A DNA stretch of 61,857 nt, counting the filler, from Hausera hauseri (taxonomy: Eukaryota): assembly GCA_046269625.1 (NCBI GenBank). It is 11 parts of 11 records of this genome, joined end to end, with 100 filler letters (N's around TTAATTAATTAA, not from the genome) between each part and the next. Parts side by side here need not be neighbours in the genome. Positions count along the whole stretch, not along the records: positions 9,940 to 17,470 come from JBJURY010008456.1; positions 17,571 to 22,956 come from JBJURY010265175.1; positions 23,057 to 28,138 come from JBJURY010341712.1; positions 28,239 to 35,230 come from JBJURY010045554.1; positions 35,331 to 39,899 come from JBJURY010524125.1; positions 40,000 to 45,797 come from JBJURY010187415.1; positions 45,898 to 50,727 come from JBJURY010421697.1; 4 more parts are not named here. One strand, written 5' to 3'. The translations under genes and the position numbers were made by a program. Below are positions 1 to 61,857 of this stretch, piece by piece. The notes below the pieces were generated by a model. The model saw nothing but the letters and a program-made list of their open reading frames with translations, did no database searches and was not told the origin of the DNA. Each line of letters begins with the position of its first letter. Position 1 is the first letter of the stretch.

Positions 1-463
1 TTTTCTGCCGGATATTATTTATGCATGCAATCATTCGACACATCGCGACATCACCGGATTACGGTCGGTGAATGTAACCGATGATTTGGATATTTGGCTT
101 TATAAAAACCGAACCCGATAAACAATTAAATGTCCAAAATATAAAATTGGTGGTTATATATGTATTTCAAAGCTGAGTATAACGCTATTCATCACGAATT
201 CCAATTGGAACAGAAGCGATGAGATTTTTCGAATTTCTACAATCAACACAAAAAGACACCCGTTGCGTACATATTAGATGACAACGGTGAGGAAATACGT
301 GGTAAATTTTACGAACAGGAACTGCAAGTACTGCCTGAGAAACCCGATGTGTATCGTATTCAGGATATTATACGTTTATTTGGCAAATGTTCGAATAAAC
401 TATCTTGTCAAGTGGCATGGATATACCCCACCGAGTTGGGTATTTGCATTTCAGATTGAATGA
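1..463 (+). pseudogene. Polinton retroviral-like integrase C-terminus with chromodomain
   Basis: Manual translation across frameshifts gives PKYKIGGYICISK..DEIFRISTI..ILDDNGEEIRGKFYEQELQ..VYRIQDII..YLVKWHGYTPPSWV, matching the Polinton integrase tail (GxFYExELQ) and chromodomain (YLVKWxGY). Confidence 0.8.
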
Positions 464-1506
464 GTGTTTACTTAGCACTTGGGAGTAACAGATGATCACA
501 TGGCAATAACAACAACAACAATATGACTGAACGGTTTATCATGTACTTGGACCAGACGCTAGATTTACGCCAGGGCTCGTAGGAAGTGGCTTTGACGGAA
601 TTCACATTTACATTTTTACCCATATCAATATGTGAGAACAGTGGTGTTTACTTTATTGGAGAAATCTGCCTAAAGTCGTTTGCAGTTATCCGAAACTCTA
701 ATCGAACATTTCATGTTCTCAATTATACGCAGCAATATTTTTAAATTTATATTTTTATTTAAACAATCGTTTTCTTTCTAAAACCCCGAAATCCGATTGA
801 ATTGCAATTTAAGTCTATAGCCGATGCTCAGGCATGGGGTTTTTAATCCGTCAGTGTGCTCCAAAGGTCTGAATCTAGGTGGACATGTTATAGATAGTGA
901 AAGAAAATTGAACTTTTCCGAAAACATGAAAAGCGGCATTATGGTAAACTGGAAAATGACAAAATAGACCTTCTACTCGTATACTACGGGATACGGTTTA
1001 CTGTTGGAATCGGAAAGAGAATTGTGTGAATCCATCAGGTAGTTGGCTAAATTGGCCCTAAGGACATTTGAATTAAACGCCGACGGCCGTATTTCATTTA
1101 TACTACATGATGTTACATTTTGCTTTTGATAAACTAATGGCACGGAATCTTGGCTTTACGACACGAGAATTCGGTTAAACCGGCAGTGATCGAGCTATTA
1201 TCGCTAAATACAAACCACCACTTTGGAACATTTCATCGAATTAACATTTTACCATATCTGACCGAACCTGTATTTGTTGGTGGAGAACGTAAACAACTAT
1301 TGGCTTCTATTACACTGGATTCTGACACGTACAAAATACCTGGCGAAACTGCTCACGTTTCTATTATCAGGTTCGTGTATGTAGCGATGTCTCACAATGT
1401 TGTGCAAAGTATTGCAGTTCACATGCTAGATAAATTTTGGAAACCCCTTAAATTTCTGTTCGCATCAACGACACATTTGACGCTACATTTTCGACGTCGA
1501 CAATAA
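460..1506 (+). pseudogene. Polinton minor capsid (penton-like) protein, copy 1
   Basis: N-terminus MSVYLALGSN..YLDQTLDLRQGS*EVALTEF; C-terminus (ORF 1150-1506) EPVFVGGERKQLLASI..YVAM..VQSIAVHMLD..HLTLHFRR; both typical of the family. Confidence 0.75.
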
Positions 1507-1515
1507 ACAAACTGC

Positions 1516-2507
1516 ATCATCGATGTCACTACAATCATCAATGTGGTGTTACCGAGCAACAGTTGTGCGACGACTCGTCCGAAGAATTCAGCCCAATACA
1601 TTGTAGATTTGGGCAATCCGTTGGATTTATCCGGTTAATAGGAGGTTGCACTAAAGAATTTAACTTTCCTTACGCATCGTTGACATTGAAAGGCAATATG
1701 TAAATATACTACGGCATAACTCACCGGGTCAAGGCAACTGAACCATTTCAACTACTATTTGAAAATATTAAACTGTGGTCCAGAACCTCTTATGTTTGTA
1801 CAAGTGACTTTAATAAGAGTACAAAAGACAAAATCCGTGTTATGCTAAAAGATGGAAAAGTACAGTTTTATTACAATTCCAAAGTGGCAAAAAAATTTTG
1901 ATTCAAAAGTACAGAAATCAAAGGTAAAATCATCGTTGCTGATGATGCCATCGCACAAAATACATACCTAGGAACATATGTGGACATTATTTTTAGTCGA
2001 CAAAATATATAAACTGTGCATGATACATCTATCTAGATTGACGATAATGTCTATTGTGAATCTGTAGCGGATCTTGTTCGACATTTTTGCTCTAAAAAGT
2101 ACCAATACATATTAAACCTTTAACGTCAGATACAAATGGTTACATCATATTCAAACTGTATAAGGACGTGGTCGAACTTTTATTGGATAAAGCTTTGGCC
2201 ATGGTATTAAGTTTTGAAAAACAGTGGCTTGAGCCGAATAGGATACATGTTTAGATACTTAAATCAAAACTGAAAAACGCAATACATCAAATGTGCATTT
2301 ACACGAAAGTTACCGCTACTCCGTTTAATTTGTCTGGAAAGTAACCGGTATATTTCTGGAGATAATGTCACTGTCAAGCTCGACAATCCAATGTACCTGC
2401 CTGTGGCAACTACATCTATAAACAATGTTGAAGTAAAAATCAGGTGTAACGCGGGCTACTTTATTGAATTTCCATACGGTAACTCTTATTTTCCGTCGAA
2501 AATATGA
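1516..2507 (+). pseudogene. Polinton minor capsid (penton-like) protein, copy 2
   Basis: INVVLPSNSCATTRPKNSAQYIVDLGNPLDLSG**EVALKNL at the start; LPLLRLI..DNPMYLPVATTSINNVEVKIR..FIEFP..VTLIFRR at the end. Confidence 0.7.
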
Positions 2508-3060
2508 TTGATTCTCAAATTGTTTCCATTTACAGTAAATTTCAGCATGTCGGTGAACCGCCGTGGATGATTGCATACATTAGCATGTTTAGCATTTCCG
2601 GTGTTGAAACTTATTAAAGCCGTGGTAGCAAATACAGTACAGGATGTGCTGTGGTGCCAACGCGGCCGATGCCCTTTAACCCATTTGGTCGGGCACGGCC
2701 GGACGTCCACCATCGCCGCATAGGATCCATAGTCGGGCCCTATTACCCACCTCCAGAATTTCACCCGCCGAACTGGTCAACGGATTCAAAAGAGAATTTG
2801 CTTCATTGATCAAACAAATAGAATTTCCAAAAAAAATCTCATTCGTGTATACAAAGGTAATCATTATTGATTCGCAAATTCAGATCGGGAAAGCCTTCGG
2901 AAAATGGCGTTACAGCATGTCCAATTTGGAATTCTTATAAACAAGAATCTATGACGTTGATAACAGTCAATGATTTAGTGCTTTTATTACTTCAATTGCA
3001 ACATGTTTTCAATTTCTGAATTTAACAATAGTAATATGTTCACTACATCAACCAAATTGA

Positions 3061-3273
3061 AAAGAAATAAGAAATCAAGATCAAGGTCGTGAATGCGTTA
3101 ACTGTGGTGCTGTCAACACTTCCCTTTGGCGTCGAGATGGTCAGGGAAACTATCTATGTAATGCCTGTGGTCCCTATTTCAAATTGCACATTACTGGTCC
3201 AAATACCCTGAAGACATTTGTTCACAAATCAAATATTTCCAGCAAATCAACCATTCAACAGCTCACAATATAA
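3061..3273 (+). pseudogene. GATA-type zinc finger (single finger; exon or pseudogene fragment)
   Basis: Frame from 3061 reads [36 protein letters not shown] (C-x2-C-x17-C-x2-C), close to the animal GATA N-finger. In-frame stop at 3058-3060; absent from the ORF track. Confidence 0.8.
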
Positions 3274-4616
3274 AATCATCGTGGAACCAATTACTAGTCG
3301 ATTCTGTTAATAACAATTCGAACAATTATTCGGTGATTTATGATAAAAAAGCACCCAATTCAGGATCGATCAATGCTGATTTAAATCGTCTTTACAGCGG
3401 GTTGAATACAACGAATACGGACATTAAATGAGACAATGGGATCCAATTCTATAATCAGACCAATAATCCCGGTCTTTATTCCCATTCGATCGAAAACTCT
3501 CGACTTCTCCAACAGGCGATGTCCCAAACCCAACATAGTCCATCGTCCGATTCCAATGATAACATCAAATCGGAACTGTTACAACAAACAAATATTCCAC
3601 ATTACAATTTTGATAAATCGAAAACGATTATGAACAATTCCAATTCGCTGAAATATTCCAATTCGAATAACAGTGTAGTATAGTAGGAGGAAAACTGATC
3701 AAAATTCCCACAAGGTAGTGTGAGAATTTACATTGTTGATATTGGTGTGAGAATTTATGTTGATTTTGTATTATTGATATTGATTTTGTGTGAGAGAAAA
3801 TTGCCATTTCTGATTTACACCTGGTATTGACTCAGAAAAAGAACTGTACATAATAACAAACAGGTGGCAAATAATTGTAAATAATGGTTATATGGGCAAA
3901 TAAACGATGTAAATAATATGATAGACATGAGAAAAAGGAAATAAACAGATGGTACAATGGTATAAATAGTGTAGAGTAAAATGAACCAGTCAGTTAACAA
4001 TTGTGAGCCGAAAGTTACCGAGCTACCAGCGGAAGCCAGCACAATTTCAGTATTCGACGATTCAGTATTGACAGTATTATTGAACTGATCTGTGAAACTT
4101 ATCTCTTGCTGGAAGATTCTGATTTCCTTCATACGTAGCAAAATTTGTGGTATATTTCATTAGTAATATATATTTTGTGTTATAAAATTTTCTATAGTTT
4201 TTCGTCGCTCGTTAAGAGGGACTTGTACCACATTAAGGTTTAAACTCATTTAACGTTCATAGATAAGACTAGACTTTGTAATTTGAAGCATTCACTGCAC
4301 GCAGTACCCGCAAGATAAACTAAGTGCAAACTTCTAACGAGAACGTTAGAACTTACCTGCTAAATTCGAAACTTATTAAATTTGATTTCATTGTTATAGT
4401 TGGGTGTTGGATAGGGTCCACCTTCAACTACTAACATATAGTATAGAAAATTTATCAAATAATTAATATCAAATAGTTAAATTAATTTGAGTGAAACAGT
4501 TTTGTTACGAATTAAAAAAATTTGATGACGTATGTCTTTGATGCAACTGCTCGTTCAGTTCTAAGCCATTCGAAAAAAATTATAACCCTATAACACATTC
4601 ACCAACAACTTCATGC

Positions 4617-5420
4617 TCAACAGAAAATGTCATAATTTCCAGTAATATTTTTATGAAGACTATGAAAAACTGAATTATTATCCAAGTAAACAGATGACTT
4701 TCCATAATGTGAAAGTTCAGAACTAGCAGCTGGATGAACACTGTCTGTGGAGAGAGAAGTTTCTTTATTGTGCACACTGCCTCGGTTTCTGGTTAACTTT
4801 TCACCTGTTTCAGAAACTGCTAAAGTTCGATCTTGCTTTAATGAAAAGCTACTAGAAGGCATCACAGATGTTTGGATTTTATTAGAATTAACATGTGTCT
4901 GCTCATTATCAACTTGTAAAGAAGCATGCATATTTTTAACAGGTACATTATCAATAGCCAGGCCATGTTTTATTATAAAATTTCTTTCTAACGCTTGTTT
5001 ATAATTCGGAGGTTTGTCTGGGCGCTTAGCTTCTGCCAAATATTTATTACTTGGTGACAAATCCATGCTAGACCTCATGTATTTTGAAAGCCTGGCTCTT
5101 CTAGCAGAAACTGAAGTTAACATACTGTCCTGAGGCGGTGTAATGATAACTGGCCTGGATGTTACATTAAGATATTCTTCATCTCGAACAGAATTCATGC
5201 TTGGGTCACACGATTCTATGGTAGAAAATTCAGCTTGTGGAAAGTCAAAAGTGGTGTTACTGGCAGTGAGCAGCACTGAATCTGTCTTGGATGACTTTAA
5301 AGTCTGAAGGATGACTTTTGGAGGTGGCGAGCCTTTGTCAAAACGTTCTGGAGGCCAATATCTTCTGTTTGCATGATTATTGTGTTGGGAGGAAGTGAGT
5401 GAGGTATGGAATGATGGATC
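4617..5420 (-). CDS. Ser-rich uncharacterised coding segment (probable host exon, open to the contig end)
   Basis: The 219-aa ORF stays open upstream to the gap at 5420 (about 267 codons); no recognised domain. Confidence 0.45.
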   Translation of the reverse strand, partial: DPSFHTSLTSSQHNNHANRRYWPPERFDKGSPPPKVILQTLKSSKTDSVLLTASNTTFDFPQAEFSTIESCDPSMNSVRDEEYLNVTSRPVIITPPQDSMLTSVSARRARLSKYMRSSMDLSPSNKYLAEAKRPDKPPNYKQALERNFIIKHGLAIDNVPVKNMHASLQVDNEQTHVNSNKIQTSVMPSSSFSLKQDRTLAVSETGEKLTRNRGSVHNKETSLSTDSVHPAASSELSHYGKSSVYLDNNSVFHSLHKNITGNYDIFC

Positions 5421-5520
5421 NNNNNNNNNNNNNNNNNNNNNNNNNNNNNNNNNNNNNNNNNNNNTTAATTAATTAANNNNNNNNNNNNNNNNNNNNNNNN
5501 NNNNNNNNNNNNNNNNNNNN
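5421..5520. other. Artificial contig linker (N-run, TTAATTAATTAA, N-run); identical linkers at 9840-9939, 17471-17570, 22957-23056, 28139-28238, 35231-35330, 39900-39999, 45798-45897, 50728-50827, 56226-56325
   Basis: Ten identical 100-nt spacers carrying a six-frame stop cassette; content on either side is unrelated. Confidence 0.97.
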
Positions 5521-7321
5521 CATCATTCATGTGTAAAGTTAATATTTATATAGGAAGAAATATTGGCGATGTAACTGATAGTTAGACGAATACGTTGTAC
5601 TTTGACATAATATAAATGACAAACTTTGAATCCGACTTTAATAAAATATTTATTGTAAAATGAAACGAAATTTCCAATTCCTCGCATGTTAGGGAGAAAT
5701 TGAAGAAGTGCAAGGTGATGTAACACTTAGAAGACCATATTGCATAATATTATATTTTATTTTTTTTGTTTACCAATTTTTTTCATTTTATATTTACCAA
5801 TCACCTTTATGAATTTTTTAACAGTATTAAAGTTTCGGCTTTTCCTCCTGCAAAATAATGTTTCCCACTTTGTTATTGTTACTTTGGTCATTTATCATGG
5901 ATTTAAAAACCTTAAATAGAAATGACTGCCTTAAATGATGGTCCGATTTATTTCAGATTTATTTCAAATCATTTGTCTTTAATTTAGTTTATAATGCAGT
6001 TAATTGATTTGGACAAGCAGGCATTATGTAAATATACAATTTTTCTAACAATAACAATAGTTTTTAAAAACAATATCAGTCGATGTGACTGAACCCAATC
6101 TGTGACTATAATATAAAATAATTGTTCTAACATTACAAACTTAAATTTTAAAGATTAAAAAATTTGATGGACAATAGAGCAGTATGTATTTTTTGTATTT
6201 TAATATTATTATTTTTACCTTTTTAATAATAATATTAATCTTTTTATTATTAAACAAATTGAAGTTGCTCCTAAAGAACTTTCATATTTTGAAATCTTTT
6301 TATTATTATTGAAATATTAAATGTGAGAAAAACAAATTTATACATTACTGCAATAAATTATTCAAATGGAGTATATTATTTAAGTTTTTGTGTTCAGTTC
6401 TTTTTTGTTAAATATGGAAAATATGAACTGTTGTTTGTCATTGGCATGTGCAACTATGGAATATCCAATGTAAAGAGGCGTAATATTTTTATTGTTTTTT
6501 ATAAATACTCTAGGAACGCTTCAACGATCGCTTCTGACTGATAGGGTCAAGTAAATGAATTGTTGCTCAATTATATTTCGACTAATATAAAATGGGGTTG
6601 CTCAATCATATAATTGCCATTATGCAATTGTTAATAGTCTTAAACTGGAATGACAAATAATGGGAGTAGACTTGGCAAATAGCTCGCGTTTTCTACCTGC
6701 TTGTACAGTATCACCTCTCCTGACGTATGAAACTTGTTCAAATTTTCACAATTTGTGTGCGCCTTCCTGTGTTGCTGCCTGTATGCTGTTGCTGTTCCTA
6801 CAAATTGAAACATCTGCTCAATATTAGGTTTCTAGTTTTTATCACTCGTGAATAAAAGACATTTTCATTTAAACAATGACACAACGTCCGACCGATTATT
6901 TATTAATTTCACGGAACATCTACGGCGTACTAAAGATAACGTAGTTAAAAGTGGTTAGACAATGGGAAGAACTCAATGAAAACTGGAAATGTTTGTGCGT
7001 ATATCTCTGCATTGGCGTAAAGTGCATAAGTAATATGGTTTTAGGAGGATATTGTACATGTACGTAGGATATTTGGGATATGTGGTAACTCTGATTGTGG
7101 TTGAATAATTCATAACTGTGTAAATTTCTCATTCTTATTTCATCACTATTATTCAATGGTTTCAATGCATAGTAAAATATTTTGATGTGGAATATTTGAT
7201 TTTCTGATGTCAATCATATTCAAACGACGGATCACGTTACTTTTAGAGGTACCTATTTCAAAAATTTTTGTAACATTAAAAATTAAAATTTTCTGTTAAA
7301 CTTTAATCCCATGTGTGTGTA

Positions 7322-7445
7322 AGAGTCCATTCCGGTACTCTTGAAAGTCATCTAGATGAGTTTATGTGACACCAGAGATATTCAGATCCCCATACAGAAT
7401 CATTCTACAAAATTATACTGCATATAGCACAGTGCCATCCATTTT
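7322..7445 (+). pseudogene. Merlin/ISXO2-like transposase C-terminal fragment
   Basis: RVHSGTLESHLDEFM*HQRYSDP then, after a frameshift, ESFYKIILHIAQCHP; resembles the Merlin ending (L-x-S-Y/H-L-x-E-F-M-W-R..F..I..HIA..YP). Confidence 0.5.
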
Positions 7446-9939
7446 ATTTGTACTTATTCAACTTGTACTGAATATTTAAATCCGAATCATATTTCTAACC
7501 TTCAATTTCGCTGTTTTATTCTTCGCCGGCAAAACGTATTTTCATAATAATCAACATTGTATTTTCTTTGACTACTTGTTATCAAATCGTAGATTTACAA
7601 TAGATTTCGTTCAAGTATATTTTTTATATCACAAATAATTCGATTTTGCGGTTTTTGTTTTCATGTTATTAAAAGCAAATGCAATATTTATTATTATTTC
7701 AGTTTAACATAACAGTGGAATAATTTATAAAGATTGTAAATTGATTATTCCACTGTTACTGCACATTTTCTGTAATTATGTCCAGTTATAAGATCATGAC
7801 AATTTGTGAGAAATCTTTGCTAAAATATTCAATACATTACATGTACATGTATTCGATCACTATCCAAATTCAAAATCTGGGAATATAACTTATTAAAATG
7901 ACGTCATACCGTTTCGCATTGCTTTGAACTTTCAATAACAAGTATTTTGAATTAACTTAAAATGAAGTTTACTTTCAACTATGGAAAATTAAATATAGTG
8001 GAATTTCAATTTATTATTTTTCAAAGGGATGGAAATGCACTGTTGCGACCGTAAATTATAAACAATGCGAAGCAAGATAATATATGTGAAATTTAATTCG
8101 GTTCGAAAATTGGCAAACTATCAATGCATGGAGGATATATGGAGATTATACTGTATTTTTTATGTGTGGAAAACATTTATGAAAATTATTTTAAAGTCAT
8201 ATTACGTCATTGTCATTTTATTAGTAAATTAATTGATATTTAATATTCGGTGTTTTTGTGTGAGTAGTTGTCAACGTCCAAAATATCTACATTACCAAAA
8301 TAAATTTTTTACGGATTAAATTGTATAATTTATTAATCGAATGTCACGTTATTTGGAAAAGATCTCAACAATCTTTTATTAAAACCGTCAATCAAAAATA
8401 CAGCAATAATAATTATATCATCATATGAAAAGTTCTCTACCTAACAATGAAAGAAACAAATTCGGTTTCATTTATTCAAATCATGGTAACACAAATTTCT
8501 GTGTCTATTTAATTTTTTGTTTGTGTTGTATTTGGAGTGGCTTGTTCTGTGAAATTATGTCTACACAATCAACGTTTTTGTACCACTGGATATTTGCCGA
8601 CATTGAGCTTAGTAGATAGATCTGACCGTTAGAGTCACATTATAAGATTATTCTTACGGGATTAAAGTTTTCCATTAATCATGTCTGTTTGTTAAATATG
8701 TTTGATGCATAATATTTAATATTCTCCGCTTAAAAAGGGAAGGAATTTTATTGTAAATCTATGTATTTTATATCAAATAATTAGAAACTTAAAAAATATA
8801 CTAATTAATAATATTTTAAAAAACGTTTTGTCGCCAAATATAAATCATGCATTAAATATGGAATATCTTGAAGAATATTAACACCAGAAAATTACTTTAA
8901 CTTTTGATACGTTTTTCTTTCATATTATTAATCAGTATTTGTTACAAAACACAAAGTTAAGGTAATTATCATTTCCCTTTTATTAATTTACAAATATTGT
9001 TTATAGTGTTCTGCATAGTTTTACATAGAGTGGTGTTTAATATCTTCCCTTTATCATTCTTCCTGATAGTACATTTCTTCTGTGGAGTATTTTAGGAAAA
9101 CTAGGGTGTGACATAAGTGTGTGCAGATGCATCAAATCTTAATGTGCACGTGGTCGCTGGTGAAGCCTCATTATCACAATTTCCTTTAGGAGAAGAATAC
9201 AGAATAGAGAGTTTCTTTTCATTCCCACAACTGCTGACTTTCAGGCAAAGGCAGGCCTCTAAAAATAGCCTCGGTGCTTCATGCACTGCAAGCCCCCTTT
9301 CCACTCATTAATTCCAGGTAGGTAGAGTGGGGACGCATATTTTCATCCTTGGTGTTTCACATTGTTTATTCAATATATGGTCTACTTCTCTTAATCACCA
9401 AACTGTGAATTACTTTTTTTCCTGTCGTCTGGTTATTCACTGTCCAGCCTTTGCAATAATAAGCATTTTGAATGAATTAAGTTGCTAATTCCTACCTGCC
9501 AGTCATAATGCTCATACAGAAGCACGGGTGTGCAATAATAGCTTTCTGGCCAATTGCACTCCGCTTCCATTTAACATTCAGTTACAATAAGATACAAAAC
9601 CATTTCTAAGCCTGGAACATTTTCACATTTTCTTGCATTACATAAACAAATGTCACTGCATTTTAATCTTCAATGTGTTTTGAGTCTGTGTATATGATAT
9701 TAAGACAAACACAATGGACTGTTTTTTTTTAAACAGTCCTTTTTGTTTGTCCCCAATGTGGTGGGGAGAAGTGTAGTTTCCACTTTAATACAACTCCTTG
9801 AAAAAAGAAGAACACTGAATACTAAACCCCCAGAGTAAANNNNNNNNNNNNNNNNNNNNNNNNNNNNNNNNNNNNNNNNNNNNTTAATTAATTAANNNNN
9901 NNNNNNNNNNNNNNNNNNNNNNNNNNNNNNNNNNNNNNN

Positions 9940-11414
9940 GCATCCGCATTCTAAAAGTTACTTCTCCCTTAGGCTCGTCGTCGTCTTCCAATAGTCCTTT
10001 GATTAGATTTGTTCCAGTTAGCTTGCTAGGGACAGCGGTAATGCCTCCATTGAGTAGGCTTATCCAGTCCGTACTGCTACGTCGAAACATAGGTTCACCT
10101 AGGCTCGTTTTGCATTCTTTCAGTATCGTTGGTTCAGTTGAGTTTGCCAATAATACTCTAGTGAGTGGCATTGCTAGTCCGGGCATGTTCTCATAGATGA
10201 CTGGTAATTCTTGCACGCATCTTTTCTCTTCTACATTGATTGGCACGTCTCTTTTTTCGCATTCGTAAGTTAGTAGAACTTCTTCAGTAACTCGTCCGAA
10301 AACACCTTCTTTCATTGGTATAATTGGAGATGCCAATTCTGGGTTGACATAAATTAAGGCCAACTTGGTTCTCACGACTTCAGTATCTAATCTGCAGTCA
10401 TTTGTTATCATTTTATGATACAGCTCTGCTATTCCGGTTTGTCCTTTATAATAGAAATAGTCGTCTCGATTTTTGAGGTAATCATCAATCCGTATGTCTT
10501 GCGTTTTCAAATCATACGCTTTCATGTTAATTTCAGTTTCTTCTACGAAAAATGCCTCATAATTTGTGGCATACATTACTACATCGCAACATGTTAACAT
10601 ATCTTTTCTAATAAACTTCAACCCATGCGTGTCCGATATCAGTATCGTCGGTGTGAAATGTTCTATCACGTCTTTCCTTGATCTCGTATTAATGTGTAAT
10701 TTATTTGTATAGCGTTTCCTAGTTGTCTCAGAATTTCAACTCTTTGATTTTAATGAATTTGCACTCCCTTTTGGAAGGTGGACTCCATACAACAACTGAA
10801 CTTCGGAACGTACAAGCGCCATCTTGTATGTGACATTTTTGATTTTCAGTAAATAGTTTGGTAACACTATGAAACATTGCTTTTAGGGGTCTTAACTCGG
10901 TTTTGTAAAAATCTACAACTACTGTTCCTCCTTCTTTTTCTTTTCCAGTATCGTATTCGGCTCCGACACAATAGCCCATGTGCATATTTAGTTTTCCGAT
11001 TTCCACTTTGTAATCTATAATGATCTTTCCTTCTTTGGCTTCTAACTCCATGCCATTCCAAACCATTTTGCCAGTCAGCCGGGCTCCTAAACAGTGTTGT
11101 CTATCCACATTCATTGGGATTAATGGTGTGGTTGGTTTGATAACTGAAGAATGTCCGTGCATATTACCACAATGAAAAACGCTGCGAAATCTCCGTATCA
11201 TACATGCCGTTGCATCCATTGCAATTAATTCCCGTTGTTGATATAATATATATCATTTTTCTATCGTCTCAAGCTTATGATGTCTTGCATATTCACATGT
11301 TTCTAAATCCATTAAGGAATATTTTTGACCTACCTTGAATTTATCACAGTCGTATGCGGTAACTGCTCCTATTTGCTTCACTAACATCATTATTGTCAGT
11401 AGGTTGATTAACTA
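9940..11414 (-). pseudogene. env: Envelope glycoprotein, chuvirus G / class III fusogen-like (A1)
   Basis: Hydrophobic signal (*LINLLTIMMLVKQIG) then AVTAYDC..YSLMDLETC, FHCG, and LALIYVNPELASP..GVFGRVTEEVLLTYEC..CVQELPV..PLTRVL. ORFs 10728-11219 and 9884-10669. Confidence 0.8.
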
Positions 11415-14400
11415 ATTCGATCCGTTTTCCTTGTTCAAGGAGATGTTCCGCATCATGTCTTCTAGTTTGTTAGTCCCTCTTGCATCTTCCTCTTTTTCAA
11501 ATAATTTAGACCCTTTTATTTCTTTGGGTACCATTTTTGCAGCTTTTTTAGCTAATCCAATTGTCTTCCCAAATTCGTTTTCTAGTAGTGGGTTGGTCCT
11601 TACTGCTAGGTATATCAAGACTTTCCTTAATTCTTCCGTCGTATTATCTATCATAATTCTATCAATTACTGTTTCGTCAGGAAGGGTACTTTTCGATAAT
11701 TTAAATCTTGGAGTCTTCATCGTCCGGACTATATTATATATCAGTCTTTTTTTCTCGGTTAATATGTCACCTTCAAGTCCGGTATAGTTGACTATCCTAA
11801 TTAAGTCTCTCATTAGCTCAATTAGTTCTTCGTTGTCTGAACTCGGTGTCGGCATTGATAATTGTCTCAATTCTCTAATCAAGTCTGCATTATAATCAAT
11901 TTCTTTTATTTTCCTTGGTCTTCCAACAGTTCGTTTCGGTTTTACTGGTGGTAAAGTTTCGCTTAACGGAACTAAATTTATATCGTATTGAGGTTTGTTG
12001 TCATCGGTCTGTAAGTATTCAAAGTACATCACTGCATCTTGAATCCCCATAATTTTTATAACACAATGTTCTGTATGCGCATTTCTTATGGCTTCGTCCT
12101 TGGTTTGCTCACTAGTAATTATTGCTATTATTCGATTCACTTCGAGTGGTATAATCCCTACGTCTATTAAGAATTCCAGCTCATCTAGTATTTTACCCCT
12201 AAAATAGAGTTGATAATTAACTCCTTCCCTACCGATCTTATCCATTATCCGCTGCTTAATGTCTAAAACGATGGTATAGGTAGTGCATTCGAATTCCTCG
12301 TCATTCATTTCTTCAGACCATACTTTAACTTTAATTTCTGCTTCCGGTTTATTTTTCAATAGTTTAGCGTACTCTTTTATTAAGCGCTTCGGCGCGGCGC
12401 TGTATGCGATGTTCTCGCTGGACAACTTAGTCAAGGTTGACATCAATTTCCTTAACTTATCTTCGCTTATGTTTATTTTCAACACACTGCTTAGTTCCTT
12501 TTCAGCTAGTGTGGGATCAAGCAACATTTGTACGTCAAATTTCGACTTATGTGTATCAGTGGGTAACTCGTAAATTTGTATTGGAGTTTTTTGACTTTGC
12601 TCGGTTAGACCTTGGAGATATTCGTCCCATTCGGCTTCATTTTCTGCGTCAGGTAACTCGTAATTCAGTAGCGCTGCATGTCCGACCTGAACTCTTTCGC
12701 GTAATTTTCTTATCTGCGGTTCTAAATCCGGTATTCTAAATCCGTCTCCATTTCCGCATGCTTGTTGTATCAGTGTTATTAATCGGCACATTTCTTCTAG
12801 TTGCATCAAGGCTTTCTTTCGATAACTAGTTATTTCTGCGATTATATCTCTTTGCCATCTCTGTATAAATTCCGTTTTGTCGTTCATTTCGGATTCTGTA
12901 AGGAAATACTTATTCTTATAAACTTCTGTTTTTCTCAGTAATTCGTTTAGCTCGCATGCCTTTTCTCGGAGCGTAACCGGGTTTCTTTTACCAGACGTAT
13001 TTGATTTGTTAGTTGTTTGGCGATTACTTCGTCGATTTCTGCCATTTCTGTTAGTAATAAGATTAATTTGTGCATTTGATTCAATACTTCCACGTCTGGA
13101 TCTATTGCGTCCATTAACCTGCCTATGAACTTGGCTTTGTCAGCCGTCAGTTGAAGATCATTTCTAATCTCTTTTAATTCAGTGTGGCAGTGTAGGTCGA
13201 ACCCTGGTGTCCATTCTATTGGATTCTGTAAATGCTGTAGTGTCTGTGCCAGACAATCTGGTGGTCATTACATACTTCCAATGTTTCTATCTCTTGTACA
13301 GAGATTTCCTTTAGCGGTTTTTGTATTAGATTCTGTATTCCTCCCCAACGGATATTTACTAGGCTTTGCTGAAAATCACTTAGCTTGTTTCTTTTCTGTA
13401 GAAGTCCTTCTCATCTATCATACTATATATCTCTGTCAGCGTTGTTTGGTTTTGGTCTTCGCTCATAAATTCAAGCTCTCGAAATGATTCGAATTTAATT
13501 TGTAATTTCGCTTCATCTTCCATTGTACCGATGTCTAGTAGCATTTCCTCCAATTGATGTCTCATTATAGGCTCAACCACAGCAAACTTCTTTAGTCGTT
13601 CGTTAATCACTTCGGCTATAGAAGGTAACAAGTCTACCCACTTTTTCCAATTGTTTACATATTACTGGTTTAGCGTATATAGTTTCGTCTAAAGCATCAA
13701 AAGCTTCTTTTAGTTCATGATCTGGTCCTCGTATAAATTCTAGGATTTGTTTCATGTAGTTGAATTCTTCTTTATACTCACCTAATTCGAGAAGACAGGC
13801 ACGTATTATTCTCTGTACTTCTACCTTTTCGAGGTGAACTATACCGATCTTTAAGTCGTTAATTTTGGCTCCTATTCCATCTTCTCTTCCAATACGTGTT
13901 TTTAAACCTGGGTATTTTCGAGGTTTATCCTTTATTAAGCTGCACATTTCTAATAAAAAGAAAATATTGATTTGGTCTATACTCAGTATCTCTAGGTCGG
14001 TATCAGTCAGTTCGTATACTGGCTTGTTATGGAGGTGAGAAATTATTCCTTCTTCCATCCCATGCATCATTCCTTCTAAATTACGTCTGATGCGTTTTAA
14101 TTTTGGGTTGTTAATAAGTGTATTCTACAACCCTTCTGCCTGATTAACCTGATAAAGAAACGATCCATTTTTATTCCACCATATTTTCGTAAAATCCATC
14201 CCACTCTTTGTCCACAGTTCTAATATATTCTGCCAATTTTCTGTCAAGTCTTGCGTTATTGCTTGCAGTTCGTAAGGTGTGCCTTCTTCTTTCTTCTGAG
14301 AACCGGGTTTAAGATTTTTATATAGCTTTTCTATAAATTGTTGCTCCTTTCCAGAGATGTCCACTTGTTTACTCATCTGTTAAAGTTTCTGTAAGCTTTC

Positions 14401-15170
14401 CTGTAGCCTTTCAGGATCATCCAGTGTATCTCTTATTTTAGTTAGTTCGCTTGAATTTTTCCAAGATTTTAATTTTCCCGAACTTTATAGATTTTTCCGC
14501 TTTTGAGTTCTCTCCGCTAGCTGGTAACGGACATATTTCATTAATTTCATCAATATTAGGAATATTTGTTGTTTCCGGAATGTCTTGAGTTATTACAGGA
14601 GTGTTTAACTCTGTTTCATCTCTTAAAGTGATAGTGAAATCTTCCTCCTTTTCTACATCCTTTTTAATAGGTGATCGTGAACGAGTTCTCGATCTTCTCC
14701 TAAGAGCGGGGCTTCTACCTCTATTCTTGGTTATCTTGAGTATTAATGGCCAAATAAATTCACTCTCAACTTCGTCCGTTGTTTTGTCTTTATTAACGCG
14801 ACATGATTTCGGTATCTGCATCCAAGTCTATACTTGAAGACGTAGTCGGTTTTTCTTCTTTCTCCTCTTTCGTTGCTTGATTTAGATTTTTCTTCCTGGT
14901 CATGTTAGTAGGTGCTATCGCCTTTTCGTATTCCGTTTTTGGTTCTCTTAACCCGTGATAAACTTCCATTTGGTGCATCTTTTCTTCGTATTCCTTTCTG
15001 GCCTTGATAACTTGTGAATTATTAAAATCACCCTAATTTTTCACATATCTTCGTAGATCTTGCATCTCGGTAATCATGCTTATATCACCACGTTTTCCAT
15101 AGATTCCTTCCAAATTATCTCTTGTCGTGCTAGCTTTACTAGTTTCTGCAAATAATACAATCCGTGGGTT
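11415..15170 (-). pseudogene. Region X (A1): helical/coiled-coil protein with RS tract, ubiquitin-like domain and AT-hook, in the position normally held by pol
   Basis: ORFs 14793-14978, 14438-14821, 14125-14376, 13603-14070, 13380-13631 and 11412-12887 align with A2 and A3; no protease D(S/T)G, RT YxDD or integrase DDE motif seen. Confidence 0.8.
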
Positions 15171-16410
15171 AGGGCATAACCTAGTTATGTGTCTTTCCTT
15201 ACCACATAAATAAAAAATTAGGTTTCTGTCTCGTCCAATCCTTTGTCGTCCATCTTCATTCACTGGTGATTTGGGTCTACCTATTGTTTTATTTTGAGCT
15301 TGCTTATCAATTCCTTTATTTTTATTTTCAAAACTCCGATTATCTATATACCGGTTCTTATTGCCTCGGTCATTATTTAGGTTTCTATCCAGATTATAAC
15401 CGGTTTTGTTATAAGAATTATAAGTATTCCGATTATCATTCCTATTATCATACCTCGTGCTGCAATTAGAGACATTTGGAGCTATATCCTCATAGCCTCG
15501 GTCCTTATTATTATCGTTAAATTTTCTGTTGTTTTGGTTTCTATCACGATTGTCACGATCATTATTTCGGTCGTATCTATCGCTTTGTTTAGCGTATCTA
15601 TCTAGTGCCATTTCCAAGTTTTGTGCTATTTGTAATGCAGTCTCGAAGTTGTTTGGTCGAGCCAAAATTAGTTGTTTAACTAAATCTCTGGACATATACC
15701 GTTTATTAACTGCGTTGTCATCATGACATCTAAATCTGGTGGGCTCGCCTTTTCTGCCGCTTTGTGTTCTGCGTCTGTCTTTGCCTTTGCCGCATTGGCT
15801 ATCCTTAACGTACTCACGTAACTATTAGCAAGTTTCTTTAGTGCGAATGCAAACTGAGTGACCGACTCACCTTTTTGTTGCGTTCTATTCTGAAAGGCCA
15901 TAAGCTTCTGTTGTGGCGTCACCGTCGGCAATAGTTTACGATTTAGGGCTCCTACTACAGAGGACCATGATTTCTTCTCATCATTAGTAAGTTCACTATA
16001 GGCATCTGCAGCCAAATTTTTCAAGTATAATGACAGTCGTTTAATCATAACCTCGGGCGCAAGATTGACACCTTCTGCGTGCAATTTATAGGTTCTTAAA
16101 AAGTCGTTTAACCAGTCAGGGTCACTGTCGTATGCCGGTAAATTCAAGGAATCGAACGTAAATATGTCGAGTTTTTGAGATATGGCTGGGTTCTCTGCTG
16201 TCATCTTTATTTTTTTCGGTTTGTCTACTTTAATTCTGGGAGGAGTTTTAATTGTTTAACGGAGGTTAATTCAGTGTCAGATAAACAGTGCTTATCGATT
16301 ATCTTATCTTCAGTATAGAGCTTATTTCGTGTTTCTCTTTGATTAAGTTTCTCTTTACCGTTTACTAATAAATTTTGATACGAATTGAACCTATCAATAT
16401 TTGCTCTCAA
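15171..16410 (-). pseudogene. gag: Ty3/Gypsy-type Gag (A1)
   Basis: LPAYDSDPD..LYLKNLAADAYSEL..FQNRTQQKGESVTQFAFALKKLA (major-homology-region-like), N/D/R-rich linker, degenerate knuckle FYLCGKERHITRLC. Confidence 0.85.
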
Positions 16411-16562
16411 TTTGATTTTTACTTACTCCCTTCCTAACCACTTATAATCCCACGTTTAAACTCTTAACTTATATCGTATAACAATTATTTGGTGTAAGTG
16501 GCGCTATTCGCCGGAATGTCTTTAATTAACTCTCAAGAGTAATGTCTAGCGAGGCACAAATT

Positions 16563-16580
16563 GTCCTGCTAGGGTCGCCA
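16563..16580 (-). promoter_or_regulatory. Primer-binding site, tRNA-Arg-like
   Basis: Minus strand reads TGTAACA-TATT-TGGCGACCCTAGCAGGAC, complementary to a tRNA-Arg-like 3' end (..GTCCTGC..GGTCGCCA). Confidence 0.75.
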
Positions 16581-16584
16581 AATA

Positions 16585-17274
16585 TGTTACAGTTGCGGTG
16601 GCCCTTACCTTCTCCCACTATAACAATATTTTCTCTAGAATTAATTTGCTGTATCAGCAGGTTAGGACTATTCGTTCTCGAATAGTCTGCTTGTGCCTTA
16701 AGATTTTAACTAAATTTATGTAGTGATGCTGGTACTGCTTGCGATAAAACTGCGTGTCTCAATTTGTAATATCTCAACTTAACTATGCGATTTTAAGTAG
16801 ATTTTGCTCTTATGGTAGTCAAATCGTCTTTAAGAGACGATGAAAAATTATATAGGGATTTTAACAAACAATCAACTAAAAGTGGCCTTTATTCGATACA
16901 CCAATTAACACAATGATTCCTCTCGACAAGAACAACTCACGAATAATAACGTCAATAGTAAGTTGCAATCTTCTGACTCTAAGGTCAGTTTCGACGTTGA
17001 TATCGCTTTATTGGGAATTCAGCTTGTCCGACTCTAAGTCGTACACTAATTTTGTCTGTCTATTTCTTTTTGTCGTCTGCTTATATACTAGCAGTTTCTT
17101 CAATACCCTATTTATTTTCAATTTGAATTCAATTTCTTAAGCTAATATAATATTTACGTATAACTAAAATCCAATTTCTTAGATTATAGCACTGCTTCGA
17201 CAGTTTATTTGTTTTCCAAATGGTCAAATTTTCTGTTTAATCTAATTCTACTAGAATAACAGTTCTACTGTACA
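16585..17274 (-). repeat. Putative 5' LTR of A1 (about 690 bp)
   Basis: Imperfect terminal inverted repeats (minus strand TGTACAGTAG ... CAACTGTAACA), TATATAA near 17085, AATAAA near 17010 and 16890, ends 4 nt before the PBS. No second LTR is available to confirm the far boundary. Confidence 0.55.
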
Positions 17275-17570
17275 ATTATTTACAATGTTTGAAATTGCAA
17301 TTCTCGTAAGGAATTGGTCGGCAATTTTTCTCATAGGCAATTTGCTCACATAAATTTTGAGTATACACATGAATGGTCGTAAAATATAGCCGAACATTAG
17401 ATGTATAAATTTTATTTCGACAAAATTAAAAATTCCTACAGGCAGTGTGGGAGACTTGAACCTGTGCGAANNNNNNNNNNNNNNNNNNNNNNNNNNNNNN
17501 NNNNNNNNNNNNNNTTAATTAATTAANNNNNNNNNNNNNNNNNNNNNNNNNNNNNNNNNNNNNNNNNNNN

Positions 17571-18930
17571 GTTTTCCTCATTAGGTGTTGCAAGTGATAT
17601 AAATGCCATTTTTCGTCTTTTTCGTCCAAAATTTGAAGTTGTTTTGGCCAGTACCCCTTTGATGATCTTAAAAATGGCGGTGCTTTCCACCATACCTGAT
17701 GATTCTCGAGATTAGTTATTGGCATGTTTCTACTTAGGACATTTGCTGGATTTTGTGACGTACGGACATGGCCCCATTTACTGCATTTATTTTCCTCTTG
17801 GATAAAACTGATTCTAGCGATAAATATTTTACAACACTTCTCGTGCTGTCGGATCTAATATAACATCAAGACTATCTGACCAAAACAACACGGCTTTTAT
17901 TTCTATTTCGAGAGCAGCCGTAACCTTTTTACCCAACTTTATTCCAACCACGGCTTTCATGAGTTTAAATCGTGGTAGTGAGATTACCTTGATCGGAGTT
18001 ACTTTCCCTTTGGACGCTACAGGTGTTGGTTTTACTTTTCCATTATAATCTTCAAAATTGTACGCCATCGCCGCGTATACATCCTTAGACGCATCACTGA
18101 ATACATGGATCCTTGACGTTCTTCCTTGATTTGTCATTACGCGATTTAGTTTTATTTTATTCAGATAGCTTTATTCCTTCATCCATTCATTCGCTTTGTC
18201 ATTTAGTACTTTTGGTAATGGATTGTTCAAATCTATTCCGAGCATCCATTTATCATGAATTAAAATTTCGCCCACCACTGTATAACACTCTATAATGCCT
18301 AACGGATCAAATATCTTTGCCACCGAACCCAACAATTTTTTCTTGGTTAATGTATTTTTATTGTATTCCTTAGCATCAAAACTACAAACATCCACATCTG
18401 TTTACCATCGAATACAATTAGTCTATATGTCTTGATTTTCTTCAGTTAATCTATGACTATTAATTTTCTTCATCTGGCATAATTCCTTATAATATCTGAA
18501 TTAAAAATGCACTTTTTTGCCTTCATCCTCGCTTGCTTCCACGACCATTATAAATCATTATATAGTTTGACTGCTCTTTCTTCATTTTCAACCGTCGATA
18601 GACTGTTATCCATGTACGTGGATTTCGGAACAACTTCAGCTGCTGCTGGCACGGTATTTCGGTGTTTTCAGAATTTACCCTGCAAGTAAGTTGTACTACA
18701 AACAGCAATGCATTTAATCTAAAGACAAGTCGTTGGAATTCGAATTTTTGTTCCTTTTCATTCTTCCAGAAAAACCGTAAGTTTTTTCGATCAAATTTCC
18801 TTACTTCGATTTGAAGGAACATCTCAGCCATGTCGCACATCATAGTTATCTTGTGCCGTCTAAATTTCAACAAGATACCGATTCGATCTTGTTGTAGTTT
18901 TGGTTCTGCACTAATCATGTCGTTCAAACA
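17571..18930 (-). pseudogene. pol: BEL/Pao LTR retrotransposon pol fragment (RT and RNase H/peptidase A17 region)
   Basis: ILLKFRRHKITMMCDMAEMFLQI..LRFFW, TKKKLLGSVAKIFDPLG, HVFSDASKDVYAA, SKGKVTPIKVISLPR, FWSDS, WWKAPPFL. Confidence 0.9.
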
Positions 18931-18939
18931 TTCGCCTTA

Positions 18940-19330
18940 GAGTTTCTGAATTTTTTGCATAACCCTTCGGGAAGTATTAAATGCGGCATTTTCATGCAGT
19001 AAGATTGTTCTGCCGCGATTCAGCAGTCCTGGGTAGCGATTGCTCAAAGCATTATGAACTCGCTGTAGTTATACAGCATAAAGGTTACCATCGATAGCTT
19101 GACCACAAGTTCCCAGTGCGCACGTCTGTCATAATTCCACCAAACATACATCACTTCTTCGAAGCGACCTTGAGAATCAACTTAATGATGTGGCTGGCCA
19201 GGCTGAAACCATTGCTTATATCCAGCAGAATTATGGCAGAAAATCCACTTTTCGCTTCCAAGAAAGACTGTTTCTGAGATTATTGAATATTTTGTGGCAA
19301 TGATCAACTTGACATTGGGCTTGAATATTT
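18940..19330 (-). pseudogene. Mariner transposase fragment
   Basis: Manual translation: GSEKWIFCHN..KQWFQPGQP..VMYVWWNY..HWELV..IDGNLYAV*LQRVHNALSNRYPGLLNRGRTILLHENA..VMQKIQKL (degenerate TGDEKW and LLHDNA motifs). Confidence 0.75.
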
Positions 19331-19899
19331 ATAAATTCGTGAGGAACTCGCAGTTGATTTTTTTACAAAGTCAGGTTGTGCAGATAACGAACAATGGTGC
19401 TTTGAGAATGGCCGAGATCCTCTGACAGTCTGCGGGTGCTAGTACAGGGCTGCTACTCCGCCAGGGCACGAAACTACTCTTTGTTCACAACTGATGGTCG
19501 ACCTGAACTTTTCTGATCTTCAAGACCGGGATCTCCCCGATTAAAGCGATGAAACCACAACTAAGCTGTATTTTTTTAGCACATCCTTGCTTTCCATGTT
19601 GCAGATTTTTCGAGTAGCAACTGCTGCTGTTAGGTATTTTTCAAATAATGTCGTACTATGACACGAATTACTGCTTTTCTTCAATTATTTTAAAATTAAA
19701 AATAACTGAATGGTGTTTTAAAAAAATTTCTTTTAAAGTGTAATTAGATTACAATTTTCATGGGTTTTAAAATAATATCAAATATTGTATATAAATGTTA
19801 TGCATAAATGATCTGATAAAAAATTCTCACCCCGATCCTTCTTATGTTGAAAACCCCACTAAGACTAGATTAGTTCGTCGTCCTGCCAACCCCACCAAC

Positions 19900-20195
19900 T
19901 ACATCTCCAAATCTCTTCCTCAGATTTTTTTCTCGATAAGACGAATTTGAGTCGTACCTGGTTACAATTCCATATGCAATGGCTTAAGGCCAATCATATA
20001 TCAGATTCCTTCTTGCAGGCGAGCAGTTTGCTGCTACTACTTCCAGCTAATATCAAGCAGCAAATTAATAATCTGGCCGACATACTAACCTCTTCAAATC
20101 CATATGATATGCTTTATCAATCAGTTCTGCACATTACCGACTCTTCAATTGACAGCATAATTCACAATTACTTTAATGAACAAGCCATCCACCAA
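19900..20195 (+). pseudogene. gag: Gypsy-type gag N-terminal fragment, cut by the neighbouring LTR
   Basis: SRTWLQFHMQWLKANHISD..LLLLLPANIKQQINNLADILTSSNPYDMLYQSVL resembles a Gypsy capsid N-terminus; it stops at the LTR edge (20196). Confidence 0.5.
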
Positions 20196-20639
20196 TGTGA
20201 TACAGCCGGCATTATATCCAAGTAATACAGTAATAAATTCAATTCACAAACAAAAGATCCAAATAAGGCTGATTATAAGAAGCTTTATTCAATTTCAAAT
20301 TTTTTTATCAATTTATCAATTTGTAAAATTTTTACATATATATACAAAGACCAAAATATGTAGTTAGATATAGTCAGATAAGTTAAAACTGCAATCAAGA
20401 GCAAATTCAACTGTCTATATTCTTGTTTGTATGTTAGGAGAGAACATTATAAAAATGTGACATGACGTAAATTTTGACTTGGAATGAACTGCATGACATA
20501 TAACCGCCAAATGACTGATTAATTTTGAGCAACTGATTTTCTCTTTTGAGCACTGACCTTGAAAAATCGAAATATCGTCGAAGTCTGCTGCATCTTTTTA
20601 TATGAGGAAACGATTCGCGCCCGCGACTGCGGCACCACA
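20196..20639 (-). repeat. 3' LTR (444 bp)
   Basis: Minus strand starts TGTGGTGC right after the PPT and ends GTATCACA (6/8 inverted match); TATAAAA near 20600 and AATAAA near 20285. Confidence 0.75.
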
Positions 20640-21064
20640 TCACCCCCATGGCAGGGTAAAGACTGAAGAGGAAAATAAATGGGGATTATGGTAGGACGAT
20701 AATAACTTGTACCTATTCGGTTTTGGTACGTGTCAGACGTTGGATTCCATCTATACACTTCTCCATGCTGTAAGTACAAAATGTCACTTTGCGTGACCTG
20801 TTAGATGTTACTGGTGCTTGTCGAGTTGTTTGAGGGAGATACTATGGATTTTGTGGTGCGGGAGGATGCATCATGAAGAGGTAAAAGTGGAGAAGACGCT
20901 GAAAAAGGAAAAAGATCACGCGAAAAAGACGAGACTGGAGATAGCAGCGAATCGTGCGATGAAGATGAAATGAATAGTGGATGTGCAGGCGATGACGAAG
21001 TAGCAAATGGTGAAGGAGCAGTGGATGATGACGGAAGTGAAGAGAACCGATTGTGACTCGAGAG

Positions 21065-22956
21065 TTAATGCTGCGATGGATTAAAATCATCAAGGAAATT
21101 AGATGATGGCTCGAGGGTAGAGAAGTTTGAGTTGGGATTTGAAACAGTGCTTTTATCCTGGTCATCGTCAACGATGAAAGCTGGCTTAATATTAGAGATG
21201 TATACGTTGTGAGGTCTGTCCTTTAGTAAAATAGTGGCGGTTTGCGAAGAAAGGTTCAGTAGTCTAAAACCAGAAGGCGATTGATTCTTCAGCCACACAA
21301 ACTTGGCGGAGTATAAATCCTTCAGAATATACGATTTGTTATTGTTAAAGAGACGAAAGAAAGAATCTGAGCTGAACTCCACGAAGTGAGATTGTGCTGC
21401 ACGAATGTTTTCGTCTGTGTGGTTGTCATCGAGATCAGAAAGTTTAAATAAGGCCCGAATTGGAGTTCCAAAGGGAGCCTCAGCAGAAGCACAGCCTGTG
21501 GTGGTGGATGGCCTGTTGCACCAACCGAGTAGGATAAGAGGAAGAATTGAGGTCCAGCCATGATTGCTATTCGCCAGGATTTTCAAGGAAATTTTCATGG
21601 TACGGTGAAATCTCTCAAGAATACCATTTGCTTGGGGATGGTACTGTTTTGTATGAAAGTGAGCTATCCCCAAGTGCTTTACAATAGATATGAAAAGATC
21701 AGCTTCAAATTGCGGACCCTGGTCCGCTATGATGTGACGTGGTGAAACAAAACGGCTGATCCATATTTTGATAGAGGCATCTGCTATCGAGTCGGTATTG
21801 GTTGATAGTAGAGGAATGGCTTCCGGCCAGCGAGAAGCACAATCCATCATGGATAAGATGTATTGATAGCCGTTGTCGGATGGCAAAGGACTGACAAGAT
21901 CCAAATGCAGTGTCGAAACGGGACGTACAAGGGAAGTGGTAAAATGGTGGCTTGAGGTGTTTATGGATCTTGTATTGCGGGCATGCTGCACATCCCTTGA
22001 CCCTGATCTGTCAATCTGTACGCATAGTTGGCCATACAACGTGGCGTTGCAGTAGACGAAATGTGGCTTTTGAACCCGGATGATGAAGAGAATGAAAATG
22101 AATGAAAGCCGTCTTTTGTAACGATGGAGCAAGAATGATCCTCTTGTTGGTCGAGTTGGAAGTGTCATAGGCGATGCCATTGATGATTTTAAAAGATTTA
22201 TGAGCTTTGGGAATATCAAATGATGGCTGATTGCTTCTGAGGACCTCAGAGGAGAAAATTGGCTGAACTGTAATTGAGTTAACCGACCGCGAAAGAAAGT
22301 CTTCTACTAAATTTTCGCTGCCTGAAATGTGTTTCATGGAAAAATTAAATGTCGACAGGTATGATATCTGTCGTTCTTGTCTGGGTGAGGGCTGTTTCAA
22401 AGTCATTATGTGAATTAGAGGCTTATGGTCGGTTTGGATGGTAAATTGACGCGAAAGAAGCAAATGCTTGAAATGCTTTACCACTAGAACTACAGTCAAG
22501 AGTTCTCGATCGAATGTTGAGTATCGGCTTTCCGGTTGCGTGATATTTCGGGAATAGGATTCTAATGGTTCATCGACGCCACTGTATATTTGGTGGTTGC
22601 TGTGGTTGAGGCATCGGTAGTTAATATTAGTTCAGCGTTTGGCTTTGGAAAAGCCAAGATTTCCGCAGTTTTCAGACCTTCACGAAGTCGATCAAATTGG
22701 TTTACTAGATCGAGAGTCCAATAGATTAATTGTCTTTTCGTCCCAGATAAGAGGTGTGCGAAAGGTGCCGTTAGTTCGGACCAGTGTGGCACGTATTTGT
22801 GTACGAAATGCAATGTCCCTAGATAACTCCTCATATCGTTAGTAGTCGTTGGCAATGTCACATTTTTTAATTGTTGTAGGCGATCAGGCTGGGGCGAATG
22901 CCCTTCGGGAGTAATTATGTGGCCTAAGAAGTTGACGCGTTTCTGGAAGAAATTGC
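21065..22956 (-). pseudogene. pol: Gypsy pol (RT-RNase H-integrase), frameshifted
   Basis: LTTDAS, YSTFDREL, FTIQTDHKPL, HSLHHPGSKAT, HLDLVSPLP..MDCASRWPEAIPL, ADQGPQFE, YHPQANGILERFHRTMK. Confidence 0.92.
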
Positions 22957-23547
22957 NNNNNNNNNNNNNNNNNNNNNNNNNNNNNNNNNNNNNNNNNNNN
23001 TTAATTAATTAANNNNNNNNNNNNNNNNNNNNNNNNNNNNNNNNNNNNNNNNNNNNTACACTCGAGGATGATCGATTGCAAAATGGATAAGAGTGATAAT
23101 ATATTATATATTTTGAGTAGGTTCAGCAGTGTTGTGCCAAGTTGCAGGGGAAAACGAAGTCGAATGGCAAATTGAACTGCCACATTCAATTATAATTGCT
23201 GTTTAGTGTAGAAGGCAGCATAATTATATTGTAATACTTATTGCATCCATAAAATAAATGAGTTTACATAAATCGACAAAATTCATGTAGTAAAATTCAA
23301 GTCACATGACAAAAACATTTAAACGAAAATGTCACATGACAAATCAAGAATCGAATAAATTTATTTGACTCCAATTCAGTTAATAAATAATCAGTTCGTG
23401 AAAGCAAAAGATTATTGGCCATGTTTAACCATAGAAAAGCAATAAATACTTGTATTCCATAAAATATAATCCAATATAAGATGCTAAGCAGCTAGGAATA
23501 AATCAAGTCAATTAAATAAAATTGATTAGGAATACAAAATTGCAATA

Positions 23548-24591
23548 ATGCAAATAATGATAAATGTCTATAAAGTCCCAGTAAGGACAAGATTGACAAT
23601 GATGAATTTCAAAGGGAATACTGAAAAGAAAGAAGAAAATAAATTATTAGTCGATGCGGCCAAGGCTGAGGGTTACGCATCTCAATTCTCACCTAAAAAG
23701 GTGAAGTATTCAGGCCGGGAAAGGCCTCAAAAGTATGGATTATCAAAGTTGTCCAAATCGCTTTATTCACAGAAACAAATACAATATTTTGAGATGGAAA
23801 ATTTTGGAGATGAAATATTAAAAATGAAATTTGTGTCCATATCTCAGCAAATCCCTGAAACTGAGATACGATTTAACGTTGTGAAAAGATATGGAAAAAG
23901 TATATCAGATCTCGAAGGTGTTGATCAGTTAGATGTATTGACTATTCCAAAACTCATTTGTCGAGATATGTCTGCTACATATAAAGATCTCAGTTCTATG
24001 GATGATTGTGATTTCAATGAAATTATGGTTAAATGGAAAAACACTCGAAGCTCAAAGTTAATACGAAAATGGAAATCTATTGATGCCTTTACGATCGCCG
24101 GAGGACCTTTGATATTATCAATGATTTTGAGGTTATTTGAAGATTGTGTTAATAAGATTGTTCATTGCTGTTCTTGTTTCCTCGTTTTGATGAACCCCGC
24201 CAGGGTTTGTGTATGTTTGCGTATGTCTGCTAAAATCTGTATGTTTGCTTACAGCAAAATTAATGGTGGAGGAACTCCCCCGGAGAGCAACCCTCCGATA
24301 TCAACGGTTGCGAAAATTAAAGAAATTGCAAAAATAAATAATTTTATATATAATTATATATCAGGTGGGGAATGGAGGGGAAACAAAAGGGATATGGTGG
24401 ATTATTTAAAGGGAAAAATACAAGGAACAAAGGGTAGTATGACTCAGGGAAAAAGGTTTGTTAGAAATGGGCCCAGCAAACCGTGTGATATAAAAACGAG
24501 TCTACCATTTAAATACTATGTATATCTTACAAAGACTTGGTTATTCAAATATTATGTATCTCTAACAGTCTTAAATAGTCAGAGAGTTTAG
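23548..24591 (+). CDS. Hypothetical protein, 347-aa uninterrupted ORF
   Basis: Long ORF in AT-rich DNA with protein-like composition; no motif recognised. Confidence 0.4.
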   Translation: MQIMINVYKVPVRTRLTMMNFKGNTEKKEENKLLVDAAKAEGYASQFSPKKVKYSGRERPQKYGLSKLSKSLYSQKQIQYFEMENFGDEILKMKFVSISQQIPETEIRFNVVKRYGKSISDLEGVDQLDVLTIPKLICRDMSATYKDLSSMDDCDFNEIMVKWKNTRSSKLIRKWKSIDAFTIAGGPLILSMILRLFEDCVNKIVHCCSCFLVLMNPARVCVCLRMSAKICMFAYSKINGGGTPPESNPPISTVAKIKEIAKINNFIYNYISGGEWRGNKRDMVDYLKGKIQGTKGSMTQGKRFVRNGPSKPCDIKTSLPFKYYVYLTKTWLFKYYVSLTVLNSQRV

Positions 24592-25414
24592 GGTGATTAC
24601 ATGACTGATACGGTCAGACACACAATCAAGCAAGAAATCAAACATTCACATCACATATACAAAGCAACACAATATTTTATAATTAGTGCATTATACAGTT
24701 GAGTAATAAGCTATCTATCCTCACAACTACTATTCGGTCAAAGCACTTCTACTACTCGTTCAATATTTTCCTGCTATTTGGTCAATGATCAACTACTCAG
24801 TCCATATTCATCTTCTGTTAGGCCTATGTTCATCGACTTGTGTGAATGTTTTTTGCTATTTCGTCGATATTTTTCTGCTATTCAATCAGTATTATTGGAA
24901 TAAGAGCACAAATGTTAAATGTAGCTAAAGCATAACTGTATGGTACATCGTTAAAATTCGACACATCATCTATATAATAAGTAACATATTTTACCGACGA
25001 CATCTAATTTAAATACGAACGCAGCCACAATAGATATAAGCAATGCCAAAATATAGAACGACACAAATGTGATGATTCCACCAATAGCTTGTCGACCACA
25101 ATCCCTGAGACTTCCTGATGTAACCCCCTAAATAAGCATATGCAATGGTATACAACAAATTATGTCAGTAACCGAAAACGGGTAAGTCAATATCAAAACA
25201 TAGATAGATGGGGATACTGAAATAACCATATCGATTACATTTCTATGAACATGAATCATATAGAGGGTCATTGGTGATATATGAAAATTACTGTTTATCC
25301 GTAAATATCCACGGAATCTGATAACGTAGTGATATTAGTAGGGTACCAATAACAACAACCATCACACCTAAATGAAAAGATTTTTAATATATTTTTGACA
25401 TGGTTTACCATTGA

Positions 25415-27178
25415 ATGATGTCATTGCCACTAGTCGTCATTTTGTTGAATATGTTGAGTGACGGTACGTCATTATGGGCTATCGTCGATAGTTTGCGTCC
25501 CATTGATGGACGGATTGTTTTGTTGTGTTTTTTGTGGTTGGTACAGTTGGCTGTTGTTGCTGCTCTATCTTTTATTGGTGGTAGATGTAATGGTTTGTTT
25601 TATTAATGAAAGTTTTATAAATTATTACCGAATCACTATGTATAAATAAATAATGGCTGTGATAAGTTTGTTGATGGAGGACAGGCTTTGAAAATTAGTT
25701 TGGTATGAACTTCGAGTTATGAATTTTCTGACTTTATTCTTTATTGACATGATGTCTTTCATATAAACAAATAATGACATGCTGTTGTTTATTTATACGT
25801 CTTAATCATTTATTAAATTTTATATTAATTAATTATTTTTATAATCGATGAATTTTTATTTTCTTATTGTACATTTAATTAACTTTGGAAGTTGGTAATA
25901 TTCAAAATATTTTTCTAATAATTATTAATTTAATTAATTAATTAGTTAATTAATTAATTAATCCAGGAATCATCAGTCTATTATTATCAACTGGCATCAT
26001 GATTACACTTATCCATCAACAAATCGTCACACCAAAAATCATCTACGATAATTATTACGTCATCATGGCCACTTCCATTCTCCTCTCCTTCATCATCTCA
26101 CTCATTCTACTCAAATCCTACATGGACAAATCGTCAAAAATTACGTCACACAAAAGTAAATCCATGCATATTCACACAAATTTCCTCTCTCATTCCAGAT
26201 GGAATTTTCTACAGTTTTCTTATCGGCCGCGGAGTCAATCCACGCATTTTCTCCTTGGATTTGAAATTCTTTTTCGAATTTCGTCCAGCATTCATCAATT
26301 GGACAATTCTGAACATCGTAATTTGTGCAAAGGATCTCGACGAAAACGGCTACCGTTCCATCAATCCGTCATTGGTAGCCACTGCCGTCTGTCAAATTAT
26401 TTATTGCACGGACGGGCTGCTGTTTGAAAGGACGATTCGATCGAAATCATTTTTTGTAAACGGCACATTCGGATTTATCCATTGTTTTGGTAGTTTGGTG
26501 TTTGTGCCATTCTTGTACACGATGACGAGTCGGGCTGTCCAGATGCGGAATTATCGATTACCGACAGACTGTCTGGTGGGGATTTGCATTGTGTATTTGG
26601 TTGGCTATGTCATGTACAGATCATCGAATTGGCAGAAGGATGAGTTCAGGAGGAATCCGTACGGTGTTCATGTCATACGTATGATTGATTGATTGTGTCG
26701 ATATTGATTTTGGTAGATTTGCGTACTGTTCCCAATGACTACGGTAGACAACTTCTTGTTGGTGGATGGTGGGGATTGTTGCGTCATCCGAATTACCTTG
26801 GTGACGTCATTATGACATTTTGTTGGTCATTGTGTGCAGGTTAATTATCTACTGACTAATAATAAGTAGTAATGAAATTTTTACCTTTTTTTTATTTAAA
26901 TTTTATTTAGTTATTTTTATTAAATTTTTTATTTTGGTTAATTTTATTTTTGTTGTTAATGAACTTGATTTTTTTAATTTTTTTTTAAATTAAAGTAATT
27001 AATTAAATTTATTTAAGGTATCCAATGGAATGTATTTCTATTGTATCCGATTTATTTTGTCATTTTCATTATTCGACGTTGTATTAATGACGAATACGAT
27101 TGTTCCAAAAAACATGGCCGAGCATGGATCGAATATAAGCGAATAGTTCGCTATCGTTTATTTCCGTTAATATTTTGA
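25415..27178 (+). CDS. Sterol reductase, ERG4/ERG24 family (LBR/TM7SF2-like), spliced
   Basis: Exons 25968-26155, 26199-26678, 26717-26839 and 27018-27178 with GT-AG introns give FLIGRGVNPRIFSLDLKFFFEFRP, RSSNWQKDEFRRNP, LLVGGWWGLLRHPNYLGD, DEYDCSKKHGRAWIEY..VRYRLFP. The first exon (from about 25415) is uncertain. Confidence 0.9.
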
Positions 27179-27214
27179 AATGAAGTAGTCAATTTTCAAT
27201 ATTTATATTCTGCA

Positions 27215-27242
27215 TGTGTGTGTGTGTGTGTGTGTTTGTGTG
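27215..27242. repeat. (TG)n microsatellite
   Basis: Direct observation, just 3' of the sterol reductase stop codon. Confidence 0.8.
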
Positions 27243-28533
27243 TTTTATAAATTTTATATTTATTTATGATTACGTCTGAATTTGGATATTTTCCATATTT
27301 CTTTAGTGTCAACATGGCAGCAATGTTTTATCATTTTTGTTTGTATTTATTAAATGTTTTGTCGTTTTTGTCTTCACACCGATAAATTTATCGGTAAATT
27401 TTATCGATGTTCGTAAGTACATTCTCGAATGAAATATCGAATATGAAAATAATTTCATAAAAATACAAATTTGCAATTGCATACACCGAAATCAAAATAC
27501 CCGAATAAAGTTTTGATGAGGAATTGTCCAATGAAAATATTCTGAAAATTTTTAACGAAATTTTCATCATGCGTGTTAAAAAACTGAAAATATTGCGAAA
27601 TTATCAAAAATTGGACCAGAACAAATTTCTGGTGAAGTTTATCAAAATTGCGCATAGAATATTCGATAAAAGTTGAAATGTGAATTTTTAATCATTTCAC
27701 TGGTATGACATACAATTTACGTCCAATGGCAGTGAATAGTCTGGTCACGGACTTATAACTTCGAATTTCGATAACAACCGCGAGAGGATTATCAGTTTTG
27801 TTTCAGCATGTCCCAGTTAAGAAGACAGTCCATTTGCGGAAGGGACATCCAAGCATGAGATAGCGAAATTCCAGTGGATATTTGGCAAGGCTCTTGAAAT
27901 ATGGAAAACAGTTGTTTAGAGGAATCTCAATCAAGATAAAGGTACGTTCATTGTATTATAGATAAAGGTAACAATTTTGAAAAAGAACATTTTATTCACC
28001 ATGTACTACTAAATTTGTCCATTGAAAATTTTTTGTCAATTTTTTCGTTCTAAACGATAATATTCCTGTATCCAATCATTTGACGATATTTATAGGCACG
28101 TAAAATATCACTTTTTCATTTGTTTATTTAAATAACTGNNNNNNNNNNNNNNNNNNNNNNNNNNNNNNNNNNNNNNNNNNNNTTAATTAATTAANNNNNN
28201 NNNNNNNNNNNNNNNNNNNNNNNNNNNNNNNNNNNNNNTGGTTGATCTTGACTGTATATTACGAGCCATACTCGGTGAGTACAATATCCTATAATCATCT
28301 TCCGCTCGTCGTCGATTAATGATCTGCATTTTCTTTAATCATCCGTATTGTTTTGTTCTTTCATAAGGGTCCTCATAACTAAAGGGTTTCCGACAGAGCT
28401 CAGATTTGTGTGACATCATATATATTCTATCGCGATCCTCATATATTGGAGCTGTTGGTGGAATGATAGGCAAGGGTGCCTTAATTACTGAATACATCTT
28501 GTGTCTATTTTATCTGAGAATCGCTTCTCCTCC

Positions 28534-30505
28534 CTAAGGCTCGTCTTCATCGGAGTTATCTCTTTGCGTTACTATTTTTTTAGTTTTTCGTTTTAATAGA
28601 AATGTGGGCCTTGCTCGTCGTTTATAATTATGATAGCCGACGTGTCGTTTAACGTCATTCTTCCACTGATTTTCTTCGTATGCTTTAAGCCTTTTGCCGA
28701 ACGGGGTTATAATTTCAGTTGAAATCTTGCATGAAAATCCTGTTAACGTGAATATTTTGTACCTGTTTATAACCGCTTGGATTACCGCCTTTACTAGTTG
28801 TACCAAGAAATAGATTTCTAAAAATTCAGATGCAACTTGTCCAAAGATTAGAAATCTTCCCCATATTTTGTAGAGTATTTCTGTGGTTACCCGTTGATAA
28901 TGGTTCGCACGAAGCAGGGACTCCCATTTAGCCTGGTAACGGGTATCATCTACTACTGATGTCATAGCTCGGTTTAACTCGTGTTCGCTGGCGTGGAAAA
29001 GCGAGAAATTGTCGAAAGGCTTTGATTTCTTTGGGCCTGTAAATGCCCTTTTGGGATGTATCCTGAAACTTGTCATGAGTAATTCCTTTTGCTAAATTAG
29101 TTCCAGTTAGTTTTTTAGGAAAGGTAGTGATATCTCCATTAGGTAAGCTAACCCAATCCGTTTCGCTGCACCTAAACATGGGTTCACCTATGCTTGCCTT
29201 ACAATCCTTTAAGATTGTAGGTTGTGTTGCGTTATCTAACAATACTCTAGTGAGGGAAATGGCTAACTGTGGAGTATTCTGGTAGATTACAGGAAGCTCT
29301 TGTATACATCGTTTTTCTTCGACATTAATTGGTACGTCTCTTTTCTCGCACTCATATGTCAGTAGAACTTCGCCAGTGACTCGGCCAAAGATTCCTTCTC
29401 TCATGGGAATAATCGGTGAGGCTAACTCAGGATTGGCGTAAATAAGGGCTCATTTTGTCCTCGTAATCTCCATATCTAATTTACAATAATTAGTTATTAT
29501 TTTATGGTATAGCTCGGATATTTGGACTTGTCCTTTGTAGTAGAAATAATCATCTCGGTTTTTCAGTTAATTCTCAATTAGAATGTCCTGCGTTTCTAAG
29601 TTATGTGTTTTCGCGTTTATCTCCGTTTCTGTGACGAAGAACGCTTCATAGTTAGTGGTGAACATTATTACTTCGCAACGTGAAATCATTTCTTTTTTTA
29701 TGAATTTCAATCCATGTTGATCAGAGATCAATATCGTAGGTGTATGATGCTCCGATACGTTTTCACGTGCTCTTAAACTGATATCAGATTTGTCTACGTA
29801 TCTTTTCCCGGTAGTTTTATTAAACTTCAATTCCTTAATCTTGAAAAAATTACATCTCTTTCCAGCGGGCGGTTCCCATATGATGACAGAACTTCTGAAA
29901 GCACAGGTTCCGTCCTGTACGTGACATTTTTGATTCTCGGTATACAGCTTAGTGACGCTATGGAACATCACTTTCTGGACTCGCATTTTCGATTCGTAAA
30001 AGTCTACTACTACTACGTTTGCTTTTAATCCTTTTCCGGTATCATATTCTGCTCCACTACAGTGCCCGTTATGCATATCTAGCCTACCAACTACTATCTT
30101 GTATGCTCTGATTATCTTTCCGGGCTGCATTTCTAGTTCCATACTATCCCATTTCAGTCTTCCGATTTCTCACGCCTGCTTGCAATTTTGTCTTTTCAAA
30201 TTTATTGGAATTGGAGGGGTTGTTGGTTTGATTACTGAGGAATGTCCATGCATTAATCCATAGTGGAAAATACTACGAAATCGTCTCTGCATACACTACA
30301 TGCCGTCCAAGGATATCAGTTCTTGTTGTTGATATAGAAAATAACTCTTCTCCTTTGTTTCCAATTTATGTGGTCTGGCATCTTCACATGCTTCTAAGTC
30401 CATTAATGAATATTTTTGTCCAAGCTTAAATCTATTGCGGTCGTAGATGGTGGCAGCGCCCATTTGTTTTATCAGCATCATTATGATGAGCAAACTAATT
30501 AACCA
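28534..30505 (-). pseudogene. env: Envelope glycoprotein, chuvirus G-like (A2), most complete copy
   Basis: Signal WLISLLIIMMLIKQMGA, YSLMDLEAC, GIFGRVTGEVLLTYEC..CIQELPV, C-terminal membrane region IWGRFLIFGQVASEFLEIYFLVQLVKAVIQAVIN and a basic tail. Confidence 0.82.
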
Positions 30506-33500
30506 ATTAGATTTATTCTTCCGGTTGTTATTATCCGCTATTGTTAAATTCCGTATGATATCTCTGAGTCCATTATTATTACGGTTCTTTTTGTCTTCTT
30601 CCTTGTCAAACAATTTTGGCCAATTTACTTCACATGAAAGCTTCCTATCTGCTTTTCGTGCCAAGCTTGTAGCTCGATTTAGTTCATCCTCTCAATTAGG
30701 ATTCGTCTTAATAGCCAAGTATAATAATATTTTTCTTAGCTCTTCTGTCGTATTCTCTACCATAATTTTCTCGACTACTGCGTCGTCAGTTAGGCTACAT
30801 ATTGACAGTTTAAAAAGCGAACTTCTTATTGTTCTAGCTACGTTAAATATAGTCTTTTCTTTCTCATCTAATGTACCTCCCCGAAGACTTGAATAATTTA
30901 CGATACGTATTAAATTTTTCATTAATTCGTTTAACTCCTCATTGTCTGTGCTAAAGGTAGAAATCGACATTTGTCTCAGTTCTCTAATTAATTCTCCGTT
31001 ATAGTCAACTTCTTTCCGGGCCTTCCTAGGCCTGCCGACAGGGCGTTTTGGCCTTGACACATTGGTCGTATTTCCGCTCCAAGGCACTAAATTTTTATCG
31101 CATTGTTCCTTGTCTTCATCTGTCTGTAAATACTCGAAAAACATTGCCGCATCTCGTACTCCCATGATTTTCCCTACGCATTGTTCTGTTTTAGCCTTTC
31201 GCGTGGCTTCTTCTTTTGTCTGTTCACTGGCTATTATTACTACTATCCGATTTGTTTCGTCGGGGATGATTCCGTCATCTATTAACTGTTCTAAATCGTC
31301 AAGTATTCTTCCTCTATAGTAAAATCTGTAATTAAGCTCATTTGTTCCGCCGTTGTTTAGTAATTATTCTCTTACGTCCTTTACGTAGGAATAAATAGTT
31401 AGCTCACATTCCTTTTCTTCTATCCACTCGGATGATACCATTACTTTCATCGTTATCTCAGGTTTATCCCTCAAGATTTTCTCATACTTCTTCATCAACA
31501 GTTTCGGCACCGTGCTGTAAATTGTGCTTTCACTAGATAGTTTAGTCAAGGTCAGAATAAGTTGTCTTAGCTTATTTTCAGAAATATTTACGTTAATTAG
31601 TTCAGTCAATTCCTTTTCAGTTAGCACTGAGTCCAGGAGCATTTCTATGTTGAATTTGCTGTTCTGTGGATACATTTATATTTTATTTAAATTTACCGGA
31701 GTTACAGGATTTTCTGCCGTTATTGCTTCTAAATAAGCATCCCATTCTGGTTCATTCCCAATATCTGGGAGTCCATAGTCTACTAGAGCTGTGTTCGTCC
31801 TTTGCACATTTTCTCGAATTTCTCTTAATTTTGGTTGTATTTCTTTCATTTGTGTACTCCGTAAACCTATCCCGTTTCCACAGGCATACTGAAATATTTT
31901 CAGTAGTTCGCCTAATTCACTAGAATTGATGAATCCCTTCTGGTGATAGTCGGTTAGTTCGATAATAAAGTCTCTTTGCCAAGGCTGCACGAATTCTAGC
32001 TTATTTTTGATTTCTGATTCCGTAAAAGCGTATTTATTCCCGTAGGCCTCAAACTTTTTTGCCAGTTCGTCTAGCTTCGTTGCTCTTTATTTCGTTCTGA
32101 TGCACGTTTCTTCAACTTGTACTAATTTGAGCATCAATTGCCTCATCTTCTCATCATTAATCTCCACCATTTCTATCAATAAGTAGGCTGGCCCATACAT
32201 CTCATTTATAATTTTTGAGTCGGGATCCATTGCGTCCAGCAGTTTCTTAACGAATCTAGATTCCTCGACACTAAGACGTTGGTTGTTTCTTATTTTTGTC
32301 AATTCGGTGTGACAATTCTCATCTGTACCGGCCATCCATTCTAGGTGTTTATGCAAGAATTTTACTGCTTCTGTTAGGGCTACTCTATTTTCTTCACAAA
32401 TATCTAAAGTTTCGATGTCCTGGATTGAAATCTCGTTGATAGGTTTGTCCATTAAATGTTGGATTCCTTCTCGTCGGATGCTTCTTAACCTTGAGTAAAA
32501 ATTGCAAGTCATATTTCGCTTTTCTGTAAAGTTCGTTTCTTCGATCATTTTATAGATTTTTCCAATATTGTCATTTCTTGCTTCTTCTTCATAAAATTTA
32601 ATCGTCATAATGCTTCGAACAGTGTCCAGATGTCTATTTCTGCTTGTATGGTGTTTAAGTTACGTGCACCTTCTTCTAATTGTCTTTTTACAGATGGTTC
32701 ACTCTCTGGAAATTCTTTCTTATAGTCTTCTACTAACTTGCTTAACCTCGTTATTAGTTCAGACCATTCTGACAATTGATTGGCAACTATTGGCTTTGCG
32801 AGTATTGCTTTATCTAGCATTTTATATGCATCTTTTAACTCATCATCTGGACCTTTTATGAAATTCATGATTTGGATAACATAATTGAATTTATCCTTAT
32901 ATTCGTCGAATTCTCTGATACAAGCTTTTATTATATATTTGGTTTCTTCGTTAATCATAAACATGATTCGATTTCTTAAACTGTTGATCTGCGATCTTCT
33001 TTTATTCGCCAATTTAATGCAACTATCTAAGTCCGTATATCGTCTGGGTTCGGCGAAAGCAATTTTTATCATCTCCATTAAGGGAGGAATATCTATCGCG
33101 TCTATACCCAATATTGCTAAATCGTTATCTTTTCGAATACTAACCACTTTTTCTCTAAGCTGTTTGATCACTGCATTACGGATTTCATCCATTTTACGTT
33201 CTAAGTTACGGGCTACTCTCTTCAACTTGGGATTAGCCTCTAAGATAGATAATAGTGTTTGCGCTTCAGAGACTTTTACACCGATACTATCCTCATCTTT
33301 ACCCCATCCTTATGAAAATTCAACTCCACTTTTAATCCATGACTCTAATTCGTGGTTCCATTTGATCAACGTATCTCGCGGCACCTCTTCAGATTGTTTT
33401 AGCTCGATTGCTTCATCGAGCTTTCCTTCGCTGCATAATTTTAAACTCTTGTATAATTTCTCCGCACATTTTTGTTCTTTACCGGATATATCTGTTTGTT

Positions 33501-34299
33501 TACTGATCTGATTAAGCCTTTCTAAATGGCATCGGAGTATCTCTGGATCGTGTCATCTAATTCTTATTCTCTTTAATTCATCGGCATTCGTCCATGAACG
33601 TCGAACTTTCCATTTTCTCGCATCAAGATCGTTATTGTCGTCCGTTTCTTCCTCGGAAGCGGACAAATTTCATTGATTTAGTCATTAATGTTTATTATAT
33701 CTGGTGTTTCCAACGTTTCTAGGTTTTTTTTAGGCGTAACAGTCGTCTCTAAGGACGAGTGGTCTTTTAGGATAGCAGTATAGAAGTCTTCTTTTTCTTC
33801 CACGTGTTCTTTAATGGGAGATCTTGAGCGAGTCTTGGATTTTCTCTTAGGCGATGGGCTTTTACCTCTATTCTTCGTTATCTTGAGAACTAAATGACCA
33901 ATAAATTCACTTTTGATCTCATCTGTTGTTTCATCTGGGTTGTACTTTTCGGATTCTGCGTCTAAATCTACGTTTTGAGATGTCGTTGGTTTCTCTGACT
34001 AGGTTATTCCTTGGGGAATAGACTTTTTACGTGCCATATTAGCATTATTTGGTTCCAGTGTGTATTCTTCCTCAGTTTGTGGTTCTCTTAATCCGTGATA
34101 GACTTCCATTAGCCGTAATTTCTCTTCATATTCTTTTCTAGTCTTTGTGACTTGAGGATTAGCAGTTTCACCTAGATTCCTTACCGATCTACGTAGATCT
34201 TGCATTTCAAGGATCATGTTTATATTACCTCGTTTACCATAGATGACTAAGTTATTTTTAATCATACTTATTTTGTTCGGTTCAGTAAATGTGACGCTT
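30506..34299 (-). pseudogene. Region X (A2)
   Basis: ORFs 32605-33225, 32087-32608, 31676-31990, 31364-31675 and 30692-31165 are homologous to A1/A3; AT-hook RPVGRPRK present. Confidence 0.8.
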
Positions 34300-35230
34300 C
34301 TAGGATTTGGGCATGACCTGGCGATATGTCCTACCTTGCCACATGTAAAAAAATTAGATTCCCATTCCGGCAAATCCTTTGTCGGCCATCCTCATTCTCG
34401 GGTGATTTTGATCGGTTTGTATTCGTATTCTGGCTGTGATATTCTTCTGTTATCTTTGTCATATCTATTCTCTTTATATTTATTATTGAGTCGGTAACTA
34501 CCTTGGTTCCTGTCTGAATTGTAACTCAGTTTATTATACGAGTTATTTCTTTGATTCCTATTGTGAGCATTTTGATTTCTGTTATCAAAACCTCGGTTTT
34601 AGTTGTTATCATTAAGTCATCTGTTATCTTGATTCTCGTTTCTATTTCGGTTATTACGGTCGTTATTCCTTTCATATTTATCACCTGGCTGGGCATATCT
34701 TTTCAATGCCTTTTTTAAGTCTCGGGCTAATTGTAACGTCCTCTCAGAATTATCGGGTCTGATCAGAATTAACTGTTTAACTAGATCTTTTGACCATATG
34801 CCATTTATTAGCTGAGTTGTCATCATGACGTCTAAATCTGGTGGTGTTGCCTTTTCCGCGGCATCACGTTCTGCGTCTCTCTTAGCTTTTGCTACATTGG
34901 CTATCCTCAAGGTACTTACATAACTATTAGCGAGTTTCTTCAATGTAAATGCAAACTGGGTTACCTATTCACCCTTCTGTTGCACTCTGTTTTGAAATGC
35001 CATAAGTTTCTGTTGCGGCGTTACTGTTGGCAGTAATTTACGGTTTAATGCTCGTTCCAGGGAGGACCAGGATTTCTTTTTATCGTTGGTAAGCTCACTA
35101 TAAGCATCGGCAGCTAAATTCTTTAGATACAGTGATAAACATTTTATCGTTACTTCAGGAGTGAGACTAGCACCTTCCGCGTGCAACTTATAAGTTCTCA
35201 AAAAATTGTTCAGTCCGTCCGGATCACCAT
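34300..35230 (-). pseudogene. gag: Gypsy-type Gag (A2)
   Basis: LYLKNLAADAYSEL, FQNRVQQKGE, knuckle FTCGKVGHIARSC. Confidence 0.85.
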
Positions 35231-35330
35231 NNNNNNNNNNNNNNNNNNNNNNNNNNNNNNNNNNNNNNNNNNNNTTAATTAATTAANNNNNNNNNNNNNN
35301 NNNNNNNNNNNNNNNNNNNNNNNNNNNNNN

Positions 35331-38300
35331 ATGCTGGATCCGAGTCTACTCACACAGTCTACAGCCTGGAAGATGAAAGTGACATTGCCTACGGTGAATC
35401 CAAGTGTACATGGACAATTTGCAGCCTGAAAGAAGAAAGAGACTTAGTCAACGCTGGATCTGAGTCCACTCTATGAGTCTGCACCCTGGAAGATGGAAGT
35501 GACATTTTCTATGGTGTATCCAAGTCTTTATGGAGAGTCTGAAGCCTGGAAGAAATAAGAGACTTCGTCAATGTTGGATCCGATTCAACAGCCAATAAGA
35601 TGGAAGCGACATTGACTATGGTGAATCCAAGTTTACATAGAGACACTACAGCCTGAAAGAAGGAAGAGATTTCGTCAACACTGGTTCAGAGTCTCCTCAG
35701 CGAGGCTACAGCATGGAAGATGGAAGCGACATTCTGTATGGTGAATTCAGGCCTACAGAGAGAGTCTGCAGCCTGGAAGAGGGAAACGCTTTCATCAATG
35801 CTGGATCCGAGTCCACAATGTGAGTCTACAGCCTGTAAGATGGAAGCGGCATTGTCTATGGTGAATCCAAGTCTACATGGAGATTTTGCTACCTGGAAGC
35901 GACTTCGTCAATGCTGGATCCGAATCTACTCACCGAGTCATATAGCCTGGAAGATGGAAGTGACATTGTCTACGGTGAATCCAAGTCTACAAGGAGAGTC
36001 TGCAGCCTAGAATTAGGAAGAGACTTAGTCAATGCTGGATCCAATTCCACTCTGCGAGACAACAGCCTGGAAAATGAAGCAACGTTTTCTAAGGGGAATC
36101 CAATTCTACATGGAGAGTCTGCAGCCCGAAAGAAGACACTTCGTCAATGCGAAATCCGAGTCTACTCAGCGAATCTAGAGCCTGGAATATAAGTGTCATT
36201 GTCTACGGTGAATCCAATTCTTCTTCCAGAGTCTTCAGACAGGAAGAAAGAAAGGACTTCATCATTGGTGGTTCCTAGTCTACTCAGCGAGTCTACAGCC
36301 TGGAAGATGGAAGCGAAATTGTCTGCAGTGAATCTAAGTCTTCATGGAGAGTCTTCAGCCTGAAAGAAGGAAGAGACTTCATCACAGCTGGATCAGAGTC
36401 TACTCAGGGATAAACAACCTGGGAGATGGAAACGAAATTGTCTGCAGTGAATCTAAGTCTACATGGCGAGTCTGCAGCCTCTCCATTTAGACTTGGATTG
36501 ACAATAGACAATGTCACTTACATCTTCCAGGTTATTTACTCCCTGAACAGACTCTGATCCAACTGATGAAGTCTCTTCCTTCTTCCAGGCCGAAGACTCT
36601 CCGTGAAGCCTTAGATTCACTGCAGACAATTTCACTTCCATCTTCCAGGCTGTAGACTCACTTAGTAGACTCGGAACCACCAATGATGAAGTCCTTTCGT
36701 TTGTCCTGTCAGAAGGTTCTGGAAGTAGAATTGAATTCACCATAGGCAATGTCACTTACATATTGCAGGCTCTAGATTCGCAGAGTAGACTCGGATTTAG
36801 CGTTGATGAAGTGTTTTCTTTCAGGCTGCAGACCTTTCATGTAGAATTGGATTCACCATAGAAAACGTTGCATCTATTTTCCAGGCTGTTGTCTCGCAGA
36901 GTGGAATCGGATCCAGCGTTGACTAAGTCTCTTCCTGATTTCAGGTTGCAGACTCTCCTTGTAGACTTGGATTCACCGTAGACAATGTCACTTCCATCTT
37001 CCAGGCTATAGACTCAGTGAGTAGACTCGGATCCTGCGTTGACGAAGTCTCTACTTTCTTCCAAGTAGCAAAATCCCTATGTAGACTTGGATTCACTGTA
37101 GACAATGTTGCTTCCATTTTCCAGGCTGTAGTCTCACATTGTAGACTCGGATCCAGCATTGACGAAAGCCCTTCCTTCTTCCAGGCTGCAGACTCTCCAT
37201 GTAGGCCTGAATTAACCATACAGAATGTTGCTTCCATCTTCCATGCTGTAGCCTCGCTGAGGAGACTCTGAACCAGCGTTAACAAAGTCTCTTCCTTCTT
37301 TCAGGCTGTAGTGTTTCTATGTAGACTTGGATTCACCGTAGTCAATGTCGCTTCCATCTTACAGGCTGTTGAATCGGATCCAGCACTGACGAAGTCTCTT
37401 ATTTCTTCCAGGCTTCAGACTCTCCATAAAGACTTGGATTCACTGTAAAAAATGTCACTTCCATCTTCCAGGGTGCAGATTCATAGAATGACTCGGATCC
37501 AGAGTTGACTAAGCCTCTTCCTTATTCCAGGCTGAAGACTCTCCTTCTAGACTTGGATTCATCGTAGGCAATGTCACTTTCATCTTCCACGCTGTAGACT
37601 CGGTGAGTAGGCTCGGATCCAGCATTGACGGACTCTCTTGCTTCTTCCAGGCTGCAGACTCTCCATGTAGGCCTGGATTCACCATACACAATGTCGCTTC
37701 CATCTTCCAGGCTGTAGACTCAGATCCAGTGTTGATGAACTCTCTTCCTTCCTCCAGTCTGCAGACTGTCCATGTAGACTTGGATTCAACGTAATCAGTC
37801 ATTTCCATCTTCCTGGCTGTAGATTCGGATCCAGTGTTGATGAAGTCTCTTTCTTCCTCCAAACTTCAGACTCTCCAAAATAGGCTTGGATTCCAAGTAG
37901 AAAACATCACTTCAGTCTTCTTGGCTGTAGACTCGCAGAGTGAACTTGGATCCAGCTTGATTAAGTCTCTTCCTTCTTCCAGGCTGCAGACTCTCCATGT
38001 AGGCCTGTATTCACCACACGCAATGTCGCTTCCATCTTCCACACTGTAGCCTTGATGAGGAGACTGACCCAGCATTGACAAAGTCTCTTCCTTATTCCAG
38101 GCTGAAGACTCTCCTTGTGGACTTGGATTCACCGAAGAAAAAGTCGCTTACATCTTCCAGATTGTAGACTTCCTAAACAGACTCCAATCCAGTGTTGACA
38201 AAGTCTGTTTCTTCATTCAGGCTGGATATTCTCCATGTACACCTGGATTCACCATAGATAATGTCGCTTCCATCTTCCAGGCTGTAGCTTCGCCGAGTAG

Positions 38301-39899
38301 ACTCAGATCCAGAGTTGACGAAGTTTCTTCCTTCTTCTAGACTGCACTCTCCATCTAGACTTTCATTCACCATAGACAATGGCATTTCCATCTTTCAGGT
38401 TGTGGACATGCTGAGTAGACTCCAATCCAACACTGATGTAGTCTATTCCTTCTTCCAGGTTGCAGAATCTCCATTTAAACTTGGATTCACCGTAGATAAT
38501 GTCGTTTCCATCTTCCAGACTTTAGACTCACAGAGTGGACTTAGATCTAACGTTGAGAAAGTGGCTTCTTTGAGGCTGCACACTCTCTATGTAGACTTTG
38601 ATTCACAGTGGGCGATGTCGCTTCCAACTTCCAGGCTTTTAATGCTGAATAGACACAGATCCAGTTTTGGCGGAGTCTCTTCCTTCTTCCAGGCAAGTCT
38701 AGAGCCTGGAAGATGGAATCGACATTGTGTATGGTGAAACCCAGGCCTACATGCAGAGTCTGCAGCCTGGAAGAAGCAAGAGATTCCATCAACACTGGAT
38801 CCGAGTCTACTCACCGACTACAGCTTGGAAGATTGAACTGACATTGTCTACGGTGAATACAAGCCTACAAGTAGAGTCTGCAACCTGGAAGAACGAAGAG
38901 ACTTAGTCAGTGCTGGATCAGAGTCCACTTTGCAAGTCTACAGCCTACAAGAAGAAAGCAACGTTTTCTACGGTTAATCCAAGTCTTTATGGAGAGTCTG
39001 CAGCCTGGAAGAAGGAAGAGACTTTGTCCATGCTGGATCTGAGTCTACAGCCTAGAAGATGGAAGCAACATTGACTACGTTGAATCCAAGTATACATGGA
39101 GAGTCTACAGCCTGGAAGAAGGAACAGACTTCGTCAACGCTGGGTCTGAGTCTCCTCAGCGAGGCTCCAGTGTGGAAGATGGAAGTGACATAATGTGTAT
39201 GGTGAATCAAGGCCTTCATGGAGAGCATGCAGCCTGAAAGAAGGGAGAGCTTCCGTCAACGCTGGATCTGAGTCTACAATGCGAGTCTGCAGCCTGGAAG
39301 ATGAAAGTGATATTGTCTATGGTAAATTCAAGTCTACATGGTGATTCTGCATCCTGAATGAAGAAGAGACTTCGTCAATGCTGGATCAGAGTCTACTCAC
39401 CGAGTCTACAGCCTGGAAGATGGAAGTGACATTGTCTACGGTGATCCAAGTCTACAAGTAAAGTCTGCAGACTGGAAGAAGGAAAAGACTTAGTCAACAC
39501 TGGATCCGAGTCCGCACTTCAAGCCTGAAGCCTGGAAGATGGAAGCGACGTTTTCTAACATGGATCCAAGTCTACATGGAGAGTCTGCAGCCTAAAAATA
39601 CACTTCATCAATGCTAGATCTGAGTCTACTCATCAAGTAAAGAGCCTGGAATATGGAAGTGACATTGTCCACAGTTAGTCCAATTCTACTTACAGAGTCT
39701 TCAGCCAGCAAGAAGGAAGAGACTTCATCAATGCTAATTCTGAGTCTACTCAGCACGTAAACAGCCTGGAAGATGGATGTGACATTTTCTACATGAATCC
39801 AAGCCAACATGGAGAGTCCTCAGCCTGGAAGAAGGAAGAGATTTCTTCAAAGCTTGATCAGAGTCTACTCAGGGTCTGGAAGATAGAAGCGACATTGTC
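35331..39899. repeat. Tandem satellite, about 120-bp unit of two related 60-bp subunits; central block 36481-38694 inverted
   Basis: Alternating GCCTGGAAGATGGAAGTGACATTGTCTACGGTGAATCCAAGTCTACATGGAGAGTCTGCA and GCCTGGAAGAAGGAAGAGACTTCGTCAATGCTGGATCCGAGTCTACTCAGCGAGTCTACA variants across the whole contig. Confidence 0.93.
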
Positions 39900-39999
39900 N
39901 NNNNNNNNNNNNNNNNNNNNNNNNNNNNNNNNNNNNNNNNNNNTTAATTAATTAANNNNNNNNNNNNNNNNNNNNNNNNNNNNNNNNNNNNNNNNNNNN

Positions 40000-40628
40000 C
40001 ATATTACGACTGAGCTCCTAAAAGCACACGTTCCATCTTGTATATGACATTTCTGGTTCTCGGTATATAATTTTGTGACGCTATGGAACATCACTTTTTG
40101 TGATCGCATTTCTGCTTCATAGAAATCCACAACCACGACGTTCGATTCTAGTCCTTTTCCGGTATCGTATTCTGCTCCATTACAATGCCCGCTATGCATA
40201 TCCAGCCTCCCGGCTACTACTTTATATGCTCTGATTATTTTTTCGGGTTTCATCTCCAGTTGCATACTATCCCATTGTATCCTTCCGGTTTCCTTAGCTT
40301 GTTTGCAATGTTGACGCTCCAAATTCATCGGAATTAAAGGAGTGGTGGGCTATATTATGGAAGAGTGCCCATGTATTAGTCCACAGTGAAAAATACTGCG
40401 TGACCGTTTTAGCATGCACTCTATTCCATCTAACGACACCAATTCTTGTTGTTGATACAGGAAGTAATTTTTTTCTCGTGTTTCTAGTTTGTGCGGTCTC
40501 GCGTCCTCACAGGCTTCTAAGTCCATTAAGGAATATCTCTGTCCTAATTTAAACTTGTCACAATCATAGACGGTTACTGCACTTATGTGTTTTATTAGCA
40601 TCATCAATGTAAGTAAGCTAATTAGCCA
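40000..40628 (-). pseudogene. env: Envelope glycoprotein N-terminal part (A3)
   Basis: WLISLLTLMMLIKHISAVTVYDC..YSLMDLEAC..CMLKRSRSIFHCG, in the same ORF (40350-41540) as the end of region X. Confidence 0.82.
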
Positions 40629-43600
40629 ATTCGATTCGTTTTTTCGACCTCCAACGTCTGACACTGTCAGATTACGCAGCATATCATCGAGTTTATTACT
40701 GGTTCGTTTGTCCTCTTCCTTCTCAAATAGTCTTGCCCAATTTACTTCGCAAGGCATCTTTCTTGCTGCTTTCCGTGCTAAATTTATTGCTCGGTTAATT
40801 TCAGTTTCTCGGTTTGGGTTTATTTTGATGGCTAAGTACAGCAAGACTTTTCTCAATTCTTCATTCGTGTTCTCTACCATGATCTTTTCTATTACTGACT
40901 CATCGGTTAAGTTACTTTTTGATAGTTTGAAACGTGAACTTTTCATCATTTTGGCTGCCTCAAAAATTATCTTTTCTCTATCGTCTAATACATCTCCTCG
41001 AAGGCCGGAGTAATTTACAATTCGTATTAAATTCTTCATTAATTCACTTAATTTTTCGTTATCTGGGCTCAAAGTCGGAATCGACATCTGTCTTAATTCT
41101 CTCATTAATTCCCCGTTGTAGGCCACTTCTTCCCGCATTTTTCTAGGTCTACCTACTGGACGTTTTGATCTTGCGCCTTTCGGGGTTGCTTCGCTTAGCG
41201 GTACTAAATTTATGTCATATTGTTCCTTATTTTCGTCTGTTTGTAAATATTCGAAATATAATGCAGCGTCTCGGACTCCCATGATTTGTCCGACACATTG
41301 TTCTGCTTTAGCCTTACGTGTAGCTTCCTCTTTTGTCTGCTCGTTAGCTATTGTAACTACTATTCGGTTTGTTTCATCAGGAATAATCCCAACATCTATT
41401 AATTGTTCTAGGTCATCGAGTATTCTACCTCTAAAGTAAAATCTATAGTTTAACTCCTTCGTTCCACCATTGTTTGTTAGCCATTCTCTTACGTCCTTTA
41501 CGTAAGCATGTGTAGTCAACTTGCACTCTTTTTCGTCCATCTATTCGGATGACACCATAACTTTCATCGTCATCTCAGGTTTAGTCCTTAAGATTTTAGC
41601 ATACTCCCTTATCAAAAGTTTCGGCACCGTACTATAAATCGTATTTTCGTTGGATAATTTAGTTAAAGTTGGAACAAGTTGTCGTAGTTTATTCTCGGTA
41701 ATATTTACGTTAAGTAATTCCATCAAATTCTTTTCATTTAAAGCTGAATCTAGTATCATTTCCACATTAAATCTCTTGTCTTTGGTACCTGTTTCTGATT
41801 CGTTTAGCTGTATTGGAGTCGTGGGTTTTCCGGCAAGTATTTCGTCAAAGTAGGCATCCCATTCTGGTTCGTTTCCGACATCCGGAAGTCGGTAGTCCGC
41901 TAAAGCTGTATTGGTCCTTTGAACGTTTTCCCGAAATTCCCTTAACTTAGGTTGTATTTCTTTCATTTTCGTAGTTCGGAATCCTACTCCATTACCACAG
42001 GCATATTGAATCATCTTCAATAATTCACCGAATTCGTTAGAGTCGATTACCCCTTTTTGATGATAATCTGTTAATTCAAGAATCACATCCTTTTGCCATC
42101 TTTGTACAAATTCTCGTTTATTCCTAATTTCGGACTCGGTGAAAGCATATTTGTTTGGTAGACTTCAAGTTCTTTTGTTATTTCGTCTAACCTTATTGCT
42201 CTTTGCTTCGTTTTGATACATGTTTCTTCTACTTTCTGTATCTTGTGCATCAATTTCCTCATCTGCTCGTCACTGATTTCCGCCATTTCCGTCAATAAAT
42301 ATGCCAATTCATACATCTCATTTATAACCTTTGAATCAGGGTCCATCGCATCCGACAACTTCTTCACGAATTTGTGTTCCTGAAAACTAAAATGTGGGTC
42401 GTTTCCTATTTCTATCAACTTGGTGTGGAAATTCTGATCTGATCCGGCCATCCATTCTTGAGGTTGGTGTAGAAACCTTAGCGCATCCGTTAACATATCT
42501 CGGTATCCTGGACAAATGTCCAAGGTTTCCATGTCTTGTGCAGAAATTTCGTCGATTGGTTTCCCGATTAGGTATTGAATTCCTTCTAATCGAACAATCC
42601 TTAACTTCGAGTTTACCTCGTAGATCATATTCCGTTTCTCTGTAAAGTTCGTTTCTTCGATCAATTTATAGATTACCTCCATCGTTGATATTTCCCGTTC
42701 TCTTTCCATGAATTTTAGTTGTCGTAATGCTTCAAATTGAGTTCGGATATCTATTTCTATTCGCAACGTAGCTAAATTATGTGCACTTTCCTCTAGTTGC
42801 TTTTTCACCGTTGGATCGCTTTGCGGAAATTCCGCTTTTCGATCATCTGCTAATTTGGTTAGTTGGTTTACTAGCTCGGACCATTCCGACAATTGATTTG
42901 TTATTAGGGGTTTCGCCATTATAGCTTTATCTAGTATCTTATAGGCATATTTTAACTCATCGTCCGGTACTTTTAAGAAATTCATAACTCGTCCGATATA
43001 GCTAAATTCGTCCTTGTATTCGTCCAACTCTACGATACAAGCCTTTATTATATATTGAGTCTCCTCATAAATTGGGGACAGAATTCGGTTCCTCAAGCTA
43101 TAAATTTGTGCTCGCTTTTCGGTTTCTATCTTCAGCCGATTTTCCAAGTTTGTACCTTGTTTGGGCGTGGCAAATGCAATTTTTATCATTTCCATTCGGA
43201 AAGGAATATCCAACGGGTCTATACCCAATACTTCCAGGTCGATATTACTGCGATGGTTAACCGGTTTTTCCCTAAGTCGTTGGGTTATTGTGTATCGGAT
43301 TTCGTCCATCATACGTTCTAAATTACGGACTACTCTCTTCAGTTTTGAATTCTCCTCCAACGTTGATAATAACGTTTGAGCCTTGGCGGTTGTTACGTTT
43401 ATACCCTCTTTATTTTTACTCCATCCTTCTAAAATTCCCATCCCGCTCTTAGTCCACAATTCCAATTCATGTTTCCATCTAGATAATATTTCCGGGGACA
43501 CTTTTTCAGGTTGCCTCACATCGATTGCTTCAGCGAACTTCCCTTCGCTACGTAATTTCAAGCTTTTATGTAACTTCTCGGCGTACTGCTGCTCTTTTTC

Positions 43601-44430
43601 CGATATATCGACTTGTTCTGCAATCTGCTTGAGCTTCTCTAAATTCTGCTGTAATGCTTCGGGCTCTAAACAATAGATTCTCATTTTCTTTAATTTGTCG
43701 GAGTTTTTCATGAGAGTCGGATCTTCCTTTTTTTATTTGAAATTATCATTGTCGGCCGTTTCTTCCTCACTAGTGGGCAGTGGGCAAATCTCATTAATTT
43801 CCTCAATTAACTCTATTGGTTCCGCTATTTCAATAGGTGTGTATGGACCAACTTGTGGCGTATGTAGACTATGCTCCATGTCGTCTTTTTTTGACATTCG
43901 GGTTTCCCGTTTCTTCCGTTTTCTCTTTGCTTATCTGGGAGCGTAAACGACTTTTACGTTTGGTTTTTAGTAAAGGGCTACGACCTCTATTTTTCGTAAT
44001 CTTAAGTATTAATGGTTCCATAAATTCCCTTTCCGCTGTATCGTCCTCTACCCTCTTGACTGGAAGTTTGGGTTCTGCGTCTAGATCGATTTGCTTCGAT
44101 ATGCCTGGTTCATCTGGCGGCTTGTTACTTGTCGGAATATTCTTTTTCCGTATCATATCGCTTCACTTTAGTGCTATTTCATGTTCGTATTCCGACTCTG
44201 GTTCCACTAAACCATGATATACCTCTAACAATCTCAACTTGTCTCCATATTCTCTTCTGGCCATTAGAATTTGTGTGTTCGTAGTATCTGGTTGAGCATC
44301 CAAAAATTTTCTCAAATCCTGTATATCGATGATGGTGGCTGTATCTCCGCGAACGCCATACTTTGTTTCTAAGTTCTCGTTATTTCTAATCATACTTGTC
44401 TTATTTGGTTCAATAAATGAAACGCTACGC
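40629..44430 (-). pseudogene. Region X (A3), with ubiquitin-like domain and AT-hook
   Basis: 542-aa, 181-aa and 396-aa ORFs; YRFYFRGRILDDLEQLIDVGI; RPVGRPRK. Confidence 0.82.
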
Positions 44431-45797
44431 GGATTTGGACATGACCTTGAAATGTGTCCTTCTTTGCCGCAAGTAAAACAAATCAAATTCCCGTTCCTGC
44501 CGACTCTCTGTCGACCGTCTTCATTTTCTGGTGACTTAGGTGTATTTAAACTTTTATTAAACTAATTTGACAAACTTTGCATATTGTCGGCATTTCGTTT
44601 GTTGTCGTTACTTCGGTTATCACCGATTTGATTCGAGTACGTCGAACTTCTATAATTTCCTCTATTCCTATCCCAATTTGGGTCTGGCCTGTTCGTATAA
44701 TTATTACCTCTGTAGCTGTCATTATTATTCCTATACCCATAATTTCTGTTGCCCATAAATCGTCTGTCGTCTCGTCTTTCCTCTCTTCTGTCATTCTTTC
44801 CATGATTGTCATTGCGATTTCTATCATTACGGTCATTTCGCTCATTATTCCTATCGTTTCTGTCATTGTGTCTGGCGTATTTATTCAACGCCATTTCTAA
44901 ATCTTGGGCTAGCCGTAACGTCCCTTCAAAATTTTCAAGTCTAGCCAGAATTAATTGTTTAACTAAGTTACGTGACCGGATACCATTTATCAGTTGCGTC
45001 GTCATCATAACATCTAGATCTGGTGGTGAGACCTTCTCTGCGGCGTCACGTTCTGCCTCCGTCTTAGCTTTAGCTACATTGGCTATCCTTAGCGTACAAA
45101 TATAACTGTTCGCAAGCTTCTTCAACGCAAATGCGAACTGGGTTACCGATTCACCTTTTTGCTGTATTCGGTTCTGAAATGCCATGAGTATTTGTTGCGG
45201 TGTCACTGTCGGCAACAGTTTTCTATTTAGTGCTCCTACCAGGGAGGACCAAGATTTCTTCTCGTCATTAGAGAGTTCACTATAGGCATCGGCGACTAAA
45301 TTTTTCAAGTACAACGACAATCGTTTAATCATTAGTTCCGGAGTTAAACCAGCGCTTTCTGCATGCAATTTATAAGTCCTCAGAAATTCGTTGAGCCCAT
45401 CTGGGTCTCCGTCGTATGCCGGCAGGTTAAGAGAATCAAACGTGAAAATGTCCAGTTTCTGTGCTACTGGTGGATTATCTGCTGCCATATTATTTACTTT
45501 ATCTAACTCTATATTTGCTTTATTCACCTTAAGTTTTTCCCGTGGAGTTTTAAATTTGTTATCGTTTTTAACGTCGTCTAGTTTACTTCTATTCTCGGAA
45601 TTCGATCGTTTATCTACTTTTTCTGTTTCTCTATATATATTTCTACGTGTCTCACGTATAGGGGAATTATCTTTCAGTATATGGTTTAATCCTGGTCTAT
45701 CAATGATTGTTCTCGGTTACGTTTGTTTTACTTATCCTCGTTCAATGATCTTATATCCCGATAGATTTAAGTTTTCAATATGTGTTCAATTACTTGG
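44431..45797 (-). pseudogene. gag: Gypsy-type Gag (A3) with intact CCHC knuckle
   Basis: 321-aa ORF with FQNRIQQKGESVTQFAFALKKLA; after one in-frame stop, CFTCGKEGHISRSC. Confidence 0.88.
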
Positions 45798-45897
45798 NNN
45801 NNNNNNNNNNNNNNNNNNNNNNNNNNNNNNNNNNNNNNNNNTTAATTAATTAANNNNNNNNNNNNNNNNNNNNNNNNNNNNNNNNNNNNNNNNNNNN

Positions 45898-46458
45898 TTG
45901 GAACCAGAAATTCGCTTTTCCGGCCTGTTCCATGTAAAGTGCTTCATCGGAAAACGGTGCAACGTATAAATTAGCAACCGTTGGATACATCACAGTTTGA
46001 ATATCACGTCTGAGAAACTTTTTAGCATGGACATACGTTTCTAACATTCGTTCATTAAATAGCATATAACCCATCGGTTCAGAAATAAGAATATCAACTG
46101 GTTCCGGAATATTAACTTCCTCGATTTTCCCACTGACAACAATAATTTTCCCAGCTAATTTATTATTCTGAACAAGCTGTTCACAAAATTTTGCCATGTT
46201 ACTCGCTTCAACAGCGTAAACTTTCTTTGCGCCTGCTTGAACAGCAAAAAAACTCAGAATCCCAGAACCAGCACCAACGTCAAGAACGACTTTATTCCGA
46301 AAATCAACGCAATTGCTTAAAATGGCTCGTTTGTATGTCGATGTGCGACTGTAATCCTGTGTCATATTCTGTTGTTGACTCAAAAAACTGTAAAATTGAA
46401 AATACTGACTTGCCGACCATTTCTCTGTTCGATTAACGTTTTCAAAACACGAGGCCAT
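45898..46458 (-). CDS. CARM1: Histone-arginine methyltransferase CARM1/PRMT4, partial (runs into the contig end)
   Basis: [71 protein letters not shown] are CARM1-specific motifs. Confidence 0.95.
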
Positions 46459-47820
46459 CAAATTTCAAAATTTTAAAATTCAAAATTTCGCCAATAATAC
46501 TTATTCTGATTCCACATTACAACATTAAGGCATTAAAACAAAGTGCCTCAATAACAATTATAACAATAACTACCCATGAATTCAACTGAATTCGAAAAAG
46601 CATCCGATTATTTTTCATTGAGAAATATTAAACCTGGTTCATGTTTGTTTCAAATTCATTTTTATATTTTAAAAAATTGCACATGAAAAATTATAGGCAT
46701 TTTTGAACCCGGAAAACAATACTTGAATCATATCCCAACTGTAAAAACTAACCAAAATCAAAGACAGATTTCGATTTTTTTTGTTTATTATATGTGATAA
46801 GTTTAAGCGTATGAAATTCACTTGGTCCTACGACCTTAAACTTATACTATCGATTCTCAACTTGGACTCTCTCCTTGTTCCAAGTTCGATTTAATTATTC
46901 ACGGTATTCAGCAGCCTGTGGGTCTGCTGAAATTTAGGAATTTGATTTAGTTACTTTTTCCTAATGTGTGAGTTCGGTCGGGAGGTACACCGACGTCGCT
47001 CTCCCTTATTTAATATAATTTTGACAACCGACCTGTATTAAAGGAAGGTATACCAAAAGGGGTTTATAGTTTATTCTAGATTTTGACTATTGATATACAA
47101 TACTCTTTACTTAAATTACTAATATAAACCAATAAAACAACAAACCAATAAACCAAAAGACCAAACAATGAGAATTTTAATAAAATTGAATTCTATAAGT
47201 CTTAGTTATAACAATCAAAATAACATAACAAAAGAAATAAAACAATACACTTACAGTTGTCGTAAATAACATTCATAGTATACCGTAGATCGAGGTTATA
47301 AGACTTGCGTCAAGAAAAAGAGGTGGTATAATACAATCCATACCAGTATATATAGTTATGGTTTAACAACAGAAATTTACATAGTAAACAAAAATCAATT
47401 ATTTTAAATTCAAAGAAAAATAAAAATCATTTTTATAATCACAAATCAATGTAACTGTTCAAGAGAGTTTTTAGGAATCCATTTGCACAAAATTGAGGTA
47501 ATTGCTTTTTTATTTATTTAGTCAATGACTTTATTATCTTTGTTTCAGATAGGATTTCTTAGAACGGTAATTGTTTGTTTTGTAAATGCATTTGTTTTGT
47601 TTATTTTAGGTTGAGTTTCTCCGGACTGCACAGAATGTTAGACGACACAATTTTTATACTGTCTTAGTGGCAAGTTAACAATATCGGTTTTGTTTCCTAA
47701 TAGTTTACTTATTGAATCTTTTTACACTTTGTACACTTTTATATCAATATAATTTGTATTCAGTATTGTCGTGACTTGTGATTTACCCTCGATCAAAAAT
47801 ACATATTGCAAAATAATATT

Positions 47821-47834
47821 TGGCGCCCCAACAA
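47821..47834 (+). promoter_or_regulatory. Primer-binding site, tRNA-Lys-like
   Basis: TATT-TGGCGCCCCAACA; same TATT spacer as A1; TGGCGCCC is the start of Lys-type PBSs. Confidence 0.6.
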
Positions 47835-48192
47835 ATCAAGGAAGGCGGATTTTACAAGCAGTTTATAAATTCATATGAATTTGGATTTTATCAAAGAAAT
47901 ATTTTATCAAAACGATATTATTTCATTCACTTCTTAGGCTATTCATTCGGCTTTAAAAAGAAAGCAGTATATGACACAGTATTAAACAAGCTTGATAGTA
48001 GACAGAGAGAGATTACAAAACAATTAACAAGATTTGAAAGGATTCCAGAAGATAAAATTGTAGTTTGGATTAAAGAATAATATTACTACATTAAAAATTT
48101 GGACTCGACAATCAGATAAGAAATTTACCAAATTATTTCCCGAGTTAGACGACAATATTCTTAATAAAATACTCTTATTAGAAAGAGCCAAA

Positions 48193-49145
48193 ATGTCAAC
48201 AGAAAGACAGACAACTGAAAAACGAACCTATACTATTGAGCATTTAGACATAAATGTAGAGAGATTCAACGGAAACCCAGAGAAATTGTTTTCCTTTTTC
48301 AAAAGTTACAAATCTCAAAGTGCAGCAAAAGGCCTTGATGAAAAGGAAATGATCAGAAGATTACCCTTATCATTAACAGATATAGCTGTCGATGCATACA
48401 ATGACCTCACAAATGATTCAAACAGCCTTTATCGATCGATTTTATCCCACATTGTCTCCACATCAACAGTTGATTAAACTTCAAAACAGGTATCAGTTAT
48501 ACGGTGAAAGTACGACCCAGTACGCTTACGCTCTAAGACAAATTGTGGCTCAATACGTCGAAGCAGTACGCTTAGAAGCTCTAAAGAAGAAAAACTGATG
48601 AAAAAGAATTAAAAACAGACATTTTGTTACTTACACAATTCCTAAATGGACTTAATCCTGACTTACGATATAAAGTGCAGGCTAAATATCGTAGCGATTT
48701 TGTTGACGCATTAAAAGCTCCTCAAATGATCGAGTCATTTACGCCTTTAAAAAGACCGAGAAATACAGATCGCAATTTCGACAATGAATCACGAAGAAGT
48801 GACAATCGACGAAATGAACGTTTCGAAAGTGATTATCGCTTTAATAACCGGCAGAATGACCGAAGAAATCGGGATAATATAGAAATAGATTACGATCGAG
48901 ATGATTACCGACGACGATATGATAAACCAGATTCAATGAATTTTACTGAGAAACAAACGAATGTAAAACAAGACAGTTATTGCCATACGAAAAGAGTAAC
49001 TCTCCTCCAACCGAACACAGAGTTCGATTTGCTCAAGAAACACCGTATCAAAAAGATGGACGACAAGAAATAACTAAAACAGGCAAAATGGTAACTTGTT
49101 ACCGATGTAATAAAATGGGACATTATGCTAGTTCATGCCAAGAGC
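48193..49145 (+). pseudogene. gag: Gypsy-type Gag (subfamily B)
   Basis: ERFNGNPEKL..EMIRRLPLSLTDIAVDAYNDL, LQNRYQLYGESTTQYAYALRQ, LLTQFLNGL, CYRCNKMGHYASSC. Confidence 0.85.
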
Positions 49146-50560
49146 CATCGAAATCAATGGAGAAAAAGTCTAGCGCTGCAATGCATAAAGTTAAAACTGA
49201 TGATACCACAGAGGATTTCTTGCAAAGAGTTTCTGAGTTGACCTCGGAAGAAAGAAACCTTACAGCTAGCGCTCTCAGAAAAATGGATTCAGATATTGAC
49301 CAAATTCTTAGACGATTCAATGTACATACAAGCAATAGTTTTTCAAAATATTACTGCCATGGCATATTTGATGATATAAATAAAAATGTACCCTTAGCTA
49401 AACCTGCTCAGGCTAAGGCCATTACTAAATTAATAATTATAGAAGCAAGAACAGAAGCAAAGAATAGGTTCATTCTCGGTGAACCACTACCAGAAGTTGA
49501 TGAATTCATGCTTGAATGTTTTCCAATAGATCCAAATGTGGCTGTATGTACACAGAATAAAGGATCTGCAAATAAGAAACCAGAAAAAAAGAAAAAGGAA
49601 TATAAATTTTCAGGCTATAAAATACCTAAGAAAAAACCAGAAAAAAACTGAAATCATCTATCACCAGTTGGGATATTAAATATGGACAAATTCATACAAA
49701 ACATGAAGTACCAAAAGAATTAATTCCATCCACCTCAAAACAAGAGGAACCACCAGTTACCAAACCGACAATTCAGGTTGAGAAAAAATACCAAGATGTA
49801 GCTAAAGAAACATTGAAGCAAATGCAACCAAAGATTAGAGAACAGATACAAAAAGATCTGGCGAAAACAAACCAAGGAAAAATCCCTAAAGGACTAGAGT
49901 TATCCAAGTTAATAAACACTTACATAGAAAAGGACTGCATAAGTAAAATGAATGAAAACGACAAAGAAAAATTGATCAAAGAAATTTATAGATTACGTGA
50001 AAACGACTTTGTACCCGAACCTAGATATCTATTAGAAGTTGAAAAACAAGAAAAGATTAATAAGCAAATAAGAAGTTAAGAAGTTAGAGAAATTTATTAT
50101 ATAGATATTGGAAAGGATTCGATCACTCCCCGATCTCCAAAATGGAAGAAATGAGTTAAGGAACAGCGGAAATTTATGAAGAATCTTAAGAAAAATTCAG
50201 TGGAAAACTTCACAATTGACGATATTGTACAATTAATATTAAAAAAGCCATCTCGCATAAATTTCGAAAAGGTGATATTGCTTCTAATATCTGAGACACC
50301 TAATGAAGCTAATTTAAAGGCCACAACTGATAAAATAATTCATGCTAGTAAAACGATAATTCCGCAATATGGAAAATGGAGTGACCTATTTCTACGCAAC
50401 GAAAACGAAAAATTACTCGAAACAACCAACAAATATAGAAAAAGCTATTCAAGAAATTACTTTAAATGCATCTCATGACGAGATTGTTCCCATTATTATG
50501 GAGAAAATGACTAGTCAATTACAAGAAGAAATTCAGAAAAGTGATGGTGTAAAGTCCAAT
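49146..50560 (+). pseudogene. Region X of subfamily B (about 470 codons)
   Basis: ORFs 48980-49651, 49813-50079, 50176-50478 and 50369-50668; distal part resembles the end of subfamily A region X. Confidence 0.65.
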
Positions 50561-50727
50561 GGAATATTTATGCAACTTATGTTACTTTTATTAGTGTTAT
50601 TTTCCAATTTTAAAAGGACCGGAACAATATTAGCTTATGATTGCAATCAAATATATGAAGGAAGTTAATACTCATTGATGGATCTTCAATCATGCCCGGA
50701 CGCTCCTCAGAGAAAATTAGAGACTCA
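50561..50727 (+). pseudogene. env: Envelope glycoprotein start (subfamily B)
   Basis: GIFMQLMLLLLVLFSNFKRTGTILAYDCNQIYEGS*YSLMDLQSCPDAPQRKLET versus A3 TVYDCDKFKLGQRYSLMDLEACEDARPHKLET. Confidence 0.8.
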
Positions 50728-51249
50728 NNNNNNNNNNNNNNNNNNNNNNNNNNNNNNNNNNNNNNNNNNNNTTAATTAATTAANNNNNNNNNNNNNNNNN
50801 NNNNNNNNNNNNNNNNNNNNNNNNNNNAACTGACATCAACTAACATGACAAAAGGTTTATAACTCAAACAAGTAAAAAAAAAATTAAGACGAAGAAAAGA
50901 ACCCACCAACAACGTTTTTACACAACTTACCCTTGATTTGCGCGGTTGGTTGCAAAGAGAGGGAGGAAGCTGTTAATAGTATTTTTTTTAAACTTTATTT
51001 CAATCAGAAAACATTACAAAGTTATTCCAAACCAAAATCAACAAAATACACGCACAAAAAAAAAGATACATAACTATCACAAAACATATTAAACCTCACA
51101 TTTCTTAACTAAATACGAATGCAACTATCTCAGTAAATATACAAAAATAAAATTCAAGCATAAATAGCAGAGGGTCTGAAACAATAAACCAATAAATGCA
51201 ATACAAAGAGAAAAAGAAAACTAAACAGCAAAACAACAAAGGGGTCTGC

Positions 51250-54200
51250 TTATGGGGTAAAATTAAATATCTGAAAAAGAGTTTTTGTTCTTATAAGTTT
51301 CTTATTATTAAAATTAAGCTTATCAATAGAGGCAATATATATTTTTAGGTCAGTTTCTTTAAAATTATTAAAAGAGGGTATTTTTTCATTCCACTTCATT
51401 TTGTGTATATAATATTTTGCCAAAATAATAATTAAATTTATTATAAATAGTTCGTCTGAAGAAAATAATGAATTATTAAATATTAGCAAAATTTGCATTT
51501 TTGATAACTTAATGTACTTTTTAATTTTTTTAGTAAGCAGTTCTTGTATTTCAGACCAGAATATTGTAATATGAAAACAATCTACAAATAGATGGTCAAT
51601 ACTTTCACCTTCACACTGGCAAAAAGAGCAGTTTTTGCTGACGTTTGGGAAGAAACTGCAAACGTAGTCTTTGACTGGATAATATCTATGTAAAATTTTA
51701 AATACAAATTCTTTAATTCGATTAGATAAAATATATTTATAAGACAATAAGAAAATTTCACTCCATAGTTTATTGCTCAAGTAGCCCCATCTATGTTTAC
51801 TTATGGGAGTAGAGGAAGTAACTAACTGAGATCTGATAAACCTGTTATTGAAATTCTTATGCATTATGTTAGTACCTTCAATAGAAACTGAATCATAAAA
51901 GTATAATTCTTCTAAATGTATGGTTTGTGCTAGTGCATGTAAATTATGAGGAATAGAATTAATGACCAAACCAAATTCTTTTTGAGATATATTTATATCA
52001 TTAATGTTAATAAAATTCTCATAAGTATACCATTCACCATTAATGTCAAGTAACTGCTTTATCAGATAAATATTTTTGTTAGCCCAATTATGTAAGTATA
52101 AAGATTTGTTTTTATATAAAATATAAGCATTGTTCCATATGATGCAGTTATGAGGAGAGTAGTTATGTTTATATAGCAAAGACCAACATAAGAGAGCCTG
52201 TTGATGGAACTTAGCTAACTTGATGGGAAGTTTTCCAACTGAGTAAGGGCAACGCAACAAAAAGTTAATACCCCCCAATTTATTAAACAAATAATTTGGG
52301 AAAATATTCCACATAGAATTTAAATTTTTTAGGAATCTTTTAATCCAATTAATTTTTAAGATTTGATTAAAAACAGAAAATGTCAAAATATTTAAGCCTC
52401 CTTCATCTAAAGAATTTGAGAGGACAGATTTTTTAATTTTATGAGCTTTATTTTTCCATAGAAATTTGAAAAGAATCTTATCAAGTTCAGAACAGAGCGC
52501 TTTACTGACCTCTAGTGATGAAAAAATATAAGACGCCCTTGACATCCCCTCTGCTTTGCTTAATAGCACTCTACCATAAATAGTTAAATCCCTGGCTGAC
52601 CAAATATTAAATTTCTTTCTGATAGATTCAGAAACCAGATTAAAGTTATTACTTTTTTATTGTGATCTGTTGATATTTTAATACCTAGATAATTTACAGT
52701 GTTTTTTACAGGGATCCCACAGACTTCAGAGATAGCGGTCGTAAATAAGGGAAGGATTTCCCATTTTTTAAGATTAAGTTTCAGTCCAGAAATGTTAGAG
52801 AAATTGGATACAATAGATAGAGCTACAAGAAATTCACTAGAATCTTTTAAAAATATTGTTGTATCATCGGCAAGTAGAGAAATTTTAAGTTCTCGATCAA
52901 AAAATTTGATTCCTTCAAAGGAGCTCTGTCTGATTAAATAGTTTAGAATTTGGCCTACAAGTAGAAATATGTAAGGGGAGGCCGGACAACCCTGACGAAC
53001 TCCTTTATTGATATTGAAACGACTAGAAGTGCCATATGAAAGTTTAATAGAGCTATTATTATCTCTGTAAAGAGTCTTAAAGGCTTTAATGAAAAAATTA
53101 CCAAAGTTAAAAAAGGATAATGTATCAAAAATGAAGTTGTGACTAACAGTATCAAAAGCCTTCTGAAAATCCAGGAAGAGAATAATTGGATCACCAGAGA
53201 TGAGTTCTTTATAATCAGCTAAGTCCAGCACTAAACGGATGTTATCAGAAATATTACGTCCTGGCATAAAGCCGTTTTGAGATTCATGTATTAACTCATT
53301 CAAACAATTTTTCAGTCTTTTAGCTAAAATACATGCCAATATCTTATAGTCATTATTTAATAAAGTGATAGCACGCCAATTATCTATTATTAACTGGTCT
53401 TTATTTGGTTTGGGAATCAGAGTGATGAGACCCTGTTTCATTGATGTTGGTAATTCTACATTGTTAATAGATTCATATAAACTGCCAGAAGAAATTCAGA
53501 AATTTCAGATGAGAATTTGTGATAAAATTCTGAGGTCAAGCCATCGTTGCCAGGTGACTTGTTAGATTTTAGGTTTTTGATGCCCCATTTTATTTCTTCA
53601 TTACAGAGTGCATCATCGCATTCCTCTTTTAGAGAGTCATTAACTTTGTTTACCTCTACTAATGAGTTTAATAAACATGTGCTATCCATACAATCATCGT
53701 TTTTATACAGCTCTCTATAAAAATCTGACACATATTTTGAGATTACAGAGTAATCCTCAGTTACATTATCATTTATATTTAGTTTAGATAGTGATTTCCA
53801 TTCTGTGTTTCTTTTTCCCATATTAAAAAAGTATTTACTGTTTTTTTCACCCTTCTCAATCCATTTTAATCTAGAGCGAATGAAAGCACCACGGGCTTTT
53901 TCTTTATATATCTCGTCTAATTCTTCTTGATAATTTTGTAGTTGTGTTACAAGAACTTCATCATCTGATGTAATGGCAGTAATATTTGAGATGGATCTAA
54001 TTAACTGCTCTAACTTTTCTCTTTTTTTACGTTTTAATATTTTACTAAATTGGATCACATATTTTCTAATTTCATATTTGAGTAGTTCCCAATATTTCCC
54101 AAACTGGTTTTTATTTTGAGCAATTGTCCAGTACTGTGTGATTAGTTTTTGAATAGATAATGTAAGTTCTGTGTTATTTAGTAGTGAGTTGTTAAGTTTC

Positions 54201-54951
54201 CAGTGGTTATACACTCTTCTGCTCTCCTTATTGGAAAGATTTAATTTCAAAGAAATGGTTTTATGATCAGTTAAAACTGCAGGGGAAATCTTTACCTCTG
54301 TTACTTGTTTCTCCAGTTCTTCTGAAATAAGCCATAAGTCAATTCTAGATTGAGCAGAGAGAGTTTTGTTACTCTAGGTGTATTGACTGCTGGAGGGATG
54401 TCGATGTCTCCAAATGTCCAATAAATTCAGTCTGTTAGAAAAGTCCATAAGAAGATTTTGTCCATTTCTAAGTCTTGAAGGACATCTGTCTAGCTGAGGG
54501 GACCAAACCAAATTAAAATCTCCTCCTAAAATAACCTTTGCTGATGGGAATTTGGTACAAAGAAATAACATAGAGTCCTCCAACTCCTTCAAGAAAATCA
54601 AGTTTAAAGAATCAGAATTATATCCATAAATATTACCCAACAGAAAAATGTAGGAATGAAATTCAATCACTATGAAGATCCAATGACCCTTATTATCAGT
54701 TTGACATCTAGAATTTTACCTTTGAAGTTGTCTTTTAATGTAGCTACTCCCCCTGATTTGTTTGAACCATGTGATAACCATAAATCTTTGCCCCATTGGG
54801 ATTTCCAAAAGGTTTCATCTTCCAAACATGAGTGACATTCCTGAAGAAAAATGAAATCCGCTCTTGCCTCTTTAGCAAACAAAAATAAAGCTTTTCTTTT
54901 TATATTATTCCGCAAACCCCTTGTATTAACAGATAAGAATGATAACTCCAA
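51250..54951 (-). pseudogene. L1 ORF2 (endonuclease, reverse transcriptase, zinc-binding region), interrupted
   Basis: LSVNTRGL, FLQECH, GGDFN, KSPGNDG, WRAITLLNNDYKI, LDFQKAFD, GVRQGCPASP, LLADD, CSFC..ESIDHLFVDC; three frameshifts and one stop. Confidence 0.93.
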
Positions 54952-55079
54952 AATGCCTTCTCTTTAAGAACAATAAAGAGAAAAAAAATTAGTAAAATGT
55001 CAATCATTGAAAAGGACTCTTAAGATTAAATTGAAGCCACTGTGTAACCTATGTGAAATATGTAATGCTTACTGCTCGA

Positions 55080-55910
55080 TCAGAAACACTGTTGTCTAGT
55101 TGTCTGTCGAATTTCTTTTCCATCTATGAAAGCTTTTCGTCCCACAAAGTAGGCTCTCTTTCCATCTTTGCGGGCTTGTTCGATGATCGGCCACAGAGCA
55201 GCCCTGGCCTCCTTGTCTTCCTTGGAAAGGTCTTCACCAAAACGAAGTTTGGCCTCTCGTAGATATACGCTGTTCTTCGCACTTTTCCAGATGATGTCTC
55301 TTGCTGAGCGATAAGCAAAGAGGATGATGATGGCTCTGGTCTTAGCGTTGTCCCGTCTCCCCAGCCGATGAGCTACGTCGATTCCTGCAGCTGCTTTGGA
55401 ACTTAGATCAGGTGCAATTCTGTTACAGATAGCCAAGATGATCTCTTTCAGATCTTCATTCTCCTTCTCAGGGACTCAATAAAGCCGAAGGCACCATCTT
55501 CGTTTGTAGCGCTCTGCATCTGCGACACGTTCCTGTAGATCTTCTAGTTTCGCCTCCAACTTTTCAGTTTTGTTCTTCAACATACTGTTCTCCTTTTTTA
55601 AGTCTTCAATTTCACCATGCATGAACTCAATGGCTGTTTTAATATCCTTGATGTCAGCTTTGACCTCCTCCGCTCTGTCGTTCACTGCTTTCAGAATGGC
55701 GTGTAAAGAAGGCTGTGACTCATCTCCACAAATTTTTTTAGGATTTGGGCTGTTCACTGGAGAGTCCGGTAATGGCAATATATCGTCATGCATGTTCAGA
55801 CTGGAATATTTGTTTTCATCACAGTAGTTGTGTTCAGTGCTCGTCTTCAATGGTGTGACTGGAGTCCTGAATTTCCTCTTGTTATCTTCTTTTTTTCCTT
55901 TGTCACTCAT
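55080..55910 (-). pseudogene. L1 ORF1 (coiled coil plus RRM-like), one in-frame stop
   Basis: Coiled coil, ERYKRRWCLRLY*VPE, IDVAHRLG, LRFGEDL. Confidence 0.88.
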
Positions 55911-56325
55911 TATTATTGTTGTTTTTTTTTTTTTTTCCTTTTTTTTTTTTTTCTTCTTCTTCTTAAGCTAGCTTACTTGAACTTCTTAGCCAAATACACA
56001 TAACTGGATTAACCTCTATTTTTTTAAAAATATAACGTTACTGAATTATCACCAAGCAACAATTTAAGTCTTACAAATCACTGAAGTCCGTTTTGGCTTC
56101 TCAAAAGGCGTTCATATTATGCTGGAGTCCAAATTAAATGTAGACGTTTTAAAAAGCGTCCGGACACGTCGCCATCTTGGCTCGCCCCGTTTTTGAAACA
56201 AGTGCGCATGCGTTAAAAAAATAAANNNNNNNNNNNNNNNNNNNNNNNNNNNNNNNNNNNNNNNNNNNNTTAATTAATTAANNNNNNNNNNNNNNNNNNN
56301 NNNNNNNNNNNNNNNNNNNNNNNNN

Positions 56326-56455
56326 GGTCACTTCCACCATGACGTGTCCTCTTCCCATTCGCCAGTTTCACTTCCACCGATGACGTGGCCTCTTCCCATT
56401 GGTTTCTTTCCTTCCCCGGGGGGGTAGTGGCGCGAAGTACTCACATCCTACTACT
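56326..56455. repeat. Possible Polinton terminal inverted repeat end
   Basis: GC-rich segment with a duplicated CACTTCCACC..ATGACGT..CCTCTTCCCATT unit, ending in ACTACT before an abrupt switch to AT-rich DNA. Confidence 0.4.
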
Positions 56456-56776
56456 TATGGGGTTGTAGTATGTTACAAATATTTAATAAAAATCACTTTA
56501 AAGGGGAATTATCAGGAGAATTATCTAACGTATATGGACTTAGATATCAAATTATAGCGATCAAATATTATATTAAGATGCTTGTTTAATTCACTCACAA
56601 AATACATAAGAATGATGAGCTTTCATGAAATTACACTCACTTATTCGATGGCCAATATATTGTTGTTGTTCAGTTGGAATAAAATATGTCGTTTCTTGCT
56701 AAAGCTATAAAAATCACTTTAAATGAAACAAATAAAAACTGCAACACTATTGTAAAACCCTTGCTCTAAGGGAAGA

Positions 56777-58578
56777 AATATCGCACAAAGAATACTCAAA
56801 AACTTCGATAAACCAAATTGACTGAAATTTTGGCGCAACGTCCATCGTGATTTATTAAAAATTTGGCTAAAATTTTAGATGTGGTAATTCGTTTAAAATA
56901 ACAATGGGTCTCTTGTGGAAAAATATATTAAGTTATAAACTTTATATACGTTTTTTTGAGGACAATGATGTTGCAGAATTTGTCGTTCAACATCGGTCGG
57001 GCAGATATTCGCGCATGTTTACTTATCTTTTTGAATCTCGCACACAGTTTGTTGTACCATAAGTATATGCAGACTATAGAGTCATCAGCTTGGACACGGC
57101 TTTACTAAATAACAACATTGTTGTTTTGTGAATATATCCTGGTAATTCGTAAATAAGTTATTTGATTTCGTAGAGATTTCCGGGTAATGCATAAATAAGT
57201 TATGATTACAAATTCTGAAGAAAATAACACCGACCTTGCAGTGTCTCACTTGACCTAGCTTGGTCAAGTTATAAGGCACCACTGAACATTTAGGCCCAAA
57301 GTGCGTTTTGTACTTCGTATTTTTTGATTTCATTATCTGTGGAACACTGGGTCGTATATGGAATTTGATTAATAATATCAAAATAACAGTAAGATCAATT
57401 TAATAATGGCTGTAAAAAATCAATCAAAATTCAAAATCAATTTTATTTCTAAGTACTAGAAAACTTTTAGCTTTTTAAAACAAACTTCTTATCATAGACT
57501 ATACAGCCATATTCTGACACAATGGGAGAAAAACGACAAAAATGCATCAAATAGTCGGCAATTACATGTTATTTACACCCGACAATAAGGCTCTTCTATT
57601 GAGGCCTCAAACAAATTTTACACTACGTTTACTCGTATTTTCTATTAAAATTATATTTGATTAACAAAGACAAAAAAATAAATAAAACAACGGTGTATTT
57701 ACAGGTCATAACCACGTTTATTAAAATTATATGTACATATTTTACAATAGCGAGTAATAAAATAAAGGCCGGTAAGATGTGAAATTGCAACTAGGAATAA
57801 GACTCGGACTAATGATTGACGATTGGACTGGTCAAATAGAAAAACTTGGTACATGGTGCGGAAGGTAAAACAAAAGAATATTTCGATGCGAAATTTAGTG
57901 GCTGATCGTGTAGTCCGTATGTATCCGTGGACTAATGGTCTATAACGCAACTCCACAGCATATTCTCGGGTCAGACAATGGATCCGATGGGTAAGATCCT
58001 TGTTGGGCACAACAAACATACAATAGAAATTGATTAAACAAATGATTTTGTCAAAAACGTCTTCACTTGGGGGATTACTTTTTTATTGACATTATTTGGT
58101 TCATGTTGAAATATCTGCCGACCGTTGTTTAAATGTCTTGATAAGATCGTAGTACTAGAACGTTAAATAAAGAACGTTGAACGATAAATTCTGCAACATT
58201 ATTGTCCTCAAAAAGACATTTATATGTAGTTTATAATTCATTTAAACAATAGAAAATTTAAATATAGATATTAGAATATTTTTAATATTTACTGAATAAT
58301 GATCACCAAATACTTATATTTATTAAAATATTTATTAAAAATATTTATTAAAATGTATCTAAAGAGTTCGGTAGCTTTTTAGACACATTTTAATAAACAT
58401 TTCTGGTTTGAAATAAAATTTATTAGAAAAATCCCAACTTCTGTTTAAATTTTCTGTTGATTAAGTGAATTACCGAAGCTGACATTTTAACTATATCTTT
58501 AATAAATTACAATTGACACTGGTAAATTTTCAGTCAATTTGGTTTGTCATAGTTTTTGGCTGTTCTTTGTTAGATATT
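56777..58578. mobile_element. Unclassified DNA transposon remnant with long imperfect inverted arms
   Basis: AAACCAAATTGACTGAAA (about 56810) versus its reverse complement at about 58528-58545; TGAGGACAATGATGTTGCAGAATTTGTCGTTCAAC (about 56957) versus about 58177-58210. Confidence 0.55.
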
Positions 58579-58929
58579 CAAAGAAACAACAAAGGCAGTG
58601 TTTTAACATTCTACCGGACAACATTAATATTCTATGGGGCATTCCAAATTTTGGAACATTAATGTCTCCGTTCTATTGCAAGCACTGACGATAGAAGCAC
58701 AATTATTTAATTGGGAAGAAGACTCGATCTGTTTTTATTGATTCATAAAAAGAAATATCGTCTGCATTTTAAATACGTTTATATTTTCGAAATATACAAA
58801 CGAGAAATTTCTTTTACTTGAGTAATCGTTTGAGTTTTTTTGTTCCTAGACTGAGTATGACGTCACCAATAATTTTACTTTAGAAGGAGCAGTGCGGATA
58901 TACTCAGAATATCATTCGTTTGGTAAATA

Positions 58930-60153
58930 TAATGAAACCCCGTTAATATAAAATTTCGTGGGCAACAAAATTTTATATTAACGGGATTTTCAAGAAAAAT
59001 GTCATAGAAATCAATTTATAATTCTGTATTATAACGTGAGAAATTCGAATACAGCATTTTTGTCTTTAATCCTAATTCTCTGCCTTTAGAAACCAATAAA
59101 TCTAACGTGGAAAGAGAAATTCTATGGGTTTTTATGATTTCAAATGTCTGTCTCTTTATCTAATAATCTAGAATTTCAGTTTGACTTTTATGGCCAATGG
59201 CTTCGAGATTTCACTTGTAGTCATTGTAGTCTAACAATTAAAAATAATGTATCGAAAATTTTACAAAAATATACTTTCACATCAAAAGAGTTCATTTATA
59301 AATTTTATATTAACGGAGTAAATTAGCAGGCAGTTTGATTGGTTATGTAATTGAACTTTAAAACTTTTGTATTAACGAGGTTTTTATACACTGACACAAA
59401 AAGCGGGAACTTTGGAAATGCGTAGTGGCAGCACTGCGGAACATGGATCTTGAGCTGTAAACAGTCTCGCCATTTAGTAATTGTAGCAATTTTTGCTACA
59501 AACTTAAATTAATCTGATTTGCCCAATGGTGTTGCACAAAAAGTTCACAAAAATCAAATAAATAGAATTTAAATAAAATTTGTTTAACTTCTAAAAAATA
59601 CACTAATCGGATTTTCAAGAAAGGAAAAATTGCAGTGAATCCACATCTGTTTGAACAATTTTCCACAACTTCACGAAACTTGGTTTCAACAGGATGGCGC
59701 GAGATTTCACACTACAAAACAATCAATGACAGCTGTGCGAGAATTGTTCGGTAAACATGTCATCTCAAGATTTGATGACATTCCCTGGCCTTCAAGATCA
59801 TCAGATTTGTCCGTTTGTGATTTTTTTCTTGTCGGGTCTATACGACTCGGCTAAGGACACTGGATGAATTGAAACAAAGAATTCAAGATGAAATTTGTGG
59901 TATCCTAGCTGAGATGTTGCAGCGATCAATGGAGAACTTCAACGGCAGATTGGAAGAATGCATACGTACAAGAGGACGTCATCTACCGGACGTAATTTTC
60001 AGATATTGATAATTTGGATTACTGTCTCTTAAAAGGCAACTTGTATTGGTTCAATTGCTGTCAATAAAATTTTGTTGTTGGATTTCTTCTATTTTTATTT
60101 TGTTTTTCAAAAGTTCCGTTTTTGTGTCTTCCTATATTAGTGGGGTTATACTG
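58930..60153. mobile_element. TA-flanked MITE interrupted by a Tc1/mariner element
   Basis: Left end TAATGAAACCCCGTTAATATA versus right-end reverse complement CAGTATAACCCCACTAATATA; internal TTTTATATTAACG repeats. Confidence 0.55.
59389..60134 (+). mobile_element. Internally deleted Tc1/mariner-superfamily transposon
   Basis: TIRs GACACAAAAAGCGGGAACTTTGGAAA / TTTCAAAAGTTCCGTTTTTGTGTC with TA flanks; transposase C-terminus WFQQDGARFHT..WPSRSSDLSVCDFFL..TLDELKQRI..RLEECIRTRGRHL (59651-60000). Confidence 0.85.
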
Positions 60154-61174
60154 TAATAAAAATTCACCAAAATGTGAATTGACATAACTTATTTTACAAC
60201 CCCAAATAAGAATATTGCATAATATCATTGGCGGCTGAAGTGAACTCCAGTATATTTAAGAAACGGAACCCATATTTTAGTTTAAAAATGACCTCTTTTA
60301 ACGTTGTTCTATTATCGCTTAATCTTCAGGATGTATATCAGTATTTTGAAGTTTCCTTATCACATCTAAATCTTGTCGATTGTCATGGAGAGGAGCCATT
60401 GGATATTTCTAATAAAATTTAAAGAATTTTCATAAGTTTTTATTTATTCCCGAATTAAATTTTAGGCGTCATTCCGTTGTCTCTAATTTTTGTGAAAACG
60501 GGAAGCACCCTCCAGGAACTGGCAACGTTAAGTAGCGTACAATCAAATTCAATAACAATAATGGCCACTTTAAGTGTTCTATCTCTGTTGCCATTTATTT
60601 TCAAAGATAAATTGAGAAAGATTATTTGATTTTAGTACTTCTCTAAGATGTGATCAAATGCTTTGTGGTTCTTTACTGACCATTGCTTTTATAAAATTGG
60701 TCAGAGCATTTTGTTAAACAACTGTTTTTGATAGATTAAAGTTATTTCTCGGTCTTCAGATTTATATTTTTATTTTTTGTTTCCATGTAGTGTAATTGGT
60801 AAATATTTCATGTGGAGGACATTTGACTTTGAAAACTGACTTCCGATTTTAGGCCTAATCCGTAATTTTGTCGGTTTATGTAAACAATTTGGTTAAATTA
60901 TAATTTGGCATAAACAAAGCAATACTTGCCTGGGTTGTTTTTTTACCATTTGTTATTTTACAATTTTTTTCTGAAAATTTTCACAAAATTTTCGTCGATA
61001 TTCCGTTTAACTAAAAAAGTCATAAAATGTTTTATCGTTGGTGAGTTATATAAAAATGCGGGTTCTGGATCACCCCCATGCAACCAATACGAAGAGTGCT
61101 TTATGTGCACACAGGCACTGGCTTGGTAGAATCGGCGATGGAGATTTCGAAAGTCGAAACGGGAAAGGTGCACG

Positions 61175-61857
61175 GTGCACCCCGAAAGCAGGGGTTACTG
61201 GTTCCGAAGATGTCAGATTATCATTATCAGACATGTCAATGCTCACATTACATGTACGTATAGATTGGACATCACTTTTATACATTTCCTTCCAATAAGT
61301 TCCCATATGAGCGCAATTTTTGAGAAAACCTTGACACAATTGTGGATGAGTGTTTTCTATTTTCGAAAGATTCGTGGTCTAGGCACTCCAACTCCAATCG
61401 CCCGTTTGCAAGTAAGCTTTAAATAATTCTGGCATTTTGATTTTCATCGATATAATTGAACGCACCAAAATATGTACCTCCACTACCAAAATGCACCACG
61501 AAAAGAGTAAAGACAAACATGCCTTTAGTCAAAGAGTACGCAAATATACAATTGAACCGCAACACGACACAGCAGAAATCAGGAGTATTAACCAGTTTAT
61601 AGGAAATCACAAATCCGAAATCGCTGGTATTCTGGTGGACGCAGTTCAGGAGTTAAATGTGGTCAAGGTGAATTATTTTCTCAAAGCCATTTACACGATT
61701 ATTCATGGTGAAATCGCAAAACGGGCATTCAAGACAGTCGGAAAAGCCGTTTTGATGTACACATATCAACGCATTTATTAAAAATGAAAGTAACAAAATC
61801 GTCCACGAAGCAGATGAAAGTGAAGCGAAGAAAAGCGGATGGACATTAGACCACATA
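61175..61857 (+). pseudogene. Polinton protein-primed DNA polymerase B, N-terminal region (runs off the window)
   Basis: ORF 61437-61781 (..VKVNYFLKAIY..KRAFKT) continues after a frameshift as KIVHEADESEAKKSGWTLDHI, matching the E..GSGW-x-L..I motif upstream of Polinton pPolB. Confidence 0.6.

Follow-up and report, generated by a model that had tools for sequence, protein, structure and literature searches.

Introduction

The order gag-cargo-env-pol has been published for the Burro elements of planarians (PMC6431247). Burro1-4 / GYPSM1 are giant gypsy elements of Schmidtea mediterranea, with a Burro-like element occurring in Dugesia tigrina, and they harbour Ubi2/SUMO-like and BCL2 domains which are followed in frame by env and then by protease (PMC6431247). 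The order gag-env-pol has also been published for errantiviruses of flatworms, bryozoans and nematodes, based on a search in which ENV and POL could be as much as 2 kb apart (PMC13524379). The nematode endogenous retroviruses of Sacco et al. 2022, as cited therein, carry env before pol, as do the homologues of the elements studied here.

The window, i.e. the whole stretch of DNA analysed (61,857 nucleotides), is composed of 11 contigs of Hausera hauseri (GCA_046269625.1) with N spacers between them. A previous sequence-only reading had taken four Gag-X-env copies therein for a non-autonomous family devoid of pol or, as a second option, for elements of the order gag-X-env-pol. It had assumed that env-bearing LTR elements are normally gag-pol-env, which does not hold for this clade, and had known of no described family of such a kind, while the order is in fact already in print with Burro and the GAG-ENV-POL errantiviruses. 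Very probably, the four copies are decayed Ty3/gypsy LTR elements whose Gag-X-env frame continued just past the contig ends with protease, RT, RNase H and integrase, as in these described elements. Two decayed families are thus likely to be added to the known gag-cargo-env-pol group.

Four copies of one domain order

Each copy lies on a contig of its own (Table 1), and all four show the order Ty3/gypsy Gag, CCHC knuckle, region X, signal peptide and Monjiviricetes/gB-type envelope. Pfam and alignments confirm this layout as it had been read from the sequence alone. A1, A2 and A3 share 63-76% DNA identity and their proteins are colinear from Gag through env; B shows 27-43% identity to family A over pieces of Gag. 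All copies are decayed and situated on short contigs, which end inside env in the case of A1, A3 and B and 551 bases past the membrane anchor in the case of A2. Hence, at most 551 bases 3' of the anchor are present in any copy, and neither an LTR pair nor a PPT or target-site duplication is visible.

Gag is of the Ty3/gypsy type with a CCHC knuckle, according to weak profile hits (Retrotrans_gag at E 0.0025, below the Pfam cut-off; dArc2 as best PDB match, E 0.09) together with a match to the Gag of the homologous protein P0001 (38% identity, E 1e-17). The zf-CCHC profile scores above the Pfam cut-off in A2, A3 and B; in the knuckle of A1 the first Cys is missing. The primer-binding sites formerly reported for A1 and B were located as candidate PBS-like TGG sites at 16580 and 47821, both of which are preceded by ATATT. 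The envelope possesses a signal peptide and an anchor and follows gag without an intervening pol. It matches PF24664 above the Pfam cut-off in A1, A2 and A3, and the roughly 30 env codons present in B match relatives at E 2e-8.

Table 1. Positions of the four copies and their features in the window.
Feature	Position	Strand	Remarks
A1	9940-17470	-	copy of family A
A1 PBS-like sequence	16563-16580	-	preceded by TGTAACA, the likely end of the 5' LTR
A1 Gag (capsid, linker rich in N/R/D, degenerate knuckle)	15174-16203	-	broken by frame change near 15690
A1 region X	11412-15173	-	1,267 codons; several stops, frame changes
A1 ubiquitin-like domain in X	12081-12359	-	Pfam ubiquitin E 1.6e-4, below cut-off; PDB ubiquilin E 0.06-0.7
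A1 AT-hook core GRPR in X	11913-11924	-	
A1 signal peptide, env ectodomain	9940-11411	-	truncated by contig end
A2	28239-35230	-	copy of family A
A2 Gag, knuckle	34300-35230	-	5' part lost at contig start
A2 region X	30503-34299	-	1,266 codons; ubiquitin-like domain ~31220-31480; AT-hook 31025-31036
A2 signal peptide, whole env ectodomain, membrane anchor (~28790-28848)	28790-30502	-	
A2 tail past anchor	28239-28789	-	frame nearly open to contig end, 3 stops; PTAP 28447-28458
A3	40000-45797	-	copy of family A
A3 Gag, intact CCHC knuckle (44439-44480)	44439-45488	-	
A3 region X	40626-44438	-	1,268 codons; best preserved; ubiquitin-like domain ~41250-41580; AT-hook 41142-41153
A3 signal peptide, env domain I	40000-40625	-	in frame with X; truncated by contig end
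B	47821-50727	+	second family, distant relative of A
B PBS-like sequence	47821-47838	+	
B Gag, CCHC knuckle (49097-49138)	48193-49138	+	broken
B region X	49139-50563	+	474 codons; without family match
B signal peptide, first ~30 env codons	50564-50727	+	truncated by contig end

Region X is under purifying selection

The lengths of X (1,266 to 1,268 codons in family A, 474 in B) agree with the earlier estimates of about 1,250 and 470. For X, pN amounts to 0.14-0.37 versus a pS of 0.74-0.82, and for the A3-A2 pair dN/dS is 0.05-0.08 in X and 0.05 in Gag; X is under purifying selection. Although synonymous sites are near saturation among the three A copies, X is still shared end to end at equal length, and in A2, A3 and B its frame continues into env. 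The decayed state of all copies and their short contigs would be in line with ordinary gag-pol-env elements that suffered chance deletions or were assembled into chimeras. Such an origin, however, has virtually no probability, as it is already refuted by a shared and selected X. Its equal length across copies that diverged this far, its in-frame reading into env and the recurrence of the same layout in independent proteins also speak against it.

X, formerly described as unrelated, contains about 800 helical residues in family A which lack a family match, but its ubiquitin-like domain and AT-hook are common to relatives. The helical block is strongly conserved and finds one short homologue among 56 profile matches; in A3, a helical stretch of 549 codons (42086-43732) is open. 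Among the window copies, the ubiquitin-like domain is found in family A only, with every Pfam score below cut-off and a predicted fold of beta-beta-alpha-beta order (pLDDT 50-61). The helices of X together with the ubiquitin-like domain match the Gag-bearing P0037 (hhalign 94.7%, E 6e-8). The hhalign comparison of X with P0001 is not significant (1.1%), though the profile search did align that region, and the X of B matches that of A weakly over the last 70 residues alone (3.4%, E 0.013).

MATH, BIR and ankyrin gave no Pfam match in X. Folding of a 549-residue and a 500-residue stretch yielded pLDDT values of 37 and 39. Foldseek was uninformative. VIA-align was likewise uninformative (top Z of 6.8 from a helix pair), ESM Atlas provided no usable match (leads below 0.8, some of them ubiquitin-like), and word-index protein searches as well as locus scans returned zero matches. 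An internal repeat spotted by eye was rejected since 123 of 1,000 shuffles scored equally high.

The last helical domain of X may be a worn Bcl-2-like fold, although the link is weak. In P0004 the domain preceding env matches Pfam BCL2 (E 1e-3) and Bcl-xL (E 0.01), and the window's profile of the last X domain beats shuffles for two of seven Bcl-2-like domains of relatives. This domain has no PDB match, the reverse profile performs no better than shuffles, and the GGW Bcl-2 motif kept by several relatives is missing from the window copies.

Homologous polyproteins and the position of pol

In none of the four copies is pol observed. Pfam detected no protease, RT, RNase H or integrase in X, be it in the three sense frames of A1, A3 and B with stops read as X or in the open frames of at least 130 aa of A2, antisense frames being covered as listed open frames only. 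A motif scan of X was equally negative in all four copies. For the DNA available, this agrees with the sequence-only reading. Its headline of a pol-less family gains no direct support thereby because all contigs end in or just after env, which is most likely also why pol is unseen, relatives carrying it past env.

The profile search, which gave the 56 matches mentioned above, contained 12 of at least 900 aa. Eight of these have a protease in frame after env, four of the eight also RT, RNase H and integrase; the remaining four end in or before env, and none carries pol before env. In an env tree of 25 rows, A1-A3 fall into a 100/100 clade of 19 rows including all nine pol-bearing proteins, while the other six rows, among them the Wenzhou crab virus 2 glycoprotein, lie apart. 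Support for P0008 as sister is weak (84/81), and the copies sit on a long branch. The nesting of A1-A3 among pol-bearing proteins and the eight of 12 long relatives with pol after env support gag-X-env-pol, the second of the two options proposed before, and make pol likely in these copies as well.

P0001 and P0037 share the layout Gag-CCHC-helices-ubiquitin-like-AT-hook-helical domain-env with family A; in P0003, P0005, P0008 and P0057 env is followed by protease or full Pol. The env of these six and of P0044 is 28-36% identical to that of the window. These relatives lack the long helical block of family A and have a shorter X; in five proteins, 219-725 residues separate the first knuckle from env.

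The tail of A2 bears on two further readings. In the first, pol was lost as a unit and Gag-X-env, kept under selection, was copied by a helper Pol. The absence of pol from all four copies is in its favour, as is the lack of a protease motif in 208 codons past the env anchor residue of A2, a tail that outruns the anchor-to-protease distance of seven of nine relatives (146-194 residues; 223 and 389 in the other two). A 12-base purine run at the first stop past the anchor also fits. The 3 stops among 187 codons of this tail, compared to 7 in 1,046 upstream, count against a pol continuing in frame. Yet no copy extends to the 3' LTR, and all eight long relatives running well past env have protease. 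The A2 frame, moreover, has few interruptions up to the contig end (two stops or fewer in 3.9% of 2,000 random windows) and retains its A-rich coding composition. No TG follows the purine run, and no match links the tail to the sequence upstream of either PBS, a weak test given that the leaders of A1 and A3 themselves hardly align. Codon usage of the tail is without power, 46% of random windows being equally high. Altogether, we regard loss of pol as very unlikely.

In the second, pol lies 3' of env in a separate frame behind a true stop. This is compatible with the A2 stop 110 codons past the anchor residue, with the ends of P0004 and P0021 62-69 residues past the anchor and with the ENV-POL gap permitted in the published search (PMC13524379). 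In nine relatives, however, protease and env reside in one protein, and the PTAP motif of A2 sits beyond the stop in the same frame; since A2 is decayed, single stops are to be expected. A separate frame thus seems unlikely, and we favour the continuous Gag-X-env-pol frame.

A gypsy RT-RH-IN region at 21068-22954 of the window is unlikely to be the missing pol as its sense strand contains 29% A versus 38-42% in the four copies and its identity to the Pol of relatives is 25-36%. It may represent a helper.

Proposed working and significance

From the continuous frame, one polyprotein would be made. Its internal signal peptide would thread env into the ER, leaving Gag-X free on the cytosolic side, and the env anchor would return the chain to the cytosol, where Pol would arise as an extension of the env tail to be released by the element's own protease. 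ESCRT may be recruited during budding by the PTAP motif in the env tail. X presumably constitutes accessory cargo whose AT-hook would bind DNA and whose ubiquitin-like domain would engage the host ubiquitin machinery.

The cassette of helices, ubiquitin-like domain and AT-hook is common to distant members of the gag-cargo-env-pol group. There is a slim chance that family A shed pol and spread for long as an enveloped helper-dependent retroelement, with a 1,270-residue insert (some 800 residues of it almost without known relative) selected as strongly as Gag. True absence of pol would make it an enveloped, helper-dependent retroelement of an invertebrate, a kind of which a literature search by listings found none in print.

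Comparison with known systems

Troyka was considered as a relative and discarded, being unrelated and, in the portion of the source consulted, without env (PMC12440569). Anakin, i.e. Pao elements of mosquitoes with a chuvirus glycoprotein, shares the broad glycoprotein family with the window env. It has a BEL/Pao backbone (PMC7642597), in contrast to the Ty3/gypsy-type Gag of the window with env after Gag-X. Pol between gag and env, as in Anakin and the canonical GAG-POL-ENV errantiviruses, does not occur in the window copies.

With the GAG-ENV-POL HSV/gB errantiviruses (above all Smed_errantivirus_1-6, group C1a) the copies share a Ty3/gypsy Gag and a gB-type env, here after cargo (PMC13524379). 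By hand count, the env cysteine spacing is 12/11/26/41/45/7/17 in the window and 12/11/25/41/45/7/16 in Smed_errantivirus_1. The env of A1 and A2 carries a terminal C-x6-TNY motif, with which all six Schmidtea rows of the supplement end as well; of 17 TNY matches, the remaining 11 lie elsewhere. Insect C1 rows are similar in cysteine spacing, so that the motif alone separates Platyhelminthes C1a. Judged by eye and by this motif against these rows, the window env is of the Platyhelminthes C1a type. The published errantiviruses differ in being intact with pol shown, and the consulted sections of that account describe no gag-env cargo for them (PMC13524379). Smed_5 and Smed_6, whose regions are the two longest in the supplement (16.9 and 18.0 kb), may contain an insert of this sort.

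Compared by description with Burro (PMC6431247), the window copies possess a single knuckle where Burro has two or three, and their X is without the Pfam MATH, BIR/IAP and ankyrin domains of Burro, which may lie outside the contigs. A Bcl-2 domain is weakly suggested in the window, and neither pol nor the full size is visible. In common with Burro, they have Gag, CCHC, a long cargo with a ubiquitin/SUMO-like domain, an in-frame mononegavirus-like env and a gag-env gap free of pol.

Copies and domain order

The eleven spacer-joined contigs of the window are 4 to 7.5 kb in size. With DNA identities of 63–76% the copies A1, A2 and A3 constitute one family and are colinear throughout Gag, X (the region between the Gag CCHC knuckle and the env signal peptide) and env; copy B represents a second, distantly related family. 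Capsid, knuckle, signal peptide and glycoprotein, all of which had been claimed by the sequence-only reading, were found, the glycoprotein as PF24664 and the env of B amounting to about 30 codons only. The Gag-X-env arrangement, directly observed in domain order, is a real feature of the copies. X comprises 1,266 to 1,268 codons in the A copies and 474 in B, and neither profile nor motif searches of A1, A2, A3 and B yielded a pol match within it. In A2, A3 and B no stop interrupts the passage from X to the signal peptide; A1 has one at this junction. Since stops and frame changes occur at differing homologous positions across A1, A2 and A3, as judged by eye from the alignment, the ancestral A elements are likely to have had one reading frame. 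All three shift frame within about 50 codons past the Gag linker, each copy at a place of its own. We read these changes as decay within a low-complexity stretch; a programmed shift just past the linker is conceivable as well.

Selection on and content of X

Within X, pS reaches 0.74–0.82, which is near saturation, while pN is 0.14–0.37 and dN/dS, where computable, 0.05–0.08, similar to Gag. Low pN and dN/dS beside near-saturated pS show that X was a functional protein. Its last 500 residues contain, in order, helices, a ubiquitin-like domain, a hook core which we take to be an AT-hook, and a helical domain ahead of the signal peptide. Among the related proteins retrieved by profile search, P0037 is homologous to the helices and the ubiquitin-like domain, and P0001, P0037 and P0044 carry a GRP hook at the same place. 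The last slot before env is Bcl-2-like in relatives, and the last helical domain of the window copies might, weakly, be assigned likewise. Among the 56 profile-search proteins the first ~800 residues of X match P0028 only; their predicted fold is helical at low confidence.

Neighbouring features

By its contents (CARM1, GATA finger, LINE, Pao and Gypsy remains) the host of the elements is a eukaryote of animal type. The CARM1 stretch and copy B are arranged head to head, with about 1.35 kb between the former and the primer-binding-site-like sequence (PBS) of copy B at 47821. The satellite changes orientation twice, near 36470 and near 38694.

Coordinates of the copies and of neighbouring features
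Feature	Position	Strand	Remarks
GATA zinc finger exon	3061-3270		
Copy A1	9940-17470	minus	family A
Pao fragments	17571-18936		decayed, beside Gypsy RNase H/integrase
Gypsy RNase H + integrase	21068-22954		C-rich sense strand, Ser-rich tail
Open frame	23530-24591		353 codons, no Pfam match
ERG4/ERG24-family coding sequence	25954-26692		two overlapping frames
Copy A2	28239-35230	minus	family A
Satellite	35331-39899		whole contig, 120-bp unit with 60-bp subunits (71-75% matches)
Copy A3	40000-45797	minus	family A
CARM1 coding stretch	45898-46464		~190 codons, unbroken
Copy B	47821-50727	plus	distant relative
LINE	51250-55970		decayed, RT + zf-RVT domains
Nested inverted repeats	56777-58989		several, 76-87% alike, last contig

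Contig ends and the probable position of pol

In A1, A3 and B the contig stops inside env and in A2 it stops 551 bases past the membrane anchor, so that the absence of pol from these contigs reveals little about the whole element; most likely, it is an effect of their shortness. The A2 tail maintains an almost open frame up to the contig end, contains a PTAP motif and is A-rich, resembling the coding part. No protease motif is present in these 551 bases, nor does the tail match the sequence upstream of the A1 and B PBS.

A 740-position profile of the A family, spanning the end of X and env domain I, matched 56 proteins, 23 of which, including all 12 of at least 900 aa, were scanned against Pfam together with one cluster mate, P0057. 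Eight of the 12 harbour a protease in frame 3' of env, counting P0013 with its weak match (E 0.002) and D-T-G motif; four of these eight additionally possess RT, RNase H and integrase, and P0057 contains all four domains. The remaining four of the 12 end within or before env, and pol before env was detected by Pfam in none of the 12 nor in P0057. Multiple protease-like copies occur in each of P0057, P0002 and P0003; P0057 (4,844 aa) shows six D[ST]G motifs as well as ankyrin and C2H2 matches 3' of env. In P0024 the first part of a related env shares its reading frame with a mitochondrial ribosomal protein L47 domain. The Gypsy env-pol polyprotein P0005 is annotated as a hypothetical protein in a Flavobacteriaceae MAG, and its source is probably animal DNA that was binned with bacterial sequence. 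The source contigs of P0044 and P0008 are equal in size, and both may be pieces of one element comprising Gag, a ubiquitin-like cassette, env and protease.

The 208 protease-less codons past the A2 anchor residue exceed the distance from anchor residue to protease motif (146–389 residues in nine relatives) in seven of the nine and fall below it in two. Eight of the nine have a hydrophobic-Y-P motif 31–90 residues ahead of the protease; the A2 contig ends about 15 codons beyond L-Y-S-P, whose loose resemblance to this motif weakly hints at a nearby protease. In an env tree of 25 rows (three from the window and 22 of 58 proteins, picked by match length or label) the window copies group with all nine pol-bearing proteins in a clade of 100/100 support, their weakly supported sister being P0008, and stand-alone glycoproteins, e.g. 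that of Wenzhou crab virus 2, fall outside.

Proposed organisation and known systems

We consider it highly probable that these elements encode a single Gag-X-Env-Pol polyprotein; signal peptidase and the protease of the element would cleave it, Pol being carried on the cytosolic tail of env and X serving as host-modulating cargo. Domain order, frame and selection are observed in the copies; for pol, processing and budding, this proposal draws on the relatives and on general knowledge. As a variant of it, pol might occupy a separate frame 3' of env. A family devoid of pol and dependent on a helper, as one option of the sequence-only reading had it, appears improbable.

The proposed order resembles known systems. 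For planarian Burro elements (PMC6431247) a gag-cargo-env-pol order has been published. According to Chary and Hayashi (PMC13524379), the errantiviruses of Nematoda, Bryozoa and Platyhelminthes have the order GAG-ENV-POL with a gB-type env. Compared by hand, the Schmidtea errantivirus env, in six rows of that paper, has a cysteine spacing and a terminal motif in common with the window env.

Follow-up and report, generated by a model that had tools for sequence, protein, structure and literature searches.

Env-bearing gypsy elements are usually described as consisting of gag, pol and env only. The text of Chary and Hayashi (PMC13524379) reports Env proteins of the HSV/gB type on Ty3/gypsy elements across animals, with ectodomains flanked by two membrane segments and with the order GAG-ENV-POL in Nematoda, Bryozoa and Platyhelminthes; 114 gypsy elements were retrieved there with a chuvirus-like BEL/Pao glycoprotein as bait. 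Cited in the same text are the nematode non-canonical endogenous retroviruses of Sacco et al. 2022 (doi 10.1099/jgv.0.001739), which are metaviruses with an RNA-virus-like glycoprotein before pol. As far as the corresponding texts go, mosquito BEL/Pao elements known as Anakin carry a chuvirus glycoprotein (Dezordi et al. 2020, PMC7642597), gypsy fragments have been found beside chuvirus-like glycoproteins with no clear capture (PMC10084718), and Troyka elements are described without env (PMC12440569). Accessory domains of LTR retrotransposons include a chromodomain, a DEDDy exonuclease, a GDSL esterase, a dUTPase and a DNA methylase (PMC5408684, PMC6338049).

The DNA analysed here, hereafter the window, is a stretch of 61,857 nucleotides made up of 11 short contigs of Hausera hauseri joined by N44-12 nt-N44 spacers, and is not one locus. 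Contig 28239-35230 carries, on its minus strand, the Env sequence flagged in an earlier note (copy B). When the window was compared with itself, related sequence with 66-76% DNA identity to copy B emerged in contig 9940-17470 (copy A) and in contig 40000-45797 (copy C); the plus strand of contig 45898-50727 holds copy D, which is more distant. The element type is present on these 4 of the 11 contigs, each of which ends within env or shortly after it. We interpret copy B, with a probability of about 0.85, as a recently inactivated Ty3/gypsy LTR copy of the GAG-ENV-POL kind (HSV/gB-type errantivirus), probably from a flatworm. The window element resembles the GAG-ENV-POL errantiviruses, as described in the text of PMC13524379, in its gypsy-type gag, the class III Env after gag and the probable flatworm host, and putatively in an LTR with a tRNA primer-binding site (here a possible 5' LTR end and PBS-like sites), but differs from them in that copy B is decayed and no pol is present on the contigs. 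Table 1 lists the features.

Table 1. Features of the env-bearing element in copy B, and extent of the other copies in the window
Feature	Position	Strand	Evidence and remarks
Gag capsid region	34698..35228	-	Contig starts inside; Retrotrans_gag weak, E 0.047; 86-87% amino acid identity to copies A and C
Nucleocapsid CCHC zinc knuckle	34311..34343	-	zf-CCHC E 7.8e-5, above cut-off
Long, mostly helical accessory region	31658..34310	-	RS-rich basic stretch at 33816-33830; interrupted by several stops, with frame changes that differ between copies
Helical domain travelling with the ubiquitin-like domain in distant relatives	31457..31657	-	Relatives-only profile recovers copies A, B and C at E 8e-11 to 2e-9; hhalign 96.5%
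Ubiquitin-like (beta-grasp) domain	31232..31453	-	Without C-terminal di-glycine; stop at 31366 in copy B
AT-hook-like motif (GRPR core)	31022..31045	-	Sequence; for copies B and C, Pfam AT_hook at no better than E 0.15
Helical domain directly before the Env signal, at the site of the relatives' Bcl-2-like domain	30641..30943	-	Helices in the copy A model
Internal signal-anchor of Env, in frame with upstream accessory region	30449..30505	-	KD 1.98 over 19 aa
Env ectodomain, class III fusogen	28973..30448	-	PF24664 50.5 bits vs curated cut-off 27; model; folds
C-terminal part of Env, read in another frame: W..F..FG, transmembrane helix, basic cytoplasmic tail, stop 28536	28534..28974	-	PF24664 48.3 bits; BLAST vs relatives E 3e-18
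Contig remainder after Env	28239..28533	-	No protease or other pol match; N spacer at 28139-28238
Copy A	9940..16204	-	Related family; gag Met 16204; accessory region as in copy B; env truncated by contig end
Copy A putative 5' LTR end (TGTAACA), then primer-binding site starting at 16580	16563..16596	-	
Copy C	40000..45488	-	Related family; gag Met 45488; 1,620 codons up to the Env signal; env truncated by contig end
Copy D	47821..50727	+	More distant family, comprising a PBS-like site at 47821, gag, a zinc knuckle, a shorter linker and the env start

The motif series that the earlier note had read in 28534-30505 is real and lies on the minus strand, since all eight loosened patterns (SLMDL..C, FH.G, L...NPE, G.FGRVTGEVL, YEC, C.QELPV, LTRVL and W..F..FG) are found there, as against no more than two (mean 0.36) in 200 mononucleotide shuffles. 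In copy B they include SLMDLEAC at 30409, LIYANPE at 29446, GIFGRVTGEVL at 29395, YEC at 29356, CIQELPV at 29308, LTRVL at 29254 and W..F..FG at 28863. Two motifs given in that note, YD(C) and FHCG, are not those of copy B, which reads YDR and FHYG, but they occur letter for letter in siblings A and C. The conserved cysteine framework is largely retained, 12 of the 13 nearly invariant columns being kept in copy B. The proposed C-terminal membrane region stands, with the W..F..FG motif followed by a membrane helix from 28824. The proposed signal exists as a hydrophobic stretch from 30502, a feature also seen in copies A, C and D, but it is internal: it lacks its own start codon and continues, in the same phase, a long reading frame from upstream. 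Both membrane segments were called by hydropathy only (KD 1.98 for the signal, KD 1.85 for the anchor).

Four stops interrupt the env of copy B in frame, at 30298, 30172, 29569 and 29452, a further stop is at 28536, and the boundaries of the Pfam matches place a frame change near 28973. Owing to the four stops and the frame change, full-length Env cannot be made from copy B, which is dead, judged from its sequence. The uninterrupted ORF of an intact errantivirus is lacking, stops and frame changes being scattered throughout the copy. Past the stop of env, and still in the frame of the Env tail, a PPTAP..YE stretch (28430-28470, minus strand) presumably resembles a late-domain motif.

The class of the glycoprotein had been correctly recognized: a class III fusogen of the chuvirus G and herpes gB kind is indicated by the PF24664 family (Jingchuvirales/Monjiviricetes glycoproteins), which matches copy B above its cut-off and also matches copies A and C, and by the predicted fold. 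The AlphaFold model of Env, which relies on the alignment of intact relatives, has a pLDDT of 92.1 and shows a long central helix with beta-rich domains, as in gB; its best folds are a chu-related virus G (TM 0.71) and herpes gB. As modelled, Env is a real class III fusogen. It shares this fold and the cysteine pattern with the Jingchuvirales/Monjiviricetes glycoproteins and herpesvirus gB. Unlike them, it forms part of a retroelement polyprotein, and neither a viral polymerase nor a nucleoprotein lies close by. Against PDB sequences, Env gave chance matches only, and against phage genomes no match.

An exhaustive HMMER search with Env returned 379 relatives, 17 of them at E <1e-30. The blank obtained with a word-based search for longer relatives, in which 0 of 1,922 candidates passed, must therefore reflect a limit of sensitivity. 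The nearest relatives are single-ORF Gag-Env-protease-RT-RNaseH-integrase polyproteins (E 5e-70 to 3e-34). Among the 14 long top relatives, Env is followed within one protein by protease and/or RT in 11 (RT in 5 of the 14), and the remaining three stop in or at the end of Env. None of the 14 contains a BEL/Pao domain (DUF5641 or Peptidase_A17), and a GPY/F-type integrase motif was seen in three of the five pol-bearing relatives checked. As side observations, P0003, P0006, P0007, P0009, P0014 and P0018 have two or three tandem aspartyl-protease-like domains after Env in the same polyprotein, and P0003 and P0004 continue for several hundred residues beyond integrase, ending in a hydrophobic segment.

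The backbone is, as the earlier note had it, of the Gypsy type and not BEL/Pao, with a capsid region and a CCHC knuckle upstream of env. The library capsid matches are weak (Pfam E 0.0025-0.1; copy C capsid against dArc2 of the PDB, E 0.019). In four families gag and env are colinear, the env start of copy D matching alignment A1 with a probability of 96.6%. The window contains the pattern TGGCG[AC]CC once on each strand, namely 376 nt ahead of the gag Met of copy A and ahead of the gag of copy D. In copy A it directly follows the TGTAACA end, and 10 of 12 bases of the primer-binding site match the 3' end of an Arg-CCG tRNA listed in supplement 1 of PMC13524379. PBS-like sites are known from copies A and D; the contig of copy B begins within gag. 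No second LTR or LTR pair is visible on the four contigs, and the window holds no tRNA genes.

No pol was found on any of the four contigs carrying copies A-D. This might indicate a non-autonomous gag-accessory-env element devoid of pol and mobilized in trans by another gypsy element, all the more as copy B extends for 208 codons beyond the membrane-proximal W..F..FG motif without a protease match and has the stop at 28536. We regard this as unlikely, because three of the contigs end inside env and the fourth only 295 nt after it, so that pol would fall beyond the breaks, and because most of the long relatives carry protease or RT after Env. The protease motif lies within 130-204 residues in six of the seven measurable relatives (11 examined), but one relative needs 370, and copy B has stops scattered along it. 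By analogy with the relatives, we infer that pol would lie downstream of env in a GAG-ENV-POL element. A gypsy pol fragment at 21065-23008 is an unlikely candidate for the pol of the env-bearing family, with 25-35% identity to the pol of the relatives as compared with 40-55% among the relatives themselves. The region 17571-22956 contains a BEL/Pao fragment (Peptidase_A17) together with a gypsy pol fragment (RNase H, integrase), which on sequence grounds is probably unrelated to the env-bearing family.

The earlier note had gone further and proposed an independent capture of the glycoprotein by a Gypsy-like lineage. A comparatively recent capture of this kind would agree with the chu-related glycoproteins being the nearest viral folds, and several origins are conceivable since GAG-ENV-POL elements are not monophyletic in pol, according to the text of PMC13524379. 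Yet Env is only 16-20% identical to the G of chu-like viruses and some 10% identical to gB, as compared with about 30% for retroelement polyproteins. In a FastTree phylogeny of 97 out of 106 rows (nine short ones, including copies A and C and P0017, were left out), the window Env is nested in a 17-row clade of polyprotein hits with a support of 100. The rows are hits picked by the window Env query and include no named viruses, which means that the direction of capture is not readable from this tree. Furthermore, the three sibling families are near saturation at silent sites, and the association has already been published in PMC13524379, so that the proposed capture must be considered very improbable and does not stand as a novelty. 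The window element has in common with Anakin, as far as the latter is described in its text, a glycoprotein of the same family on an LTR retroelement, but differs in its gypsy-type Gag, in an Env that would precede pol (to judge from the relatives) and in an Env clade apart from the row bearing the BEL/Pao marker DUF5641. Hardly any credit is due to the reading as a BEL/Pao element of the Anakin kind, or as a chuvirus glycoprotein EVE standing alone beside an unrelated gag: the Pfam family is common to BEL/Pao-linked glycoproteins such as P0133 and the window has a BEL/Pao fragment at another place, but gag-env colinearity in four families and the position of P0133 in a separate Env clade largely refute this reading, no BEL/Pao domain was detected by Pfam on the contigs of copies A-D, and the 49 ORFs scanned contain no viral polymerase or nucleoprotein family.

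A fragment of host CARM1/PRMT4 (45850-46464, minus strand) lies about 1.4 kb from the PBS-like site of copy D. In a small tree with 27 named references it is sister to trematodes plus cestodes (SH-aLRT 93), which suggests, from this sequence, that the host is a flatworm outside these two groups; the placement relates to a single 186-aa fragment with support below 95, on the contig of copy D only, copies A-C being elsewhere. It agrees with the published host range of GAG-ENV-POL elements, and differs from the nematode elements of Sacco et al. 2022, as cited, in that the window host is probably not a nematode. Other contigs show further features. Contig 35331-39899 is, throughout its length, a satellite-like repeat of 60/120 nt that contains internal inversions; its GC of 0.455 and CpG o/e of 0.42 set it apart from most of the contigs. 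A nearly complete L1/Tx1-like LINE (ORF1, endonuclease-like part, RT and zf-RVT) is found at 51250-55967 (minus strand); its CpG o/e of 0.52 may possibly point to a second, methylated genome, such as that of a vertebrate host. A host sterol reductase fragment of the ERG4/ERG24 family (E 1e-33) is located at 26003-26692 (plus strand), and ORFs of 353 aa (23530-24591, plus strand) and about 267 aa (4617-5420, minus strand) match no Pfam family.

Between Gag and Env, the copies carry a large accessory region. Its long helical part, 31658..34310, matches no Pfam family; copies B and C share 57-68% amino acid identity there, with synonymous sites near saturation. A programmed frameshift between gag and this region was considered and rejected, the shifts being at different places in each copy. 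The module formed by the helical and ubiquitin-like domains is present in window copies A, B and C and in at least four distant relatives, and was not detected as a ubiquitin-like domain in the shorter linker of copy D. The ubiquitin-like domain has the beta-grasp fold, and no di-glycine follows its last strand in copies A, B and C, which makes a binding module more likely than a conjugated tag. A by-eye idea that the helix preceding it is TFIIS-N-like found no support on testing.

In P0005, P0007, P0017 and, more weakly, P0019, the domain preceding the signal resembles the BH1-BH2 part of Bcl-xL. Pfam Bcl-2 matched three of nine rows of relatives (best E 3.3e-5), with P0005 at 20.1 bits, below the cut-off of 31.4, and Bcl-xL was the best PDB match of this domain (E about 0.01). 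A Bcl-2-like domain in the relatives is thus moderately supported by sequence comparison. In the window copies Bcl-2 was not found by Pfam, by a relatives-only profile or by hhalign (probability 5%), and a mixed profile gave only Bax at E 2.1 and Bcl-xL at E 2.6. Bcl-2 was also absent from the fold lists of the window copies, but the ubiquitin-like domain filled those lists. The pre-signal domain of copies A and C had no Pfam or ESM Atlas match, the linker of a relative no usable match in the ESM Atlas, and a word-based search with the linker profile retained one of 7,998 candidates, already a member of the alignment. Elsewhere in the gag-env slot, P0019 has a long region without family assignment (residues 330-900), and residues 110-290 of P0013, which have no Pfam match, look by eye like what we take to be a DEDDh exonuclease.

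Copy-specific frameshifts and intact relatives argue for a single ancestral frame, in addition to the colinearity observed from gag to env. In the intact family, one long frame would accordingly have led from Gag (capsid and zinc knuckle) through some 1,270 accessory residues and Env to Pol. The internal signal-anchor, present as a hydrophobic segment, would direct the Env ectodomain into the ER, where signal peptidase may free it; the C-terminal membrane helix would return the chain to the cytosol, followed by protease, RT, RNase H and integrase, and the element's protease would release capsid, nucleocapsid and the enzymes. With its predicted fold, Env could act as a trimeric class III fusogen and, if it behaves like its family, mediate particle entry into neighbouring or germ-line cells. 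The accessory region would remain cytosolic, held at the membrane by the signal-anchor. Its ubiquitin-like domain, given its fold and conservation, most likely binds ubiquitin or the proteasome machinery, and the relatives' Bcl-2-like domain, after signal peptidase cleavage, might be cytosolic with a C-terminal anchor, like a tail-anchored Bcl-2 protein.

Gypsy elements with a chuvirus-like Env of class III are already known, and the copies described here differ by their accessory cassette. The latter is comparable to the accessory domains reviewed above (PMC5408684, PMC6338049) in being made of extra, non-essential domains gained by retroelement polyproteins. 'Ubiquitin' and 'Bcl' are absent from the texts of these two papers, 'Bcl' and 'ubiquitin-like' from PMC10309623, and 'ubiquitin' and 'Bcl' have no occurrence in the main text and seven supplements of PMC13524379 (as text, with long cells partial and figures outside). 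In the titles and abstract openings of literature other than subscription papers and Repbase reports, nothing relevant came up on retrotransposons that carry Bcl-2 or ubiquitin-like domains.

Taken alone, the Env finding contributes only decayed members, their probable source being a flatworm group without listed intact ones; the accessory region is the part of the element that could matter. Complex viruses carry host-modulating accessory domains. It is tempting, if speculative, to suppose that this clade likewise has a variable cassette of host-modulating domains, comprising the helical and ubiquitin-like module, the AT-hook and a pre-signal Bcl-2-like domain (diverged in the window copies), and that it could block apoptosis where the element replicates. 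If true, an LTR retrotransposon would itself encode modulators of cell death and of the ubiquitin pathway. Retention of a ubiquitin-like module between lineages with Env proteins only about 30% identical, together with a Bcl-2-like domain in relatives, would mean control of protein turnover and cell death, and the cassette would give a handle on the persistence and cell-to-cell spread of such elements outside insects.

Follow-up and report, generated by a model that had tools for sequence, protein, structure and literature searches.

The question raised by this locus is whether the Gag, X and Env regions of a broken retroelement were once translated as a single chain with Env released at an internal signal peptide, and whether that chain, as the first-pass annotation proposed, ended after Env at about 2,400 aa and worked without a protease of its own. 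The window, a stretch of 61,857 nucleotides assembled from Hausera hauseri sequence, consists of 11 unrelated contigs with N spacers between them; a 118-nt "repeat family" considered as an LTR was rejected, as it is the N spacer. Three decayed copies of one element, all of them encoded on the minus strand, each lie on their own contig: A3 (contig 40000-45797), A2 (28239-35230 for both contig and copy) and A1 (contig 9940-17470, copy 9940-16270). Copy A2 runs from Gag to a complete Env with a membrane anchor at about 28,770-28,825 and a cytosolic tail reaching the contig end, 208 codons past the membrane-proximal Trp, while A1 runs from Gag to mid-Env and, like A3, is cut by its contig end inside Env. 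A fourth, divergent relative, B1 (48064-50727, plus strand), contains Gag, a knuckle, a shorter spacer, the signal and the Env start, and is also cut by its contig end. The host of the three copies is likely a flatworm, a call that rests indirectly on a CARM1 gene piece from another contig of the window, which groups with flatworms (98/98 in a tree of 28 rows).

The domain order was read most closely in A3, where all features lie on the minus strand. Gag, comprising a capsid region and an Arg/Asn-rich nucleocapsid stretch, occupies 44565-45716; the Pfam Retrotrans_gag match was weak (E 0.098 in A3 and 0.0025 in A1), and tblastn aligned A3 Gag with the Gag of relative P0004 at 39% identity (E 9e-17). 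It is followed by a single CCHC zinc knuckle at 44433-44480 (Pfam zf-CCHC, E 7e-07) and by a low-complexity basic/acidic linker at 43707-44432, the least conserved coding part (pN 0.30 vs pS 0.71-0.79), the 3' end of which is broken differently in each of the three copies. The next region, X, covers about 710 codons at 41568-43706 with pN of 0.15 to 0.38 vs pS of 0.72 to 0.81, and its last third aligns with P0004. X matched no Pfam or PDB entry, its profile retrieved nothing from PDB, and the search for homologues among longer proteins at E<=0.001 returned none, which is a weak negative. It contains no hydrophobic segment and is presumed to be cytosolic. Between the knuckle and Env, no match to a PR, RT or IN family was obtained in A1-A3.

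Downstream of X, the evidence for a ubiquitin-like domain at 41364-41567 is weak but consistent, with a Pfam ubiquitin match in A1 (E 0.001) and 15 ubiquitin-like entries among the 22 PDB matches of a three-copy profile at E<=5 (best E 0.023). The helical domain at 40710-41105 is a candidate Bcl-2-like domain by position only, as it aligns with the place of such a domain in relatives P0002, P0004, P0015, P0024 and P0026, and the Pfam Bcl-2 matches in P0015, P0024 and P0026 are themselves weak. Two structure models of this region were both of low confidence (mean pLDDT 47.6 and 42.4); for the first, the input alignment of which misplaced the Bcl-2 segments of the relatives, the Bcl-2 family made up 11 of the 50 matches listed (best Z 4.1, rmsd 3.0, 62 aligned), and for the second no Bcl-2 entry was among the matches listed. 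Foldseek with a structure model gave no match, the Bcl-2 profile score of 5 bits was within the range of shuffles, and profile-profile comparison of the region was not significant. An internal signal-peptide-like segment follows at 40578-40628, with predicted cleavage between 40578 and 40577, and then the N-terminal part of a chuvirus/gB-like class III Env at 40000-40577 (Pfam Monjiviricetes_fusion, E 2e-08 and 4e-05). This Env (PF24664) lies downstream of Gag and in the frame of Gag, with one junction bridged only across copies.

To evaluate the common frame, the breaks in the three copies were compared in register. Over about 6,300 codons read, 29 in-frame stops were counted (4 in A3, 19 in A2 and 6 in A1), in comparison to 125 to 150 stop triplets per average frame. 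For 26 of these an in-register codon exists in another copy, and in none of the 26 is that codon also a stop. The individual junctions described by the first-pass annotation were borne out: A3 is open at 40350-41540 from X, by way of the hydrophobic segment, to the start of Env, the aligned Trp is a TAG in A1 at 11412-11414, both A1 and A2 have a sense codon in place of the A3 stop at 41541-41543, the A3 frameshift, placed at about 42157, falls where A2 keeps the frame, and A1 is open from the capsid end to the knuckle (ORF 15033-15821). The more general statement, that each junction broken in one copy is open in another, holds for the junctions it named; it had passed over the junction from linker to X (about 43,700-43,790 in A3), which is broken at different sites in all three copies, so that no single copy bridges it. 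In all eight regions compared among A1-A3, pN was far below a saturated pS, and purifying selection acted on Gag, X and Env alike.

The clustering of the three linker-to-X breaks within about 75 nt would be expected if Gag formed a separate frame and X-Env-Pol were reached through a programmed frameshift in the linker. However, the break sites differ, the net phase that results is a different one in each copy, two of the three copies keep register over each half of the stretch, which consists of A-rich low-complexity DNA, and four relatives (P0004, P0006, P0011 and P0018) are open from Gag to Env over the same junctions; we regard a programmed frameshift as very unlikely. The break map and these open relatives, together with the conserved cleavage site described below, support Gag-X-Env as one reading frame with an internal cleavable signal.

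According to the rule of von Heijne, a cleavable signal has small residues at positions -3 and -1 behind its hydrophobic core. Among 28 sequences, this (-3,-1) pattern was present at one offset in 26, in comparison to 3 to 16 at ten other offsets, and the segment is the only hydrophobic one in the A3 pieces scanned. A predicted signal-peptidase site directly before Env is thus well supported. A different reading accepts the single frame in the DNA and has the working Env come mainly from an RNA that is spliced or starts internally, as for the env of Drosophila gypsy, so that the segment would be an ordinary N-terminal signal peptide. Its h-region is indeed short, about 11 to 13 residues, as in N-terminal signals, a Met lies 14 residues upstream in A1 and 19 in A3, and the 1:1:1 ratio of Gag, Env and Pol that one chain would give would be unusual. 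Several short relatives start at a Met directly before the signal, as they would with a separate Env start or if genes were called in broken copies. On the other hand, the nearest Met in A2 is 87 residues away, so that no Met is conserved, and in relatives the distance ranges from 1 to 220. A weak scan of the 300 nt upstream of the signal gave no strong splice acceptor (best 9/13 pyrimidines), with the best sites unmatched across the three copies, and the upstream frame is open and selected as far as the signal. Production of Env from its own RNA is therefore considered unlikely. As to the proposal of one chain with Env released by signal peptidase, the single frame and the (-3,-1) site stand, and we infer that one chain was translated, rather than Env being made from a spliced RNA.

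The remaining part of the question is where the chain ends. The homologue search found 26 relatives, and in all 18 that were scanned the Env belonged to the same family; identity to these relatives is about 24% to 36% across Env and X, and the searches turned up none that is both close and full-length. The frame of P0004 contains Gag, knuckle, a weak ubiquitin-like domain and Env, and its alignment with A3 covers 646 columns of X, ubiquitin-like domain and Env (24% identity, E 3e-32). Among nine relatives with a complete Env, eight run on in frame into an aspartyl protease; the frames of P0001, P0003, P0008 and P0018 extend to RT, RNase H and integrase, and that of P0018 is a single one of 2,146 aa with Gag, knuckle, signal, Env and Pol. 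A search with A2 X-Env among proteins of 2,091 to 5,000 aa at E<=0.001 returned nothing, a weak negative, and no related locus was found in viral contigs or JGI metagenomes. In the window, an RNase H-integrase piece at 21065-22954 was rejected as the pol of this element, given its coding-strand AT skew of 0.02 vs 0.26 to 0.27 and just 25% to 34% identity to the Pol of the relatives.

An element without pol, in which the chain ends soon after Env, host enzymes suffice and Pol is borrowed from an autonomous relative, would account for the four contigs (A1, A2, A3 and B1) on which no pol was seen, for the lack of a protease motif in the 208 codons of A2 past the membrane-proximal Trp, where five of the seven relatives that could be measured have it within 148 to 196 residues (225 and 391 in the other two), and for P0015, which ends 69 residues past that Trp. 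Against this, each of the four contigs breaks off within Env or shortly past it; the A2 frame past the anchor still looks coding, with 3 stops in 177 codons where the other frames have 9 and 21, and with its A-rich skew unchanged; and the protease follows Env in the eight relatives mentioned. Saturated synonymous divergence with purifying selection also fits long-lived autonomous lineages better than a pol-less element, which we judge to be quite unlikely. A similarly small chance is given to a long-lived, high-copy enveloped satellite, in which Gag-X-Ubl-Bcl-2-like-Env would be one chain cut by signal peptidase only, the cut signal would anchor Gag, and the enzymes of a Burro-like helper would mobilise it. 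For the chain of about 2,400 aa, the frame does span Gag-X-Env, and the figure itself arose because the contigs stop within Env or shortly past it, so that it marks contig ends rather than the end of the chain. The protease-free reading is probably wrong, since a protease lies downstream in frame in most relatives and the A2 frame continues beyond the Env anchor until its contig ends.

Thus A1-A3 are broken, contig-cut copies of a retroelement that likely belongs with the flatworm Ty3/gypsy elements of the Burro-like GAG-ENV-POL group, with a single frame that probably encoded Gag, X, Env, protease, RT and integrase. In the model that we propose for such a frame, the genomic RNA would be the template for the whole chain, and Gag-X-Ubl and the Bcl-2-like candidate would remain cytosolic. 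The sole hydrophobic segment would act as an internal signal and engage the ER translocon, host signal peptidase would cleave directly before the conserved Env start while the Env ectodomain enters the lumen, and the C-terminal Env anchor would bring the chain back to the cytosol. The element's own aspartyl protease could then cut Pol from the Env tail and mature Gag, so that both host and element enzymes would be needed. The cleaved signal may stay as a C-terminal membrane anchor of the Gag-X precursor, in the position that the tail anchor of a Bcl-2 protein normally takes. Structural polyproteins of flaviviruses, hepaciviruses and togaviruses likewise have an internal signal, cut by signal peptidase, that separates a cytosolic capsid part from a glycoprotein. 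The likeness is in the way of working and not in homology, and it differs in that A1-A3 have a cytosolic part of about 1,700 aa before the signal and in that retroelement enzymes likely follow Env.

Among known retroelements, Burro, described with GYPSM1 among the giant gypsy-like LTR elements that planarians carry (Arkhipova and Yushenova 2019, PMC6431247, citing Grohme 2018 and Jurka 2007), is given there the order Gag, Ubl, BCL2, Env and PR-RT-RH-IN in one ORF. From these domain descriptions, rather than from direct sequence comparison, A1-A3 resemble Burro in the single ORF, the Gag with CCHC knuckle, the ubiquitin-like domain, the Bcl-2-like position and the in-frame Env similar to mononegaviral fusion proteins, as well as in decay, as the Dugesia japonica copies are reported to be broken by stops and frameshifts (PMC6431247). 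They differ in having one knuckle in comparison to two or three in Burro, in the MATH domain, which was not detected in A1-A3, and in an X without a recognised domain; the A1-A3 contigs show no pol or LTRs and do not give the total size. The "ancient errantiviruses" of Chary and Hayashi (eLife, PMC13524379), GAG-ENV-POL elements with an HSV/gB-type ENV listed from Platyhelminthes (nine elements, six of them from Schmidtea mediterranea), Nematoda and Bryozoa, share the gene order and Env class, and are intact, in contrast to the broken copies here. Their ENV ectodomain is placed between a signal peptide and a TM, or between two TMs; the main text does not contain "polyprotein", "ubiquitin" or "splic", so that processing is not discussed there. 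Atlas virus of hookworm (Belpaoviridae, PMC9094657) is similar in having one retroelement polyprotein of 2,828 aa that includes Env, with glycoproteins arranged like precursors cleaved by cellular proteases, and is different in its Gag-Pol-Env order, class II phlebovirus-like Env and Bel/Pao lineage; a layout with Pol between Gag and Env, as in Atlas-type single ORFs or in Belpaoviridae with a chuvirus glycoprotein, was not encountered in A1-A3.

The single-ORF layout of Gag, Ubl, Bcl2, Env and Pol is thus already published for planarian Burro (PMC6431247), as is the GAG-ENV-POL order for the errantiviruses (PMC13524379), and A1-A3 mainly add another flatworm-type family. A processing model for Burro was not found in the literature search at listing level, and Grohme 2018 or Sacco 2022 may already describe processing. 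The modest addition made here is a concrete processing model for Gag-Env-Pol single-frame elements, in which the conserved signal-peptidase site sets the predicted start of mature Env for the group, and which implies a flavivirus-like threading where the leftover signal tethers Gag and the Env tail tethers Pol. Such a model would make it possible to test how particles are built, and how Gag:Env:Pol ratios are set, in retroelements that carry env between gag and pol.

The window is composed of 11 separate contigs of 4.3-7.5 kb each, joined by N spacers and not representing a single locus, and three copies of the Gag-X-Env retroelement, A1 (9940-17470), A2 (28239-35230) and A3 (40000-45797), lie on the minus strand of their own contigs with 66-76% identity in blastn blocks. 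A fourth relative, B1 (48064-50727, plus strand), is more distant from these copies than they are from each other. When A3 was compared with two public contig sets, 10,177 and 674 pieces were placed, the first set possibly being the source sample itself, and all 30 bins were covered; the pieces being so numerous and mostly less than 95% alike, the A3 element family is large. A CARM1 gene piece was grouped with flatworms outside the parasitic group (98/98, tree of 28 rows), and the host is thus likely a free-living flatworm, as judged from a contig other than those of A1-A3. An uninterrupted 188-codon CARM1 piece (45899-46464, minus strand), about 1.6 kb upstream of the B1 Gag on the same contig, may be host-gene cargo in the 5' end of that element. 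Other contents of the window include a contig (35331-39899) consisting wholly of satellite DNA with a 120-bp unit (2 x 60), arranged as three blocks whose orientation alternates, a frameshifted LINE-type ORF2 with endonuclease, RT and zf-RVT and a coiled-coil ORF upstream (51250-54715, minus), an RNase H-integrase piece of a gypsy element whose base composition differs, with Bel/Pao fragments after it (17571-22956, minus), and a host gene piece of ERG4/ERG24, lamin B receptor-like (26003-26692, plus).

The domain order in A1-A3 is Gag (a weak Pfam Retrotrans_gag match), one CCHC knuckle, a low-complexity linker, X, a ubiquitin-like domain (Ubl), a helical domain, a hydrophobic segment, and Env, which is a Monjiviricetes fusion glycoprotein of the chuvirus/gB-like class III; no protease, RT or integrase was found between knuckle and Env. 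The X region, about 710 codons, gave no Pfam or PDB match, and the Ubl was matched by Pfam in A1 (E 0.001), with 15 of 22 PDB matches at E<=5 being ubiquitin-like. By position, the helical domain lines up with parts of relatives that have weak Pfam Bcl-2 matches (E 8e-05 to 0.012); one low-confidence model of it returned Bcl-2 entries in 11 of 50 rows (Z <=4.1), a second model returned none, and a profile score fell inside the shuffle range.

The copies were read in mutually homologous frames, about 6,300 codons in total. The results showed 29 in-frame stops (4 in A3, 19 in A2 and 6 in A1), and a stop at the same position in the copies, the observation singled out by the first-pass annotation as counting against one chain, was seen for 0 of the 26 with an in-register codon in another copy. 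Assignable frameshifts (about 4 in A3, 5 in A2 and 8 in A1) also differ in site between copies, and for the two A3 stops present in the read tables, related contigs read otherwise at nearly all depth. Across all eight regions, capsid through Env with X and the signal included, non-synonymous difference was 0.08-0.38 while synonymous difference was saturated at 0.71-0.94. With private breaks and this low non-synonymous difference, A1-A3 are thus old sub-lineages whose frame was kept under selection and whose decay is recent. The earlier descriptions of individual frames, stops and frameshifts were all borne out on re-reading, and every junction named there is open or a simple stop in another copy, but the linker-to-X boundary (A3 ~43,700-43,790), which had been missed, is broken in all three copies within about 75 nt. 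A programmed shift after Gag might be proposed for this boundary, but it is very improbable given that break site and net phase differ in each copy. For the same reason, and because two of the three copies stay in register over either half of this region, one frame is the simplest reading here, though it is bridged only across copies and whole in none.

Within the A3 pieces scanned, hydrophobicity is confined to a single segment, 40578-40628. Signal-peptidase sites carry small residues at -3 and -1 (the rule of von Heijne), and such residues occur in 26 of 28 sequences at one offset, 3 residues before a conserved aromatic-Asp-Cys; ten other offsets gave 3-16 of 28. The 28 sequences comprised all four copies in the window plus 24 of the 26 database matches, P0016 and P0019 being omitted as they are without the upstream part. 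No conserved Met was found upstream of the signal, and no strong splice acceptor shared by A1-A3 emerged from a weak scan. A subgenomic env RNA made in addition to the open frame, which would be compatible with a single ORF, is considered unlikely.

The A3 junction ORF, used as query in a full search, returned 26 proteins, 18 of which were scanned with Pfam; all 18 carry the same Env family, internal in the long relatives. The frame is open from Gag to Env in P0004, P0006, P0011 and P0018, and A3 aligned with P0004 in one 646-column block spanning X, Ubl and Env (24%, E 3e-32). The proposal of one Gag-X-Env frame with an internal signal is supported by the break map, the cleavage-type site and these relatives, but its companion, a chain ending after Env without an element protease, is not supported, since eight of the nine relatives with complete Env run in frame into an aspartyl protease. 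In four of them (P0001, P0003, P0008 and P0018) the frame extends as far as RT, RNase H and integrase, and P0015 ends soon after the Env anchor. The contigs of the element all end inside or just after Env. The A2 frame beyond the anchor is still coding-like, with 3 stops in 177 codons (the other frames have 9 and 21) and its A-rich skew retained, which together with the relatives argues against a pol-less element; the 208 A2 codons after the membrane-proximal Trp, in favor of it, have no protease motif, which is reached by 196 in five of seven measurable relatives and at 225 and 391 in the other two. Weighing these, we regard a pol-less element as rather improbable and Pol downstream of Env as likely. 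Tandem aspartyl-protease-like domains, with two to four motifs after Env, were seen in P0001, P0002, P0006, P0012 and P0027, the last having six such Pfam stretches.

The mechanism has as its basis one selected frame, the domain order up to Env and the conserved cleavage-type site, and the element is quite probably a Gag-Env-Pol single-ORF element. The chain would be translated from genomic RNA, the internal signal recognised within the growing chain, the Env N-terminus freed by signal peptidase and the chain brought back to the cytosol by the Env anchor, where an element protease would release Pol and process Gag to its mature form; the signal left behind would serve as membrane anchor of the Gag-X-Ubl-Bcl-2-like precursor. 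The element would work like the GAG-ENV-POL gypsy elements with gB-type Env that Chary and Hayashi list from flatworms, nematodes and bryozoans (PMC13524379), and like Atlas virus, a single Gag-Pol-Env polyprotein of a different lineage (PMC9094657). Gag, Ubl and in-frame Env are shared with Burro-like elements, the giant gypsy-like planarian LTR retroelements. The earlier interpretation is partly supported, and the element is a further case of an already known kind.

All four relatives extending well beyond integrase (P0001, P0003, P0008 and P0027) have a second signal-like segment there, followed at a distance of roughly 240-400 residues by another hydrophobic one. This module may represent an additional type I membrane protein released from the same polyprotein, and is a candidate for the attachment partner of the gB-type Env. 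The useful outcome is the conserved signal-peptidase site, along with this second signal-plus-anchor module of the relatives.
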